Shown piece after piece: positions 1 through 64,000 of a stretch of 64,000 nucleotides of DNA (positions within the stretch are counted from its first letter, which is position 1; every line of letters starts with the position of its first letter). This DNA comes from Bilabrum cf. latius (Eukaryota). The stretch spans positions 868,001 to 932,000 of the forward strand of contig OZ237747.1 in the NCBI GenBank assembly GCA_965178125.1, read 5' to 3'. The notes beneath the pieces were generated by a model. The model had not been told where the DNA came from. It worked only from the letters and a program-made list of their open reading frames with translations, and searched no databases. Both the position numbers and the translations under genes were made by a program.

Positions 1-2134
1 CAGGTGCTTCACTAGATGCTGCCGAGAGCAACTGGATCAAGCCAAGACGCACAAGCTGCTTTTTAGCACTGTGCTTGAATCGCTTCTAGCTCAAACAGCA
101 TTGAATGAGCTTCAAGGCTGCTCCCCAGACACGCTGACCATGATCGCTGCCGCCTTCTGGGGGCAGTCTGCGTAGCAGTCGAACGAGACTACGGAGTCCT
201 CCTGAGGCAGCAAACGTTCCGAAGCAAACGGAGTTTGCTTCCAGCAGCTTTGTAGCAGCACCAATCGACCTAATACACACTTCGTGCGATTTAGCTTCAA
301 ACTGCTGCACCAAGGCCAGAACAAGGCCAGACTTCCAGGCGTCCTTTGGTCGCACTTGAGGAGCCCGTGGCCCGGCGATGAGGCACAATACTGACTTGAC
401 TTCGTGCTGGGAGCCCGATCGAAGATGGTCGCGCAGCTGTGTGTGCACAAGGGCAGCTCTGGTGGACTGCAGAACCACATCGGACATCGGCAAGCTTCGC
501 AGCGCGCACATTGCGAGCTCCGCTCCGGCACCCTGCAGGTTGTCCAACATGGAATACACTAGGGTTGGGCAGCGCTCGAGGCGCTGCAGCAGCAGCCTCT
601 TGAAGATCCGCGACAGGTGAGTCGCCGCCTGAGGCGCAGGATATGCAAGCCTGCCTTCACGTCGTAGTCGCTGCTCCGTGCTGTCTGTGATCCAGACTAG
701 CTCCATGGCAGTCACGATGTGCCAGCCGCCGAACCTGTTGATGCCTCGGAGCAGATCCAGGACGTCGTTTGATGCCTCGACTGACCCTAGATAGGCTCGT
801 TCTACTTGCTGCGCGACAATGCTCATGACAGGGGCCGGAAGACGCACAGTGTGACTCCTGAGTCTGCCGCTCATAACGAAAGCCATCTTCAGCTGGTGCG
901 CTGCTTCGTGCACGGTCATCCTCTCCTTCGGGTCGCCGCGCAGCAGAGCGGTCACCACATTGACAATCTCATCTACCTGACAGTACAGCGCGGACCCGCC
1001 CGCCAGGTGAACGGGACCGTCCTCGATTGCCTGCTGGATGGTGCCGTACGTGAGCGCAGTGCCGTCGTGAAGGGCTGCGGGGTATGCCTCCCCGAACGGA
1101 TGCATTCCGCCGGTGACCAGCATATGGAGGAGAATGCCGAGCGACCACGACGCCTGCTTGCCGTACGGAATGCACATGTCATCGCTGCTTGACTGCGCCA
1201 TGCGCCATGCGTCCAGCACCTCGGGTGCCAGCATCGAGTGGTCTGGCCCTGCCGAGTCCCCTCCGCCGACCAGGTCTCTGTACTTGACCGCATTGAAGCT
1301 GGCCTCGATCGCAGCTTTTGTGTGAGGCGAGGTCGATGGTGAGGACGAATCGCCTGCCCTCACGAGGGGGAGCTCCACCATCAATGCGTCTTCCATCTTC
1401 GCGATGACTGGGGTACCCGCCGCAGCCTAGAGATCGTTCGCCTCCCCTCGGTTCATGTCCAGCAGCACGCTCTGCATGCCCAGGTTGCGGTGCACCACCC
1501 CGCGATCGAACATCGTCTACACTGTTTGGGCCAGGCTGGAAGCCCAGTGCATCAGCTGCTCGCTGGTGGGCGGGCATGTCGAGCTCCTGGCGGCAGCTGC
1601 AATGGTCGGGGCAACTGGCACCAGCCCCATGACATGGGCGAGTCGGACGCCGTCTGGCTCCGCAGCGCCACTGGCAGCGGATGGAGCTGCATCGTGTGAC
1701 TGTTGTGTCCAGCTTGGAGGGTATGCAAAGCCGGCCGGGATGGCCAGGTGTTCCACATTGGCGTCTTTAGGCAGCCTGTCGAGGATGTCGACCTTCCGCT
1801 TGCGCTTGTTGAGCTAGGACTGAGATGCAGCTGAGCTCGGATCCCATAGTATGCTTAGTTGAAGCTCACACGCGCTGTGTAGTTGCGCGGGGTTTTCGTC
1901 GCTCCCAAAAGCTGCACCAATCTCGTCAGGAACACGGTAGCACCTGAACGACAGCTCGGCGCCTTGCTTGGACAGGATCAACTTGCCTCTCTGCGGACAT
2001 CTGCAGCTATTGCAAGCATACTACACTACATCATCGGGCGGTTGCATGGCTGCAGCTGCGCCTGATGCGCTGCTACTGAAGACAGCAAACTTGCCCGACG
2101 ATGAATATTTTGTCTCAGCCTCCATTCCTTCCAT
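1..2134 (-). CDS. Protein kinase-fold (probable pseudokinase) with C-terminal helical/ARM-like region; 3' end runs off the window
   Basis: ORFs 1517..1756 and 86..1396 share a frame and join across TAGs. The joined protein reads RGVVHRNLGMQSVLL...APEVL...SWSLGILLHMLVTGGMHPF...LLRGDPKERMTVHEA (kinase subdomains VIb-XI). The ATG at 2134 follows an upstream in-frame TAA. The frame continues past TAG 86-88 to the window edge. Confidence 0.7.
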
Positions 2135-2340
2135 TGCGAGAGAGTCAGTGCAGTATGCCTACGATATGTGCCTCAATTATAATTCAATGCTAGCTGGCGG
2201 GTGCTGAACTAATTGTGCGAGCAGAAAGACACTCTGTGACTGTGTCCTCACAACTATTCCCAGCCAGAAACTTGAGTGGTTCGCTCAGCAAATGGAACTT
2301 TCGGTTGTTGGGACGCGCCCTCTGTGGGCGCCGGTTCCGA

Positions 2341-4206
2341 TTACACCGCTTTGAAGGCTCTCAGCATCGACTCATACCGACTCAAGAACGCCCGTGCCTT
2401 GTCTCTCTTCTTGGCAAACGCCGCAGATGCCGCCCCCTGCCGCACCAGCGGCGCCGGGAGTGCTGCCTCTGCCCCTGCTCCTGGCTCTTTTTGTGGCCCC
2501 GGGGACCCACATCCCGAAAAAGCACGCAAAGAACTCTTGCAACCAGCCCCATCACTATGATGCACACCCGCTAACCCCGCGATGCCCCGAAGCCGATCGA
2601 GGGCCCCCCGCACCTCCTTCCCCTCCGGCTCAGCGCCATGCCGGAGGAGAGCTGCCACGCATTGTTCGTGCTACCAGTCGATTGCCGCCTTGAGCGGGAG
2701 CAGCCTGCGAGCTGGAGCACTCAATCTATCCGTTGGGTCCGATATGTCCGTTGAGCGCGCCCCTTCCGGGTCAGCGCCCACGTCAAGGAGCAGCTGGAGA
2801 GACTCTGTATGCCCCGCGCTAGCAGCGAGCGCGGCCGCAGTTGATCCCGAAGAATCCACGGCGTCGACAAGGCCTCGCATTTCGCCGAATAAATCTCTGT
2901 GCGCGAGGCCAGTCGTCACTACTTCCGGTCGAGTCCCACTGGTTGAACGAGTGCCCGTGCTGCCACTTGGATCGCCCTAGCCGGCGGGGTCTCCAGATGA
3001 GGCCGATGACAGCTGTGGCGCACCGGTTGAGTCCTGATGACTCGGTGGTGTATTTGGTTTATCAGGCACACCTTCACACTCGCCGCATGACAGCATCCAT
3101 TGCAGCACGCGCGATTGGCCTTCCACTGCGGCTGAATGCAGGGGGATTCGACCGAGTGTGTCGCGGGCATCTGCAGTGCAATGCATCAGAGAACAACTAC
3201 TGTAGCTGCTGTAATCCACCCACAAGCCGGCTACAATTCGTCGTGTTCCAGTAGAGTGTTCATCAATCGCGCCGGACCCTGATGCAGCAGGCCCAGGGCG
3301 CGCCCCAGAGCGGCATAGAGCGGAGTCGGATTCCACCAGCGACCGAGCGGCCGAATGAGCACAGCTGCTCAATACTGGCGAGTTGCTGTCCTCAGCTGCA
3401 GCTTGGCTTCCAGTGATGCCGCCGAACGCGTTGCCTGGCTTTGCTCTGTGCCCAGCACCCCCAATTGGCCGTGTTTCAAGCATCCACTTCAGCACGCCCA
3501 GCTGGCCTGCCCCCGCTGCCTCATGCGCGATAGTCAATGCACCCTTGTCTCCCAAACACACAGGGGCTCCGGCTTCGTGCAACAGCCTCAGCGACTCTAC
3601 GTGACCTCTGGCAGCTGCTGCTTGCCAAGCGCCCCGCAGGTTGTCACTGAGGGCGCATGGATCCGCCCCGTGCGACAGCAGTGTCGCAATGCATGCATGG
3701 TTTGGTGTGCGAGCGGCAAGGTGTAAAGGGGTCGCGCCCTCTGCATTCGGATCGGAGGCGCTCGCACCAGCTCGCAGGAGCAGCTCTGCGACCTCAGCGT
3801 GACCTTCCACACATGCGTACAGCAGCGGCCGCCAGCCATTCGGCCGCCGTGCATCAACCCTTGCACCCTAGTTAAGAAGCTGCACACAACAATCGATAGA
3901 TCCAACTGTTGCGGCTTCCATGAGTGGTGTCTTTAGAAGGTTGTCCCTGCAGTCCAGGTACACTGCCGATAGCGCCTCAGAGGCACAAACTTGCCTTACG
4001 GCGCCGACGTCACCCAGCCTTGCTGCCTCGTGTAAGATAGATCGCCCGCTTGCAGCATCAACGAGAAGGATGTCAGACGGGAAATCTAGCGGCGGTAGAG
4101 CTATGGAGCAGTCAAGTGTAGATCGCTTTGCAAGCAAACTGAATGCCTTCTTGCATAATCTCTTCGCCTGCTTCTTCGAAATCTTTGTATCCTACTATAG
4201 GTCCAT
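2341..4206 (-). CDS. Ankyrin repeat protein
   Basis: ORFs 3868..4137, 2977..3810, 2671..2919 and 2341..2658 share a frame and are joined by TAG. Ankyrin motifs include KTPLMEAA, GATPLHLAA and GRIPLHSAA. It starts M-D-L-TAG-TAG-D-T-K at 4206 and ends TAA at 2341-2343. Confidence 0.85.
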
Positions 4207-4342
4207 GTAATACAACAAACTCGCAGTCAAACTCGGAAAATTATGACAAAGTCGACAGTGAGGGAAGCAGTACAGTGCAGTGCAGCAAATGCATTGCACT
4301 GCTCTGCAAATGATCTGGACAGGTGCGCGTCATTAGAAGACG

Positions 4343-5438
4343 ATGGCCAAGTCTGACAAAGGTTCTAGCAAATCATCGGCAAGCGAGTCGAAAGGGACAT
4401 CATTTGTGGAAGGGTTCCAGAGATGGGCAGTGGCTGCGGTCAGTGCGAGCCTCGCTGAGACTGTCACATTCCCACTGGACACGACCAAGATTCGGTAAGT
4501 GTATCTGGAAAAAGTCAAGATTCGTAACACGCGCGCACCAATCTGGTCATTGTCGGGTCATTGTTGCTTTCGGATCTTTGGAATCACAATTGTGCGAGAG
4601 TCATTGTCTTCGCAGGCTACAGCTGCAAGGAGAGTTGGGCAAGGGCCTAGACGGCGGCAAGTTCGATGCCAAGCAGAGCCGTGGCATGTGGGCCACAGCA
4701 GCAGGGATTGCTCGGTAGGAGGGTATCATGTCGCTGTATGGTGGCGTGGAAGCAGCAGTCATTCGATAGGCAGTCTATGGTGGGATCGGCGTCGGGCTGT
4801 ACCAGCCTGTCAGAAAGCTCATCATGGGCAACCAAGACCCGAAGAGTGCATCCCTCCCATTGAGAATTCTCTGCGGCGGAATCACTGGCGGATTGGGACA
4901 GCTAATTGCACAGCCCACGGACACGGTTAAGATCAGGGTGCAGGCCGACGGCCGCCTCAAGCTTCAGGGCAAGCCGCCTAGGTACAACGGGGTGTTTGAC
5001 GCATTCAAGCGCATCGTGGCAGAAGAGGGCATCGCTGGGTACTACCGAGGACTTGGACCCTCTGTGTCGAGGGCGGCAGTGATCAACGGCTGCGGCATTG
5101 CTAGCTACGATCACACCAAGTAGCTGACCCTCAAGATCACAGGACAGAAAGAAGGCTTGTTCGCCCGGATCGTGGGCAGTCTGATCAGCGGCCTAGTCAG
5201 TGCACTGGTAAGCTGTCCCTTTGACGTTGTGAAGACAAGGCTGGCAAATCAGCCGTAGGGTGCAGGCAGGCTGTATTCCGGCATGCTGGATTGCGGGATC
5301 AAGACGATCAGGGCGGAGGGTGTGATGTCGCTGTACAAAGGATTCACGCCAGCGTACGCTAGGCTAGCACCGTGGCAGCTCGTTTTCTTCCTGGTATTCG
5401 AGCAGGTCAACCAGATGGTGTTTGGCAAGATGCTGTGA
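4343..5438 (+). CDS. Mitochondrial carrier (SLC25), uncoupling protein/dicarboxylate-carrier-like; exons 4343-4494 and 4616-5438
   Basis: Three Px[DE]xxKxR signatures (PLDTTKIR, PTDTVKIR, PFDVVKTR) and EGxxxxY[KRG]G motifs. Four in-frame TAGs (4716, 4767, 5121, 5256). Ends TGA 5436-5438. Confidence 0.93.
4495..4615 (+). other. Spliceosomal intron (121 bp)
   Basis: GTAAGT...TTCGCAG; removal restores the conserved TKIR|LQLQGE of the carrier. Confidence 0.9.
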
Positions 5439-5577
5439 TGCCTGCTAGCGAAGATTCTTTTCTTGTTCCACTTGTAATTTGACGCTGGTGAACACCACAC
5501 TCATGATGCATCAACTGCAACTCTAGCAGACCCGCCCGCCGGACCGACCGAATTGCCACCAACACCAGTGGCAGAGC

Positions 5578-8500
5578 TTACAGATCTGCAAGGCCAAAGC
5601 TGTCATGCACAGCCCTGAATTTGAGACTGTTGTGCTCCAGACCCACTGCATGGCCTGCACGGTCAACTGCACCCGTAGCCGTTGCTGATGCTGGCAGCAG
5701 CCTGCTCTCCTCGTCCTGGGCTACCACTCCACCCCCAGTCGCCGACACCAAGTCTGCTAGCTCCTACACGTCGCCTGCCAGCACATCCAGTCCGCCGAGT
5801 GCCCCAGCCTCCCTCCGGTCGATGCTGGCTACCGCTTTGTCAGTCATCGCTTTGTGTTCGTGCCCGCGGCCACTGCCTACTGCCTCTCCGTATTCATCGA
5901 TGCGCGCGCCCCCCGGATCATCCTGTCCCAACGAAAATCCATCCCTATCAAGGCCCTCTCGCGGGCGTGCCGCGGTCATGCGATCTAGCCGAAGCAGCAG
6001 GGCCCGTAGCATGATCCTCCTAGTAGCCGTCAGTCCTTCGCGCCCTCTCTATCCCGCAGCCCGGCCAGCCTTGATAGCAGCAGACAAGATTTCCTTGCGG
6101 CTCGCATCTACGATTGCTTCGACTGTATCCGGTTCGACCGCTCTGGCAACGTGCACTTCAGCACATGCAAGCGCCCCAGCCAGCTGGAAGAGACAAAGGC
6201 GGCAGCAGGCCTGGAATGCACGCTGCAAGATGCCCTGCATCCACACGAGGTCGTGAGGATCTGAACTTTCCGCCTCGTGCCCCTGCATCACTACCCGGAA
6301 GGATTCCAACACTGCAAGCAGAGCACCTCCTACTGCCACTTGTGCTTTGTCCTCTGCGTCCAAGCCATCGCTTGAGGTCGCTTTCAAAACTGCTTTGCCC
6401 AGCACGACAGCAGCCGACTCTACGTCTCTGGAAAAAAGAGCTGCGCCATTCGCAGCCTCGATCGCTTCTTCTCGGTAATTTGGCAATGACCGGCACGCGA
6501 CTAGGTTCCAGAGGTCAGCAAGGCACTCAATTGTAGCCTGCTTGGGATCACCCTGCGACCATCCCGCCATTACCCTGGATCTATCAGCAGGGCTAGCTCC
6601 AGCCAGCGAGCTCCCTTCATCACACCACGCAATAGTAGCGGGAAGGGATTCCTCATCTCTACCAATGTGCTCGCCTTCGATGAGCTTGATTCCATCGGCG
6701 AGCAGATGGTCGACAGTGGTATCTACCGCCTCGCGCCAAGCAGAACGCCCATACGAGACTATGCTGCGGACCTGCCGCAGCAGCAACACTGGATGGACAC
6801 TTACCAGCGATGCTTTGAGGTCGCGTATGGCGTGCTAGGCGGCATCCAGTCCGATAGTGCCCTTGGACTGGTGTTGGGCGATCCGCCACACCGTCGGCCG
6901 GCCATCCCTGGTGGTGCCAAACACTGCAACATGCCCGTGCATTTTTGGTTCCTGCGGCACCCATCGAAGGACAGGTTGCCTTTCAGTTTGCTCAATCTCG
7001 CTTCTGGCTGCCTCCACTGGAGTCTAAGGCAAATCACCGCTCGAGTACGCCCCTTGGTCGGCGTCGTGCATGTGCGCTGTGGGCGAGCCCAGTGCAGAGG
7101 ACGCGTCAATCAAATGCTCCACTTTGAGCGGCTGCTCGTACCGTGACTGCTAGAGGTGGATCACAGCATGTCCACCAACAGACTGGGAATGCATTCTGAA
7201 CTGCACCATGCGGTCATGCGCTGAGATAAAGCTATCAGCCAAGACTGGCTGGGTGCAGATGTTCCGTGCCGCTGCTATGTCACATGCAACTACTGGCCTC
7301 GTGGCCACCGCTTGCAAAGCACTTGCAGCGGCCAGTTTTGCGCGCCGATCAAATAGCTCAGCGGTTTCTGCCTCGTCTGCCGCGCCACGCCCGGCAGGAC
7401 CAGCAAGCTTCACAGATGGTGAGTCGAGTGCCAGCTCAAGTTGCTCCTGGAAAGCGTGCTTTTGAGAGTCCAGTCCTATATCTACGCTTGCCGGCAGGAC
7501 TGAGCTCCATCTCAAGTCCCAGCGTAGCCTAACAATCCAGCCGGTCGGAAACAGTACGAGGGTATCCTGCGGCCCGTCGTGCGCCGCAACGAGAGCAGGT
7601 GCGCGGTGCACAGACCCAGCACCTTCACCGGCTCCAGAACCACTAGAAGCCGAGCCGCTTGCACCTCCGTGGCCCAGTAATCCAAGCGTATCTGCAATGT
7701 GGTCGAAAGCGGACACAGCAACGTTGTCAAGATCTTCAGCAAGCCCACCACCCTTGCTCGAAGCTCGCAGCGCACCAAGAGCCGCAATGTCAGACAAGAG
7801 GGGTGCACGATACTCCCAAGCAGCCCGAATGTACTCGCTTGAAGACCCAAGGGGGATGCGCAGGACCTAACATCCTGGACCCATCACAAGGACGCAGTGG
7901 CAAGGATTGACGCGGTCACCACCACGCAGGTTCAGCTCAGGCCAAGGGGCGACAAAGTCGCCAGGGCTGTGTCCGGAGTGCTCCTGCGTCCAAGGCAGCC
8001 GCAGCCGAGAGAGGTGACCAGGCGCTTCGAGACCTACCCACCGAGCACCAAATATCCCGCGCACCATGCTTGCCGCCCGCCGAATGGCAGATGCTTCGCT
8101 CCTGCCTGCAGCTACGCAATGCAGGACAGCCCGCACCCCCTCTTGCAAAGAAATGAATGCAGAGTCGCGACAATGAGCTGCCATCCGCTCCATCAGCTTA
8201 TCCTTGCTTCTTGTTGCTGCATTAGAGTCGCCCTAATCGTCAGCTGTGAAAGCGTCTTGCCCAGCTGCGCGAGCCAGTGCCAGCACGAACGAGCACCGAG
8301 CGCTGTCCGAGTGGAATGCAAGCAAGATGCTTGCCTCAATCGGCGGTGCGGAAGTGCTCAATTCCGAATGAAGCAGCCCCTAGGCGCGGGCTTCATCAGC
8401 AGTGGCGGGGCCATGGGATACCTGCTCTTCCTTGGCGGCTCTCGGACCGACGGTCACGACTGTATCAGGCGTTGGCTCCCTGCCGATGCGGCCGGCGCGA

Positions 8501-11001
8501 TGCTCTGCCGTGCCAGCACCGGGTTCTAAAGATTTTCCACCAGTGAAAGTCCATGATAGCCGAAGCTTGTACTGCGTTGCATCTGCAGTTGCAGCAGTGG
8601 CCACGTCTTGGCGGGTGCGCCTGCCGCCCACAGCGCCCGAAGTCGCACCCACTGCAAGTCGAGACCCAGCCTACTCAAGAGAACTTAACGCATCTGGAAC
8701 TGAGCTAAACGAAGCGTTCTAGAGTGCCGTTAGATCGAGAGCATGCAGATCTTTGGCCTGCGGAAGACTGCGCGGGGGTAGTCTCAAGGGGTACTTTCGG
8801 TTGCATCGCAGACCGTCCGCGGCCGGCTGCCTCCCGACAAATTCGACCTGAACGGATGCTGTCGGGATGACTACTTCCGTACGATCCACTGAATCGAATG
8901 ACTGCACTCGAATGGAGACGTTCCTTGCCGGGATCACAAGGCGCACACGGCCGTCAGGCCCGCCGCCCAACGATGCCATGCGATCTCGAAGTTTGCCTTC
9001 AAGAATCTTGCCTGCGACCCTGTCAGCTCCCGACGAAATTTCGTTCTTATCAAATTCACCAGCCAGATCAGGAGCGGCACAGCAGCGACATGCAACAATA
9101 CTTGCAAAGCACACGCACTACTCAACGCCTGGATTGCTACGGCTTCCCATGTCCGCTGAGTTCGGCCCCGCCTGATTGCTCGAGTCCAGCTACCTTTGTG
9201 CAGTAGCTCCTGTCAAAATACCGTACGATCTATCACTCTAGGTCGGCGAATCTCTCTTCTGACCAGAACTGCTGGATGGGTCGGTCCCTACGATGCGTCT
9301 ATGCCCATGCATCGCACTGCTTCCGGTCACTTGAACCGAGCGCTCCATGTGCAGCAGCATCCGCTTCGCTCCTCGTGCACCCCCAGCCACAGTACCGTGC
9401 GATTCCACAGCAGCGGGTAGGCCTCTGGTTGCATCATTATCTGTCGTATGTACGCCCTGTGTGCGCAACCAGTCGGCAGTACCGACCTCATGGTGTTGTG
9501 GCATAGCTTCCTGCAGCACCCACCGCTGGCAAACCACGTGGAGCGAAGGCTTTTCTGCTGAGCTGTCGGACAATGATGGGTGTACTGACGAGTATCCGCG
9601 CAGCACGATTCGATGAACGGCCATTTCTTCTCCATCGGCGTCACTACACAACAGAGCAGCGTCGTCGCTGCAGTGCTGCCAGACCACGTGCTGCGTGACG
9701 ACAAAGTCGGCAGACAGGGCACAGCCAACTGCACCATCTGCATGCCCGCCCCCATGAGCTGACTATTGAATGGAATGAATTGCGGCTCTGGGCGCCGGTA
9801 TTTTTGCAATGCAGCTCCCATTCATAGCGAGGACGGCGGCACCATTCGCAACGGCTGGGTCAGGGTCCCGGCCGGGGAGGGCACCAGCTCCGCTTTCGTA
9901 CGTGTCGGATCGAAGTACCCAATCATGGAGGTACATGCCTGGTCCTGGTGTTTCTTTCTTTCCCCTTGCTTCTTCTACTGAAGGCATGGAAGCTCCCCCT
10001 GCGGCCCCTCCAATCATTCCCATGCCCGAACCTGTCGCCCTGATGCCCCCACCTTGCGTACCCGACTGCGAGGGAGCCGGCATCACCGCCTAGTAACAAT
10101 CATCGCTGAGCGTTGAGTTTCCGCCTTGTTCCTGTTGTGTGTCGCTTTTGAGGCCTGCTCTGACACTTGCAGATTGACCGGGCCAGACCCGCGCATCGAT
10201 CGTATCCATCCGTGCGAATTGCACCGCGGATCGGCCCTCACCCACCAATCGCGCTCCCATCTAAAGAACGAAGGCTGAGTCATCTTCCATAGCTACCAAA
10301 ATCGTCTTGCCTTTTGGCCCACCTGACAAGTGCTGCACTAGAATGCCTGGTGATGCGCCGAACCCGGCCATCGATACCGAGCCCGAAAGGCACACTTCGA
10401 GAGAGCCCAAGGGACGGACAATCGCCAGTGATGGAGGCAATTCTGTGCCACCGGGATCTCCACTCTAGCCGTAGCGCCTCTCATAGGCGGTATCGAGCCG
10501 TGCAGTCGGCGGAAAGACCTCTCGAAAATGCAACGAATGCAGCAGTCCAGCGTCGGTAGCTACAACAAGACACGTGGACGACATGGCACAGGCAGATACA
10601 ATTCGCGTGGCTGATAAACCTAGTACCTACTCAAGCAAGCCTCCCACGCTTGGCAGCCTGTATGACTTGTACTGATCCGGCGTGGCAGCCGTTGGATCAC
10701 ACAGAGTATCTCGCACGATCATTTCGCTGGTAATCGACGAAATGACACCAGCCCGGCGCGACCATGATAAAATTGTGTTAGAATTGTCTTGCATGTATTC
10801 GAAGTATTCAGCGGGCCAGCGGATATTATGGAAATAAAATCCATGAAAGGTTGCAACGAGAACGAACTTTCCATTTCCCCAGCAGCGAATCGAGCCGGAT
10901 CTCCACGGCAGCCAGAGCGAAGCCAGGCCGTAGTGTAGACTCTGCAGAGATGGATCAGTGGCATACATAATGTGTGTGCGAGTCACCTGGTGGGTTCCCA
11001 T
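5578..11001 (-). CDS. Large hypothetical protein (~1807 aa if intronless); beta-rich N-terminal part, helical C-terminal part
   Basis: Ten ORF-track fragments (10627..11001 down to 5764..6012) are in one frame. The junctions I translated contain only TAG. The ATG at 11001 follows an in-frame TGA; ends TAA 5578-5580. No family recognised. Confidence 0.7.
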
Positions 11002-11167
11002 GAGATGCCCGACCCCGTTCGTGACTCGGTTGCCTCACCTCATCCCTCCGACACCAGCTCTTCGACCACCCGACGCAGCTTGCTGCTGATGGACAATATT
11101 GCATCCAGCAGTACATGCTCATGGTGGTCCCAACTCTGCCCTAGCAACAGCAGCAGTGTTTCCTTTC

Positions 11168-14100
11168 TCATACGTATGCCGCAGGCCTGATTACGTTATT
11201 CAGGTTTGCAGAGCCATTTTTGGGATACTCCTCTCTTCCATTTCGAGGGACCGTAGCGGGCCGGTACTTGAGCTCCAGAAGCTCCGCGACACAACCCGTG
11301 AGCAACAGCTTCAAGCCATTGAGGGTCGACATGACCAGAGCAACAACTACGAACGCTGAGCGGTTTTTCGTTCGGGTGACCAGCACCAGCTGCACTGCGA
11401 GCTGCCCCACGTCCCCCAGCAGCTGCACGGTGCTATACTTGGCGATAGTGCGCCTCATGTTGTCTTGGTCCTTGTTTGAGCCCTTGAACAGGCTCAAGGC
11501 ATCCATGCCCAATAGTCCGCTGACCAGTAGATCCATAGAACTCACGCCAAAAACGCCCGTGATACACACGATCGCAATGACACCCCACCCGCTGCGCATA
11601 GACCTGAGGGTGGCATCACATGGGACCCCTTGCTAGTTGGCCCCGTTCGCAATGTGATCTGCATCCCTGACTACCAAGTAGCAGCATATTGCGTTGGCCA
11701 GCGTCGAAATGCAGAGAATTGCCAGGCTCACGCTTGCTATGGCACCGCTCTTGCAGCCATCCTGTGCACCTTGCAGGAGCTGCGACACGAGCCCAATATC
11801 AGTGAAGACGTCCGCAAGCTGCATGCCCAGCACCGCCAGTGACCACGCGGCTAAACTTGGCATGATCTCTGGAAGAACGAACCACGCGACGCCCGCCACG
11901 AGAAGTAGCATGCCAAACATTGACATCCCAAAGATGGTGAAGACGCTGTGCTTATCGTACCTGTCCGGGCATTCCTCCCCGCGGATCACCCAAGTCGCGG
12001 CCCCGCCAGGCCCCTTGCACCCGCACCAGTCAACCCACGGCAAGTTGGCGGCATCGAATACCAGACCCGTGACCTCATCTTTCGCGATCGACATGCCTGT
12101 CCAATTGCCCCACTGGGCCCCGGCTCGCTGCAGCTCCTACCGCAACAGTCGTACCACGCCGTCGGATGTAACGTAACTCTCGCTACGATGTTGTTGTTTT
12201 TGCTGATTATAATCGTGCCTGTCCATGGGATTCACACGGATCAGCACCAGGACCCCCCTATGTCCGCCGTTGTTGTCTGGATGTACCTCGTTCTGCTCAA
12301 CTAGTAGCCGGTCCATGATTTCTGAGGACAAGCTCGTGATGGAGCGTATTGCCACCATGAATTTTCTCAAAAAAAGAGGCGGATCTTGCTAGTACTGCAC
12401 CCATGGGTCCTAGGCCTGCAGTGCACGTCCAAGCAGCCGGCGCCTCTGTGTCTGCTGCTACTCGCCCTACTCAAGGGCATCCGGGTGCAACAGACGCACC
12501 ACGCACCAGTCGGGCTCGGTCTCACTGAGGACCTGGACTGGGAGGGCGGTTCCTGAGGGGGATGCGGTCGGTGTGGGCCTGGCTGTGGTTGATGCTGTAA
12601 CCGATGGGGTGGTGCTGGCCGACGTAGAGCTGGATGGCGTGGGGCTGGCCGTCGTAGAGCTGGATGGCGTGGGGCTGGCCGTCGCAGAGCTGGATGGCGT
12701 GGGGCTGGCCGTCGTTGATGCTGTAACCGATGGTGTGGTGCTGGCCGTCGTTGATGCTGTAACCGATGGTGTGGTACTGGCCGTCGTTGATGCTGTAACC
12801 GATGGTGTGGGTGAGGAACTTGGAGAAGGGCTAGGAGACGGTGTCGGTCGCAGGTCGTTCGCGAGTAAAACCCACACTGATCCTGCATCAGGGTCTGAGT
12901 CATCATCTTTACGGGCCCCTACAGCCATGTCTACTACCCCGTCTCCGTCCAGATCCCCCATCGATGCCACAGACCTACCAAAGTGGTCATTATAGGTAAG
13001 CTGCCCAGTGAAGCCGCCTTGCGTGTCCGATATCTTCAGATGCGACTTCACCGTTCCATCGGGTCGCAGGAACAGCACCCACAATGCCCCATCACCATCG
13101 TACGGAGCCCCCACAGCCATGTCCACCACCCCGTCTCCATTCAGGTCCCCCAGCGATGCCACAGAATTGCCAAAGTAGTCGTAGTTGTCCAGCCGCCCTG
13201 TGAAGCAGCCCTGCGTGTCCGATATCTTTGTATGCGAATCTACGCTCCCGTCGGATTACAGGAACAGCACCCAAACTGCTCCTCTATTAGAACCACCGTT
13301 ATCGTCATGATCTGCACCCACAGCCATGTCCACTACCCCGTCTATGTTCAGGTCCCCCAGCGATGCTACAGATTTTCCGAAAAAGTCCTATCTGTCTAGC
13401 ACCCCCGTGAAGCCGCCCTGCGTGTCCGATATCTTCGAGTGCTACTTCACCGTCCCATCGGACTTCAGGAACAGCACCCACACGGACCCGACACCAACGC
13501 CCCCATCGTTATCTGCGGGTGCCCCAACGGCTATATCCACCACTCCATCTCCATCCAGATCCCCAAGCGATACCATGGAGTAGCCAAACCAGTCATACGT
13601 GCTCAGCTGCCCCGTGAAGTCGCCCTTGTAATCCGAAATTTTCGTGTGTGATTGAACCGTTCCATCCGAGTCCAGAAACAGCACCCACACCGACCCAGTT
13701 CTGGCGCCTCCGTCGTCATCTCCACTCGCCCCCACAGCCATGTCCACCACCCCGTCTCCATTCAGGTCCCCCAGCGATGCCACAGAACTGCCGAAAAAGT
13801 CATAGCTATCCAGCACCCCCGTGAAGCCGCCCTGCGTGTCCGATATCTTCGAGTGCGACTTAACGCTCCCGTCGGATTGCAGGAACAGCACCCACACCGC
13901 CCCTCGTCTGTCAGACCCGTCATCATCGTGTGGAGCCCCCACGGCCATGTCTACCACTCCGTCTTTATCCAGGTCTCCCAGTAATGCCAAGCAATCACCA
14001 AACCAGTCATCATTGTCCAGCTGCCCCGTGAAGCCGCCCTGCGTGTCCGATATCTTGCTAGCCTCGCGCACCGCAGGTAGCTGCTATCCCGGCTGCTGAT

Positions 14101-14495
14101 TTCCAAGCTGTCGCGCCATACGCATTCCTGTTTCCAGAGATCTAGCCAGCGGCTGAGAATGCCTAGAATCGTTCGAGTGGCTGCGCGCGCAATGCAAACT
14201 AAAACAATCAAATAGTTCACAGCAATGCAAACACGATAGCCGGGCTTGCGTATCATCGGGGACATGGTGCCCGGCGTGTTCTCGTCTCGGATTCTTCTCA
14301 CCCAAGAACGGCAATTTTCCTCGGGTGGAACTAGGCCATCGGCAGGCGAGCCTCAAACCACGCAACAATAAGAACGCTCAGCAGAATTCTTGTGATATGC
14401 CATGTTGCGTGACCCGCCGATCCGAGTGATCGTCGCAGGGACGGAAGCGCGTGTGTGGGCGTGGCGCCTGGCACCTTTCCGAGGGTGGCGTGCAT
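11168..14495 (-). CDS. FG-GAP (integrin-alpha-like) repeat surface protein with Ser/Thr/Pro stalk and multipass C-terminal membrane region; contains one in-frame TAA
   Basis: Six ~61-aa repeats (KISDTQGGFTG...FG...GDL[DN]GDGVVDMAVGA...G[AS]VWVLFL), a PSVTASTTAS stalk and several hydrophobic segments. Fragments 13442..14071, 12467..13162, 12137..12370, 11633..12094 and 11168..11599 share a frame; ends TGA. A hydrophobic leader lies on a predicted first exon. Start codon uncertain. Confidence 0.75.
12580..12812 (-). repeat. Coding minisatellites (36-bp and 30-bp units) encoding a mucin-like Thr/Ser/Pro stalk
   Basis: Plus-strand units ggtgctggccgtcgttgatgctgtaaccgatggtgt (x3) and ggggctggccgtcgtagagctggatggcgt (x3). 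Confidence 0.85.
12860..14060 (-). repeat. Six tandem ~180-bp FG-GAP coding repeats
   Basis: Near-identical nucleotide blocks such as gtgaagccgccctgcgtgtccgatatct and cccacagccatgtccaccaccccgtctcc recur at ~180-bp spacing. Confidence 0.85.
14181..14301 (-). other. Predicted spliceosomal intron (121 bp)
   Basis: GTGAGA...GCGCAG on the minus strand; the phase-2 join links the hydrophobic leader (ILLSVLIVAW) to the FG-GAP frame. Confidence 0.55.
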
Positions 14496-15549
14496 GTGCA
14501 GTGCGCCATTCGATGCGCGAGGATTGTTGCTTTCCATGCACGCTGCTACTTCAATATGCATGGGGCGGGCGGCTTGCGAGCTCATCTAAACTGACTTGTT
14601 GCAGTGCTGTGTGGTCCCAAGAACTAGAATCTGGTACGAGAGATGACCTACACCCACGCCTTTCCATGTGTTCCGGTTATTCCTATGACATCGTGACTTC
14701 CATGAAAGCTTCTTTTAAGACCACAACAAAAAGAATTCAAGACGATCTGTCAGTCCTGAGCTCTTCCACCCCGAATGGAGGCGATTGACTGGAGAAATGC
14801 CAACCTCCACTCTTCGTGGCCTGCCTCTTCCGTTAATCAGATTACGATGTCTAACGCTACAATTCCTCTTCCCACCTACGGACAAGGTGTTGCGGCGTTC
14901 TCCTTCTTCGCAGAGCCATCCTCATCGCACAGACGCTTATCATCTCATTTGACGTCAACAACGAATCAGACTCTGTCTCCTTAATACCAACCCGCAAAAT
15001 CGTATATTCTTCTCGATTTCTGTGGTTGACAGGTCTATTATCGTAAAGCTAAGACGGCTGTGTCAAAACAAGGATATAACTAATTGATTGTAATTGCAAA
15101 TGTTGCATTTGTTGCTGGCCGGCACACGATCCGGTGCTACCCTCTCCGGCCATAGTGCGTGACAGTGACAGGCTGCCCGTCCACCCGGAGCGTACTCCTG
15201 CCAAAATGATGACGCTGGCGCTGGGTGTATACTGATGCCTCAGTATTGCATGGAATAATCGATTCGAATCCTGCAGGGGAGGAGGCATACCGCCTCCAGG
15301 GGCTCCGCATGGTGCGCGGTGCCGAAAGCTAAGGTTCTACATCGAATTGGTCGGAAATTAAATTCTTCATGTACGGTTTGGTTCCACCATGAAGAACACG
15401 GGCGTGCTCCTGACGGTCTCGCGGGCCAGCTGATATTTTGGGGAAAATCCACCAGCCTGAGAACGAACGTTCCAGGCACTGATCAGCGAAGCCGGAAGAC
15501 AGCCAGGGCACTGCCTCGCTGTCTACAAAGTAGCATCCGCAGTCAATAG

Positions 15550-17475
15550 ATGGCAGCAGACGGCAGCCATAAACCGCAAGTTAGTGATGAAGATAGCGAT
15601 GGAGGCGATTGGATCGAAGAGCCTGGGAGCGAAAAGTCGCTCGACCTGCTCGGCGGACAACTGCAACTCTTGCCCGAGGACAACCTTTTGCGGGCTCAGG
15701 ACGAAGCTGGGCTTGAAATCGTGGAGCTTCTCAGTACTCTTGACGTGTTTGATCGGATTCGCTTCATTAATGCTTGCCGTGCAACGATCCAAGAAGCCGG
15801 GTCTGTGGGCAAGGAGGCCGCAGGCATCATTCGCGCAATCGTGGAGGACCCTTCGTCGTTCCAAGGCAAGGACGAGTACATGAAACCTGTAATTGCGGAT
15901 GATCCTATGCTTGAATACATTTCAGAGATGGATGAAGGAGATGAGGATGAAGAGTACCTAGACGGCTCGGTTCCCATCGAAGTAGGCGAGGACGGCTCGG
16001 TCAAAGAATCCCCCAAGGCCGCAGGAAGCGGCGCAGCGAGCGGTGCTGGTGCCGCTGATGCCCCAACTGGTGCCACCGTAGGAAAAGCTTCCGGTCGCAG
16101 CGCCTCCGACCTCCGCGAAGAAGTCTCCGTCCTCCGGGCTGCCCTCGATCGCGCCGAGGAGCAGCTGCACGAGGCAGAGGAGAGGGAGAGCGCGGATGGC
16201 AGCGGAACCTCGACGCTCGGATTGCGCGGCGACAGGCCGACAAGCGACTACTACGAGGGCTACGGCGACTTCGGCATCCACGCCGAGATGCTGCAGGACC
16301 GCGCGAGGACACTGACCTACAAGGCGGCCTTCGACAACCTGGGCAAGTGCGGCTGGCTGGAGGGCAAGGAGGTGCTCGACGTGGGCTGCGGGACGGGCGT
16401 GCTGGCCATGTTTGGGCTCAAGGCAGGGGCAGCCCGTGCAGTCGGCGTGGACAGCAGCCGAACGGTGCACGACGCCATCGCCGTTGCGATGGTGAACGGT
16501 TTCGGGGACGGGACGGAGGGTCCCCTGAGGCTGCTTCGGACTCGGCTCGAGGACATGTCGGCCGCGGATTTGGCCCCTTGCAGAGGGGAGGGAGCGAAGG
16601 AGAAAGGGGGTGTGGACGTGCTGGTGAGCGAGTGGATGGGTTACGCTCTCCTGTTCGAATCCATGCTCACCTCTGTGCTAGTCGCTAGGGACCGCTTCTT
16701 GCGACCAGGAGGGGTCCTGATGCCCGACTCTGCGACCATCTTTATCGAGGGAGTGGGAGACCCCTGCTACTACGAGAAGCACGTTGGGTTCTGGGGAGAT
16801 GTGTACGGTCTCGACATGGGCGGACTGGCTGGGCGTTCTGCAGAGCGACCCCACGTGGGGGTCATCCCCCAGGGGTCCACCGGGACGGAGCGCGTGGTTG
16901 CTCGACGCTTCGACCTGCTCGCCGTGAGGGATTCGGAGCTGGATTTCGAGACGACCTTGCAGCTCAAGCGGCTCTCTGACCGAACCTTCGCGAAGCGACC
17001 GTCGCCGACCTCCCTCCCCTCCAAGGGGGCGGGCGACGGCGACGACAGCGCCGGAGCCGAGTCGGGGCCATCGTCGGAGCAGGCGCACCCGAACGACGTC
17101 ATATTCGGCCTTGTCGTGTCCTTCGACACCGGGTTCGACGCCCGCCCCTTCCACGGGCCCCCAAGCGGATCGGCACCGCCGGCCGATGCGGTTGCAACCG
17201 GGTCGGAGGTTGCAACCGGTGAGGCAAGTGCCCCCGTTGGCTACGAGCCGGTGAACCTGAGCACCCGCCCCGACGAGACGCCGACGCACTGGGCACAGAC
17301 GGTGCTTTGGCTGAAGGAGCCCCTCGAGTGGTCCGAAGTGGGCAGCGACTGCGTGAGCGTGAAGCTGCTGATGACTCGTGTGCCGGACAAGCCGAGAACG
17401 TACAAGGTCAAGGCAAGCATCCTGTCAGAGGCAGCGGGTGCGAGCCTCCGCGAGCAGGACTGGTTGCTTGAATGA
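15550..17475 (+). CDS. PRMT3: Type I protein arginine methyltransferase, PRMT3-like
   Basis: YYEGYGDFGIHAEMLQDRART, VLDVGCGTGVL, double-E loop VSEWMGYALLFESML and THW loop. The N-terminal LDVFDRIRFIN...EYMKPVIADDPML segment resembles PRMT3. Ends TGA TGA; no internal TAG. Confidence 0.9.
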   Translation: MAADGSHKPQVSDEDSDGGDWIEEPGSEKSLDLLGGQLQLLPEDNLLRAQDEAGLEIVELLSTLDVFDRIRFINACRATIQEAGSVGKEAAGIIRAIVEDPSSFQGKDEYMKPVIADDPMLEYISEMDEGDEDEEYLDGSVPIEVGEDGSVKESPKAAGSGAASGAGAADAPTGATVGKASGRSASDLREEVSVLRAALDRAEEQLHEAEERESADGSGTSTLGLRGDRPTSDYYEGYGDFGIHAEMLQDRARTLTYKAAFDNLGKCGWLEGKEVLDVGCGTGVLAMFGLKAGAARAVGVDSSRTVHDAIAVAMVNGFGDGTEGPLRLLRTRLEDMSAADLAPCRGEGAKEKGGVDVLVSEWMGYALLFESMLTSVLVARDRFLRPGGVLMPDSATIFIEGVGDPCYYEKHVGFWGDVYGLDMGGLAGRSAERPHVGVIPQGSTGTERVVARRFDLLAVRDSELDFETTLQLKRLSDRTFAKRPSPTSLPSKGAGDGDDSAGAESGPSSEQAHPNDVIFGLVVSFDTGFDARPFHGPPSGSAPPADAVATGSEVATGEASAPVGYEPVNLSTRPDETPTHWAQTVLWLKEPLEWSEVGSDCVSVKLLMTRVPDKPRTYKVKASILSEAAGASLREQDWLLE

Positions 17476-17520
17476 TGATGCAATAATACCGTCCCATTAT
17501 ATGCGTGGTCCAGGTGCCGA

Positions 17521-17750
17521 GCCCTGGCCTGTTCCCTAGCCTCTCTGACCTCCTCCCGAGCTGCTGCCAGGGTCTGGTCACCACCTGCTGGCCCTCCAGC
17601 CCTTCCAGCTTGGCCTTCATCGCAGCTTCTCGCCGCATGGCCTCTCTATGCCTTGCTTGCAGGGCGCGGTACTCGCCTTCCATCTCGCGCTAGCCCGCAG
17701 ACCGTCCAACTGCAGTCTCGCTCTCTCGCCCACCTTCTCGGCCCGCGCCT
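17521..17750 (-). pseudogene. Inverted, frameshifted ~230-bp duplicate of part of the coiled-coil gene (33309-33534)
   Basis: Encodes MEGEYRALQARHREAMRREAAMKAKLEGLEGQQ, identical to the 32867..33481 ORF, with small indels on both sides. Confidence 0.88.
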
Positions 17751-18041
17751 GTTCGACAGTGGTGCGCTTGTTGGTTTCGCGTGCATCTATCCTCAATTTT
17801 GACCAAGTTGTGTTGTCAATAAGCACGGTGTCTTGGTTGACCTCCTGGCCGCGGGAACGGTTGCAGGAAATTTTAAACAACCTGACCGTGACGAGTGCCT
17901 TGCAATGGGTTGCGTGCCTATCATCATGGTTTACCAGATCTTGACCACCAGTTGTTCGGCGGCTGGATCCAGACAACCTACCTAGACTCTCCAGGTATAG
18001 GTAGCACTAATTTGCGCCTATCTATTCGTCTTAATTTTGGC

Positions 18042-20819
18042 ATGAGCTCGAGCCAGAATGAGACACCGCTCAGCTAGAGGCTCCTGGCCGCCTCAATAAA
18101 CTAGACTGGTAGCTAGCAGGGAAAATGTGAGTCTGATCAGGATATGAACACCACGATGCTGTCACCATGAACTGAAACTTGTTTGGAAAATGCCTACTTG
18201 TATTAAAACATAACTTTTTTCGCAGGCCAAGCAGAAAAAAAAGAGATAGATCATGAGACGGATCGCAAAGATCTCCCCTCTAGCTGCTGCGAAGGATGTT
18301 GGCCGTCGCAGGCGAAGTGCGAGGTTTACTTCTTTGGTGCAGCACTCGCGCTGCAATTTGTAGGTGGTTTGATCATTCTGGCGTTGATGCCTGACTTTCG
18401 GCCAAGCATCGGCTCGTTTATGCTGTTGGGCGCCAGCATTCCATGCCAAATCTATTTCCTGTGGGTGTTTGGCACCCGGTGCACGTGTCCTATGCTTTTT
18501 CGCTGCTGCGTCAGACGCAATGATCAGATGCGGTGCTGCATTGGCTACGTCAGCGAGGCCGAGGGAGCTCTCCTGAACGACTCGGAGCGGGTGCTACTGC
18601 ATGCGATGCTGCAGTCCCCGGAGCAGGCATACGAGCACAGCAAATTGAAGGCAGGCAAGGACACCAAATCGAACGCCGGTGGAGCTTCCCTTAACGATTC
18701 GGTTCGGCTGCCAAAGAGCATTGCTTTTCGCTCGGCCGGCATGGGGCGTCTCCTGCTGAGTCCAGGGATCGTGGCTCTTGGCCTTGTGCTCGGTGGTCCA
18801 TTCGCGGGTTTGGTCGCATTCATTGCAAATCAAGCCTGCATGGAGGCGTACACCAGAATTGTTGCATGGTAGTTGATTCCAGATGGAATGATGCGGTACG
18901 GAGAGTCAGAGTGCCCCGAGCACTTCTGGATTAGCACCTACCGCTCCTCTTCGCCTGTCCTCGTGTGCTTCCTGCTTTTCCTGCCGCTCATTGCCGCGAT
19001 TGCGACTCTTGCCACCCGTGACTGCAAAGGGAGGGGAGCAACAAGCAGCAGTGATGCTGATCAGATTGATCACCAGGCTGAGAGAAGTACTTCAATTCGA
19101 GCAGATGACAAGACTGTGGACGACATTACAGCTGCTAGCCCGTGGGATCTCCAGTTCGTAGCGAAGCGAGACCCATAGCTTGCCTTGGCCAGGTGCATCG
19201 TGATTAAAACGGCGATTGACCTCGAGAAGAAGACCAACAAGGACTCAGCGTTCTCCGACTCGATTCCAGAGTGCGGATGTAGACCTGCTGGCACTAGTGG
19301 TGGATGCGTTGCCAGCCTAGACTGCAAGGGCTGGAAAAGCTTGCTGTGCCAGTTTGGATGGGTGGTGGTTGCCGCTTTAGTGGTTATGTCGTATCCAACC
19401 ATTGCGAGGACAGCCTTCCTCTACAGTCGCACCTGCGAAGGAAAGGCTAGCCAATGCATTGAAGCTGGACCCCCTGTTGGCAAAGACAAGACTTGGGCCT
19501 ACGTGTACTGCACCTACTGCAAGATTGCGATAGACACGACTCCCATTAGTTGGTGGACCGTACGCGAATGGTTTGTCTGCCTTGTGGCAAGCCTGTACGT
19601 GCTGTATCTGCAAATGTCCGTGACCGGCTACTTTGACAATAGAAAGATGTTCCCAAGCCGCAATGCTGCCATTGTCGATGTGCTTAAGGCGCTGCACCAC
19701 CCGGCACACATGCGAGCTCTGGCTGACTGTGTCGCATTCCTGGTTGAGACCGGCACAAGTACTTTTTCTCCTACGAATACGAGTCCCTCAGTAGTCTCCA
19801 CTGGTAGTAGCTCTAATTCGGTTGACAGTACCGGGAGAGAGACGCCCCCAGGCTCTGCCAAGACTACTCCGAGCCTAAATCCCCCTCAGGATCGGATAGC
19901 TCTAGCAGACACGTACGAAGCAAGCGCCTCTGGTATTTCGATACGGCGACCACTGATGGAGGCTATCTTTGCATCCACTAGTGCTTTGGCGGGAGAACAA
20001 GGGTCCTCTACCAGTGAAATCATTAAAAAAGCCCAACGAATATACCTGAACGCTCGCGAGCCAGGGCCGGCACAGGATGGAGAAAGAACTGCATCAGCGG
20101 GTGGTGCCGCTGCAGCTGCGCTCCCATCGGATTCAATAAGACGTGACAATGCCACGGGCAACACCGCATCGCAATCAAGCGCTTTCATTCGCTCGCCCGC
20201 GGCTGCCTAGCTGTACAGCCTGGTCAGCCTGATCGCCCACGAAGACCTGTCTAATGAGACCCATGCTATCACTGCCATGGCTGTTTGGACCGTCCTTGGT
20301 CTGTTTGCCTCTATGGCAGTGATGGGGTTGTGCGTCTACTTCGGCCTACAAGCTATGGGCAACTTCATCATCATGCAAGGGGAAGGAAGCGCAACAACTG
20401 TGATCCTTTGCTTCCTGGTGGCTGTCTTCTTGCAATCCGGACGACACGGCCTGGGCTCGTCCGAAAACCTGACCACAGGCCTTGGTTAGGTGGTTGAGCA
20501 GTGGGCCTCCTTGCACAGCCACTGGCTTGAGCATGACAAGGAGCGAACAGAGGCGGCCACGGGCGCGCGTGCAGCCATGGCGGAGGAAGGCTAGGAGGAT
20601 CGTCAAGAGCTGCGACCCGCCGAGGAGGAGTGGAAGGCTGCAGTCCAGGTGGCCCCGCTGTTCAAGGAGCCACTACCAAACAGCGCCCTCGATCGCGCAT
20701 TTTCGGGGCATGTGTGCGGTTTCAGATTCCCCATGAGAGCTGTGCACCAGCTTCAGAGCGGCGCGCAGGTCACTGGCTTGCTGGCATTTGTCGTCCCTCT
20801 GGTGTTGAAGGTATTCTGA
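18042..20819 (+). CDS. Multipass membrane protein of unknown function; exons 18042-18126 and 18226-20819
   Basis: ORFs 18369..18872, 18873..19178, 19185..20210 and 20277..20489 share a frame and are joined by TAG. Many hydrophobic segments; ends TGA 20817-20819. Confidence 0.75.
18127..18225 (+). other. Predicted spliceosomal intron (99 bp)
   Basis: GTGAGT...TTTTTTCGCAG, AT-rich; the phase-1 join matches the ATG at 18042. Confidence 0.75.
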
Positions 20820-21695
20820 ACGTCCACGCCGGGATACAGTGTTGGTCTACACCAAGCTTATGCATGCAGCGTCGTTGTCTTCTTTGTTAATCCTAACGCC
20901 GTATGGGATTTGGTGTTGATGTCAGAGTGGGGGCGCGGGAACGTCTCGTTGGGTTCCGCTGGCGGTCGCAACCCGGAGGTGCGACCAAGCCAACGGATTG
21001 CTTTGCGATGACGCGCATACCCTCTCTGTGCTCAGGAGAGGGGCGGAGATTGGGTAATTTGTACCCACCCTCTCAACCTCCTCCTCCTCGTCGGAGTAGT
21101 GCACGTGCTCTTCCCAGCCCCGGTCAGTCCGGTCAAGGGTCGCGCACAGGCACAGCTTTATTTTGCCATGTCTGATTGTTTACGAGACTAGGTTGCGCGT
21201 ACACTCTGGCATCATCTACGTTCTCAGCAAGATGAGTGTAGTTGTTTCTTTTGCTCTTTTGGCCAGTGCGGGCCCCAAATTAGCAGAAAAGGTTTGGCGA
21301 TGGCGCGTAGAGCCTTGTGCTACCGCGATCTTGCCCCACGTGCTACCAGTAGATCGTAGCAGTCTGATTCCGGTTTCGTCCACGCGAGCAATCCGAATGG
21401 GTGGAGTCTACCAATCATCATTTAAAAGCAATACAATAACATGGTGGCAATCGTATTCGTGAGAAATAGCCTGTGTTTCATCGATTCAATTGCTATTGCG
21501 TCATTGCAAAGCCCGCATAGCTGGTAGACCTCGACAGGCTCCGTGCCTGCCAGTGCACGCGTGGCCAAACCGCCAACAAGGTCGTTGCTCGCGCCCCTGG
21601 GAAGTCGGCAGTTGCGCAAACACTTGTATCCCAGTCAACAATCAAGTATTTGACTGTAAAGTAGATTTTATGCTACGAGTCATCGATTTTCGTAG

Positions 21696-23660
21696 GTTAT
21701 TGCAGCTGGTATTGCGATTTCTGCTGTTCAGGCTGCTGGATTGGACATGCAAGGCAGCAGCAGCCGCAGCTTGCGTTCAAGGACTACAGTGCAGCAAGCG
21801 GTGCGCCCGCATGCACATCTCATGCTGCCGCAACGAACGTACGACAATCTGCTAAACGTATCCGCTGTGCAGGGGGGTCAAGAGTATGCCTTCATGAACG
21901 TGCAGCTTGGCCAGGCCACCGAACCCGCGAAGTACGGGCAATCCGTGAAATTGCTCATGACCTTGCAATCAATTGCGTGCAACTACATCCTAAGCTACCG
22001 CGACAGGGGGCAGCCAAACGGCCAAGCTACGGGCCAGGCCTACCAGATCATCGTGATTTACCCGAACGGCACGTCAATTTCGTCCGCCGTGTCCAGCAGC
22101 CCCGCGATCTCCGTGACCAGCACAGCGCCTAATCCTGTAAACGTCACCGTCTGGGTGATGGCGGCTGGCAGCAGCAACGCAGGTGTGGCCGTGGGCGGCG
22201 TGCTGTCGTAGAGGTTTGACTCGAGCTGCATGAACGACGCACACAGGGCCAGCCAGGGACTGCCTCCATGGGATCCCAATATGCCGCTGCTGCGGATACC
22301 TGCCGGTGACCCCGTGCCTCTGACCGTGGAATAGATTTCTGCGAAAGGCCAGATCTTTCTGTCCGCGTAGGAAGCCCCGGCTCACGCCAGTATCATCGCC
22401 CACCTGCCACCCCACACGCTGCCGTTCACTATGTTTGTGCGTGGCCATAGCTGGAATACTGATGATTGCCAGGGACCCGTGTGGTATGAGCTGCAGGGTG
22501 CAACTGTGCAGACAAGTGTCAAGCTACTGTGTACGGCCAAGTACTCCGATGATCCGTGCGGCTACTTTGCTGATTGCGCCATCCCCGGAGATGAGCTGGT
22601 CGTGACCCTAGTGCACAACCTGCGAGGCATTAGGGGCAATTTCCCCGTGTCCGTGAGTCCTACCATTGTGGTGGGGCCCGCCGCCGATGGCACCGTGTCA
22701 GCGCCTGGTGCCGAGCCACCACGGCCGCCCGCCATCCCCACGGTGCACCACGACCCGCGACTTCGCCGGCAGCTGCTGGTTGCCAAAGACGACAATCCTC
22801 CTACGCTTCGACCCCCAGCGGAGGTAATATACGCGACCACTACCTACAGCACCGCTATCGCTGGCATCGGATTTGGCAGTCTTGCTGTGGCTCAGTATTC
22901 AATGTCCACACAATGCCACATTTACTGGCATTTCGTCCCGGATACAACCTCTGCGTATGTGACCAAGATGGTGCTAATCGTAGGAGGGCAAGTGATGGCC
23001 ACCTCGCTCTCGGAACAGGACCCGATGCTGGTATGGAACAGGAACGAAACCACTCCCGTGGATGTAACTGTCACTGTGCTAGCAGATCCCACCATCCCAA
23101 TTGGTGATTTCATCAACGGCACGCTGCATTTTCAGGCCAAGGGAAGCTGTGGAAGCTCGGTCAAAGCACTCGACGTGGCATATACGAGGCCAGCTCCAGG
23201 CCCCGTGGTGCTTTGGTACCCCAATATAGACGCATCGGACGCTGGGCTGCAAGGCAACATCGGCGCCACCCGGCTGACCGCCGTGGACTTCGAGGGCAGC
23301 GTCACGCCCGACTCCCAGGACGCGCCCCCCACCACCACGCAGGTGGTGCTGCTGTCACCCAGCGTATCCGCTGGCACCGCCATCAGCGTCACAGAATGGT
23401 CACAGGGCCCCGGAAAGTGCAACATGGAGAAACCCGGAGACCTTCCCGCCTACGTGTTTCGTTCGGCCACCACGAGGAATGGCACCAAGAAGGTGTGCGA
23501 CCCCAAGCCGTGCGAGGGCGCTCCGTGCGGATGCATCACCGGGTGCGCGCTGACAGATGACATGGTGGCTCTCGAGCTGACAGCGGACACGCCGGCCGCC
23601 CACCTTAATGCAAGCGTGCAGCTGGGCGCGTCGTGGAGCGCGTCTGTGTGGAACGAATAA
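21696..23660 (+). CDS. Probable secreted beta-rich protein of unknown function; first exon not located
   Basis: ORFs 21741..22211 and 22431..23660 are joined by three TAGs. A signal-like VIAAGIAISAVQA follows a possible acceptor (ttttcgtag). Contains Cys pairs and N-x-S/T sites; ends TAA. Confidence 0.7.
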
Positions 23661-23958
23661 GCAAGTGTCCGTAGTTCTAGGCTTGTGTCTAGCCTAGATC
23701 CGATTTGATACCTACATCCACTGATCCAGATCAGATTTGATCCAGGTGGCGAAGCCTCAGTGGCAAGAGTCTGCCACGCTGAACTGGTCAACGTAGATTT
23801 AGAGGTTGTCGCGACAAAATACAGCTTTGCGAGTCACAATATAGCCTATGAATTATACACACAATCCATGGATATCACAAGTGGTGACATGATTTCAACA
23901 GAGATCCCCGTGCCTTTGACGCTAGCTAGACCCGCCGGCTGCTCACACCTGTGACGGA

Positions 23959-26900
23959 TCAGCGAGACCCGACCCTGGAGCGCTTCGTGGACCCCCGGCC
24001 CCGCGCCCTGGACCGCTTTCGTCCAGCTGTCGCCGGGCCATCGTCATCGTCCTCTTCCTCATCGTCAGACTCATCAGAGTCGGCCGCTACGTCTGAGCCG
24101 GCGAGGGCCAGCACCCGGTCACGCAGTTCTGCAGCCCGCCATGATACTTTCCCGAAACTTGTGCTTGCAGCCCCTCTCGCAGCCATTCCGCTGCTGCTGC
24201 TAGCAGTGGCTGAGGCAGCTCCCTTTCCCGCACCACTCGTGGCCCCGATGGACCTCACAGCGTCAACCACGCCTCCGAGTTGCAGGGCTCGGATGGGAAA
24301 CGAGCGATGCAGCCCACGAGTCGTCTGCAGCTCCCAGTGCTCGGGGAGGACAGGGACATTACCTTCGCTTGCAGTCGCATCAAGTAGTGCCTGCAGCAAA
24401 GGAATCAGCCTGTCGGCGAGGACGCCTTGGCAGTTCGCAACGTGGGTCCGAAGCACCGCCGCCACCCAGCGAGCGATGTTGATCGCTGGCATGGTTGTGT
24501 TCCCCGACGAGGCTTGGTGCAGCAGAGCGCATGCCGCCGATAGCTTGGTCCGGGCTCCAGGTGGAACATGACCAGCAACTTTTGATGGGGTTACGACCTT
24601 GCCGAGCAGCTTGACGGCGACACTCTCGGTGTCCCTCGGCGGCACGACTGAAGGGGGGCTGTTACCCGGCATGCCAAAATCGTCGCGAAGCCATGAAACG
24701 CCGCAATTGCTCTCCTTGAGCGTCTTCTCCAGCCTACTGGCTCCTTCAGAGTTCGGGTCGCCCGAGTAGTCAAGCACCCTGATCGATTGATTGTGCTACA
24801 TGATCAAGGCAAGGTCCTCGCCGTTCTGCCCCTCACTCTCTTCGACATCAAAGCCGCAGAAAGACAGGTCCAGTTCAACGATGCTCTGATTTCTAGCCAT
24901 CGCGAACAAAACTGGATGCGCACCTTCATCAGGAAGCATGCAAAGTCCTAGCCGTAGCCAGCGCAGCGAGCGATTAGGTCGCCCAGTCCCGTTGGGAAAT
25001 GGCCCCCTGAGCTCCCGAATCGGGGGCCACTCGGGCCGCATCTTCTTCTTCTTTTTCTTGCGCCAACCGCCGCCAGATCCCCACCCGTACCCAAAATCGT
25101 CGTCATCGGCGTCGAGGTCAACGTCGAACTGTAGCATGTCCTCGTTGATCAGCTCACTCTCTGGAATCGCCACGTCCTACTGCTCCATCCAAGTGCCGGC
25201 TAGGTGACCTTCGCAAAGGACGCCGTGGGTGCCCTGCTCGCATCTATCAGAATCATACAGGGCCTATGAAAGTTCGTCGGGTGCAGGGAGGGTTGGGTCT
25301 ACCACAGCAAGGCCGAGCGCCATCCCGCCGTGGGTGCCGATTTTGTTCCTGCCAAGGTTTAGGTGCTCTAGCGAGCGGGTAGCGCGCAGAAGCAAGGCCA
25401 GCCTGCGAGCCCCGATCTCCGTCACGCCGGCTTGCAGCAGCTCTAGACGCCGAAGCCCCATGGGTCGCTCACCCACTCTATTCGCCACGTCATTCCACAT
25501 GTTCAGCATGGTTTCGTTCGACTACGCCGCCTCGCAGATGACTCTGACCCCTTCGTCTCCTAGAGTCGGCATGCCCAGAATGGCCAGCTCATCGAGGCTC
25601 CTGTGCCCGCGCATGGCACCACACATCTGGTGAAGTGCATCCTAGTCTGAATCCTCTACGCTGCACGCAAGAAACTTGAGGGCGCGAAGACCAGCAGGGA
25701 TGCTGCCTGGCCCTTCTCCAGCCCTTGCGCGGGCCTGCGCAGCGCGCGCCAGGGCGGCCGTTCGCTCTGCCCTTTCCTGCGATTCCACACGGCCACGGGC
25801 AACGGATTGGAAAGCATCCAGGATGAACGAAGGCAGCTTCTCTCCCCGGAGCTGGGCCTGCCGCACGGCCTCCGTGTTGGCATCGCTTGGATGCGGACCG
25901 GAATCGAGCGGCGCAAGCCCACTAATCTGCTGTGCCTGAAGCATCCGCGTGATGGACTGCAGAGCGGTCTTGCTGAGCGGCGCGGCGCAGAGCTCCAGCT
26001 GACGGAGCGAGAAGCAGGCTGGATCCAGCGCAGCTGCGGCTTCCGCAACCGCGGCTGCAGCTTGTTCTGCGAGTGTTCTTGCCCCTACAGTCTCTGCATG
26101 ACCTCCTTGCGCCATGCTGAGGCGTAGAACCTTCAGGGTCGGGTTGCCGCATGCCCCTGCAGGTGGTGATGCTGTCGCTGGGCCAGAGCTAGCAGCCGAT
26201 GCGGCCGAGGAGGAGGCGGCTGACCTCTTGCCCCTGCCTTTCTTCGCCTTTGACTTGACTGACTTCGCCGCCTTGCTTGACGCAGCAGCAGCCGCCGCTG
26301 GCTCAGCAGCATCGCCCAGCATCACGCGCCTAAGTATGGCACTCGTGCTCGGGCCAGCCACCGCCCCCTCCAGCTGCAGCTTCTCGAGCTGCCCGCCAGC
26401 AGCAGCCTGCAGCATGGCTTCGGTCATACCCGCATTGCCATCGGCAGTCGCAATGAGCTCCTTAAGCGATCGGTTTTCACGCATCGCCTGGCCAAGCGCT
26501 CTCGATGATCCCGGCCCGAGCGGTGACGCGAAGCGCAGGTGCAGCTCGGCCAGTGAGCATGACGGGTGGCTGAGAGCATCTGCCAGAGCCTAGACGCTCT
26601 TTGACGACTTGCCACGGGCTCCGTCTTTTTCTGGCTGGATTTCTGTCGCCTCGAATGACTGGAGTCGCACACCCGCGCAGGCTTCCTCGCCTTGGTCCTC
26701 CTCGTGCTGCTCGAACTGCTCACGCATGCCCTCAGCCAGTTGAGAGAGAGAGATGCCAGAAAGAGAGCAGCCAACAACGTCAATTTTGCTCAGAGGGCAA
26801 AGGGGAGAGGCCAGCAGCGCAGCAAGCGCCTTGGCGCCGGCACCTTTCAGGGCATCCGGGTTGCCCTGCAGGCTCAACTCTCGAAGCGAGCACGGCTGGA

Positions 26901-27480
26901 CTTCATGCGCGCTGGCACCGGCACCTGACGACGCTGACTTACCAGATTTGCGGCCTCTCTTTGGTGGGGCGGCACTGATGGCACCGGCCTGCAGCTCTTT
27001 GCAGAGAGCTTGGAGGCCCGCTGCCTCCGGGCAAGATATCATGAGCTCAAGCTTCTGCATGCTGCAAGCGCTCCGTAGCGCCTTCCCGAGCTGTTGGCAA
27101 ATCGCCTTATTAAGCTGAATATTCACGAACATACAGCTCTCCAGGCCTAGTTCTTCACTGCTGCTGGAACCGCCGCCGCCTTCTCGGATATCGGATATGA
27201 GCAACAGATCTTGGGTTCCTCCAAATCCCTACCGAAGGCGCATAAACAAGCTTTTCAAGCTCTTTGACTGTTTGATTAGCTTGAAAAAAATAGAGGTAAA
27301 CCCTTTCGCGGGGAAAGCATTGCTGTCATGCAACTACACATTCAACACTTCCCTGCGGATCCCACGAACGGAAGGAGCTACTTTTCGTTCTGCTGCCGGA
27401 ACAAACGCGCGCGGGTTTGCATCCAGAGTCTGCAAATACTTTCCGACACTATCCCAGCTTTCAATGCTTGTTAAATCCAT
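23959..27480 (-). CDS. RNI-like leucine-rich repeat protein
   Basis: Fragments 26590..27204, 25642..26484, 25264..25509, 24796..25173 and 23959..24777 share a frame and are joined by TAG. LRR motifs include LRELSLQGN, LEHLNLGRNKIG and IVELDLSFCGF. Ends TGA; start uncertain. Confidence 0.8.
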
Positions 27481-28165
27481 CACTGGTCTCCAACTCTGTT
27501 GGAGAGGACCAACGTGCGGGAACGAAGGCCAAATTGCACGCTACCACCGGCAAAAGCAGCGCGCCATCCAGACAAGACACGAGCTCTGTTAATTTTCCGC
27601 GTTTCGATGAATGAACCGCACTTTCAAGAAAGGGCCCGCACATGCTGCGAAAGGCCAGGTGCCTTCGAAATCACCGCACTGCGTTGCTAGCCATCGCGGT
27701 TGCCGGCCGGGCCCAACCCTCTGCAGAAAGACTGTATCTTGCCCACAAGCAGTCAAGCTTCACATGGCAAGCTACTGGGGGGACGATCGGCACTGGTGGT
27801 ACCACGCAGTCTGCCGGAGCCCGTTCAAGTTGCACCACAGCCGTCTGGGGTGCTCTCGTTGGGCCTCTCAAGGCGTCGTTAATTTCAGAGGTTCTCCAAC
27901 TCCGAACATAACACAACGTGTATCCAACACCTATGAATACAAGCTTCTGACGCTGATCCTTGTCAGATGAAAGATGAGCCGCAGAGTTGGTCATGGCTTG
28001 CACTAACGTCGACTGGCCAGCTTCTCGAGAGACAGGAGAGCAGATACGCTGCATGCAAACATGCGCGCACCAAGCGCGAGATCTCAACAAAGACAGTTGG
28101 ATCATATTAGCGGCCGCAGAGCCATTGTTACTTCGGCAAATATGCTTGTGAAGTTGCCTAGTCGA

Positions 28166-28420
28166 TTAGTGCCCACCAGACAAGTACTGATCGCGCTCCT
28201 CCTCGCTATGACTGATCTAATACAAGCAAAAGAAGACAAGGGCGACAGAACCAACAACAGCAGCAGCGGCAGATCCCCCCCAAATGTACCAATCATTGCT
28301 GATGGCTACGCCTATAGCAATTCCTACGATAAATACGATCAAGCAAAGTACACCACAAGAGCCAGCCATAAACAGCAAGAACCTGTCCTGAATAGCCTGA
28401 CACACAGACCATGAACACAT
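28166..28420 (-). CDS. Small two-TM membrane protein (84 aa)
   Basis: Two strongly hydrophobic helices; reading through TAG 28217 adds ISHSEEERDQYLSGGH before TAA 28166-28168. Confidence 0.5.
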
Positions 28421-28847
28421 GGTGTTTCTGATTCGCAGCTTTTTCTCTTAGCGGGCTCTTCGAATAGAATTGCAAGCTAAATTGAGCTTGGATCGTCTTG
28501 CGGTTTCTGACGTTCGTTTCAAGGTTCGTTGTGGTTCTCTTTCTCCGTGGTTACGTGTGAAACTGCATAGAATCCGATATATAGCAGAGGCTCGCATGAC
28601 CCAGGGATCCATAGGTTAGTGGGCCATCTTAATCGTGAGGGCCTCTGCTCACTATAATCAGATTGACCACTAAATATAAATTTGCACTCCGGCGCATTGG
28701 AATTCGATACACTGAGCGTGGTGCTGCAATTCAACGAGACGAGACGCTGGACAGATTGGACAGCGAATTGCCAGGTAGATCTAGCGTTCTCCAAACGCAA
28801 TTTAGACTGAGCACCGCGCAAGGCTCCCCAGCCCCATATTTCTTAGT

Positions 28848-31192
28848 ATGGATGATGATCAGTATACAACTGGTGAGTGACGAGAATTGGTCATACCTTG
28901 CTATGCGGCGCTATGCGGCAACCTTTTGCCAGCTCCCGTGCACCTTGCATCGTTCGTGCGCTTAGGTGTGTCACATCTCAACATAATTTAACCCTAATGA
29001 TGTGTGAAATAGCTAACTACTCTGCTGCAGGGGATGTCGGTGGTGCAGCGAGCCTAGTCGATGCCGGCAGCCACACGACCTCATCGCATGGACGTCTCGT
29101 AGCATCATGTGATGCTGATCGGAGTGCCAGCGCCGGAACCACTGTCGTACTCGGTGACGCAGCAGCCCAAAATGTAGGTTCCCCCGAGCTCGGGGCCGGT
29201 GTTGCAAGCGATGAGTGTGTGGCCGACGCAGCTTGCAACGGAGCACCCGCAACCACAGGGCTGGGCACCAGTACCGCTGCACGCGCTGGTGAGGACGGCT
29301 CGATACCGCCAGCGGCTGGATCGGCAGGGCCCGAGCCGACTGGCCTCCATGCCGTGCGGATGCTACATCAGCAAGCGCGGCGCCTGATGCAGAGCCGAGA
29401 GAGTACCGACGGCGCCATCCACCTGTTGTGTAAAGCGGAGGCCAGCCTGGAGGCCCTCGGACGCGTACCCGACCGCAATGAGCTGAGAGGGGCCTTCTTG
29501 GAGGATCTGGGCTCGTGCTACTTGGCCAACAAGGACTTCGAAAGAGCTGAGGCCGCGTCCAGGCGCTGCTCCTAGCATTGGAGCGAGGCACGGGGTGAAG
29601 GCTCGCGGGAGCATGCGAGGTCACTGGTATAGTTGGCCGATAGCCTCGCCAGGCAGGGCACCTACGCGAAGTACATCGAGGCCATCAGGCTGTACCAGGC
29701 GTGCAGTGGGATACAGGAGGCCACTGTTGGACGAAAGCACGCGGACTATGCCACCATTCTGCACAAGCAGGCGAACTGCGAGTGGCACTTCTGGAATGAT
29801 CAGAAGCAAGCGGCACTCAAGTCAAAGGTGCGAAATGCGTACCAGGTTGCTATGAGGGACCGCACCATCGAGCATGCTCTAACACGCATGGACGCAGCGC
29901 GCAAGATGCAGGAGGAGTGCCTGGAGATACGCTCGCAGATCCTTGGAGACAAAGATCCTGATTACATCGCCACTATGTAGAGCCTGGCGAGCAACCTATC
30001 TTGGATCGGCAGGTTTGCTGAGTCGTACGAGCTGTACTAGCAATGCCTCGTACTGCGGCGGGAGACGTGGGGGGAGATGCACCCCTCGTTCCTCAAGAAT
30101 GGTGAGGCGCACCAGTCGGTGTGGGTGCTCATTGCAAACCGCAAGTCTTGCCAAGAGTTGGTAAGGAAAGGGTATGACGCCCATACGCTGGCAGGTCAAA
30201 AACAGTAGCTCTAGCAGGAGCGTGAGGACATACGGCTATAGCACCAGATCTAGACAGAGATCATGAAGTGCATCCCGGCGCTGTCGAGTGATGGCACCCT
30301 ACCCGTGCCAGGCAGAGTCGAGGCGGACTATGCAAAGCGGCATGGTAAGTCGCTGCCGAAGCAGCTCGCTCGCATTCAGCGCCTGCGTGGACTTGGTCGC
30401 GGCACAACGGCGTGTATCCTGGAAGACATGGCCGCGCAAGGACTACTGGGGCAACGTCTTCACGGCACTAGTGGGTCCCGTGGGCAGTATGGTCCTGCAA
30501 AGGCCTCAAGAGGAGCAGCAGGCACCAGTGGGTCCCGTGGGCGGCATGGTCCTGCAAAGGCCTCAAGAGGAGCAGCAGGCACCAGTGGGTCCCGTGGGCG
30601 GCATGGTCCTGCAAAGGCCTCAAGAGGAGCAGCAGGCACCAGTGGGTCCCGTGGGCGGCATGGTCCTGCAAAGGCCTCAAGAGGAGCAGCAGGCACCAGT
30701 GGGTCCCGCGGGCGGCATGGTCCTGCAAAGGCCTCAAGAGGAGCAGCAGGCACCAGTGGGTCCCGTGGGCGGCATGGTCCTGCAAAGGCCTCAAGACGAG
30801 CAGCAGGCACCAGTGGGTCCCGTGGGCGGCATGGTCCTGCAAAGGCCTCAAGAGGAGCAGCAGGCACCAGTGGGTCCCGCGGGCGGCATGGTCCTGCAAA
30901 GGCCTCAAGACGAGCAGCAGGCGACAGCTCGGCTTCAGGCGCTTCTTGGCGGCGCAGTCCCAAGCGAAGCGGCACAGCTAGTGATCGCGCTCCTGGCACT
31001 TTTGCTTCCGCTACTTCCGGCCGCTGGAGGCGAGCGTCCCCTGGCGCGCGAGACGCTAGCAGCGAGTCGAAGGTGGGCAGGGGCCACAGCTTTGCCTTCG
31101 GCAGCCGGGAAGGCAGGCCCCGTGGCAGAAGTCCCGGAAGAAGCCGCGGTGGCAAGCGAGTAGCATGGGGTGGAAGCGGGTGGATGCGATAA
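28848..31192 (+). CDS. Tetratricopeptide repeat protein (kinesin-light-chain-type TPRs) with basic repetitive C-terminal tail; exons 28848-28872 and 29031-31192
   Basis: TPR motifs VGRKHADYATIL, ECLEIRSQILGDKDPDYIAT and CLVLRRETWGEMHPS. Fragments are joined only by TAG; ends TAA 31190-31192. Confidence 0.8.
28873..29030 (+). other. Predicted spliceosomal intron (158 bp)
   Basis: GTGAGT donor, GCTAAC branch-like motif at ~29012 and CTGCAG acceptor; the phase-1 join gives MDDDQYTT-G-DVGG. Confidence 0.65.
30464..30919 (+). repeat. Coding VNTR: 8 x 57-bp near-identical tandem units (GTSGSRGRHGPAKASRGAA)
   Basis: Unit ggcaccagtgggtcccgtgggcggcatggtcctgcaaaggcctcaagaggagcagca repeats every 57 bp from 30464 to 30863, with no spacers. 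Confidence 0.95.
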
Positions 31193-31468
31193 TCGCGTTG
31201 CGCGCTTGAGACGTGAGAAGGTGGGCAGAGGCTTTTGCAAGCTGTACCTATCCAAGTTCTGATTGTTACAATATTTACAGAGTTGCTTTATCAGGCCTGG
31301 CTGGCTTGGAGTTTTAAAAGTTCCCCGCTAGGTTCCTTGTGGTTCATTTTGTTCGTTCGGCAAGTCTGATATCCGTTGGTCGCACCACCGTTAGCGTACG
31401 CCTCCATCCCTTGCCATTCGGTGCATTTTGCAAGATTTTGTATCATATCGAGAGATTGCCTGAGGTTG

Positions 31469-33937
31469 ATGTCGGATTCTGAGTCGGGCCATGGAGCTTC
31501 GGACGAAGGCACGGGCGACAGAGCAGGTGCGGGATCAGGCAGCGGCGCTACCCAGGATATGCAACGTCACGGACTTTAGGCGGCTCAGTCCGATACAAAT
31601 GGCGGTCATTCGTCCCTGTCATCCCTTTCAGACTCGTTTGGTGGAGTTTTGCGAGCGTCCGGAGACGATGGGGCGGCTGGTATGAAACGCCAATCCGGCG
31701 TGGGGCATGGGGCTGGAAAATATAGCGGTGATTCGGGATCTAATTCGTCACCACTTGGTTCATCTGGTGGACAAGGGTAGGCATCGTAGCACGTTGGACG
31801 TGGAGATCTCTCTGGGCCTCTTGCAGGGCAGGGAGGTGGCTCGTTCTTGCAAACACCCGGGACATCCTTCACCGGAGTCGGGCCTGGCCTTGCTGACGGC
31901 ATTTCAACTCTGCCTCCGCATGCAATAGAGCCTCCCCTCCCAGACAGCATGTCGGGCAGCGGTGCTCGGGCCGAGTACGACCGGTTCTTGTCGCAAATCT
32001 CCGGGCTGCAAGGTGATCTCGGGCAAGCAGTCGCGCTGTGCAAGCAGCTGCGCGGAGAGAACGATAACCTGCGACAGGCTTTCGGGCGCGTGCGGCAGGA
32101 CGCCGTTCAGTTTCGCCGGCGGTGGGAGCAGGCGAGATCCCATGCCCTGCAGGAGGCAGAGGCCAGGGTGCAGGCCGAGCAGGGCCACGACGAAGCGATC
32201 CGAGAGTTCAGGGCGCTGCTGGAAGGAAAAGAGGGGGAACTTGCGGCGCTGAAAGACAGGCTGCTGGGCGATGGAGAGGCGTCAAGGGACGAAGCTGTGG
32301 TGCGGGCGAGAGTGGAGGAGGCGGTGGAGGCAAGGCACCGTGCGGCTCTAGACGAGGCCAAGGGGGCGCTGGACCGACTGAGAGGGGAGCACTTTTCGCT
32401 CCGGAGGGAACACGAGCTGCTCCGGGCGGAGGCCGAGCACGCAGCAGAAGACAGGGCCAAGGAGGCGGAGGCGACAGCGGAAGCGCATGCCAGGGGCACG
32501 CAGGCCCTCCGGGAGCGTGTGGAGGTGCTGCAGGACGAGAAGGAAAAGCTGCGCACCGAGGCACTGGAAGCGAGGCGGTCTACAAGCGACGAGCTCTTGC
32601 GGCTGAAGGCGCAGCTGCGCCAGGCAAAAGCCGATGCGGACCGAGCGTAGGCACACAGCAGAGCCGTGGAGGAGCAGGCCAGGTCCGCTGCGGCAGCCAA
32701 GGAACAAGCACTCCTCTCCGCGCAGCAGACGAAGGGAGAATCCGAAAGGAGGGCCCATCTGGCAGAAACAAAGGCGCGGGAGGCAGCGCGATAGGAGGCG
32801 CGGCTTGCCCAGCAGGCGGAGGACTGGCGCCAGAGGCACGACGTCGAGCGACGAAGGCGGGAAGAGGTGGGCAAGGTGGCGGAGCGGATGGCCCGTGAGG
32901 CCCAGGATAAGGCCGAAGAGGCCAGGCGGGACCACGAAGCAGAGGTCCTGAGGCTGCAGCGGCTCCTCGATGAGTCCAGGGAGGAGCAGACCGAGGGTGT
33001 GGCCGAGAGGCAGAGGCTGGAGGTCCTGCTGGACGAGGCAGCAGATAAGATCAGGCTGCTGTCTAGGAGCAGGGAGGAGGAGGTGTCTGCGGCGAGACGG
33101 GCTGCAGAGCGGGCGGGCGCGGACGCCACGGAGCAGCGGGCCATCGAAGACCAGCGCATGGGTGCGGAAGCCGCTCGATGGAGAGAGCGAGAGGCGGAGC
33201 TTGAAGCGGCCTTGGAGAAAGCAGTGGCGGACCGGCGCTCTGCCCAGGCACAGGCAGCCAAGTGGAGGGGGGACGCGCATCGAGCGAACGAGCGCGCCGC
33301 TGCCGCCGAGGCGCGCGCCGAGAAGGTGGGTGAGACTGCAGCCGGACGGTCTGCGGGCTGGCGCGAGATGGAAGGCGAGTACCGCGCCCTGCAGGCAAGA
33401 CACAGGGAGGCCATGCGGCGCGAAGCTGCGATGAAGGCCAAGCTGGAAGGGCTGGAGGGCCAGCAGGCGGGCAGGGACTAGACCCTGGCAGCAGCTCGGG
33501 AAGAGGTCAGAGAGGCTAGGGAACAGGCCAGGGCCGCGCAAGAGGGCGCGGACAAGACCGCCAGACGAGCTGCGGAGCAAGCCGCCAAGTCCGCCAGGCA
33601 GGCCATCGAGGCGGCGCAGGAGGAGGCCTCTGCTGAGAGCAAGCGCAGGCGAGACGCCGAGGTAAAGGGGGCCGAGTACAAGCGCAAGCTGCTGCAGGTG
33701 TACAGAGCTCTTAAGAGGTACCAAGCGCGCCTGTCTGCAGCGCAGAAAGAGGCTGAGGACAGCCGTAAATCCGCAGATGATGAGGCTAGAGGTCTGCGCA
33801 GGCGCGTGCGGCAGCTGGAGCGGGAGCGCGAGATGTTTCTGGGCAACGGGACGGGAGGAGCTGCTGGGGGTTCTGCGGTGGATGTGCCCGTCTTGGACGT
33901 CGGTGGCGGCAAAGGGAGTGGCAGCCGAGGCATCTAA
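31469..33937 (+). CDS. Long coiled-coil protein, CEP83 (CCDC41)-like centriole distal appendage candidate
   Basis: Fragments 31376..31579, 31847..32650, 32867..33481 and 33698..33937 share a frame and are joined by TAG. E/A/R-rich heptads; LRGEHFSLRREHELLRAEAEH resembles my recollection of CEP83 YNKLRYEHTFLKSEFEH. Ends TAA. Confidence 0.7.
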
Positions 33938-34064
33938 GGTGATCGTGTGGATTGTGCGGACCCTGCTCTCTGCTTCACTTCAGTACGAGCGAACACGGCT
34001 GACAAGAAATGTAGAGTGTTGAGGCCAACAAGCAAGCACAGAAGTTCACAATGGTCTTGACAGT

Positions 34065-37000
34065 TTAAATTTCACTCCCGGTTGAGGTACAGGACGAGTC
34101 AGAAGAAATCGACGCCCTGCGACGACCCGACGTCCGACCGCCGAGTCCTCGGGATGCCTTGCCGAACCCCGATTGCCTTCCATCGCCACGCATCAGGGCC
34201 TGAGCCTTGCTCCCAGCAATCGCCATCTGCACCTTGGTCGAATCCAGCCCAGACACTAGCTCCTTCTTGGTCTTCCTGCGCTCGTGCCGCCGCTTCGCCG
34301 CAGCGTACTGCGCTTGCACGAGCGTGGCTTGCCTTGCCATGCTGGAGGACTGGCACCTGCCGCACAACCTTGAGCCGATGATCACAGATACTGCTGCGCA
34401 CAGGAAGCCCAAATTCGCCATGAATACAGTAGCATTCACGAACATCTTCGACTGGGACGAAGCAATGGGAGAGCCAAGGTATAGACCTGCATCGAAGGTC
34501 ACGAACGCTGTCACCAGTGCAGTCAGCTCCAGACGATTCAATGCAGATGATGAGAACGGCTGCAGAGCCGCCTGCACCAGCGCCACTCCAAATAACAGCC
34601 CTAAGATCGCGTACGTCTGCACCTCGATGCCCAGCGGTGCCAGCCCCACAGCGATGCACACCAGCAGGGCCTTCCTCAGCATCACTACACACTCGAACCA
34701 GAAAGCCTCATCCCGATACCCAGCCCGCATGAAGCCGAACGTCGTGGCCACACGAGGATCCGTCAGCTCGCCCTGGTGCGCCCACAGCACCACGCCTGTC
34801 ACCAGCGGAATGCCCATGGAGTACAAAAGCAGCGCCGGCATGCCCAGCCCGAACATGTACGCCTGCGTAGCGCCGTCTCTGCAACACAGCTCCAGGTCGT
34901 CCAGCAACCTAGACCCTTGCTGGGAGGCGGGCACGCCTTGGCAGCTCAGGCTCAAGTCAGCAGCCTCGAGACCCGTTGCAGTGCCGTTGGTGCTCGCACT
35001 GGAGCTGACTGCCTCCTCAGAGTGCTCGATGGAAGTGCATGTCATGAGAGACAGCGCCACCTAGGTCTCGGTCATGTGCACCAAAAAGGCCACCACGCCG
35101 GCGGTGGTCAGCACACGGTCGCACACAGAGATGCGCACCACCTCGTCATCTGTCATCAAGTTTCTCATCACAGATGATGCGGACGCGGGTGAAACTTCAC
35201 CAGGTGGTCGTGGTGAATCTTTCGCGCTGCTCAGATTTTGCAGGCCAGCTGCAAGCTTGGATGACTTCCCGCCGAGCGTTCGTCTGCGCTAGCGCTTGCG
35301 CTTCGGTGGTCGCTTCGAAGGTCCGGAAATGGCCGTATTCCGAGTATCGGAAGCAGCACCCGTGGGTGGAGTTCTACGAAAAACCCCATGTGACGGCTTG
35401 CGATTGGACAGGCCGGGCAGCAGTGATCTGTTGCTGCCTTGGTCAGCTGAGTTGCGGCGCCGAAGTTTCTACCGCTCACTGCCAGCGCTCAGCAGGCCAA
35501 TTGGATCAGGTGCACAGGTCCCGGCGGCTTTGACCCTGCTGGCAAAGTTCGGCAACACCAGTAGGCCCTGAATCGGCTAGTGGGATCGTTTGGAGCTGTC
35601 CCCACTCACATGCAGAACATTCGGGCCACTTGTGACGATACGACCATCTGGCGGCGGACGACAGTGACCACCAGAAGCTGTAGCCATCAGAGCCAGCGGA
35701 TTGGTCACCGTCAGTCGTGGGGCCATGGATCCAGCAGCGTCTAGACTCGAAATTGGACCAAATGAGCGTGTCTGAACAGCATCCTTGTACTCCGATAGGG
35801 GGTGAACGCGTGTACGAAGCGGAGCAGCTTTCTATATTCGACCCAGAGGCTATAGTGGCTGGATGGGCTCCAACGCTGTTGCATGCTGTCGTGCAGCAAA
35901 TGCAGAGTCTAGCGAGTTTGATCTAGGCCTCGGCGCGCTACAAACAGCCGACTGCGCTATGGGCGAGTCTCCAAGTGCTCGATGGGGGCCACCTAGCAGC
36001 CCGTGTTTCGACCTCCTCGCACTAGACCTAGGACTGCTGGGACTGCCCGCAGCATCTGAGGAGCTCATTGCCGCACATGCTTGTACAGCTCTAGCACAGG
36101 GCCAGCAGCACACCATGCGAATTGACGGCCACACGGCCCAGAATACCGCTGCCATAATTATCAGCATCAGCGGTATGCATATAGTGACGATGCTTCGGGC
36201 GATGAAGCGAGAGTTCAGCGGCAGCCTAGGGCTATCATCCAAATCGCCAGCCTCTGCCTCGGTATCCCCAGTTAGCAAGCAGTCCAGCGCCAGCACATCT
36301 GTGTTCACGCTGCTCATGGAGTTCATCGCTGCAAACAGGTCGCGCACAAACGGCGGGTACTGAAATGGCAGCCTCAACGCCACCGCCACAGTCTGTAGGT
36401 GCGAGAACAGGATCTTGGCGGATGCCATAGTCACGGTGGTCTGACCCTTGGAAATCACCGCGTTGAATGTCAACCCCAGCACCACGAGCAGAAGGAGCAA
36501 GCACACAAACACAGCCGCTACCACTACCACGGCCCGGTCCTCGCATCGCCTGCATTTGGTTCCATCCGCAGGAGTGAATCCGCCCTGGCATGAAGAGCAC
36601 ATGGTACCATCGTATCCGTTGGAGCATCCCTCTACTGCCCCTGGCACAGGCCACAGGTCTTGCGGGATGGCACTCGGGAAGGCACCCTGCAGCAGCACGT
36701 CATTGAGCAGAGGTAGTTCTTCCTCTGGCACCCCACCATCGGATAGAGCTTGCAAGCCACGGGACACAGTACCAATGGATTTCAAGGTCGCTGTCGAGCC
36801 TAGTCCGGCAGCGATCACTTGCTTCTGAAGATCATCCATAATGTCTACCAACTGGCGTGACAATCCAGTTGCTGTTGCGGGAAGCCCTATCTAGGATACG
36901 TTGTTATTGGTGCCCACACCAGTTGCATCGCTAACCACAAATCTATCCAAGGGTACATTCCTGTCGCCGCTCAGCGTCGCATCCAGCACTCTAGGATCAA

Positions 37001-40000
37001 AGCCCACGCAAGCCTCGGGTTCCTCGCATTTCACAAACCCGAGCCCGGACGAGCTCCAAGGCACTCGCCAGTACCCCGGCAATGCCACCACACGACCAGC
37101 CGGCATGCCGCCGCAGTAGGCCTCCTCAGGACAAGGGGCACATGCCTGCTCCTCGATGGGCAATTGCGTCTGCAGGTACTCATCCACGTCACAGTTCTCC
37201 GTCACAATGGACGAGTAGTCGCTCCAGTTGCTCTGGCTGGTGGGGTTGATGGCCCGCACACGCACTCGCAGAGGCAGAGTGCTGGGTGCCACCACTTCTT
37301 CGCCGTACACCACCTGTCCGCCCTGAACCACCGTGCTGAGCGCCATGTCGTCCACGGCCCGACGCACAGCGGTGCTGTTCATCACATCATCAATGCCAGC
37401 GCCACCCACTCGACTCATCTCGATGTCGAACGACTGCACAGGTGCAATCGAGTCCTGCGTGTCATCGGCGGAGTATGTCCATCGCACCACCATGCTGCCG
37501 CCGCGACCCACCGGTCGCCAAGACGTCACTTGCCGAGGCACCTCGACAAGCGGCGTACCTGCCGCCACATAGGATATGTTCAACGACCTCGATCGCAGCC
37601 CCGTGCGGCTGACCACCACCACGGTCAGGTTTGCCAAGGCCGACACATCCGAGATGGCTGCCTCTTGCCTTGCGTTCCGGGGCTCTGGAGCGATGCACAC
37701 CACGGCGGTATCTGTCCGGCGCTGCAGCCCAGAACACGGAATTCCATCCACCTCCACACGGTCCACATCCCCATCCTCACGACCGAAGTTGCTGCCTACC
37801 AGCAGCATCTCGTCTCCAGGGTCAACCAGTCGAGGGGCTACCCTGTCAATCCATGGCTTGCCCAGTGTCTGCAACAGCACTGATGACACGCCCCGCTGCC
37901 CACCCACAGTGACCTGCACCACCTCGGCTGAGTTGGCCCACACGTGATCGTCCGCCTGCCGCCACAGGCACTGTACCAGGCTTGATGACACCCATCGCAC
38001 GACGGCGCACGGGCTGTCTCCGACCGTGATACTATCCAGGTCTTGCGGCCCGTTGCCCAGGTCAGCCCCAGTCAGATTCAGCACCACCTCATGCGGTCCA
38101 CTCAGTACATACCCAGGCACTGACCTCGTGATGGATGCCGCCTTGTATCTCACGGTAATGGCGTCCGACAGGGCATCTCCACGAGTGCCCACCCGGATCG
38201 GCACAGCAGCACCCACACCAGCCGGTAGAGCCACATCCACCTGAGTGGATGAGATCCACTCGAAGGACACTGCCTGGCCTGATCCCACAAGCACTTGCAC
38301 CACATCATCGCTTGACCGACCAAAGCCATTGCCAAACAGCTTCACAGGACGGCCTGTCGCACTGCCCAGCCCGCTCGTTGGCACCACCCCATCTGTCACG
38401 CCATCCAAGAACACACGGGTCACGGTCGGGTGACCTACCACGTCGATCACACCGCTGATGGACTCATCCTCGGCATTGATGGCATCCAGCTAGCCGGCCA
38501 ACTGCACCCGCAGCCGGACCTGCCCGTTGAACTGGAACGATCCTCCCAGCGACGCGTTCCTGCACACCGTGAGCCGATCCCAGCTGTCGAGCTAATCCGA
38601 TCCCGAAGTATCGCTCGCATTTACACGGGCGGCATCCCACGACGCCCACTGCTCCTCCAGCCATGCCCCAGTCTCCACCCACCCGCAGTCACTCCTCCAG
38701 TCAGACCCCGCTGCATCTTCAAGATATGTGCTGATGCTCTGGTTGAATGCAGCCAGCACCGCATCAGTGCCAGTCTCCTCGGCTCGGAACGCCACGTCCA
38801 CCCTGGTCTCGCCGCCAAACATGTAGTCAGATAGCGCCCAACGAGAGACATCGCCCCTGCCTGCACCAACAACTGCATCTGCGTCTCGGAGCACAGCCGC
38901 TGACATCACCACGGGTCGTTTGTAGTGGATGGATGGCCCGCCCTCAGACACGCTCTGATGCTGCACATGCACCTGCACCTCATGCTCCCTGCCCACACCT
39001 GGCGGGGTCACGCACCACGCTTCCTACGGGTTAATATACCCAAATGACAGACAAGACCGCAAGCCCACAGTCACGTCCAGTAGCTCCTCTGCGGACGATC
39101 CCAGGCCCTCACCTGTCACCTGCACCAAAGTGCCGTTGGTCGTTGAAGCAGTGTCTGGCTGCACACTGTACACCCGGGGAGGCGGCAAGAACTCGAACAG
39201 GCTCAGCCCGCGTGCGGTCTGCCCAGCTACGCGCATGTCCACCGATGTGGAGCTCCACACCGCTCGTACACCCAGGCATCGGATCAGCCGCGAGTTTACT
39301 ACCTCCACTCGACTGCATGCAGACCCGCCCACCTGGGCCCCCTCTACATGGCTGTCATTCAGGCCAAGCGCACTGCCGCTGATGTTGAAGTCGTAAAAGC
39401 GGTTGGCATCCGAAAAGGCGAACCTCGGCTCCAGCCCACGGATGCTGGGTGGCTCGAACGACACCGCTGGGAATCTGGTCCGAGCCACGATCCCACCCAC
39501 AGTCTCCACCTCGATGTACAGTCCGGTGCCCACGCCCGCAGGTGTCACGCACCGAAGCTGCACTGGGCTCTGGTGCACGACCTCCAGACATGACGTGCCT
39601 CCTACTCGCACATCCCGAATGTTGGTCCCATTCACGCCGAAGTTCTGACCGATCACAGTCAGGTTGGCACCGCCGTCTACAGGGATCTCGCCCGGAATGC
39701 CGCCTGCCACCACGGGCCACTGCTGCCACGACAGCATTCGCTCGCCCCCCTAGCTAGCCACAGATCCCGTCCACACCACCACGTTCCCCTCCCCATACGA
39801 CGCCACCGGGCCCACGGAGCATTCCACTTGGTCGCTACCGTGCCACGAGACATTCACACAATCATGGCCACCCACCAGCACAAGGGACACGTGCTCTGGT
39901 CTTTGACCCAACCCATCCCCGCGAATGATAAAGGTTGTGCTAGCCTCCACAGAGGGCCACAAGAACGAAGGAGAGATTGAAGTGAGTTGAGAAGCCCGGA

Positions 40001-42287
40001 ACAGCACCTGGGTAATCCCGAATGCCAGCTGTCCCCCGAGCAGCTGCACCCGGATAGCGTGGGGCCCGCCGGCACTGGGAGGCATCGATAGACACCTCAC
40101 ACTACCGGCCAGCACGATCACACTCGTGCACTCCTCTGGCCCCACCCACATCCTGGTGGTACTGCTGGCCACGTCGGCCACGCCATCAGGCACATCCAGC
40201 TCCACGAAGAGCGGCTCCGTCCCCGACTGGTTGAGGCCCTGCGGCGGGATGGCACTGCCCAGCATAGGCACTTGAAATGCCACAGGAATGCCGGCCGCAG
40301 TGCGGGTGGGTTCCAGACAAGTCCAGCCAGATACAGGGTTACATGCCAAGGAGCTGTCGGTCCATCGCCCGCTGACGGTGTAGTTGAAGGGAGTAGCAGA
40401 GTTGGAACCATCAGCCCACGTGAAGCGAGCCGTGCTGCCGTTGCCAAAGCCAACCGCGCTAGTCGCAATAGCAGTCTCAGCATCCACCATGCGCATACTC
40501 ACGTGCTCGAAGGGCTCCATGTGCATGGTGGCCTGAATATCACTGCTGCCGAGGCAAGACCCAGATACTGAGATGCCATCCCCACCGTGCCTGCTGAGGT
40601 CGCTCGTCACGTTCAAGCTGTGCACATGCCGGCGTCGCGGCACCACCCGAGTCGCGACGGAAGACACCGCCAGCACGGTCCCGTTGCTGCCGTCCTCGAT
40701 CAGGGCAGCCACGAGCCTCGCACCCCCAGTGGCCCCGAAGCCGGCAGGCGCGAGTCCCTTGGCCTCCACAGCGACGAGTTCGTCTTGCGTGAAGCCCCCG
40801 ACGCACCATACCTCTGGCTTTGTCTGGGTGAACTGGCTAGCCCGCACATCGATGTGGCGGCCTGGGACAGTGGGCTGCCCGTTGAATACGGAGCCCCTTG
40901 CACTGCACTGCAGCTCCATCAGTGTGTTGTTCAGCTCGTCCTCGTCCCATCGCCGGTCGACAGGGTCTTCCGCTGGCCACGATCCATCAATGTCAATGAA
41001 TAGCCTCACATGGCCAGATGTCGCGGTCAGGGGAACGACTGATTCCAGCCACACCCCGAAGGTCATGCTGGAGGCAAGGTGGATCGTGGCGGCATTGTCG
41101 TCGATGCCAGCTGCGGCAGCGTTCCTGTCTGAGTCACTGCACGGTGCCCCTGGTGTGACGAGGACGGCCTTGATGTCTAGAACCTGGCGCGGGTACTCCA
41201 CGCATCCAGGGCTGGCCACGCCCATGGCGGCTATCTCGGGAGGGGGCATGGAGCCCTCGTCGTGGCAGATCACCTCGCCAAAAGTGGCGGGACTTGCTGA
41301 GATCATGCAACGACCACTACCAATGGAATCAGTCCCTCCTGCGAGCATGGGTTGCCCTCCGTATAGGAGCACCTCTGTTACAGAAGAGGCGCCCGGGGCG
41401 GCCTCAATAGTGTACGCTGCTCCATTTGTTTTTACGCCAACGAACCTGAAATTACTCGGTTCATCCAGAATATACGCCCAGTCAAATGTGCTGGAGAGAA
41501 CTGTGCTATCGCGATTAATGCACACTAGCCGTCCATCTTGGCGCAAGCAACAGACGTTGTACTAGTACCCACCGGTGCACTTGAGGAAACGGTTGGTTCG
41601 CGAGGACTGCATCGACATGTCATCGACCCATGACTATCTACCATTCGCAAACTGAGCACGGACGCCGCCATCAGTCAGAACATGTGTTACAAGCCCAAGT
41701 CCAGCGTCAACCCGACTGCAGTTGCCGTTGCATTCGAAGCCCCGGTCTCGCTAGAACGCACTTCCGAACGATTCGTGGTTGCCGTCGTAATATAGAATTG
41801 CTGAGGATGCTGCAGCAACAGTTACTTGAACAATGTTTGCTCGATTCTTCGGCACAAATTGATCTGATTGTCCGTTTCCCCAACACGTGACGGTACCATT
41901 CTGGTGAAGCGCACAGCCAGTTGCACCAGCTACTGAGACAGACATGAAACCTGCTTCTTCAGGATATGTAGAGCTAAGACCATGCGAATCAGGATCGCGG
42001 GATCCGTCTGGCTTCACTCCTCTCCAACATCTTATGAACGTGCGAGCAGTAATCAAGCAGCAAAGGTATGTATTGGAGCTGCAGGACAGCTGCGACAGAA
42101 ATGCCCAGGATTAGCGTGGATGACCGTAGGCTCAGAAACATGCTGATTATAGTTCTATTAAGGACGAAAACGTACAGACAGGCGCACTCACCGTGGTTGA
42201 GAGCGGGAACTGGGATTCACACGCAGTCACTGAGGACCAAACTGCGATCACCATTAGCAAAATTGTGTTTTTCAGAGCTATCACCAT
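34065..42287 (-). CDS. Large receptor-like membrane protein (~2700 aa): signal peptide, RCC1-like repeats, multiple IPT/TIG domains, FN3-like, Cys-rich and multipass C-terminal domain; exons 42287-42192 and 42089-34065
   Basis: Seven ORF fragments share a frame and are joined by TAG. IPT motifs (TVIGQNFG...VGGTSC...LRCVTPAGVG), CAPCPEEAYC and GYDGTMCSSC. TM-domain motifs GY...FWFECVVMLRK and LQPF. Ends TAA. Confidence 0.85.
42090..42191 (-). other. Predicted spliceosomal intron (102 bp)
   Basis: GTGAGT...TCGCAG on the minus strand. It removes an in-frame TAA and joins the signal-peptide exon MVIALKNTILLMVIAVWSSVTA in phase 0. Confidence 0.75.
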
Positions 42288-42497
42288 ACTAACAGTATTA
42301 AACTATCATATAGACTTATTCGAAGACCTAAAAAAAGCCCAGTATTGCGCTTGATTGTGACCGTGATGGGGCCCCGTGCCAATCGGTTTCCTGGGTCGAC
42401 TCTTCATCTTCGAGAATTGGCAGGTCGCAACCAACAGATTCTGCGTGACTCAGTGCACTGTACCGGGGTGCCAAATACTCATAGACGTTTACTTGCA

Positions 42498-45400
42498 TCA
42501 AAAAATTTCAACCACGGCACCTGCCAGCGCGAGCTTCCCTGGCTCCACCGCAACGGGCAGCCGCAGGGTCGCAAGAACAGCGGCCTTCCCGGCGCCTGGG
42601 TCAACCCTCACCAGCGGTATGGGAGCAAAAGCCCCACCCCGTCCGACAGACGGCGATGCACTAGTGCCCATAGTCTTTGACCCACCAGTCAGGTGCAGCA
42701 GCGGGAGTGCAGTGCCCCCGTTGACCGGACCGCCGGCCTCCTCGTCCTCAGCACCTCTGCCGTCACCGTCCCGACTCGTGGATGCAACGGCGGACGAGTC
42801 CGCCGAAGCAATGGAGCCATGATGCACAGAGCCCTCCGACTTCCCAGTCGTCCAGCAGCAGCCCCTGCAGACAAGACCCGAAAGGACCAGGCCACGGGAC
42901 GGTGGGTCCACATGCTCGTCAGCGGTCGAGCTGAGCATCCGAGACTCAACGGACACTTGCTCTAGGGAGCAGCCGAGGTACTGCACCGCCTGGCGCTGCA
43001 CCGCTGTCAGCATCAGCTCAGGCCGCATGAGCCCGCCCGCCCACACGACAGGGGGTACACCACCGGTGGATCCGCCGTACTCGTCCATCCACTCCTGTAG
43101 CTGCCGCCAGCTGAGTGCCAGGCGTTGCAGGCAGGCAGGCAAGCTAGTGCTGGAAGCAGGGGGTGAACCCCCTTGGATGGCATTGAACGCCTCTACCGCC
43201 AGACTAGCGGACCGCTCGTCTTGCGGTGCAACGGAGAGCAGATGTTGCCAGACAGGTGGCACAGTTCGAGCAGATAGGCACGCTGCCATGCTCTTCATGT
43301 CATCTGTCAAAGGTACCGAGCCCTTTATCCCAGCGAGGAGCGCCAGCACTTGGTCTACTATGCAGTGCACCGCAGTGGTTGCAGCACGCGCCTCGAAGGC
43401 AAACGCGACTGCAAACGGCCTGGACAGCATGTGCCCTGCGCCAGCAGCTGGAGTGGCAGGCACCAGTCCAGCTCCTCCGACACCTTCGCCCTCAAACTCA
43501 AGACTAACACCCTTCCATTCATCCACGATGTCCTGGGCAATCGACCGGGCGCCCATGAGGGCCCTCTGAGCTCCAGCATCTGACATCGCCCCGCCAGCCC
43601 CGTCGTCGCTGGCGCTAGTACCATTCGTCCTGGGTTCACTGAAATCGTCCATCCCAGCGCCCATCTGGACCCCGTCTGCTTCGGACCTGGCTTGGTCTGC
43701 AGATGTCTAGCTGTGAGCGGCCGGAACCATCGCTGCAACTGCCGCGAGTGCAGATCCACCGCTGACCGAATCGGCTGCAGAGGCAGCCGCGCCTGTCACC
43801 CCGTAGAAAGACGCCGCGTCGCGCTGGAGCACCTCCTACTCCCTTGCCCAGTCCACCAGATACGACACGCCAAACGACATTTCACCACTTACGCCGCCCC
43901 GCCCGTCCAGCCGCGGCTGCAGGTCCGGGCTAGCAAGTACGCTGGCACCTCGGGTGGCCGCCATGGTGCCTGCGCCAGAGGCTCCCGAGCCCCCCTCTAT
44001 GTGCCCATCATCTCCGCTGGTGTCTACTGGCAGCAAATTTGAGCCTCGCCGAGCAGAGAGACCGGCTGGCAGCCATTTTTGGGTCAGCACCCGAATCAAT
44101 CGGCGGTCCCACTCGTCACTGACGCGTCCGCCGTACAGCGCCTCCGAGAGCAGCTGCTGCACTGGCAGCCATGCATTGATGGCAGCCGCCGACTCGGGAT
44201 CTCCAGACGTAGATACCTGCAAAGACTCGGCCAGCGCAGGCAAGATCTGGGCCGCGTGCGCCACATCAGTGGCAGCAAAGGAGTACTTGCTGCCTCCGAG
44301 CCATCCGTTCAGGCCAAACCGGCCGCGCTGAGAGAGTGCAGCGTGCATCAGGCACACGCGCAGCATGACGGTGCGGCCGATGCTGTCGGCTTCCTGCCAA
44401 ACAGAATCTGACACTGCCGACACAGACTCGACCACGCCAGAGAGGGACCCAGAGGGGCTCTCATATGCCACAAGAGAGCTTTGCGAGACGATCGAAACAG
44501 GCACGCCAATACTCTCCTGCCGAGAGCGTGATGATCCCTCCACCACGGCTTCAGCCGTTAGGAACAATCGGAAGGAAGGCGCAACGATGCCAGCCTCGGC
44601 AATTGTCTGCTCTGCCGTGTCTCGAGGAAGCTGAATGCTTGCCGATCCTCGCATGCTATCCGCGGCTTGTGACACTGCCTGCAGCCAACGGCCAAGGCTA
44701 TCACGTGCCCATCCCATTGAGAGATGAATGTTCTCGAGAACCAGCCACGTCCCATTGCGCGCGGCACGAGAAATGGCAGCGTTCGCTTTGCCCTGCTGCC
44801 CGACTCCGAGTGAAACTCGCGACATTCCAACTGCCCCAGCGAAACCGATACGCTCGGAGCGGGTGGCTGCGTGCCGCGCCGATCCACGCTGCTGTTCTTG
44901 GATGGCTTCAAACGCCTGGCCGAGGCGAGCGGCAGATGCCACGAGATCCCCCACCGCATCAGCTCCATCCATAGATGCAAGAAGAATAGGCTGGAATGGG
45001 TCTGCCTGCATGGCTTCTGCCAATATGCTCTGCTGCCCTGGCGGCAGCTTGGAAAGAAGGGTCTAAATGGTGGTAGACTACCCTATTCTGGGGTTTGAAT
45101 TCGGATTCAGAGCACTTGGAAGCGTGACTGCGGCGAGGCGGGTCAGGGCGGCTTTACCGCGGTCGGGCCGAAGCGCCACGACAGCACATGATTTGTGAAC
45201 GGGCTTGTCATCTAGTTCCCGCCAATCCAACGGCAGCGTGGAATGCTCCGGTTCGTCGCTTTCAAGCCAGTTCTTGAACCTGCCTGGACTCGCCAACATG
45301 TCATCGAGGAGAGACGCACCTGAAGACGTGCCATGCCCTGTGAATGGATCTACGCTCCTGCTAAGGACGGCCGCCCCGATCCAAGCCGACAGCGGTATCC

Positions 45401-48400
45401 ATCTTGGTGACGTAGCAGCGGCTGCAACGCCGGCCCCAATGGCATCCTCTTCGGCTCCTGAGTGGGCCCCCTCTGCAGAGTTCCATCCCGGCTTTCTCGT
45501 GCTGAGGAACTGGATTGCATCTCCGGCATTTTCCATTGCAAGCAGCAGCGACTCTGGGTGCTCTGGCAGCAACGCAAGCTCGATACCCCTGGCAACGCCA
45601 ATGAGTTCGTCATCGTTCAAGGGTTCAGCACTCTTCGATGCAGCGGCCTGTGACCTGGAAGCCCTCGTGGTAGCACCAGCACCGGAAACAGAACTAGACG
45701 AGCCTGATTCTCCGGTGCGAACCCCAATCCCAAGCATCTTGCGAGCCTTGCGTGAGGATAGCGTACCAAGGTAGTCGTCTTCCCGAGCGACCTACAGCGC
45801 GAGGCCCGCGAGCAGAGCTTTGGCGTGATTCTGCTGGAATCCGCGGGCAACCCACTGCGCGATGACTGCGCGAACGCCAAGCTGCAGCTTTAAGCATCGG
45901 ACTGCCGACCGCCGAAGCAAGCCCTAGGACCGCAGCACGCCAGCGTCAGCGTCAGCTGCATCCGAGGAACTAGAAAAGGTATTAGGGTTTGCTGAATCCG
46001 ATGATGCGCTGGGTGGTTCAGCACCGGTGGCACCAGCGTCTTCTCGCATCGACTCCGAAATGACAGCTCTGAAGAATACCTTTCGCATGGTGTTGAGAGA
46101 CACGCCATACAGGCCGTGCAGCTGCTGCGACCCCTGAGCCAGCTACCACATGCGGACGAATTCGTTGGCGATCGGAGTGTACAGATTGGTGTATCGATCG
46201 AGCTGCATCCTTGCTTCGTCTGCCCTCTCCTTGGCTTCGTGGATGCTGTGCAGCTCGGAGCGCATGCCATTCAATGCATCCAGAAGCTCCGTGTCGTCAA
46301 GGATCGTCTTCGGCTTGTGGCTAGAGCCGTCGTCACGTTCGGCTCCCGTTGTACCGAACGATTCGGAATTGAAACTCAGCTGCTCCTAAGAGTTGCCGAA
46401 CGCAGCGAGTCGCTGCAGCAGCTGGCGTTCGATCTGTGCGAGCCGCACCTGTCTCTACGCACTAGCCACGCGGATTGCAGACAGTTGCTGTCCCACCTGT
46501 GGTTCGAACTCATTCACAAGCTGCTACGTAAGGTCCTACCGGATGCTGTCAGGAGTGGAAGGCCAGCTCACAACGGACACCAGCGACTGGGTGTCGGCCG
46601 TGACCGAGGCAGCTTGCGCGCTGTCAGGGTTAAATAGAAGCACGAGTCGGAACTTTGGATGGACAGGCACAAGCACTGAACCGATCCGCACCGCACAATC
46701 CGTCAGATGCACCTGATCGGAATTCGGTGCCGGTATTGTCCGCTCCGCGTGAGCCAGCGCGTCCTCGCCGACCTGCTCCGCACCTGGAGCGTTGAGGTCG
46801 AGCGCGTCGCTGGCACCCAAAGCCGCACCATCCTGCTATCTCTGAGCGTGGCGCATCTGCTCTTCGTATGCGGCGAGATCGGGAGTGCCGGTTCGCTCAG
46901 CCTCCATTTGCCTCTGGTGCAGTGAGTTGCCCTCCAGTAGCTCCTTGAGGACTGCAGGCAGCTGCGAATTCTTCGTCAGCGCGACAACGCTACCGCCCAT
47001 CGCAACTTGCCTACGCAGAACGCGGGCCCACTCTTCTTCAGGCCGGTCGAGATCGATCTAAGCCCCATTGCCACACAGGCCGTCCGGGTCTTCCCACCAC
47101 GGCCCCAGCCTCATCCAGTCCGGTTCAGGTGCCTATGCAGCGCCCTTGCCGCGCATAGACCGCCTTGCCCCGCTGGTTTGCTTGTTCTATGCAGAAGCGA
47201 TCGCATCGTAGACGAACCGAAGAACCGCACCGTGGGATTCATCAACTCCGAATGCCTCCATGGCGCGCAGCCTTAGAGCTGTCGCGCTGTCTGCGCCACC
47301 GCGCAATGCAGCCAGGGCTTTCTCAGCCTCATCCGCCCCTCCACTGTCGCCACCAGATCCAGCAGATCCCCCGGCAACGCCTGAGCTGCGTCGCAGCCAC
47401 GACAGGCTCTGCATCCCGGGATCCACAACGAGTGAGACACGCAGTGCCGAGATTGAGGATCCGATGGCCAGTGCTGACGCGAGTGCAGCCTCGCCAGCAG
47501 GCATGCCCTCGCTCCCTAGTGCGGCCACAAGTGCCTCCTGTGTGGATTTCTCCCCTTGCACCACCGACAGCAGCAGCTGGGAAGGGGAGAGGCCAGGGGT
47601 CATCTCGACGTCGTGAGTGCGCAGCAGCTGCGTCCACTGCTCCCAAAGCTGCGCTCTCCCCTCCGGATCCACCCCGCAACCGAAGGAAACGAATGCAGCG
47701 GCAAGCAATGAATCGCCGGCAGTTCGTCCGAGCCGCCTGCCCGATGTGGTCAGGTCCTGCTCCCACCTCCCTTTCTCCCTTGACATCCCTTCTAGCAGCT
47801 GCTCCGCAATCGTGAGTCTGCGCTAAAGATCCATCGTTTGTGCTTCGATCTGCTACTTCTCTTTGGTTGCCTCGGCAAACCTAGCCTGCAGCGCCTGCAA
47901 CCTCTCTTGCACGCTCCTGAGCTTAGCAGTCGCCCTGTGAAGCTCGTCCTCGGCTGCCTAGCGAGCGGCATTCGCGGCATCTACGCGCTGCATCAGAGGT
48001 AGACACTCCTAGTACTTGTCGTGGTATCTAACAGAACCAATGATGAATGCTGCCAGGTTACCGGCGGCGTATGACCGCGGTTTGATAGTGTCCGCATCGA
48101 AGTCTGGTCGGTCCAGGATGGGCCTGAGCGCGCGGAGCCTTGCGGCAGGAATGTGTCGCGGGTCTACCTCGTCCAACCGCCCTAAAAACTCGTCTGACTT
48201 GAGCATTGCCTTCTAAGCAGCATCCCATCCAAGACGAGAGGGACGCGTTTCACCTGATACCATGATCAGCACGGACTGCAGAACCAAGTGCACAATCGCA
48301 GGCGGTGCGCGCATGCCCCTCAATTCATCCACGCTGCTCTTTGACAGACCCCCGACCGCCTGCCGAGCAGCTTCCAAAGCAGGCGCAGCGGCAGCCAGGG

Positions 48401-51400
48401 CCTCTTTGGCCTCTGCCTCTAGATCCAGCGCTCTAGATGCTGCCTCGCTGGCTGCCATGCGCACATCCCTGGACTCGTCCTCCTGCTGGCGAGCCTCCTC
48501 CCTCTCGCGAGCCATCTGCTCAAGTAGCAACTGCGTTGCAGCCTGTCGCTGCTCTAGTTTCGTCTGGACGCCTTCCAGCTCTACGCGAAGCCCCTTCACC
48601 TATTCCTGCCCGTCTTGAAGAGCAGCGAGGCCCCGCTTCAGCTTACCGGCAGCGGTTGTTATGTTTTTGCGAGACAGCATGATGTACTGACGCATGTGCC
48701 ACGAAGCCTCCAAGAACGCCCGAGGAGTCACATGCACCTGGAACGAGCTGTCGTCTGCGTGAGACACGGAGCGCTGCACCGCGCTCTAAGAAGCGATCGC
48801 AAACGCATCGGCGAGCAAAGATGCAAGTTTCCTCTGCTTATCCTGCGAGATAGGCGAAGCCATGGTTGGCGGTAGGCGCGCAATTTGAGCCGTCCCGAAG
48901 CCTGACTGCGCACTAGCTGGAGCTGCCGGCTACGAAGGTCTATCCTCCTCCTTGCGTTCTGCAGCACCAGCACCTGAGCTAGGGTAATCAACTTCACTGG
49001 CAGATCCAGTCTTCGACGTGGATGGGTCAGCTCTCTTTGCCGCCGAATTCGTTGCTGCCGTTCCACACAGAATTGCTTGCACCGGCGCAACAGCATCGCG
49101 AAGCCCATGCGGTAAATCTAGTTTGGAGTCCAGTACAGCGCCAGCATAGTCAACCAGGGCCGATTTGGGCCACGGCCGTACCCAATCTACCGTAAACTTG
49201 GTGAGCAATGCGGGGCATCTCTGAGCGAAAGCGCTGAGGCTCGCATTGAGCGGGCTGCAACACGCCACTATTCGCAGGTTTTGCCTGAGGCGATGCATAA
49301 AATACTGCTGCAGGACAAGCTCCTGAGGCACGGATTTCTACCCAGATCTAACAGCACCCCCGACCAAGCCGAGCGCCCTTGCATCAGCGAGAAGATTGGG
49401 AGACTGGAGGACAGAGTCGATGTCCTCCTAGCTGAAGATCGTAGCAGAGAAGGACCAAGGATCTGCAGAATCACGAATGCACTGCAACGCTGCGACCGTG
49501 CTGGCTGGCAACTCCCTATTCTGACCACCTACCGACGGGATAGAGATTCGCAATACGCAAGGCCGTGCCGGAGTGAGACCTGCGTGCAACCAGGCAGCGC
49601 GGAAAGCCTTTCGGATCGCATCTGCTGGTGACGCAGAGCTGGAGCGCTCAGAATCGCCATCCTTGGAAGAGTATGACGTGGCGTCATCCGGATCGATCAG
49701 CTTGACGCCGGCGACTAGCGCAGCCATTCGAACGGATGACCTCTTGCCACAGCCTGATGGCCCCACAAGTAGCAGCCGCTTACATGCATCTGGTCTCAGA
49801 TCCTAGTTGGAGCCGTGCTCATCGAGACCCCTAGGATTTATCACCCGGATAATGCGGAATATGTGCCGAGTTGCGTCGCCAAACAGCACGGTCTGCCGCA
49901 GTATGTTCTCGAGGTCGGCCACAACTGACTCTGAATCGCTTGAGGAAGACGCCGCAAGCGTTCTGGGAGCCTGTTTCAAGAACGAAATAGACTCCTCCTC
50001 GGTGCCGAGGCAGATATACGCACTCTTGGGATCATCGACTGCTCTGGAGCTCGCCGAGCCATACCGCGCCGAGCACACGGACGTGTCGGTCGATTGGACA
50101 AACTAAAACGCGTCTACAGCCAAGCGAACCGGCAGGGCTGTGTCAGGGGAAGCATCACCACCGTCTTGCTCGTCAGCACCAGTACTGACTCCAATCGGCG
50201 TGCCAAATTCCCTCTCTGCGATCGACTTCACAAGTGTCGACATGCGGGTGAGCTGCTACTCTGATGCAATCCGGTCAGACAGCTCCCGACTGACCTCATG
50301 GACCCACAAGGCAGGCAACACCGAGCCACTGAGCTGGGCCCCGTCAAGACCCGATGCTTCACCTCCGAAGTCCCCGCCAGAAATAGGCGGAATCGACCCT
50401 CCCCTCGACGTCGCAGCAGAGGCCGGAATGAGCGGAAGGCCAAGCACCTCGGGTTCGTCAGTTGTGCCCTCCGGCTGCATAGCATGGATGCGCTTCACTG
50501 CAGCATCGTGCTGACTAGCGTTGACCCGACAGATTCCATTCACGACTCGCAGCACATCGGACAGTCCTGCATGAGTTTGTGGAAACACCTGCGTGGCCTT
50601 GAATAAGCTCTGATGAGTTCCGAATACCTGAACCACTGCAAGGGCAATCCTAGCCGATGTATCGGAAACAAACGAGGGAGACGCCTGCCAGGTGGACAGA
50701 TGGCCGACCACTCGTGAAGTCAACACGGCCTCCATTGCTGGCTTGGTCGGCTGCGGCAGACCGATTGGGAATAAGTACGGCAGCAGGCGCCGCGCCACCA
50801 GTGCAGACCCGGAAGGTGACGCCCCGCCCACCGCAGTTGTCGAGCATGTCGCAACTATTCCGAGTCCGCTCACACGCTTGAATGCCACGCCAGCTTCCGT
50901 GTTGCGCGCCCAACCGCCGAATGATATGTGCGACCTCAGCAGCTCAGCGTGGGCTTGGGTGCCGTACTTGTCGGCAGCCGGAAGGTGAAGGTCGTCAACA
51001 ATCACTATGCCCCTGCCACCGGCTGCCTGGCGGGCACCCCCCCCACTCGACTTGGCAGCACTGGGGCTAGCAGAAGCAGTGCCCTCTGGATTGGCTGCCA
51101 CCGAGTCTGAATACGAGAAGTATCTGCTTGCAGCGACGGAAGCCGCTGTGGCGGGCGAGTACCCAGTCGAGGCACCTCGGCCTAGAAGTCCCTCCATGGT
51201 GTGCTACAGCGCAACGCTTCCTGTTTGGGCGTGCAACGGCACCACCTGGGCCCAGCAAACATCCTGGCGCTCTCCAGGGCTGCCCCATACGTCAACGCTA
51301 CCGTTCACGATGGCTCGTACTGCAGCGGAGCATGCTTCAGTGTCGGACTCTAGACTCCTACGCATAGCAAGATCCGATGATGCCATTGGATTCGTCAACC

Positions 51401-54400
51401 GGCCGGCAGTAGACGCTCCAAACTCTGCCAGGGGCTACGTCCAACAGTTATCGTTCTCTGGGGTCGTTGTGATGGCACCCGCCTTCCCCCTGCTCCCAGG
51501 GCCGCCCTGCATGGATCGAGCTGACGGCGGCCCGTCAGCGTATCCATCTCGATGCGCAGCGGCACTTCTAGACAAGAAACGGAAGACTACGTCTTGAATG
51601 CGACCAGAGCCGCCACTTGAGGAACCAATGGACCTACCTCCGAGCCGCCTGGAATCCAAGGAGATGTCCTCTACCGCCATGAGCCCATCATCTCCTGCGC
51701 CGCTACTCTAACTCGTGTCGCTGAAGGACACAGAGTTGCCAGCCGCAAGCGCGAACGCAGTGATGCCGCTATTCGAAGGACCTGCAGCCAGTACTGGGAA
51801 TCCACGCGCAACGAGAAGCTGTGCGGCACGAAGCCTTGAAGACCTAGTCGGGAATGGCAGAAAGGACAGCTTCTCGCCAGTGTAGCTAGCAGCTCCGATG
51901 GAGGGAAGCACGTCGGCGTATCTGGCACGGTCGTACTTGCCTGGGTTGCGGCGCCTTCGCAAGCAAGCTGCAGCCACGGCCTACTGCACTGCAGCGACTT
52001 CAGCAGCGGACAACACAGACTGACCGGATAGATTTTTCCAGTGAGCCAGTGCAATCGACACATCAGCCGCGGGAATCCACGCCGTGCCTGCAGCCGGTGA
52101 AGGCACGTACTGCTGCCGATCAGATCCCGATCCCGCGCTTGCAGCACTAGATTGGCGAGCTTCCGGCACGGCTGCATTCGGGTCATGCACAGGTACATAC
52201 GCCAGGACGGAGTTGAACTCTCGAAGCTCCGACGAGGAGCCATCGACTGCGCCCGCAGCACTAGCACCGCCTGATGCAGACCGCACCGTGTCCCTGAGGC
52301 ATTCGGCCAGGCAGTTGATTGATTCGGCCAATGCATCCACATGGGCACCCTGGGGCGGCTCGCCGCCTCGCTTCGTTGCTTGCGCTGCGAAGAAGGAACC
52401 GGAGTTAAGCAGCATCCTGGTGAACGCCAACTCGTCAGACAGATCCCCAAACATGGTTTCGACTTGACTGGCCACGTCTCCGCTGCCACCACCAGCTCCG
52501 GCGGACGCGTCACCAGGCGGCACGCCGCTGGATCTGCTTGATCCGCTGGAGCTCGGGTAAGCGCTTCCAAGGGCACCGCCGAGGCCCCATATCGTCGCGT
52601 AGACAGACAGGTTGGTTGCCTTGCCCTGCAGCTCGGCAAGCGTAATGTCTGATTCAGTTGAAACCTGCGACTCAGCAGGCTTGTCGTCTGACCGGCCCGA
52701 CTGAGCCTTTGCCGATTGAGCGGCGTCTTCGCTGCCGTATGCAGCCAGCTTGGCACCAACATTAGCATCAACAAGCCCTGCAGCCAGCATTGACAACACT
52801 CGTTGCACAAGCACCCGCATAGTTCCCTCGGTGGAAGCCGCACCGGTCGCGCTGTGTCTGAACAGGCCAAGGCCTGGCACCTTCTCAAAGATGTGCTCAA
52901 TCAGCACATGCACCGTCAGCTCGCACCAATGTGCTAGTCCAGATGCCAACCGAGCCGGTGCCCCTACTGCACACCAGCTGCGCTCCATTTGCAAGCAAAA
53001 TGATCGCAGGGTGTCCTACCAGGTCACCGCGTTTGACGGGAGGTACACGATGCCGCAACGCGAGACGGTCGCAGGGGTCGCATTCTCGAGGGAAGAGGTC
53101 TCTATCAGAATGCGCTGCGCAGGGTGCAGCTCGATTCTCTCTCTAGACGGCAGCACCAGCGTCTTGGTATCGTCCATGACTGAGTTCAAGTCTTCGATCC
53201 AGTCAGCGTCCACGGTGCCATCCAGCACCAGCAATCGGGACCAGGGCCCTTGTGTTGAAGAGGCCTCGCCAGCACTGAGCTCGGCTGCATGGCTCCGTAC
53301 GTACGCCGTCAACTGACCATCAGACCAGTCCCCGCTGGCATCAAGCTTGCCATACAGGCTGTCGCTAATCATAGACTTTGGTAAAACCGTCGATGCCATC
53401 TGCTGAATGTACTTGACAGCAGCCAAGGGCATCTTTCCTTGGGACTCTGCTGCTTGAATGCCGGTCTTGGCTACCATGAGTCTCCACACGGAAGTCTTGC
53501 CGCATGAGGGCTCGCCAAGAATAATGTTTGCGTGCCTAATGCCCATCAGCTGAGAGAGCCTGTCGACTCCAGTCATGAATGCGGACCCCGTCTGCAAGCC
53601 AAGGGCAGCCGCTGCAGTGCGGACCGGCGACGACGAGTCCTAGTCTGCCGCGGCGAAGACAGCACCGGACTGAGACATCGGCGAAGACATCGATTGAGGG
53701 ATGGACGAGATCTGCGGAAATAGCTCTTCGATCAGGCGATTGAACACGCTGACATCTCCGCTGCCGCCGTCCAAACGAGGCGAGTAGGTCACCCTGACCG
53801 ACTTGACAAGGGCCTCCACCTCTGCATCCTCGCCCTGACCGTCCCCACGCAACTCAGCTGCATAGGTGAGGCAACCCTTCAGGGCTCGCAGCCCCCAATC
53901 ATACCTGTTGCGGGGCACGAGGGCCCGGGAAGCGAGCTGCACCAGACGTACGAGTCTCTTGGACAGATCTTGCGCGAGCGAGAATCCGAGCGAGAGCAAT
54001 ATGTTGGCAGAGATTGCTTCCAGATCAGGCCGAACCATAGCGCATGGTCTGAAGAGAGCAGACACGTTCTGTGGCAGGTCCACGCGCCCGGCATAACCAG
54101 GATTCATGGTGATGAACGCACTAGTAGTTGGCTGGATGCGAGACTCGATCGTTGCGAACCGCGCCCTGGGTACATCCTCTGACAGCCAATGGCGGACAGT
54201 GGCTGGTGCTTTGAGGCCACCATCGTCTGGTCTACCTGGCCGTGGCGATGCTGCTGAGTCAACACTATGACCACTGCGCGGTCGAGCGGCCAGTACTTGC
54301 CGCAAAACTGCCTGCAGCGTTCGAAGCACTTCAGCCACAGAACTAAGCACGGAGGCGTTGATGCGATTGAACTCATCGAAACAAGCCCAGCCACCGTTGC

Positions 54401-57400
54401 TTGCGACAGTGCGCAGCACGGATGCTACGTTACCGGCCGTCGTCTGCGGACCGCAGTTGGTCACTACGACGGGGAGCATGAGGGTCCTTCCGAGGTCCTT
54501 CACCGTCTCAGTCTTTCCAGTCCCGGCGGGTCCTGCAGGGGCACTACCGAGGCCTAGGAGCACGGCTTGCGAAAACGTGAGGTAGGCGCGGTCTGTCAAC
54601 GGAGTCACCACTAGTCGAGGGCAGGCACCGTAGAATTCGCAGCCCAGTCCCATGGAGAGACCTGCGATCTGCAACTTGAACGATCCTTCGCATCCAGTTC
54701 CGAGTGCTTCGCCCCCGTCACCATCCGACCCACGATCATGGCCAGCATGCCGGCCGCTATTGCCTTGGGCCTCGGTATCAGGGTACATTCGCAGCTGGCT
54801 CTGCCACTACCACATGCGGGTGCTAGCTGGTACTTGCGATTCGGAAGAGTCAGAGGTAGCTAGCTTGCCTAGAGCCTACGCTGGATCTGCAAGGCCGTCT
54901 GGAGGAGATACTTCGCTGCTAGACGCGGAAGCTGAGCTTATTCCCTGAACCGCTCGCATGATTCCTTCCGTGACTTCGAGCCAATGCACGTCTAGCGTGA
55001 TCTGTAGAGCAAGCTTGCGCCTGTCTGACTTCTTAAGCGTACTTTTTCTTACCGACTGCACCAGCACATCGAGGCCTCCTCGAATGGCTTCAATGCAGTC
55101 ATGCATCGGCTTCGGGCTGCCCTAGTCTGTGGTAGCGAGCGCCGTCTCCACTGCGTTGGTCCAAACGGCGTGTGACGCAGCCAATACCGACTGTGCGCCG
55201 TGGCTTGCAACCCAGTCGCCCCGGGCTGACAAGTCTCCACTCTCTGCCCAGGGATGGGCGGCTTCCAACGCCGTTTCGCAGGCGCTGGCAAGTTCATTAC
55301 GCATGTGGTATTCTGACGAAGCCAGCCAAGCTTCCAACGGACTACCAGTGGTCAAAGACGGATCGCTCGCAGAAGAAGAATTGAACATCAGAATCTCTGA
55401 GTCCGGGGACTGCATGCCGGTCAGCCTGTGGATGTGCATCTCATCTCCATCGGCAGACCTCGGTACTTCGCCTTCATCAGGTTCTATCTTTTCCACGAGC
55501 AGCTTAGAGAGACCTGGGAAGCACCACCGAGCAAACTCCGAGGCGAGCGGCAGAGCATGCCCGCAGGCAAGCAGCTTCAGCAGCTACGAATCGGGCAGGA
55601 AGCAGAGCCTGGGTGACTCTGCTCGCCTCTCTTCCAGGTACGCCCGCAAAGCAGCTTGGCACTCCTCAAGTGTAGCAAGGAGCGATTCCAGTCTGTCTAG
55701 TCGCCCTTGCCCGGCACAGCACCGCACCGCCACGGGATCGCGTGAGCAATCAATCACGTACGACTTGTACTCGTTGTCAACGACCGTAAACTCCTGCGCG
55801 GCTTCGGGAAGCGCGTCAGCAACGGTCGATACTTTGCCCTCGCCCTGAGAAGAAGGGCTGAAAACACCTACCATGGAGGCCCAAAGCTGTTGCACGCGGA
55901 CCCACACCTCGATCACGTTGCCGATCGAAGCCAGTTGCTCGAACAGGCTTTCAATCGGTTCGCGGAACGGCGCCGCGTGTGCTTTCTGAGCCTGCATGGC
56001 TCCAAGCTCTGACAAATCGTCCTCAGCTTTGTCTCGAACCGTCTCCGACGAAACGAGGATCCACACGGCGTCGGCGCTGATATCTTGCAGATCCGAGCCG
56101 TCATCAGCTGCAGGCTTGTTCGATTTATCGATGCCACCACCGGTAGCAATACTCCCCAACTCGTCTGCAGACACGCTAAGCAGCTTGAGGGGAGCGGTGC
56201 TCCAATACTCCTGTATGGCAGACAGCCTTCTCTCGATGCGTATCTCCTTCTTCGCTCCGTCCACGATGCCGAGGGCCTGGGTGGAGAAAGAGTGCAGCCG
56301 AAGCTGGAGCACATCTCCTAGGCGCAGATTCTTCCTCATCGTGTCGTCGGCCAGTATCGCATACGTACGGTTGGCAGCTATATCGACGGATCCGTCTCCG
56401 ACAACACTAGCGTGTGCGCTGCCCATGCGCTGCAGACCGCTCACCATAGAACTACCTCCGCCTCCCAGACCAACAACGTGAGACCCGAACTCGTCAAGGC
56501 CAGCAATCGACCGTTGGCCGCCAGCATCAGACGGCTCCTGGAGCGCATAACATATCACATCGCCCAGTATTCCATCGGATGATAGCTTGAAGTCGACCAT
56601 CGCGAGCTGACCCAGGGAAGCCTGCGCCCGCTAGACTAGCTGCTGCCAATGGCGCTGCTTGATGGCCTCACCACGCAGATCGCTGCAGATCGGCAGCGAT
56701 TTCTGCATGAGATTCACCATCTTGTCCACGCTCTTTTTCACGGGCCATCTCTTGGATGACGCAGGGAGCTTCCTCAGAATCTGCGAGGTCTGCTTCAGGG
56801 TCATCATGCTGGTACCGAAATCGAAGGTCTCGAAGGCCTGGTCGGCCCAAGACGAGTACTGGTTCGCCAACGAGACGAGTGAGTCCCAGCAAAGCTTGTT
56901 TCCTCTCAGCTGAGCGGCACAATCGTTCAATTGTTCGGCTCCTATCGATGCGAGCTCCTCTGCCGAAATGAGACGCCCGGCACCAGCTTCTTCACTGCCG
57001 ACAGTACCGGTATCATCCTGTGGCTGCCTTGGCCCCCCACCATTGCCCTTTCTCTCCCCGGACTGCCCATCATCCTGCAGTACAGCGTCAAAGAGGCGTT
57101 TCTTCGCACTGAGGTCCTTGGCCTCTTCAAGCATCGATCTTAGATCTTCGTTCAAAGAGCCAAGCCGGCTGTACGCCCAGTCCGCGGCAAAACTGACAGA
57201 TTCAGGTGCAAGCAGCTCTTCGATACCGATTGAGTCCTGCGTATCGAAGCTGTTCCCAGTCACGCCAATGATGTCACCGATATCGTCCAGGCTAGCTCCG
57301 CCCTGCCCGAGCCCGACGCTTGCTGAGCTGACGCTGCCGTCCTGGCCTGCACCCGCGGCTCGTTCATCTTCGCTGTCAGCCTACGCCTTAGTTCGCATCG

Positions 57401-60400
57401 CAACGGCAAGGGCGGGACCAAGACTATGCGGTATTTCTCGGTCAAGCCGCACCTTAAATCTTACCACAGTTTCCTTGAATGCCATCACTTCAGCTCGCAA
57501 GCTTCCTAGCAGCTACTGTGATCGGGACTGCAGCCTCTTTCCGACCGCGGTCCCGGCATCGGTCACCAGAGTCCACTTCGAAGCCAGGTCGTTCAGCAGG
57601 TCAATGATGGGAGCCCTCATGGGATCCTGGGACACGAGCTGGAGGAGCTCAGCCTGTGCGACGCCGGAGCTGCCGAGAGCCAGCTGGCTCGCGTCGCTTC
57701 CAGGCTTCTGTTGCGCATCTCCAGCATCGCCAGCACTGTCATCTGCACCGTCATCAATCGCATCAACGACGCCATCGGTGGCACTATCTACCATGTTGCG
57801 GGCCATTGCAGCAATGGAAGGCAGCAGAGACGGCGTCAGTGGGATTTCTACCGACTCCAGCTCGAGCCAATCTGCGGCACCGTGGGATGCAAGCAGCTGC
57901 GAGAAATCAACCAGGGATTGGCATGCCCGTTGCACGGGGGCAGCAAGGCTGCGGATGTCTCGCACGGCCGCAAGCACCCGAATGAGTGCAGTGCGGTGCC
58001 TTTGCGTTTCAAAGGCAAGGGCTGCCGCTGCAAACTGACCCGTGGTGGTCCCCCCCTCGGCAAACTCAGCTACCTCCCGCTCCAGAATATGCTAGGCGAT
58101 ACCAGCTCCAACACGTTCCAGTACCACCCCATGCGATACGAGCACACCAAGTTCTGCAGTATCAGCTGCAATAGCCGGCTGAGACCAGCCGAGGGACTAG
58201 AACTCGTCGGCCGCTCCACCCAGCTCGCCTTCCTGCGCCGACTAGCCCTCCATGCCAGCATCTTGCCCAGCACCTTGTAGACCTTCCTCTGGATTTTCAC
58301 GTTCGTCGTCCGACGAATCATCGTCAAGCGCCCCCTCATTCACGCCAAACAGGCTCCAGCCGTGCGCCTTAAAGGAAGCGTCGACAGTCGCGGCGAATGC
58401 CTCAAACCAGGCAAGCCGTCTCAAAATGAAGGCCTAGCCTACAGCCAGCAGAGCAGCCTTTTGCTGCGAGAGACGCTCCACAATGCCTTGTCGCATTTCT
58501 CCAAGCTCTACTTGCACGATGCCGACGGGAATGTTGGCCGCCATGTCCTTGACTGACTTGAGCTGCCTTTCGATGCGAATGAACTCGTCATTGAAACCCG
58601 GCATGTCTGGCTCCAGTAATAGATTACCGCACACGTAGTCAAAGCTGCGCTAGGCTGCCTGCATCTGAGCCACGGCTTCCTGGGACGATGCCTTGCCAAG
58701 CAGTTTGGACGAAAGAGGCTCAGCTGGCAGCCACTGGGTGCCCTCTGCCAAAATTGCATGTTGTCCCCCGGAATCAGCAAGCTGCTCGGCTGGCATCTCT
58801 GATGAAATTACGAAATCCATTCCCTCCAGGGTCGCCGCTTCTTTCTCCAAATGAGATGCTGCAAGAGCAGGAAGGCTGTGGAAGGCCACAGCACCAGGCA
58901 GCAGCGAGGCAACGGTGGCCTTGCTAAACCTCCCACCGCCGCTTTGCTAGAACGTGAGACTGGTTGCCATCTCTGCAGCGTTATCTACCGTTTGCTAAAC
59001 ATCTGACCGAAGCGATCGAAGCTCCTCATCAAGCGATTTTGGCCTGCTGTCCAGGCTCGTCATTTGTCGTTTCGGCTGCGGTATTGAGACCCCGCCGGAA
59101 TCCTGCTTGAGTCCGAGCTGCGACCGGACCTGGGCCCCTTCGCGCAGGCGAACCGACAGGACGACCACAGAGCTTGCGCCTACATGCTTCGTCTTCAGTG
59201 GCAGCGGAAGCATGCGATCGATTCCGCTGGATCCACCGATCGACCTCGCCGTTCCAGGTAGTGCCTAGGCCTGCTGCTGGTGCTGAGCCTGCCTGGCAAA
59301 CCCAACTGTGCCGCTCTTGCGCAATGGTGACGATGCAGCCCCTGCACCTCCTCCAAAGCGAACGCTTTTCGATCTCTTTCCCTTCGATTTACCGCCCTTC
59401 TTTGACCCCTACCTTCTGCCATCCTGGCGTTCGGGCTCGGCAGGCTGAGCAGCAGCAGGCACGAAGCCAAGGCGAACCACAGCTGCAGCGTACTCTCCGA
59501 TAGACACGGACCAAGCCCCTGAGAACGCCAAGCAGGACCTGCGGATATCTTCTAGTCGCCTCGCGAGAGCTGTGTGCGAACGCTTTACAGCAGCCTGCGC
59601 TGCAAACACCTCCGGAGACGTCTGTACATCGCGAGTGAAATTACCTGCCAGAGCAGCTCTCCGCGCCATCATCGGGTCTGTCACATGTGGAACGACAGAT
59701 GCGATACGCATCACGTGCTCCACCCACGACTCGACGTACTACCGCAACGACTTGCGCGAAGAGTCAGGCTTCTGGGTAGACAGAGAATACTTCAACGCCT
59801 CGTGCTCTTCAGAACCCCGGCCCTGAAGGGTGGGCAAGGCTGCAGCCGCGTTGGCGACGACTGAAGCGCACTCGTCCGCCGACACCCTGGACACGAACGA
59901 TTCTGCTGCATAATCAACGGCCGAATCAAAGTCTAGGGTCGGGGTAAACTGCGCAAATGACAGGGCGATAACTTCTGCCATGTCCTCGGCGGAGGAGCCG
60001 CGCTGCACGTCATGCACAGAGTGGCGAGATCGCAGCTGCTGCCTGGTCTATTCGATAAACTTGCTGCGCATGGTTCGGTCCTTGGGCAGCGATTTCACGT
60101 CGGAATCAGCCGCCCTGAGAATGGCCTTTGCAACTCCAGTTGCCACGCTCGAGTAGCGTTCCTGATTCTGCAGCAGAGCCACACGAATCATCGCGGCTGA
60201 AGCGGACCGCCCTTGGCTCCACTGGCTCTGGCCGTAGTCGGAATCCGACCAAGCCGCAGAGCCGCTGCGACCCTCCCTGCCAGCTTCAATCTGGGCCTCT
60301 GCAGACGCGACGGCCCCCTTCACATCGCGCTCGGCGGTGAACCCAAGCAGCAGTTTCTGCAAATCGCCCAGGTGCCTAACAATGGCACGCACTACGCCAG

Positions 60401-63400
60401 AGAACACAAGAGCATCGACATAGCTGCAGAAATCGTGCCACGCCGGCGGGGCTCGAGCAAGCTTCAGCTCCTTCGGAAGTTCACCGAGGACACGCTGCAC
60501 CACGCGGGAACCGTCTGCAATTACCTGCAGTCGCTGCTGCCACAAGCGCTGCAGCCCGCCGTCGAGCTGCTGGAAGCTAGTAGGGAAAGCTTGTTCGTGA
60601 GTCCCATCATCACTCTACGGAAATCCATCATCCCCGTCGCCAGCCTGCGGCCGCCCCAGCTCAACTTGCAGCATGCCATCGTCGTCGAATGGGAAGAAGG
60701 GCTCATCGTGCCACCTGGATACGATCCCAGCAATCTTTGTGAGCCCACTAATGAGCACGCGCTGCCTATCTTCAACCTGTTTCGCAGCTGCTTCGGCCTC
60801 TGCCAAGAAAGCGTCTACACCAGGGCTATTCCAAGTGAGTGAGGTTAGCCCGGGAGTAATGGCGGCTTCAAAAAGTGCAACCGATTGCTCCATCAGCGGT
60901 GCAACCACCTGGGGAGTCTCGTGTCGAATTCGGTTGGCTGTGTCTGCAACCAGGCTTAGCCTGGCTTGGTACTTGCGGACCTGCTGGTCTCTGCGATAGA
61001 CCCCCGCCGCCGTGCGAGGGATATCAAGACCGAGCTGCAGCAGATATCGGCTTTCCCGTAATAGGGCCTCCAGCCCTGCGTGTAGATTGACGTGGAGCCG
61101 GTCGCTCGGGGCACTGGACTCGGGTGCAACAGACGCGCCTCTGGCTGTTCCGGGGGGTCCTCGCGCACTGCGTGCGAGCGATGTGGCTTCATCTAAGGCG
61201 TCTTCCATCGTGGAGGTGGCCAAGGCAATGCCGAGCAAGCCATCCGAAGGCAGAGCATCCATGCCAGCATCTCCGAAGCGCTATCTCCAAACCAGCAGTC
61301 GCTTCTCTAGCTGCTCCTGAACGCTCTCCTCAAGGCTGAGCGCCCAAGCCCTTGCCGTGTCTTTCTGCAGCTTGGTCAGTTTCCTCGACAGATCAGCGTG
61401 ATCTGCAAGCGCGTTCTGCATCTCGTCCTGGTGGACACTAGCGGGAATGAGCCCTTTCAGTGGCAGCACCAGCACGTCTACGCGCTGCTGCAAGGTCTAG
61501 CTCCAGACGATCCGGCCGGCTGTGGGTGGCATATTCGCGGGAATCACCACGGCGTAGCTGTCCTCACCGGGGGCCTGCTTGAGACCCCCTTCCACAGCGG
61601 ATGACGCCGCTGCAGACACGACACCAGATCGGCTCCTCACAACCTCCTTCTAGCCTGCGATTGGCACATCCCTTGCTGGTGCGTCCTTGCCGGGTACGGA
61701 CCCTGTGGCGAGCCCGATCCGCAGCTCGGCGGCGGTTCGCCTGACCTCTTCATGAACGTTCTCGATGAGGTTCTTCAGCGGGGCCCTGGCCTCTTTGAGG
61801 ACCTCTTCGCGATGCAGCATGGGCGAGAAGAGGTCAACCAGCCGGATCTACGACTGGAGGCTGTCCTGCGCAGACGCGAGGGCCAGGCGCAGCACCGATC
61901 CGAGCCTGCGACCCAGATCCGCTACGGAGGCCCGAAACCCAGTGAGGCTGATCCGCCAGGCGTCGTCCATATCGATATCCATAGGATCATACGGCAGCTG
62001 CTACAGCGAGTTGAGAGCCTGCATGAAGTCAGAGTGGATGGTAGACAGCGAAGCACCGAGGACTCGGCCCCGCGCTCCGCCGGTGCTCATCGTTCGGATG
62101 GGCGAGAACTGGCTGACGGTGTCGGCCACTTCGCGGAGCTCCCTTGCGCGCTGTGCCATTGCATCCAGGCGCGCGAACAGCGCAGTTGCTTGGAATCGCC
62201 ACGCAGCATCAGGCACCTCAAACACGGACCTTGCCTTGTAGTCAAAGTACACAGACCGGAAGCGCGCACAGAGCCCGAGGACCTGTTCCATCGCCTCTTG
62301 CGCCTTGGTCGCTTCCTAATCCCCCAGCAGCTGCACGCCGCGTGTCGCCCTGGTGCAGACTCGGATGATAGCGTTGCTGATCTGCCGGAAGAGTACCACC
62401 ACGCGAAGCGGTCGGCGGTAGGTTCCCTCGCCGTACTTCCATGCCAGCTGCACGATGTGCACGATGGGGCGGAGCAACTCCTCCGCCTGGCCAGTGCTGC
62501 TGGCGGCCTCAAGTTGCTCGGCCCAGGGCCGCAGCGGCTCCAGCAGCTTGGCAATCTTACGAGCGGTGTCACGGGACCTGATCAGCTCAGCGCAGAGCCG
62601 TCCAAACGAGGACTCGTAGGCAGATCTCGCCTTGGCGAGCACCTACAGGACCCGCCTCGCCCTCGGGCTGGCTAGTTGCTCTACGATCGCGTCGAGCCTC
62701 ACGACCTGACCCGCCCAGAAATCCAGCTCGAAGGACGGTCCTGGGTGCCTGCGACGGTCACAGCACGGTGGCAGCCCCACGTCCAGCATGGGGGCGCCTT
62801 CAGGAACGTTCTCTCCCTCGGGCTCCCTTCGGAGCACCCTGTGAATGGCCCTCGTCCAAGACAGCACCACCTGCTCCAGCACGTGGACGATCTGCCGGCG
62901 TCTCGACTTGCTCGACTTCTTGCCTGGCTGCGTGGCACTGCTCGCAGTGGAACCCATCGATGGCACGGGGTTGCGGGCAGGTTCCATCCCGCGAGACGGG
63001 CCGCCAAAGGCACCCGCGCTGCCGTGGATGGGGGGAAGCGTAGGCACCCGGGAGGAAGTCGACGGTGACGGTGCTGGCTGCCGGTTGCCCGCCCATGCGC
63101 CACCGCGGACAGCCTCGCTGAACGTGGGGCTGGCTGCAGAAGCCATAGACACAGACTCGCTGCCGTCACCGCCGGCCTCTCCGGTCGCTAGATCGAAGAG
63201 AACGTCCGGGGAATCCGGCATGGACAGAGGCTCCCTGCCCTGCGTGCGGCCTAGCGCAGTGTCCAGGGATTGCGCAGCCACTTCCGCCTGTCTCACCACC
63301 TGCGCCCCTAGTGCCGTGCTCCAGGTGCTCCTGTTCTTGCGATTGCGCAGAAGGGGCAAATACACCCGGCTGGTGACGAGCTATAGCTGCTGCAGGGCGG

Positions 63401-64000
63401 CCACGCCTGCCAGACCTCCGCCCATCTAAGCCGCCGATTCCCAAGCCTGCCGAGCAACCCTGCTGCCCCTCTGGGCCGTACTGCGAGGACCCCCGCGCGC
63501 TGATTCGCTGCCCCAGCTGCCCACCGGTGCCCGGGCAGGAGGGAGGGGGCCGCTCGTAGACCCACGAGACCCGCCATTCGGAGTCCAATGCGAGCTAGAC
63601 CCTGCACCTGCCCCAGCCCCTGCCCCAGCATCGGCCCGGCCAGCACCGGTGCCGCCTTGGAGGGCGAGGGCAAGGGGATGCATCGAAGCATTACCACCAA
63701 GAGGATCGCCGTCACTTGCAGCCGCTTCTCTAGCGCTAGCGAGCGGACTATCGGGACGTACGCTGCCCGCCACAGAGCTGCTCGCTCCGTCCCGCCTTGC
63801 ACTGCTGGCAGGTGCTCCAGCTCTGAGTCCCTCTTCCGCTGCATCTATGGCCTGGGCACTGGCCAGCGAGCCGACAACGACCTCTACCTCAACGTCCTCT
63901 TCTGTGAGAGGCCCTGCATGCAGTTTATACACGTATACGCACCTTGCAGGTGGTGCATCTGCCGGTACGGATCCTCGGCTAGCGTGCGATCCAGGCGCAC
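42498..64000 (-). CDS. Axonemal dynein heavy chain, outer-arm beta-like, very long and divergent; 5' end beyond the window
   Basis: One frame of ~7167 codons interrupted only by TAG. It contains DHC_N1 (FELDFW, NMPPTAGRIVW), linker (QRHWQQL, PRLCFL), AAA1 (GPAGTGKTETVKDLG, CFDEFNRI, FITMNPGYAGR, YDWGLRA), AAA2 (GEPSCGKT, WIEDLNSVMDD), AAA3 (DDLHLPAADKYGTQ), AAA4 (GPSGCGKRS), stalk and AAA6 (WLVLENIHL). Ends TGA 42498-42500. Confidence 0.95.

What the first reader, a model, noticed from the sequence alone, without database searches (positions are those of the whole stretch)
1..64000. Variant nuclear genetic code: TAG is a sense codon while TAA and TGA remain stops
Seen: 13 of 14 genes carry in-frame TAGs (more than 50 in the dynein frame alone), and neighbouring fragments never change frame. 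I found only one internal TAA and no internal TGA in coding frames. All 13 visible gene ends are TAA (2341, 5578, 23658, 28166, 31190, 33935, 34065) or TGA (5436, 11168, 17473, 20817, 23959, 42498). Known: eukaryotic UAA and UAG are almost always reassigned together. Decoupled UAG-only codes are rare; examples are the fornicate Iotanema (Gln), a rhizarian (Leu) and some ciliates. Inference: this GC-rich flagellate, possibly a stramenopile, may be an independent, possibly unreported origin. It would need a tRNA-CUA and an eRF1 that ignores UAG; neither is in this window.
Basis: partly seen in the sequence, partly recalled or inferred. Interest (0 to 1): 0.97.

Follow-up and report, generated by a model that had tools for sequence, protein, structure and literature searches.

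The report
Nuclear code: TAG read as glutamine
This GC-rich eukaryotic DNA only makes sense if TAG codes for glutamine while TAA and TGA still end genes, a rare split of the two "UAR" stop codons seen so far in only a handful of protist lineages.

Summary
With TAG as a stop the longest frame is 641 codons. With TAG as sense there are frames of 7166, 2681, 1818 and 1209 codons, while reading TAA as sense changes nothing. After the first ATG, 148 TAGs lie in frame, in 12 of 14 long frames. All frames end in TAA or TGA, and the only internal TAA is at 13256.

Three lines of evidence say TAG means glutamine:
- Near-identical relatives carry Q at 4 of 4 covered sites.
- Orthologues in a metagenome contig pair TAG with Q at 8 of 16 well-aligned sites.
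- A masked-codon likelihood test ranks Q first, with controls correct for 56 of 60 codons.

Contigs from two DNA-like and two RNA-like public runs keep T-A-G. The metagenome relative L001 uses the same code, so more than one organism shares it.

No tRNA(CUA) or eRF1 could be examined, because no genome is held. The organism could not be placed: its best named hits are only 30–58% identical.

The code itself is known from Iotanema and some ciliates. This is probably a further lineage, and seven full-text searches found no report that fits it.

The parts
42498..63998 (-). Dynein heavy chain gene, at least 7166 codons (5' end runs off the window), with 62 in-frame TAGs; ends in TGA at 42498-42500
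   Evidence: for the frame and TAG count. It has the P-loop/AAA dynein architecture and dynein heavy chains as hits, at no more than 32% identity.
34065..42110 (-). TIG/IPT-domain membrane protein gene, 2681-codon frame, 14 TAGs, ends in TAA
   Evidence: Its orthologue lies in metagenome locus L001 at 49% identity.
31370..33937 (+). Coiled-coil protein gene, 6 TAGs, ends in TAA
28877..31192 (+). TPR (TPR_12) protein gene, 8 TAGs, four of them within 17 codons (30206-30253), followed by a 57-nt tandem repeat; the frame ends in TAA
   Evidence: The stretch after the last TAG is not coding-like in this frame.
23959..27588 (-). LRR_6 protein gene, 9 TAGs, ends in TGA
21660..23660 (+). Gene with no known family, 3 TAGs after the first ATG, ends in TAA
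18207..20819 (+). Membrane protein gene with no known family, 5 TAGs, ends in TGA; a 99-nt GT..AG intron (18127-18225) lies at its 5' end
   Evidence: for the frame; the joint appears in an X6 contig.
15550..17475 (+). Type I protein arginine methyltransferase gene, no TAG in the coding sequence (one TAG at 15547 in the 5' leader), ends in TGA
   Evidence: The orthologue in L001 has TAG at two sites where this gene has CAG.
11168..14377 (-). FG-GAP repeat membrane protein gene, 9 TAGs. It is split by an in-frame TAA at 13256-13258. A 121-nt intron (14181-14301) lies at its 5' end. It ends in TGA.
5578..11034 (-). Gene with no known family, 1818-codon frame, 18 TAGs, ends in TAA
   Evidence: An X6 contig covering 5574-10812 is identical and covers all 18 TAGs.
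4314..5438 (+). Mitochondrial carrier (UCP-like) gene, 4 TAGs (4716, 4767, 5121, 5256), ends in TGA
   Evidence: X8 contigs cover all 4 TAGs without a difference.
2341..4329 (-). Ankyrin-repeat protein gene, 5 TAGs, ends in TAA
2..2176 (-). Kinase-like protein gene (3' end runs off the window), 5 TAGs after the first ATG

Best explanation
The window is nuclear DNA of a GC-rich, intron-poor eukaryote that has a dynein heavy chain gene. Its cytoplasmic translation reads UAG as glutamine and keeps UAA and UGA as the only terminators. This is the Iotanema-type code, formally NCBI table 15.

Shown here:
- TAG is frequent in frame, at 16% of all glutamine codons.
- It stands where relatives have Gln.
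- It is kept in RNA-like contigs.
- A second, environmental relative uses it in the same way.

Inferred from established knowledge (Panek et al. 2017, PMC5304391, section 9 read):
- Decoding needs a tRNA-Gln with anticodon CUA. That is one base away from tRNA-Gln(CUG) and cannot pair with UAA.
- It also needs a glutaminyl-tRNA synthetase that accepts this tRNA.
- It needs an eRF1 whose N-domain no longer recognises the G of UAG but still binds UAA and UGA.
For: 1. Specificity. Only TAG-as-sense opens the frames. Codons in frames of 500 or more: 2319 standard, 21076 with TAG sense, 2319 with TAA sense, 4274 with TGA sense.

2. Close relatives. Carrier P0002 (97% identical) and P0018 (85%) carry Q at both covered TAG sites. 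Dynein fragments P0129 (99%) and P0134 (96%) carry Q at one covered site each. That is 4 of 4 sites and 6 of 6 pairings.

3. Orthologue pairs between the window and L001 (TIG protein 49% identical, PRMT 65%). Of 16 well-aligned TAG sites, 8 pair with Q, 2 with R, and 1 each with K, I, E and S; the last two were not printed. The Q fraction is 0.50 for TAG, against 0.33 for CAG, 0.21 for CAA, 0.08 for GAG and 0.07 for GAA.

4. Distant homologues. Across 31 TAG columns Q ranks first (0.083 per column) and E second (0.055), a profile like CAG and CAA. The same test with each sense codon masked decodes 56 of 60 correctly.

5. TAA is not sense. From the CAA:CAG ratio of 213:563, about 56 in-frame TAA would be expected beside 148 TAG; at most 1 is seen. 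TAA ends 7 frames and TGA ends 6 or 7.

6. No other letter at TAG. Listed contig pieces with 0 differences cover the 43 TAG codons of window 1-20000 as follows: 42 (X1), 43 (X2), 32 (X6) and 7 (X8). X6 carries two GT..AG spliced joints in gene orientation.

7. A second organism. L001 has a 2449-codon frame with 17 TAGs and no TAA or TGA. It is the only 1 of 80 PRMT-bearing metagenome loci whose longest frame doubles with TAG as sense.

8. Sequence after the last TAG is coding-like in 13 of 14 genes. The three gene ends with a homology-supported C-terminus (carrier, PRMT, dynein) use TGA.
Against: - No tRNA gene lies in the window or in L001, and no eRF1 could be looked at, so the mechanism is inferred.
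- There is no peptide evidence.
- The distant-homologue test separates Q from E only narrowly.
- In a 57%-identical dynein fragment the two covered sites are S and R.
- Half of the orthologue pairings are not Q, as expected at 49% identity.
- The tool labels X6 'RNA? (probably DNA)' and X8 'RNA?', and no listed holder is on record as RNA. That X6 is RNA rests on my reading of its spliced joints.
- Contigs drop rare variants, so partial editing cannot be excluded.
- The TPR gene's stretch after its last TAG is not coding-like, and a real in-frame TAA exists at 13256. A few exceptions to a clean code are therefore possible.
- Frame ends are TAA or TGA by construction, so whether TAG ever terminates is only weakly tested.
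Confidence: 0.9

Rival explanations
1. TAG is ambiguous. It is read as Gln inside genes but also ends some genes depending on context, as stop codons do in Condylostoma, karyorelicts, Blastocrithidia and Amoebophrya sp. ex K. veneficum.
For: Frame ends are TAA or TGA by construction, so a terminating TAG followed by a chance-open stretch would be missed. The TPR gene has four TAGs within 17 codons just after its TPR domain, and the 312 codons after the last TAG are not coding-like in that frame.
Against: In 13 of 14 genes the stretch after the last TAG has coding-like codon usage. The three C-termini anchored by homology end in TGA. TAG density in frame (0.76%) is close to its off-frame density, which shows no avoidance. 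The TPR tail is dominated by a 57-nt tandem repeat that distorts codon statistics.
Confidence: 0.06
2. TAG is sense but codes for another residue, such as glutamate (as in peritrichs or the ciliate PL0344), leucine (as in the rhizarian exLh), or lysine, tyrosine or serine.
For: Glutamate is the second-best residue in the distant-homologue test (0.055 against 0.083 per column), and E is the commonest residue summed over the 31 columns.
Against: Relatives at 85-99% identity carry Q at 4 of 4 sites. Orthologue pairs give 8 Q against 1 E in 16. The TAG column profile matches the masked CAG and CAA controls, not GAG or GAA. Leu, Tyr, Ser and Lys score lower.
Confidence: 0.03
3. Both UAR codons are reassigned to Gln (the common table-6 type), and TAA is merely rare because the genome is GC-rich.
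For: One in-frame TAA (13256-13258) sits at a repeat position where another repeat has CAA, and the repeats continue in frame after it. It is present in contigs of two runs.
Against: About 56 in-frame TAA would be expected from the CAA:CAG ratio; at most 1 is seen. Reading TAA as sense lengthens no frame. TAA closes 7 of the long frames.
Confidence: 0.01
4. There is no code change. The TAGs are assembly or sequencing errors, sites edited to CAG in RNA, or decay in pseudogenes.
For: Only contigs could be laid, not raw reads, and contigs drop minority variants.
Against: Contigs from four studies agree with the window at the covered TAG codons, including RNA-like runs. Decay would also introduce TAA, TGA and frameshifts, yet a 7166-codon frame stays open. 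A separate environmental organism shows the same pattern.
Confidence: 0.005

Closest known systems
Iotanema spirale (Fornicata) nuclear code: UAG = Gln, UAA and UGA = stop (Panek et al. 2017, PMC5304391; abstract and section 9 read)
   Same: The codon table is the same: only UAG is reassigned, to glutamine, and UAA is kept as a major terminator. The predicted mechanism is the same: a tRNA-Gln(CUA) plus an altered eRF1.
   Different: Iotanema is an anaerobic metamonad known from a transcriptome. This organism has a UCP-like mitochondrial carrier, 59% GC and long gene-dense contigs, and no hit tied it to fornicates. Its eRF1, which in Iotanema carries T32G in the GTS motif, could not be examined here.
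Ciliates with UAG = Gln only: Protocruzia tuzeti and two phyllopharyngean lineages (McGowan et al. 2024, PMC11687900; discussion passages read)
   Same: The reassignment is the same, and it arose repeatedly and recently in those ciliates.
   Different: Nothing here looks like a ciliate macronuclear genome. GC is 59% and public contigs that include this locus reach over 200 kb. The dynein and PRMT have no close ciliate hits. That ciliate macronuclear genomes are AT-rich is recalled, not tested.
UAR = Gln codes (NCBI table 6: many ciliates, hexamitin diplomonads, Ulvophyceae, Streblomastix, Amoeboaphelidium)
   Same: A stop codon becomes glutamine through a tRNA one base away from a normal tRNA-Gln.
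   Different: In those codes TAA is also sense. Here TAA terminates.
Amoebophrya sp. ex Karlodinium veneficum: all three stops read contextually (PMC12005148; abstract and passages read)
   Same: In-frame stop codons occur in essential genes, including dynein heavy chains, and are kept in transcripts. UAG is probably Gln. The carrier tree gives a weak lead to a dinoflagellate sequence.
   Different: There TAA and TGA also occur in frame, and about half of the genes have none. Here no TGA and at most one TAA occur in about 19800 codons, and nearly every long gene has TAG.
Rhizarian exLh (UAG = Leu) and Scotinosphaera (UAG = Ser)
   Same: UAG is uncoupled from UAA.
   Different: The amino acid differs. 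Leu and Ser score poorly here.

Membership tests
UAG=Gln, UAA/UGA=stop nuclear code (Iotanema type, NCBI table 15) | UAG is frequent in frame in conserved protein-coding genes | tested here: met
   148 TAGs after the first ATG in 12 of 14 long frames. Frames open only with TAG as sense.
UAG=Gln, UAA/UGA=stop nuclear code (Iotanema type, NCBI table 15) | UAG stands for glutamine | tested here: met
   4 of 4 sites are Q in relatives at 85-99% identity. 8 of 16 orthologue pairings are Q, against 0.07-0.08 for Glu codons. The likelihood test ranks Q first, with 56 of 60 controls correct. No peptide evidence.
UAG=Gln, UAA/UGA=stop nuclear code (Iotanema type, NCBI table 15) | UAA and UGA are kept as terminators and are absent from coding frames | tested here: met
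   No TGA and 1 TAA internal in about 19800 codons, where about 56 TAA would be expected if it were sense. TAA or TGA lie at all frame ends and at 3 homology-anchored C-termini.
UAG=Gln, UAA/UGA=stop nuclear code (Iotanema type, NCBI table 15) | UAG is not used as a terminator | tested here: inconclusive
   The stretch after the last TAG is coding-like in 13 of 14 genes. Only 3 C-termini are anchored by homology, and 14 genes are too few.
UAG=Gln, UAA/UGA=stop nuclear code (Iotanema type, NCBI table 15) | UAG is present in mature mRNA (no editing) | tested here: met
   X6 contigs, with two GT..AG spliced joints, cover 32 of 43 TAG codons, and X8 contigs cover 7 of 43, all with 0 differences. 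Caveats: these are contigs, not reads, and the RNA status of both runs is a guess by the tool.
UAG=Gln, UAA/UGA=stop nuclear code (Iotanema type, NCBI table 15) | A tRNA-Gln with anticodon CUA | not testable with these tools
   No tRNA in the window or in L001. No genome is held.
UAG=Gln, UAA/UGA=stop nuclear code (Iotanema type, NCBI table 15) | An eRF1 N-domain (GTS, NIKS, YxCxxxF) altered so that UAG is ignored | not testable with these tools
   eRF1 is not in the window.
UAR=Gln code (NCBI table 6) | TAA is also read as Gln | tested here: not met
   reading TAA as sense lengthens no frame. TAA ends 7 frames.
Ambiguous codes in which all stops can be read as sense (Condylostoma, Blastocrithidia, Amoebophrya sp. 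ex K. veneficum) | In-frame UGA and UAA as well as UAG | tested here: not met
   No internal TGA and 1 internal TAA.
UAG=Leu (rhizarian exLh) or UAG=Glu (peritrichs, PL0344) | UAG aligns with Leu or Glu | tested here: not met
   Leu is not among the six best residues and Glu is second to Gln. Close relatives carry Q.

The most novel reading that the evidence does not exclude
This is an independent, so far unreported origin of the UAG-to-glutamine-only code. It would lie in a poorly sampled, aerobic, GC-rich eukaryotic lineage that is neither a ciliate nor a fornicate, and the whole clade would share the code, because a marine or environmental relative only 49-65% identical in protein already has it. 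The in-frame TAA at 13256 (CAA in a sister repeat) would then illustrate the new hazard of such a code. TAG-to-TAA and CAA-to-TAA transitions turn a Gln codon into a stop.
Probability: 0.45. Interest if true: 0.72.

Novelty: new member of a known kind. Interest (0 to 1): 0.62.

Why it matters
UAA and UAG are recognised together by eRF1 and nearly always change meaning together. Cases where only UAG is reassigned are few: a rhizarian, Iotanema, Scotinosphaera and a few ciliates (PMC11687900, PMC5304391). Each new, independent case shows which eRF1 and tRNA changes allow the two codons to be separated, which is also of interest for genetic code engineering in eukaryotes.

This case comes with long genomic contigs and with DNA and RNA-like data in several public runs. 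The predicted tRNA-Gln(CUA) and the eRF1 variant should therefore be directly findable, which was not possible for Iotanema in 2017.

There is also a practical side. Standard-code gene callers cut this organism's proteins into fragments, as the truncated database entries of its relatives show. Its genome and the related metagenome contigs need TAG=Gln for annotation.

Tried and rejected
Tools and data that were not available:
- No whole genome is held for this window, so no genome-wide codon inference, tRNA(CUA) search, eRF1 search or 18S search was possible.
- The first metagenome scan failed because the machine was busy. The scan was run later with the PRMT as query.

Searches that found nothing:
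- tRNA scans of the window and of L001 found none.
- Rfam at gathering thresholds found nothing in the window.
- A recalled 21-nt dinoflagellate spliced-leader motif has 0 matches with up to 3 mismatches.

Sequencing runs: no RNA holder is listed on record. X6 and X8 are called 'RNA?' only as a guess.

Placing the organism failed:
- Carrier: best named hit is Symbiodinium sp. KB8 PUMP1 at 58%, then a Ploeotia vitrea transcriptome sequence at 50%.
- Carrier tree: the careful search did not finish, so a quick tree was used. It groups the window with the Symbiodinium sequence and two unnamed ones at SH-aLRT 85, with no starred clade.
- Dynein: no more than 32% identical to anything. Best named hits are Phytophthora ramorum, Fabomonas and a cercozoan MAG.
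- PRMT: apart from two unnamed relatives (96% and 67%), everything is 47% or less, with high-coverage matches at 40% or less.
- The Atlas gave only generic PRMT clusters.
- The near-identical fragments carry no names.

Literature: seven full-text searches found no report of a UAG=Gln-only code outside Iotanema and ciliates. Supplements were not consulted, and subscription journals are not covered.

Readings rejected:
- Pseudogenes, errors or editing.
- TAA also sense.
- TAG = Glu or Leu.
- Prokaryotic or viral origin, which is rejected because of the spliceosomal introns, dynein and mitochondrial carrier.
Full report
**What is there.** The window is 59% GC. Under the standard code it has no frame longer than 641 codons. 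Read with TAG as sense, it resolves into 14 long genes on both strands, with frames of 7166, 2681, 1818, 1209, 870 and 855 codons and smaller ones. The effect is specific to TAG:

| Reading | Codons in frames of 500 or more |
|---|---|
| Standard code | 2319 |
| TAG as sense | 21076 |
| TAA as sense | 2319 |
| TGA as sense | 4274 |

In 20 shuffles the longest TAA/TGA-free run was 299-564 codons. Off-frame TAA+TGA density is about 2.3% per codon, so a 7166-codon frame free of them is not chance.

The genes are eukaryotic:
- a kinase-like protein
- an ankyrin protein
- a UCP-like mitochondrial carrier
- an FG-GAP membrane protein
- a type I arginine methyltransferase (PRMT)
- an LRR protein
- a TPR protein
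- a coiled-coil protein
- a TIG-domain membrane protein
- a dynein heavy chain of at least 7166 residues
- three proteins with no known family

One public run, X6, holds contigs that skip 18127-18225 (GT..AG, + strand) and 14181-14301 (CT..AC, that is GT..AG on the − strand), each in the orientation of its gene. Spliceosomal introns therefore exist but are rare.

**Checking the observation.**
- The long frames hold 151 in-frame TAGs in 19766 codons, 148 of them after the first ATG. The dynein frame holds 62.
- The PRMT coding sequence has none. Its only TAG (15547) lies just before the ATG at 15550.
The one at 28166 closes only a 93-codon frame.
- The single internal TAA is at 13256-13258. It lies inside the 207-nt FG-GAP repeat array, and the repeats go on in frame after it.

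**What TAG means.** Three lines of evidence, using different relatives, agree on glutamine.

1. Near-identical relatives in public protein sets were cut into pieces by standard-code gene callers. Where they run across one of our TAG sites, they carry Q. Carrier P0002 (97% identical) and P0018 (85%) each have Q at both covered sites. Dynein fragments P0129 (99%) and P0134 (96%) have Q at one site each. That is 4 of 4 sites. A more distant fragment, P0180 (57%), has S and R at two sites.

2. A metagenome contig, L001, carries orthologues of the PRMT (65% identical) and of the TIG protein (49%). At positions where at least 9 of 20 flanking residues are identical, 16 TAG codons in either organism pair with Q 8 times, R twice, and K, I, E and S once each. 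The last two pairings were not printed. The Q fraction is 0.50 for TAG, against 0.33 for CAG (plus 7 of 72 paired with TAG), 0.21 for CAA, 0.08 for GAG, 0.07 for GAA and 0.07 or less for Leu, Ser, Arg, Tyr, Trp and Ala codons.

3. Distant homologues were used for a likelihood test: 272 dynein and 118 carrier sequences. Across 31 TAG columns with at least 10 aligned residues, Q scores best (0.083 per column) and E second (0.055).
   - The same test with each sense codon masked in turn decodes 56 of 60 codons correctly. The misses are ATA and three Val codons, which go to Met or Ile.
   - The TAG profile resembles CAG (Q 0.098, E 0.024) and CAA (Q 0.193, E 0.085), not GAG (E 0.342, Q 0.141).
   - The margin over E in this third test alone is small. 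The first two lines carry the weight.

TAG makes up 148 of 924 glutamine codons, or 16%.

**TAA and TGA stay stops.** From CAA:CAG = 213:563, about 56 in-frame TAA would be expected if TAA shared the meaning of TAG. At most one is seen. The carrier, PRMT and dynein end in TGA where their homologues end, and the L001 PRMT ends in TGA at the same place. Whether TAG ever terminates is less well tested. In 13 of 14 genes the stretch after the last TAG has coding-like codon usage. The exception is the TPR gene, whose tail holds a 57-nt × 8.1 tandem repeat and follows a cluster of four TAGs within 17 codons.

**Not an artefact and not edited.** The stretch 4001-14000 is held by runs from four studies. 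Contigs of four of these runs were laid on 1-20000 and show no other letters, insertions or deletions. The listed pieces cover the 43 coding TAGs in that stretch as follows:

| Run | TAG codons covered, of 43 |
|---|---|
| X1 | 42 |
| X2 | 43 |
| X6 | 32 |
| X8 | 7 |

X1 and X2 also cover the TAA at 13256. I treat X6 as RNA because of its two spliced joints. The tool itself labels it 'RNA? (probably DNA)' and X8 'RNA?', and no holder is on record as RNA. These are contigs, which hide minority variants, so partial editing is not excluded.

**A second organism with the same code.** L001 has a 2449-codon frame with 17 TAGs and no TAA or TGA, and its PRMT has two TAGs where the window has CAG. It is the only 1 of the 80 metagenome loci fetched with the PRMT whose longest frame doubles with TAG as sense. 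None does so with TAA. At least two organisms, divergent at 49-65% protein identity, therefore share the code. The truncated database fragments suggest further relatives at about 60%, 85% and 96-99% identity.

**Mechanism (inferred).** As argued for Iotanema (PMC5304391, section 9):
- A codon read as UAG but not UAA requires anticodon CUA, one change away from tRNA-Gln(CUG).
- Glutaminyl-tRNA synthetase uses the anticodon as an identity element and must tolerate the change.
- eRF1 must lose UAG recognition while keeping UAA and UGA. Iotanema has T32G in the GTS motif.

None of this could be tested. There is no tRNA in the window or in L001, no eRF1, and no genome.

**Who is it?** This is unresolved.
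- The carrier's best named hit is a Symbiodinium sp. KB8 protein (58%). A quick tree groups them weakly, at SH-aLRT 85; the careful search did not finish.
- The dynein is an outlier, with no more than 32% identity to anything. Its best named hits are Phytophthora ramorum, Fabomonas and a cercozoan MAG.
- The PRMT has nothing above 47% identity, and nothing above 40% at high coverage, other than two unnamed relatives.
- A recalled dinoflagellate spliced-leader motif is absent.
- A ciliate macronucleus is unlikely given 59% GC and contigs over 200 kb. That ciliate macronuclear genomes are AT-rich is recalled, not tested.
- An anaerobic fornicate such as Iotanema is unlikely given the UCP-like carrier.

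**Comparison with what is known.** The code table is known from several lineages:
- UAG=Gln with UAA and UGA as stops occurs in Iotanema spirale (PMC5304391, abstract and section 9 read).
- According to the discussion of PMC11687900 (passages read), it also occurs in Protocruzia tuzeti and twice in phyllopharyngean ciliates.
- Other UAG-only changes are Leu (rhizarian exLh, some phyllopharyngeans) and Ser (Scotinosphaera).
- Amoebophrya sp. ex K. veneficum reads all three stops contextually (PMC12005148, passages read). That does not fit here.

Seven full-text searches found no report matching a GC-rich lineage that is neither ciliate nor fornicate. The library lacks most subscription journals, and supplements were not seen.

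**Verdict.** The finding is real and robust, and TAG = Gln. The kind of code is known, so I file it as a new member of a known kind. An independent, unreported origin is plausible but unproven until the organism is placed. Interest is 0.62.

Noticed in passing
window 13256-13258 (- strand): An in-frame TAA lies inside the FG-GAP repeat array ('...VWVLFL*SDGSV...'). The homologous position in the other repeats is CAA, GAC, AAG or CGA, and the repeats and the membrane part continue in frame after it. The TAA is present in contigs of two runs. It could be a recent nonsense change (CAA to TAA), a split gene or rare readthrough.
   Followed up: partly
window about 14686-14985: A short intergenic element of about 300 bases is present in many copies. 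Summed contig depth is 845 against about 15-20 around it in X2, and many contigs in all four runs break here with differing flanks. It has no Rfam match.
   Followed up: no
window 42498-63998 (- strand): The dynein heavy chain is a giant outlier. It is at least 7166 residues, with its N-terminus off the window, against about 4000-5000 for typical ones. It is full of Ala/Ser/Gly-rich inserts and is no more than 32% identical to any database protein, so it fits no standard dynein class by best hits.
   Followed up: partly
window 30206-30922 (+ strand): In the TPR gene, four TAGs fall within 17 codons (30206, 30212, 30239, 30251). They are followed by a 57-nt tandem repeat (8.1 copies, 97% matches, 30464-30922). 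The 312 codons after the last TAG are not coding-like in this frame, and the +1 frame scores slightly better. An unseen intron, a frame change or an early end is possible.
   Followed up: partly
window 18127-18225 (+) and 14181-14301 (-): These are the only two introns seen, 99 and 121 nt, both GT..AG. Both lie near the 5' ends of their genes, upstream of the first in-frame ATG of the long frame, so first exons or leaders are spliced.
   Followed up: partly
L001 1-11407: In the metagenome relative, the TIG-protein gene lies about 2 kb from the PRMT gene and is divergently oriented. In the window the two genes are about 17 kb apart, so gene order is not conserved.
   Followed up: no
window 4314-5438 (+ strand): The carrier frame has its first ATG at 4686, which would cut into the first of the three carrier repeats. 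The true start may lie in an upstream exon or at a non-ATG codon.
   Followed up: no
public protein sets (P0002, P0018, P0129, P0134, P0138, P0128, P0180): Proteins of this organism's relatives are stored as short fragments that begin or end near sites where the window has TAG. This is what a standard-code gene caller would produce, so any annotation of this clade made with the standard code would be fragmented.
   Followed up: partly
L002 and two other loci: Three of the 80 PRMT-bearing metagenome loci double their longest frame when TGA is read as sense. L002, at 72% GC, goes from 1040 to 2022 codons. This may be a mere effect of very high GC and was not examined.
   Followed up: no

What the first reader, a model, noticed from the sequence alone, without database searches (positions are those of the whole stretch)
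4716..5258. Conserved-motif evidence that TAG encodes glutamine (mitochondrial carrier)
TAG 4767-4769 sits in AAVIR*AVYGG, the position of the conserved RQxxY glutamine of UCP/dicarboxylate/oxoglutarate carriers. TAG 5121 is in YDHTK*L, where these carriers commonly have YDxxKQ. An otherwise intact carrier gene holds four TAGs and ends at TGA. This favours Gln over Leu, Glu, Tyr or pyrrolysine.
Basis: partly seen in the sequence, partly recalled or inferred. Interest (0 to 1): 0.8.

Follow-up and report, generated by a model that had tools for sequence, protein, structure and literature searches.

The report
Nuclear genome reading TAG as glutamine
This stretch of a GC-rich eukaryote's nuclear genome uses the stop codon TAG as an ordinary glutamine codon while keeping TAA and TGA as stops, a rare but already described kind of genetic code, and the mitochondrial carrier gene is one clear example of it.

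Summary
A UCP-like mitochondrial carrier gene (exons 4343-4494 and 4616-5438, one GT..AG intron, TGA stop) has in-frame TAGs at 4716, 4767, 5121 and 5256. A sequencing-run contig spliced exactly at that intron keeps all four TAGs.

One column is diagnostic: RQ, with Q in 74 of 94 homologues. In the second Q is a plurality (27 of 115). The other two are uninformative. On the four columns Gln beats His or Lys by only about 1-2 ln units.

Close relatives are decisive. Standard-code ORF fragments about 95% identical to the window's proteins carry Q opposite 9 of 9 aligned window TAGs (a tenth by ungapped extension). They carry Q opposite only 1 of 2180 other non-Gln residues. Their own stops fall on our Q or our TAG.

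TAG is sense window-wide: 150 TAGs in 14 ORFs, and ORFs up to 7166 codons against 641 under the standard code. TAA is not: about 57 expected if synonymous, one unexplained in-frame case, and seven ORFs end in TAA.

This is the UAG=Gln, UAA/UGA=stop code known from Iotanema and a few ciliates. The organism is unidentified. The tRNA and eRF1 could not be examined.

The parts
4343..4494 (+). Exon 1 of the carrier gene. It runs from the ATG to the split codon CG|G and encodes MAKSDK...PLDTTKI(R), including the first PxDxxK signature.
   Evidence: The exon end is confirmed by the joint 4493->4615 (cut +1) in an X7 contig.
4495..4615 (+). Intron, 121 nt, GTAAGT...CAG.
   Evidence: Sequence. A spliced contig in run X7 skips 121 nt with GT..AG ends (table 5).
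4616..5438 (+). Exon 2 of the carrier gene, ending in TGA at 5436-5438. It holds the rest of carrier repeat 1 and repeats 2 and 3 (PTDTVKIR, PFDVVKTR).
   Evidence: Mito_carr 2.3e-55, 3 stretches; UCP1 1.2e-46, UCP2 9.9e-45. The X7 contig covers 4615-5474 with 0 differences.
4716..4718 (+). In-frame TAG, codon 85 (GIAR-TAG-EGI). The column is variable.
   Evidence: T in 42 of 90 non-gap homologues and Q in 3. T in UCP1 and UCP2. No close relative covers it.
4767..4769 (+). In-frame TAG, codon 102 (AAVIR-TAG-AVYGG), at the conserved RQ of helix 2.
   Evidence: Q in 74 of 94 non-gap homologues, and in 43 of 46 homologues at least 50% identical. Q in UCP1 and UCP2.
5121..5123 (+). In-frame TAG, codon 220 (SYDHTK-TAG-LTLKIT).
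   Evidence: Q in relative P0002 (98% identical over 204 aa) and in the P0022 cluster (85% identical). Q in 27 of 115 deeper homologues, V in 26.
5256..5258 (+). In-frame TAG, codon 265 (RLANQP-TAG-GAGRLY), in a variable loop.
   Evidence: Q in P0002 and in the P0022 cluster. Deeper homologues are mixed: A 17, K 15, R 15, V 13, Q 9 of 106.
42498..63998 (-). Outer-arm-type dynein heavy chain ORF of 7166 codons, open at the window end, with 62 in-frame TAGs, no TAA or TGA, and a TGA stop. It is the main source of the close-relative test.
   Evidence: Relatives' fragments carry Q opposite TAG at residues 4265, 5262, 5392, 5604, 5821, 5825, 6307 and 6721.
13256..13258 (-). Single in-frame TAA between two same-frame FG-GAP ORFs. 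It is the only candidate TAA sense codon in the window.
   Evidence: It lies in register with Q/D/K/R of the paralogous repeats (LFL-Q-SDGS). It is unexplained.

Best explanation
The window is nuclear DNA of a GC-rich (about 59%), gene-dense, intron-poor eukaryote with mitochondria and flagella. Its cytoplasmic ribosomes read UAG as glutamine, while UAA and UGA still terminate.

The gene at 4343-5438 is an expressed, spliced, intact carrier of the UCP/DIC/OGC group. Its four TAGs are ordinary Gln codons, and TAG makes up about 16% of Gln codons in this window.

Shown here:
- TAG is in frame in 13 of 14 large ORFs.
- TAG is kept in a spliced contig.
- TAG is interchangeable with standard Gln codons between this genome and close relatives.
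- TAA and TGA end the ORFs.

Inferred from other lineages with this code (PMC5304391, section 9 read):
- UAG is decoded by a tRNA-Gln with anticodon CUA, one mutation away from tRNA-Gln(CUG). This anticodon cannot pair with UAA, which explains why only UAG changed.
- eRF1 has probably lost affinity for UAG.
- TAG codons then arise from CAG by C-to-T transitions.
For: (1) Close relatives. Nine ORF fragments are 94.8% identical to the window's translation (2144 of 2262 non-TAG positions). They carry Q opposite 9 of 9 aligned TAGs. They carry Q opposite only 1 of 2180 non-Gln, non-TAG residues, and opposite 77 of 82 CAG/CAA codons. A tenth TAG (dynein 5825) faces the terminal Q of P0209. P0207 matches the window at 100 of 100 other residues and has Q at the TAG.

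(2) These fragments were called under the standard code. They stop opposite our TAG (6764, 6312, 5330, and 3661 for the 66% relative) or opposite our Q (4438, 5607, 5826), and they start just after our TAGs. TAG and CAR therefore swap places between the genomes.

(3) The 85% relative (P0022, P0120, P0121) has Q at both carrier TAGs it covers.

(4) Carrier column 102 is Q in 74 of 94 homologues. Q ranks first on the four columns in all three homologue subsets.

(5) ORF lengths under the alternative codes. There are 150 TAG, 568 CAG and 215 CAA in 19,404 codons.

(6) TAA is not synonymous with TAG. About 57 in-frame TAAs are expected at the CAA/CAG ratio and one candidate is seen. Seven of the large ORFs end in TAA and the others in TGA.

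(7) A contig spliced at 4494/4616 keeps all four TAGs.
Against: Deep-homologue columns of the dynein do not single out Gln. Over 21 usable TAG columns Ser (-60.31) and Gln (-60.42) tie. With conserved columns only, the top candidate changes with the threshold (D, Q or N), and Q is first in 1 of 3 settings.

Fragments from more distant relatives (55-66% identical) have S, E, R, S, R opposite five TAGs, so 0 of 5 are Q.

In the FG-GAP repeats, one TAG aligns with S in 4 of 4 paralogous repeats read by eye.

I did not see the relatives' DNA. That their Q residues are CAG/CAA and their stops are TAG is inferred from fragment boundaries.

All fragments at least 90% identical may come from one relative genome.

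No tRNA lies in the window and no genome is held, so the decoding machinery is unseen. There is no protein-level evidence.

One in-frame TAA (13256-13258) does not fit a strict 'TAA = stop'.
Confidence: 0.9

Rival explanations
1. TAG is a sense codon but encodes another amino acid. Ser is the most serious candidate, as reported for the green alga Scotinosphaera. His, Lys, Glu and Leu are the others.
For: The dynein deep-column likelihood puts Ser level with Gln. Relatives at 55-66% identity have S at 2 of 5 TAG positions. One TAG in the FG-GAP array aligns with S in 4 of 4 paralogous repeats. On the carrier's four columns His and Lys are only 1-2 ln units behind Gln. The precedents UAG=Ser and UAG=Leu come from the PMC11687900 discussion.
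Against: In relatives about 95% identical, 9 of 9 aligned TAG positions are Q, and S, L, E, K, H and Y each appear at 0 of 9. In the same alignments the relatives' residue is Q at 0 of 235 of our Ser, 0 of 230 Leu, 0 of 105 Glu, 0 of 48 Lys and 1 of 37 His positions. Carrier column 102 has S in 1 of 94 and L in 1 of 94.
Confidence: 0.03
2. Both TAA and TAG are glutamine codons (NCBI table 6 type, as in Ulvophyceae, hexamitids and many ciliates). On this reading TAA is merely rare because the genome is GC-rich, and only TGA is a true stop.
For: There is one in-frame TAA at 13256-13258. It joins two same-frame FG-GAP ORFs (373 + 695 codons) and lies in register with a Q in a paralogous repeat.
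Against: There are 150 TAGs but at most 1 TAA inside 19,404 ORF codons, against about 57 expected at the CAA/CAG ratio of 0.38. Reading TAA as sense adds no long ORF and extends ORFs by only 8-57 codons apart from the FG-GAP pair. Seven large ORFs end in TAA; one (5578) lies 140 nt from the convergent carrier gene's stop.
Confidence: 0.07
3. The TAGs never reach the ribosome or are not real. They would be removed by RNA editing (U to C) or by further introns, or the gene is a pseudogene, or they are assembly errors.
For: Nothing positive. This is the default suspicion for any gene with in-frame stops.
Against: A contig in run X7 spliced at the predicted intron covers 4615-5474 with 0 other letters and 0 gaps. 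Contigs of X5, X6 and X8 over the gene also show no differences in the listed pieces. TAGs occur in 13 of 14 large ORFs, including a 7166-codon dynein. Relatives share several of the stop positions. Caveat: the tool only guesses that X7 is RNA, so a spliced DNA copy is not formally excluded.
Confidence: 0.01
4. [quoted passage not shown]
For: It cannot be excluded from 14 ORFs. ORF ends were defined by TAA/TGA, so a TAG terminator upstream of them would go unseen wherever the C-terminus is not conserved.
Against: In the two genes with homology-defined C-termini, conserved sequence continues after the last TAG to a TGA. In the carrier the last TAG is codon 265 of 324. In the dynein the last TAG is 6764 of 7166, followed by the Dynein_C domain. 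Relative P0129 ends within one residue of the dynein's TGA.
Confidence: 0.08

Closest known systems
Nuclear code of Iotanema spirale (Fornicata): UAG = Gln, UAA and UGA = stop (Panek et al. 2017, PMC5304391; abstract and sections 7 and 9 read)
   Same: Only UAG is reassigned, and to glutamine. UAA and UGA terminate. In-frame UAGs are scattered through ordinary genes. Even there only about 41% of conserved UAG columns were Gln-dominated, close to the figure for canonical Gln codons, which matches the noisy deep-column signal seen here.
   Different: Iotanema is an anaerobic gut flagellate known from a transcriptome. This window comes from a 59% GC genome with a UCP-like mitochondrial carrier. 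UAA was the main stop in Iotanema (104 of 119); here TAA and TGA are both common ORF ends. No relationship between the two was tested.
Ciliates with UAG = Gln only: Hartmannula sinica, Trochilia petrani, Protocruzia tuzeti (McGowan et al. 2024, PMC11687900; abstract, introduction and discussion read)
   Same: The code table is the same. UAA is retained as a stop. A suppressor tRNA with anticodon CUA is proposed as the reason UAG can change alone.
   Different: That paper gives 27.4-53.6% GC for Phyllopharyngea, below the 59% seen here. A contig of at least 64 kb with 14 genes and 99-121 nt introns does not look like the small chromosomes I recall for that group (recalled, not tested). The best solved-structure match of the dynein is an outer-arm beta chain whose entries I recall as Tetrahymena. 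That is only a weak lead towards alveolates.
NCBI translation table 6 (UAA and UAG = Gln: many ciliates, Dasycladales/Cladophorales/Trentepohliales, Hexamita, Streblomastix, Amoeboaphelidium)
   Same: A stop codon is reassigned to glutamine. The likely route is mutation of a tRNA-Gln anticodon.
   Different: TAA is not used as a sense codon here: at most 1 against about 57 expected.
UAG = Ser in Scotinosphaera; UAG = Leu in the rhizarian exLh and TARA phyllopharyngean ciliates
   Same: UAG alone is reassigned and UAA is kept as a stop.
   Different: The amino acid differs. S and L each appear at 0 of 9 TAG positions in close relatives, which have Q at 9 of 9.
Uncoupling proteins and related SLC25 carriers (UCP1 8g8w, UCP2 2lck; database names 'SLC25 uncoupling protein 27' and plant-type 'PUMP1')
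   Same: Three Mito_carr repeats. PxDxxK signatures on helices 1, 3 and 5. The RQxxYGG motif on helix 2. About 300 aa. The best solved matches are UCP1 (1.2e-46) and UCP2 (9.9e-45). The closest database proteins are 57-64% identical.
   Different: No phylogeny was made, so orthology to UCP versus the dicarboxylate or oxoglutarate carriers is open. Uncoupling or transport activity is not shown.

Membership tests
Nuclear code UAG=Gln with UAA/UGA=stop ('table 15' pattern; Iotanema type) | UAG occurs in frame within many unrelated, otherwise intact genes. | tested here: met
   150 TAGs lie in 13 of 14 large ORFs. The longest ORFs rise from 641 to 7166 aa when TAG is read as sense.
Nuclear code UAG=Gln with UAA/UGA=stop ('table 15' pattern; Iotanema type) | UAG positions correspond to glutamine. 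| tested here: met
   Q stands opposite 9 of 9 aligned TAGs in relatives about 95% identical, against 1 of 2180 for other residues, and opposite 2 of 2 in the 85% relative. Carrier column 102 is Q in 74 of 94. Deep dynein columns are undecided.
Nuclear code UAG=Gln with UAA/UGA=stop ('table 15' pattern; Iotanema type) | UAA and UGA are not used as sense codons and terminate genes. | tested here: met
   There are no in-frame TGAs and at most one in-frame TAA (13256) in 19,404 codons, against about 57 TAAs expected. ORFs end in TAA (7) or TGA. The one TAA is unexplained.
Nuclear code UAG=Gln with UAA/UGA=stop ('table 15' pattern; Iotanema type) | UAG is not used as a terminator. | tested here: inconclusive
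   Only two genes have homology-defined C-termini, and both end in TGA after their last TAG. Fourteen ORFs are too few.
Nuclear code UAG=Gln with UAA/UGA=stop ('table 15' pattern; Iotanema type) | A tRNA-Gln with anticodon CUA, and no tRNA with anticodon UUA. | not testable with these tools
   ARAGORN finds 0 tRNA genes in the window. Rfam gives 0 matches. No whole genome is held.
Nuclear code UAG=Gln with UAA/UGA=stop ('table 15' pattern; Iotanema type) | eRF1 N-domain changes that weaken UAG recognition. | not testable with these tools
   eRF1 is not in the window and no genome is held.
Nuclear code UAG=Gln with UAA/UGA=stop ('table 15' pattern; Iotanema type) | UAG is present in the mature mRNA, so there is no editing. 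| tested here: met
   The X7 contig is spliced at 4494/4616 and carries all four TAGs, with 0 other letters over 4615-5474. The tool only guesses that the run is RNA.
NCBI table 6 (UAA and UAG = Gln) | UAA is used as a Gln codon alongside UAG. | tested here: not met
   At most 1 TAA against 150 TAGs, with about 57 expected. Reading TAA as sense adds no long ORF.
UAG = Ser (Scotinosphaera type) or UAG = Leu (rhizarian exLh type) | UAG positions correspond to Ser or Leu. | tested here: not met
   S and L each appear at 0 of 9 positions in close relatives. Column 102 has S in 1 and L in 1 of 94. Weak contrary signals are recorded under the rivals.
Mitochondrial carrier family (SLC25, Pfam PF00153) | Three tandem repeats of about 100 aa, each with a Px[DE]xx[KR] signature. 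| tested here: met
   Mito_carr matches at 2.3e-55 in 3 stretches in exon 2. PLDTTKIR, PTDTVKIR and PFDVVKTR are read directly.
UCP subfamily of SLC25 | Orthology to UCPs rather than DIC, OGC or other carriers, and proton-leak activity. | not tested
   The best PDB matches are UCP1 and UCP2, and sources name the closest hits 'uncoupling protein 27' or PUMP1.

The most novel reading that the evidence does not exclude
This would be a previously unreported, independent origin of the UAG-only-to-glutamine nuclear code. It would sit in a GC-rich, aerobic, flagellated, gene-dense eukaryote that is neither Iotanema nor one of the known ciliates.

The code would be shared by a clade spanning at least three divergence levels, because relatives at about 95%, 85% and 55-66% protein identity all show ORFs broken at the same places.

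The clade would have a high GC content, which argues against AT-driven 'codon capture' as the cause. It may also show occasional decoding of UAA (the in-frame TAA at 13256).
Probability: 0.4. Interest if true: 0.7.

Novelty: new member of a known kind. Interest (0 to 1): 0.58.

Why it matters
Nuclear codes in which UAG and UAA have different meanings are rare. The papers I read list one fornicate and three ciliates for UAG=Gln only. Such codes bear on the question of why the two codons usually change together.

A further lineage at 59% GC would be a useful counter-example to explanations based on AT pressure. It would also give a new eRF1 and tRNA-Gln(CUA) pair to study.

Practically, any standard-code annotation of this genome and its relatives cuts almost every gene into fragments. 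The database entries found here (204-, 170-, 101- and 99-aa pieces of a carrier and a dynein) show that this has already happened.

Tried and rejected
- **Whole genome:** none is held, so no search for tRNA(CUA), eRF1 or rRNA was possible.
- **tRNA and RNA families in the window:** 0 tRNAs and 0 Rfam matches at gathering score.
- **Dynein search at 'near' lengths:** only 2 hits, of no use for columns.
- **Deep dynein columns (70 homologues):** undecided between Ser, Gln and Ala, and between Asp, Gln and Asn depending on the threshold. I do not count them for or against Gln.
- **Metagenome scan with relative P0121:** its own contig was not found. The best loci were 71% and 66% identical and are standard-code organisms (30% and 68% GC) with no in-frame TAG in the exons read. 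One search pattern contained '...HTKQ', so these loci are biased for Q at column 220 and were not used for counts.
- **Protein atlas:** For homologue P0003 it gave only generic carrier clusters and no useful taxonomy.
- **Green-algal TGTAA poly(A) signal:** found downstream of 1 of 12 ORF ends, so it gives no support for a chlorophyte.
- **Sequencing runs:** no RNA holder is listed. The spliced contigs are what I rely on.
- **Earlier findings of this scan:** nothing on this genome or sequence; only unrelated recoded phages.
- **Literature:** no paper in the searched library describes a GC-rich non-ciliate eukaryote with UAG=Gln only. Subscription journals are not covered and supplements are closed, so this does not prove it is unpublished.
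- **Amoebophrya sp. ex Karlodinium:** considered and rejected. It is described as AT-rich with all three stops in frame (abstract and passages).
- **Organism:** it stays unidentified.

Full report
**The observation.** The region holds a two-exon gene. The ATG is at 4343 and exon 1 ends at 4494. A 121-nt GT..AG intron follows (4495-4615). Exon 2 runs from 4616 to the TGA at 5436-5438. Exon 2 matches Pfam Mito_carr at E=2.3e-55 in three stretches. Its best solved relatives are UCP1 (1.2e-46) and UCP2 (9.9e-45). The three signatures PLDTTKIR, PTDTVKIR and PFDVVKTR are intact.

**RNA-level check.** One sequence search found eight runs from four studies that hold this stretch. I laid four of them on window 1-20000. 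A 952-nt contig of run X7 joins 4493/4494 to 4615/4616, skipping 121 nt with GT..AG ends. It then covers 4615-5474 with no differing letter and no gap. The spliced form therefore retains all four TAGs, which argues against editing, hidden introns and assembly error. Run X6 has spliced contigs at two other introns (14181-14301 on the minus strand, 18127-18225 on the plus strand). The tool only guesses that these runs are RNA.

**The window as a whole.** Under the standard code the longest ORFs are 641, 603 and 543 aa. With TAG read as sense they are 7166, 2681, 1818 and 1209 aa. Reading TAA as sense alone changes nothing at the top of the list. Fourteen large ORFs (19,404 codons) contain 150 TAG, 568 CAG and 215 CAA, and 13 of the 14 carry at least one TAG. 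They include an ankyrin protein, FG-GAP and TIG proteins, TPR and LRR proteins, a PRMT and an outer-arm-type dynein heavy chain of at least 7166 codons with 62 TAGs.

**TAA is not sense.** If TAA were synonymous with TAG at the CAA/CAG ratio (0.38), about 57 in-frame TAAs would be expected. The only candidate is one TAA at 13256-13258, which separates two same-frame FG-GAP ORFs. Seven ORFs end in TAA and the others in TGA. The code is therefore UAG sense, with UAA and UGA as stops.

I aligned the spliced protein, with X at each TAG, against the 118 proteins. I then repeated the counts without the two close relatives.
- Column 102 (R-TAG-AVYGG) is Q in 74 of 94 non-gap rows, and in 43 of 46 rows at least 50% identical. 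UCP1 and UCP2 also have Q.
- Column 220 (YDHTK-TAG) has Q in 27 of 115 and V in 26. UCP1 has E and UCP2 has D.
- Column 85 is T in 42 of 90 and Q in 3.
- Column 265 is mixed: A 17, K 15, R 15, V 13 and Q 9 of 106.

An empirical likelihood over the four columns puts Gln first in all three homologue subsets. His is only 1.1-1.5, Lys 0.9-2.2 and Ser 1.7-4.5 ln units behind. For comparison, only 7 of the carrier's 15 canonical Gln codons sit in Q-dominated columns. The motif evidence points the right way but is not decisive alone.

**Deep homologues of the dynein gave no verdict.** I used 70 homologues and 21 usable TAG columns. Ser (-60.31) and Gln (-60.42) tie, and Ala is 0.9 behind. Using conserved columns only, the winner is D, Q or N depending on the threshold. 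The conserved TAG columns are dominated by D, E, L, Q, K, C and D. Canonical Gln codons of this very divergent dynein sit in Q-dominated columns only 16 times in 56. This ambiguity matters because UAG=Ser has been reported in a green alga (PMC11687900 discussion).

**Close relatives are decisive.** The protein databases hold short ORFs from other assemblies that are 91-100% identical to the window's carrier and dynein: P0002, P0127, P0128, P0129, P0173, P0174, P0201, P0207 and P0209.
- Over 2262 aligned non-TAG positions identity is 94.8%.
- Opposite our TAG codons these relatives have Q at 9 of 9 aligned positions. These are carrier codons 220 and 265 and dynein residues 4265, 5262, 5392, 5604, 5821, 6307 and 6721.
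- They have Q opposite only 1 of 2180 of our non-Gln, non-TAG residues, and opposite 77 of 82 of our CAG/CAA codons.
- A tenth TAG (5825) faces the last residue, Q, of P0209.
- P0207 equals the window at all 100 other residues and has Q at the TAG.

**These fragments were called under the standard code.** They begin just after positions where we have TAG. They end opposite our TAG (6764, 6312, 5330) or opposite our Q (4438, 5607, 5826); one end (3450) is ambiguous. Within a few codons the two genomes thus swap 'TAG then CAR' for 'CAR then stop', which is what synonymous C/T changes would give. An 85%-identical relative (P0022, P0120, P0121) also has Q at both carrier TAGs it covers.

**Evidence against Gln, stated in full.** Fragments only 55-66% identical have S, E, R, S and R opposite five TAGs. 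One TAG in the FG-GAP array aligns with S in four paralogous repeats. I did not see the relatives' DNA. All the fragments at least 90% identical may come from a single relative genome.

**Mechanism.** Shown here: UAG is a frequent sense codon (about 16% of Gln codons), it is kept in a spliced contig, it is exchangeable with CAG/CAA, and UAA and UGA end ORFs. Inferred from PMC5304391 (section 9) and PMC11687900 (introduction): a tRNA-Gln with anticodon CUA, one mutation from tRNA-Gln(CUG), reads UAG but cannot pair with UAA, and eRF1 has reduced UAG recognition. Neither could be examined, because the window has no tRNA gene and no genome is held.

**Comparison with what is known.** UAG=Gln with UAA retained is documented for Iotanema spirale (PMC5304391). 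For Hartmannula sinica, Trochilia petrani and Protocruzia tuzeti it is documented in PMC11687900. UAG=Leu and UAG=Ser variants exist elsewhere. Table 6 (UAR=Gln) is excluded here by the lack of TAA sense codons.

**Identity of the organism.** The organism is unidentified. It has 59% GC, dense genes, 99-121 nt introns, a mitochondrial carrier and an outer-arm dynein. The dynein's best solved match is an outer-arm beta chain; the organism of those entries is my recollection, not a tool result. Five literature searches found no description of such a lineage. The library is incomplete and supplements are closed.

**Verdict.** The finding is real and its interpretation is correct, with probability of about 0.9 for UAG=Gln with UAA/UGA as stops. 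It is a new member of a known kind of code variant. It is possibly an independent origin, which only placing the organism can decide.

Noticed in passing
window 13256-13258 (minus strand): A single in-frame TAA joins two same-frame FG-GAP ORFs (13256-14377 and 11168-13255). It sits exactly in the repeat register ('VWVLFL-TAA-SDGSVDSHTKISD' against 'VWVLFL-Q-SDGSVKSHSKISD'). It could be a recent nonsense mutation in one family member, a read-through site, or rare TAA decoding.
   Followed up: partly
window about 14675-15341: This stretch has many contigs with loose ends and variant letters in all four runs laid. It has no convincing ORF and no Rfam match. It may be small exons of a gene whose other exons lie elsewhere, or a repeated element.
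   Followed up: partly
window 42498-63998 (minus strand): A dynein heavy chain of at least 7166 codons in a single exon, about 2500 residues longer than usual. It has long Ala/Ser/Gly-rich insertions between recognisable AAA, stalk and C-terminal domains and is only 27-36% identical to other dyneins.
   Followed up: partly
dynein residues 3453, 5871, 5952, 6069, 6307 (proteins P0130, P0228, P0202): A second, more distant set of relatives (55-66% identical) also has ORFs that start or stop at our TAG positions, so the code is probably shared by a wider clade. Opposite our TAGs they carry S, S, R, E and R rather than Q.
   Followed up: partly
window about 30400-30950 (plus strand, C-terminal part of the TPR ORF 28877-31192): About eight tandem copies of a 19-residue unit (GTSGSRGRHGPAKASRGAA) follow a TPR domain.
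   Followed up: no
window 32001-34000: A local composition anomaly (GC 0.67, GC skew +0.24, AT skew +0.35). It coincides with an 855-codon Glu/Ala/Arg-rich coiled-coil ORF (31370-33937) that has no Pfam match.
   Followed up: no
window 14181-14301 (minus strand) and 18127-18225 (plus strand): Two further introns (121 and 99 nt, GT..AG in gene orientation) are shown by contigs of run X6 that join across them.
   Followed up: no
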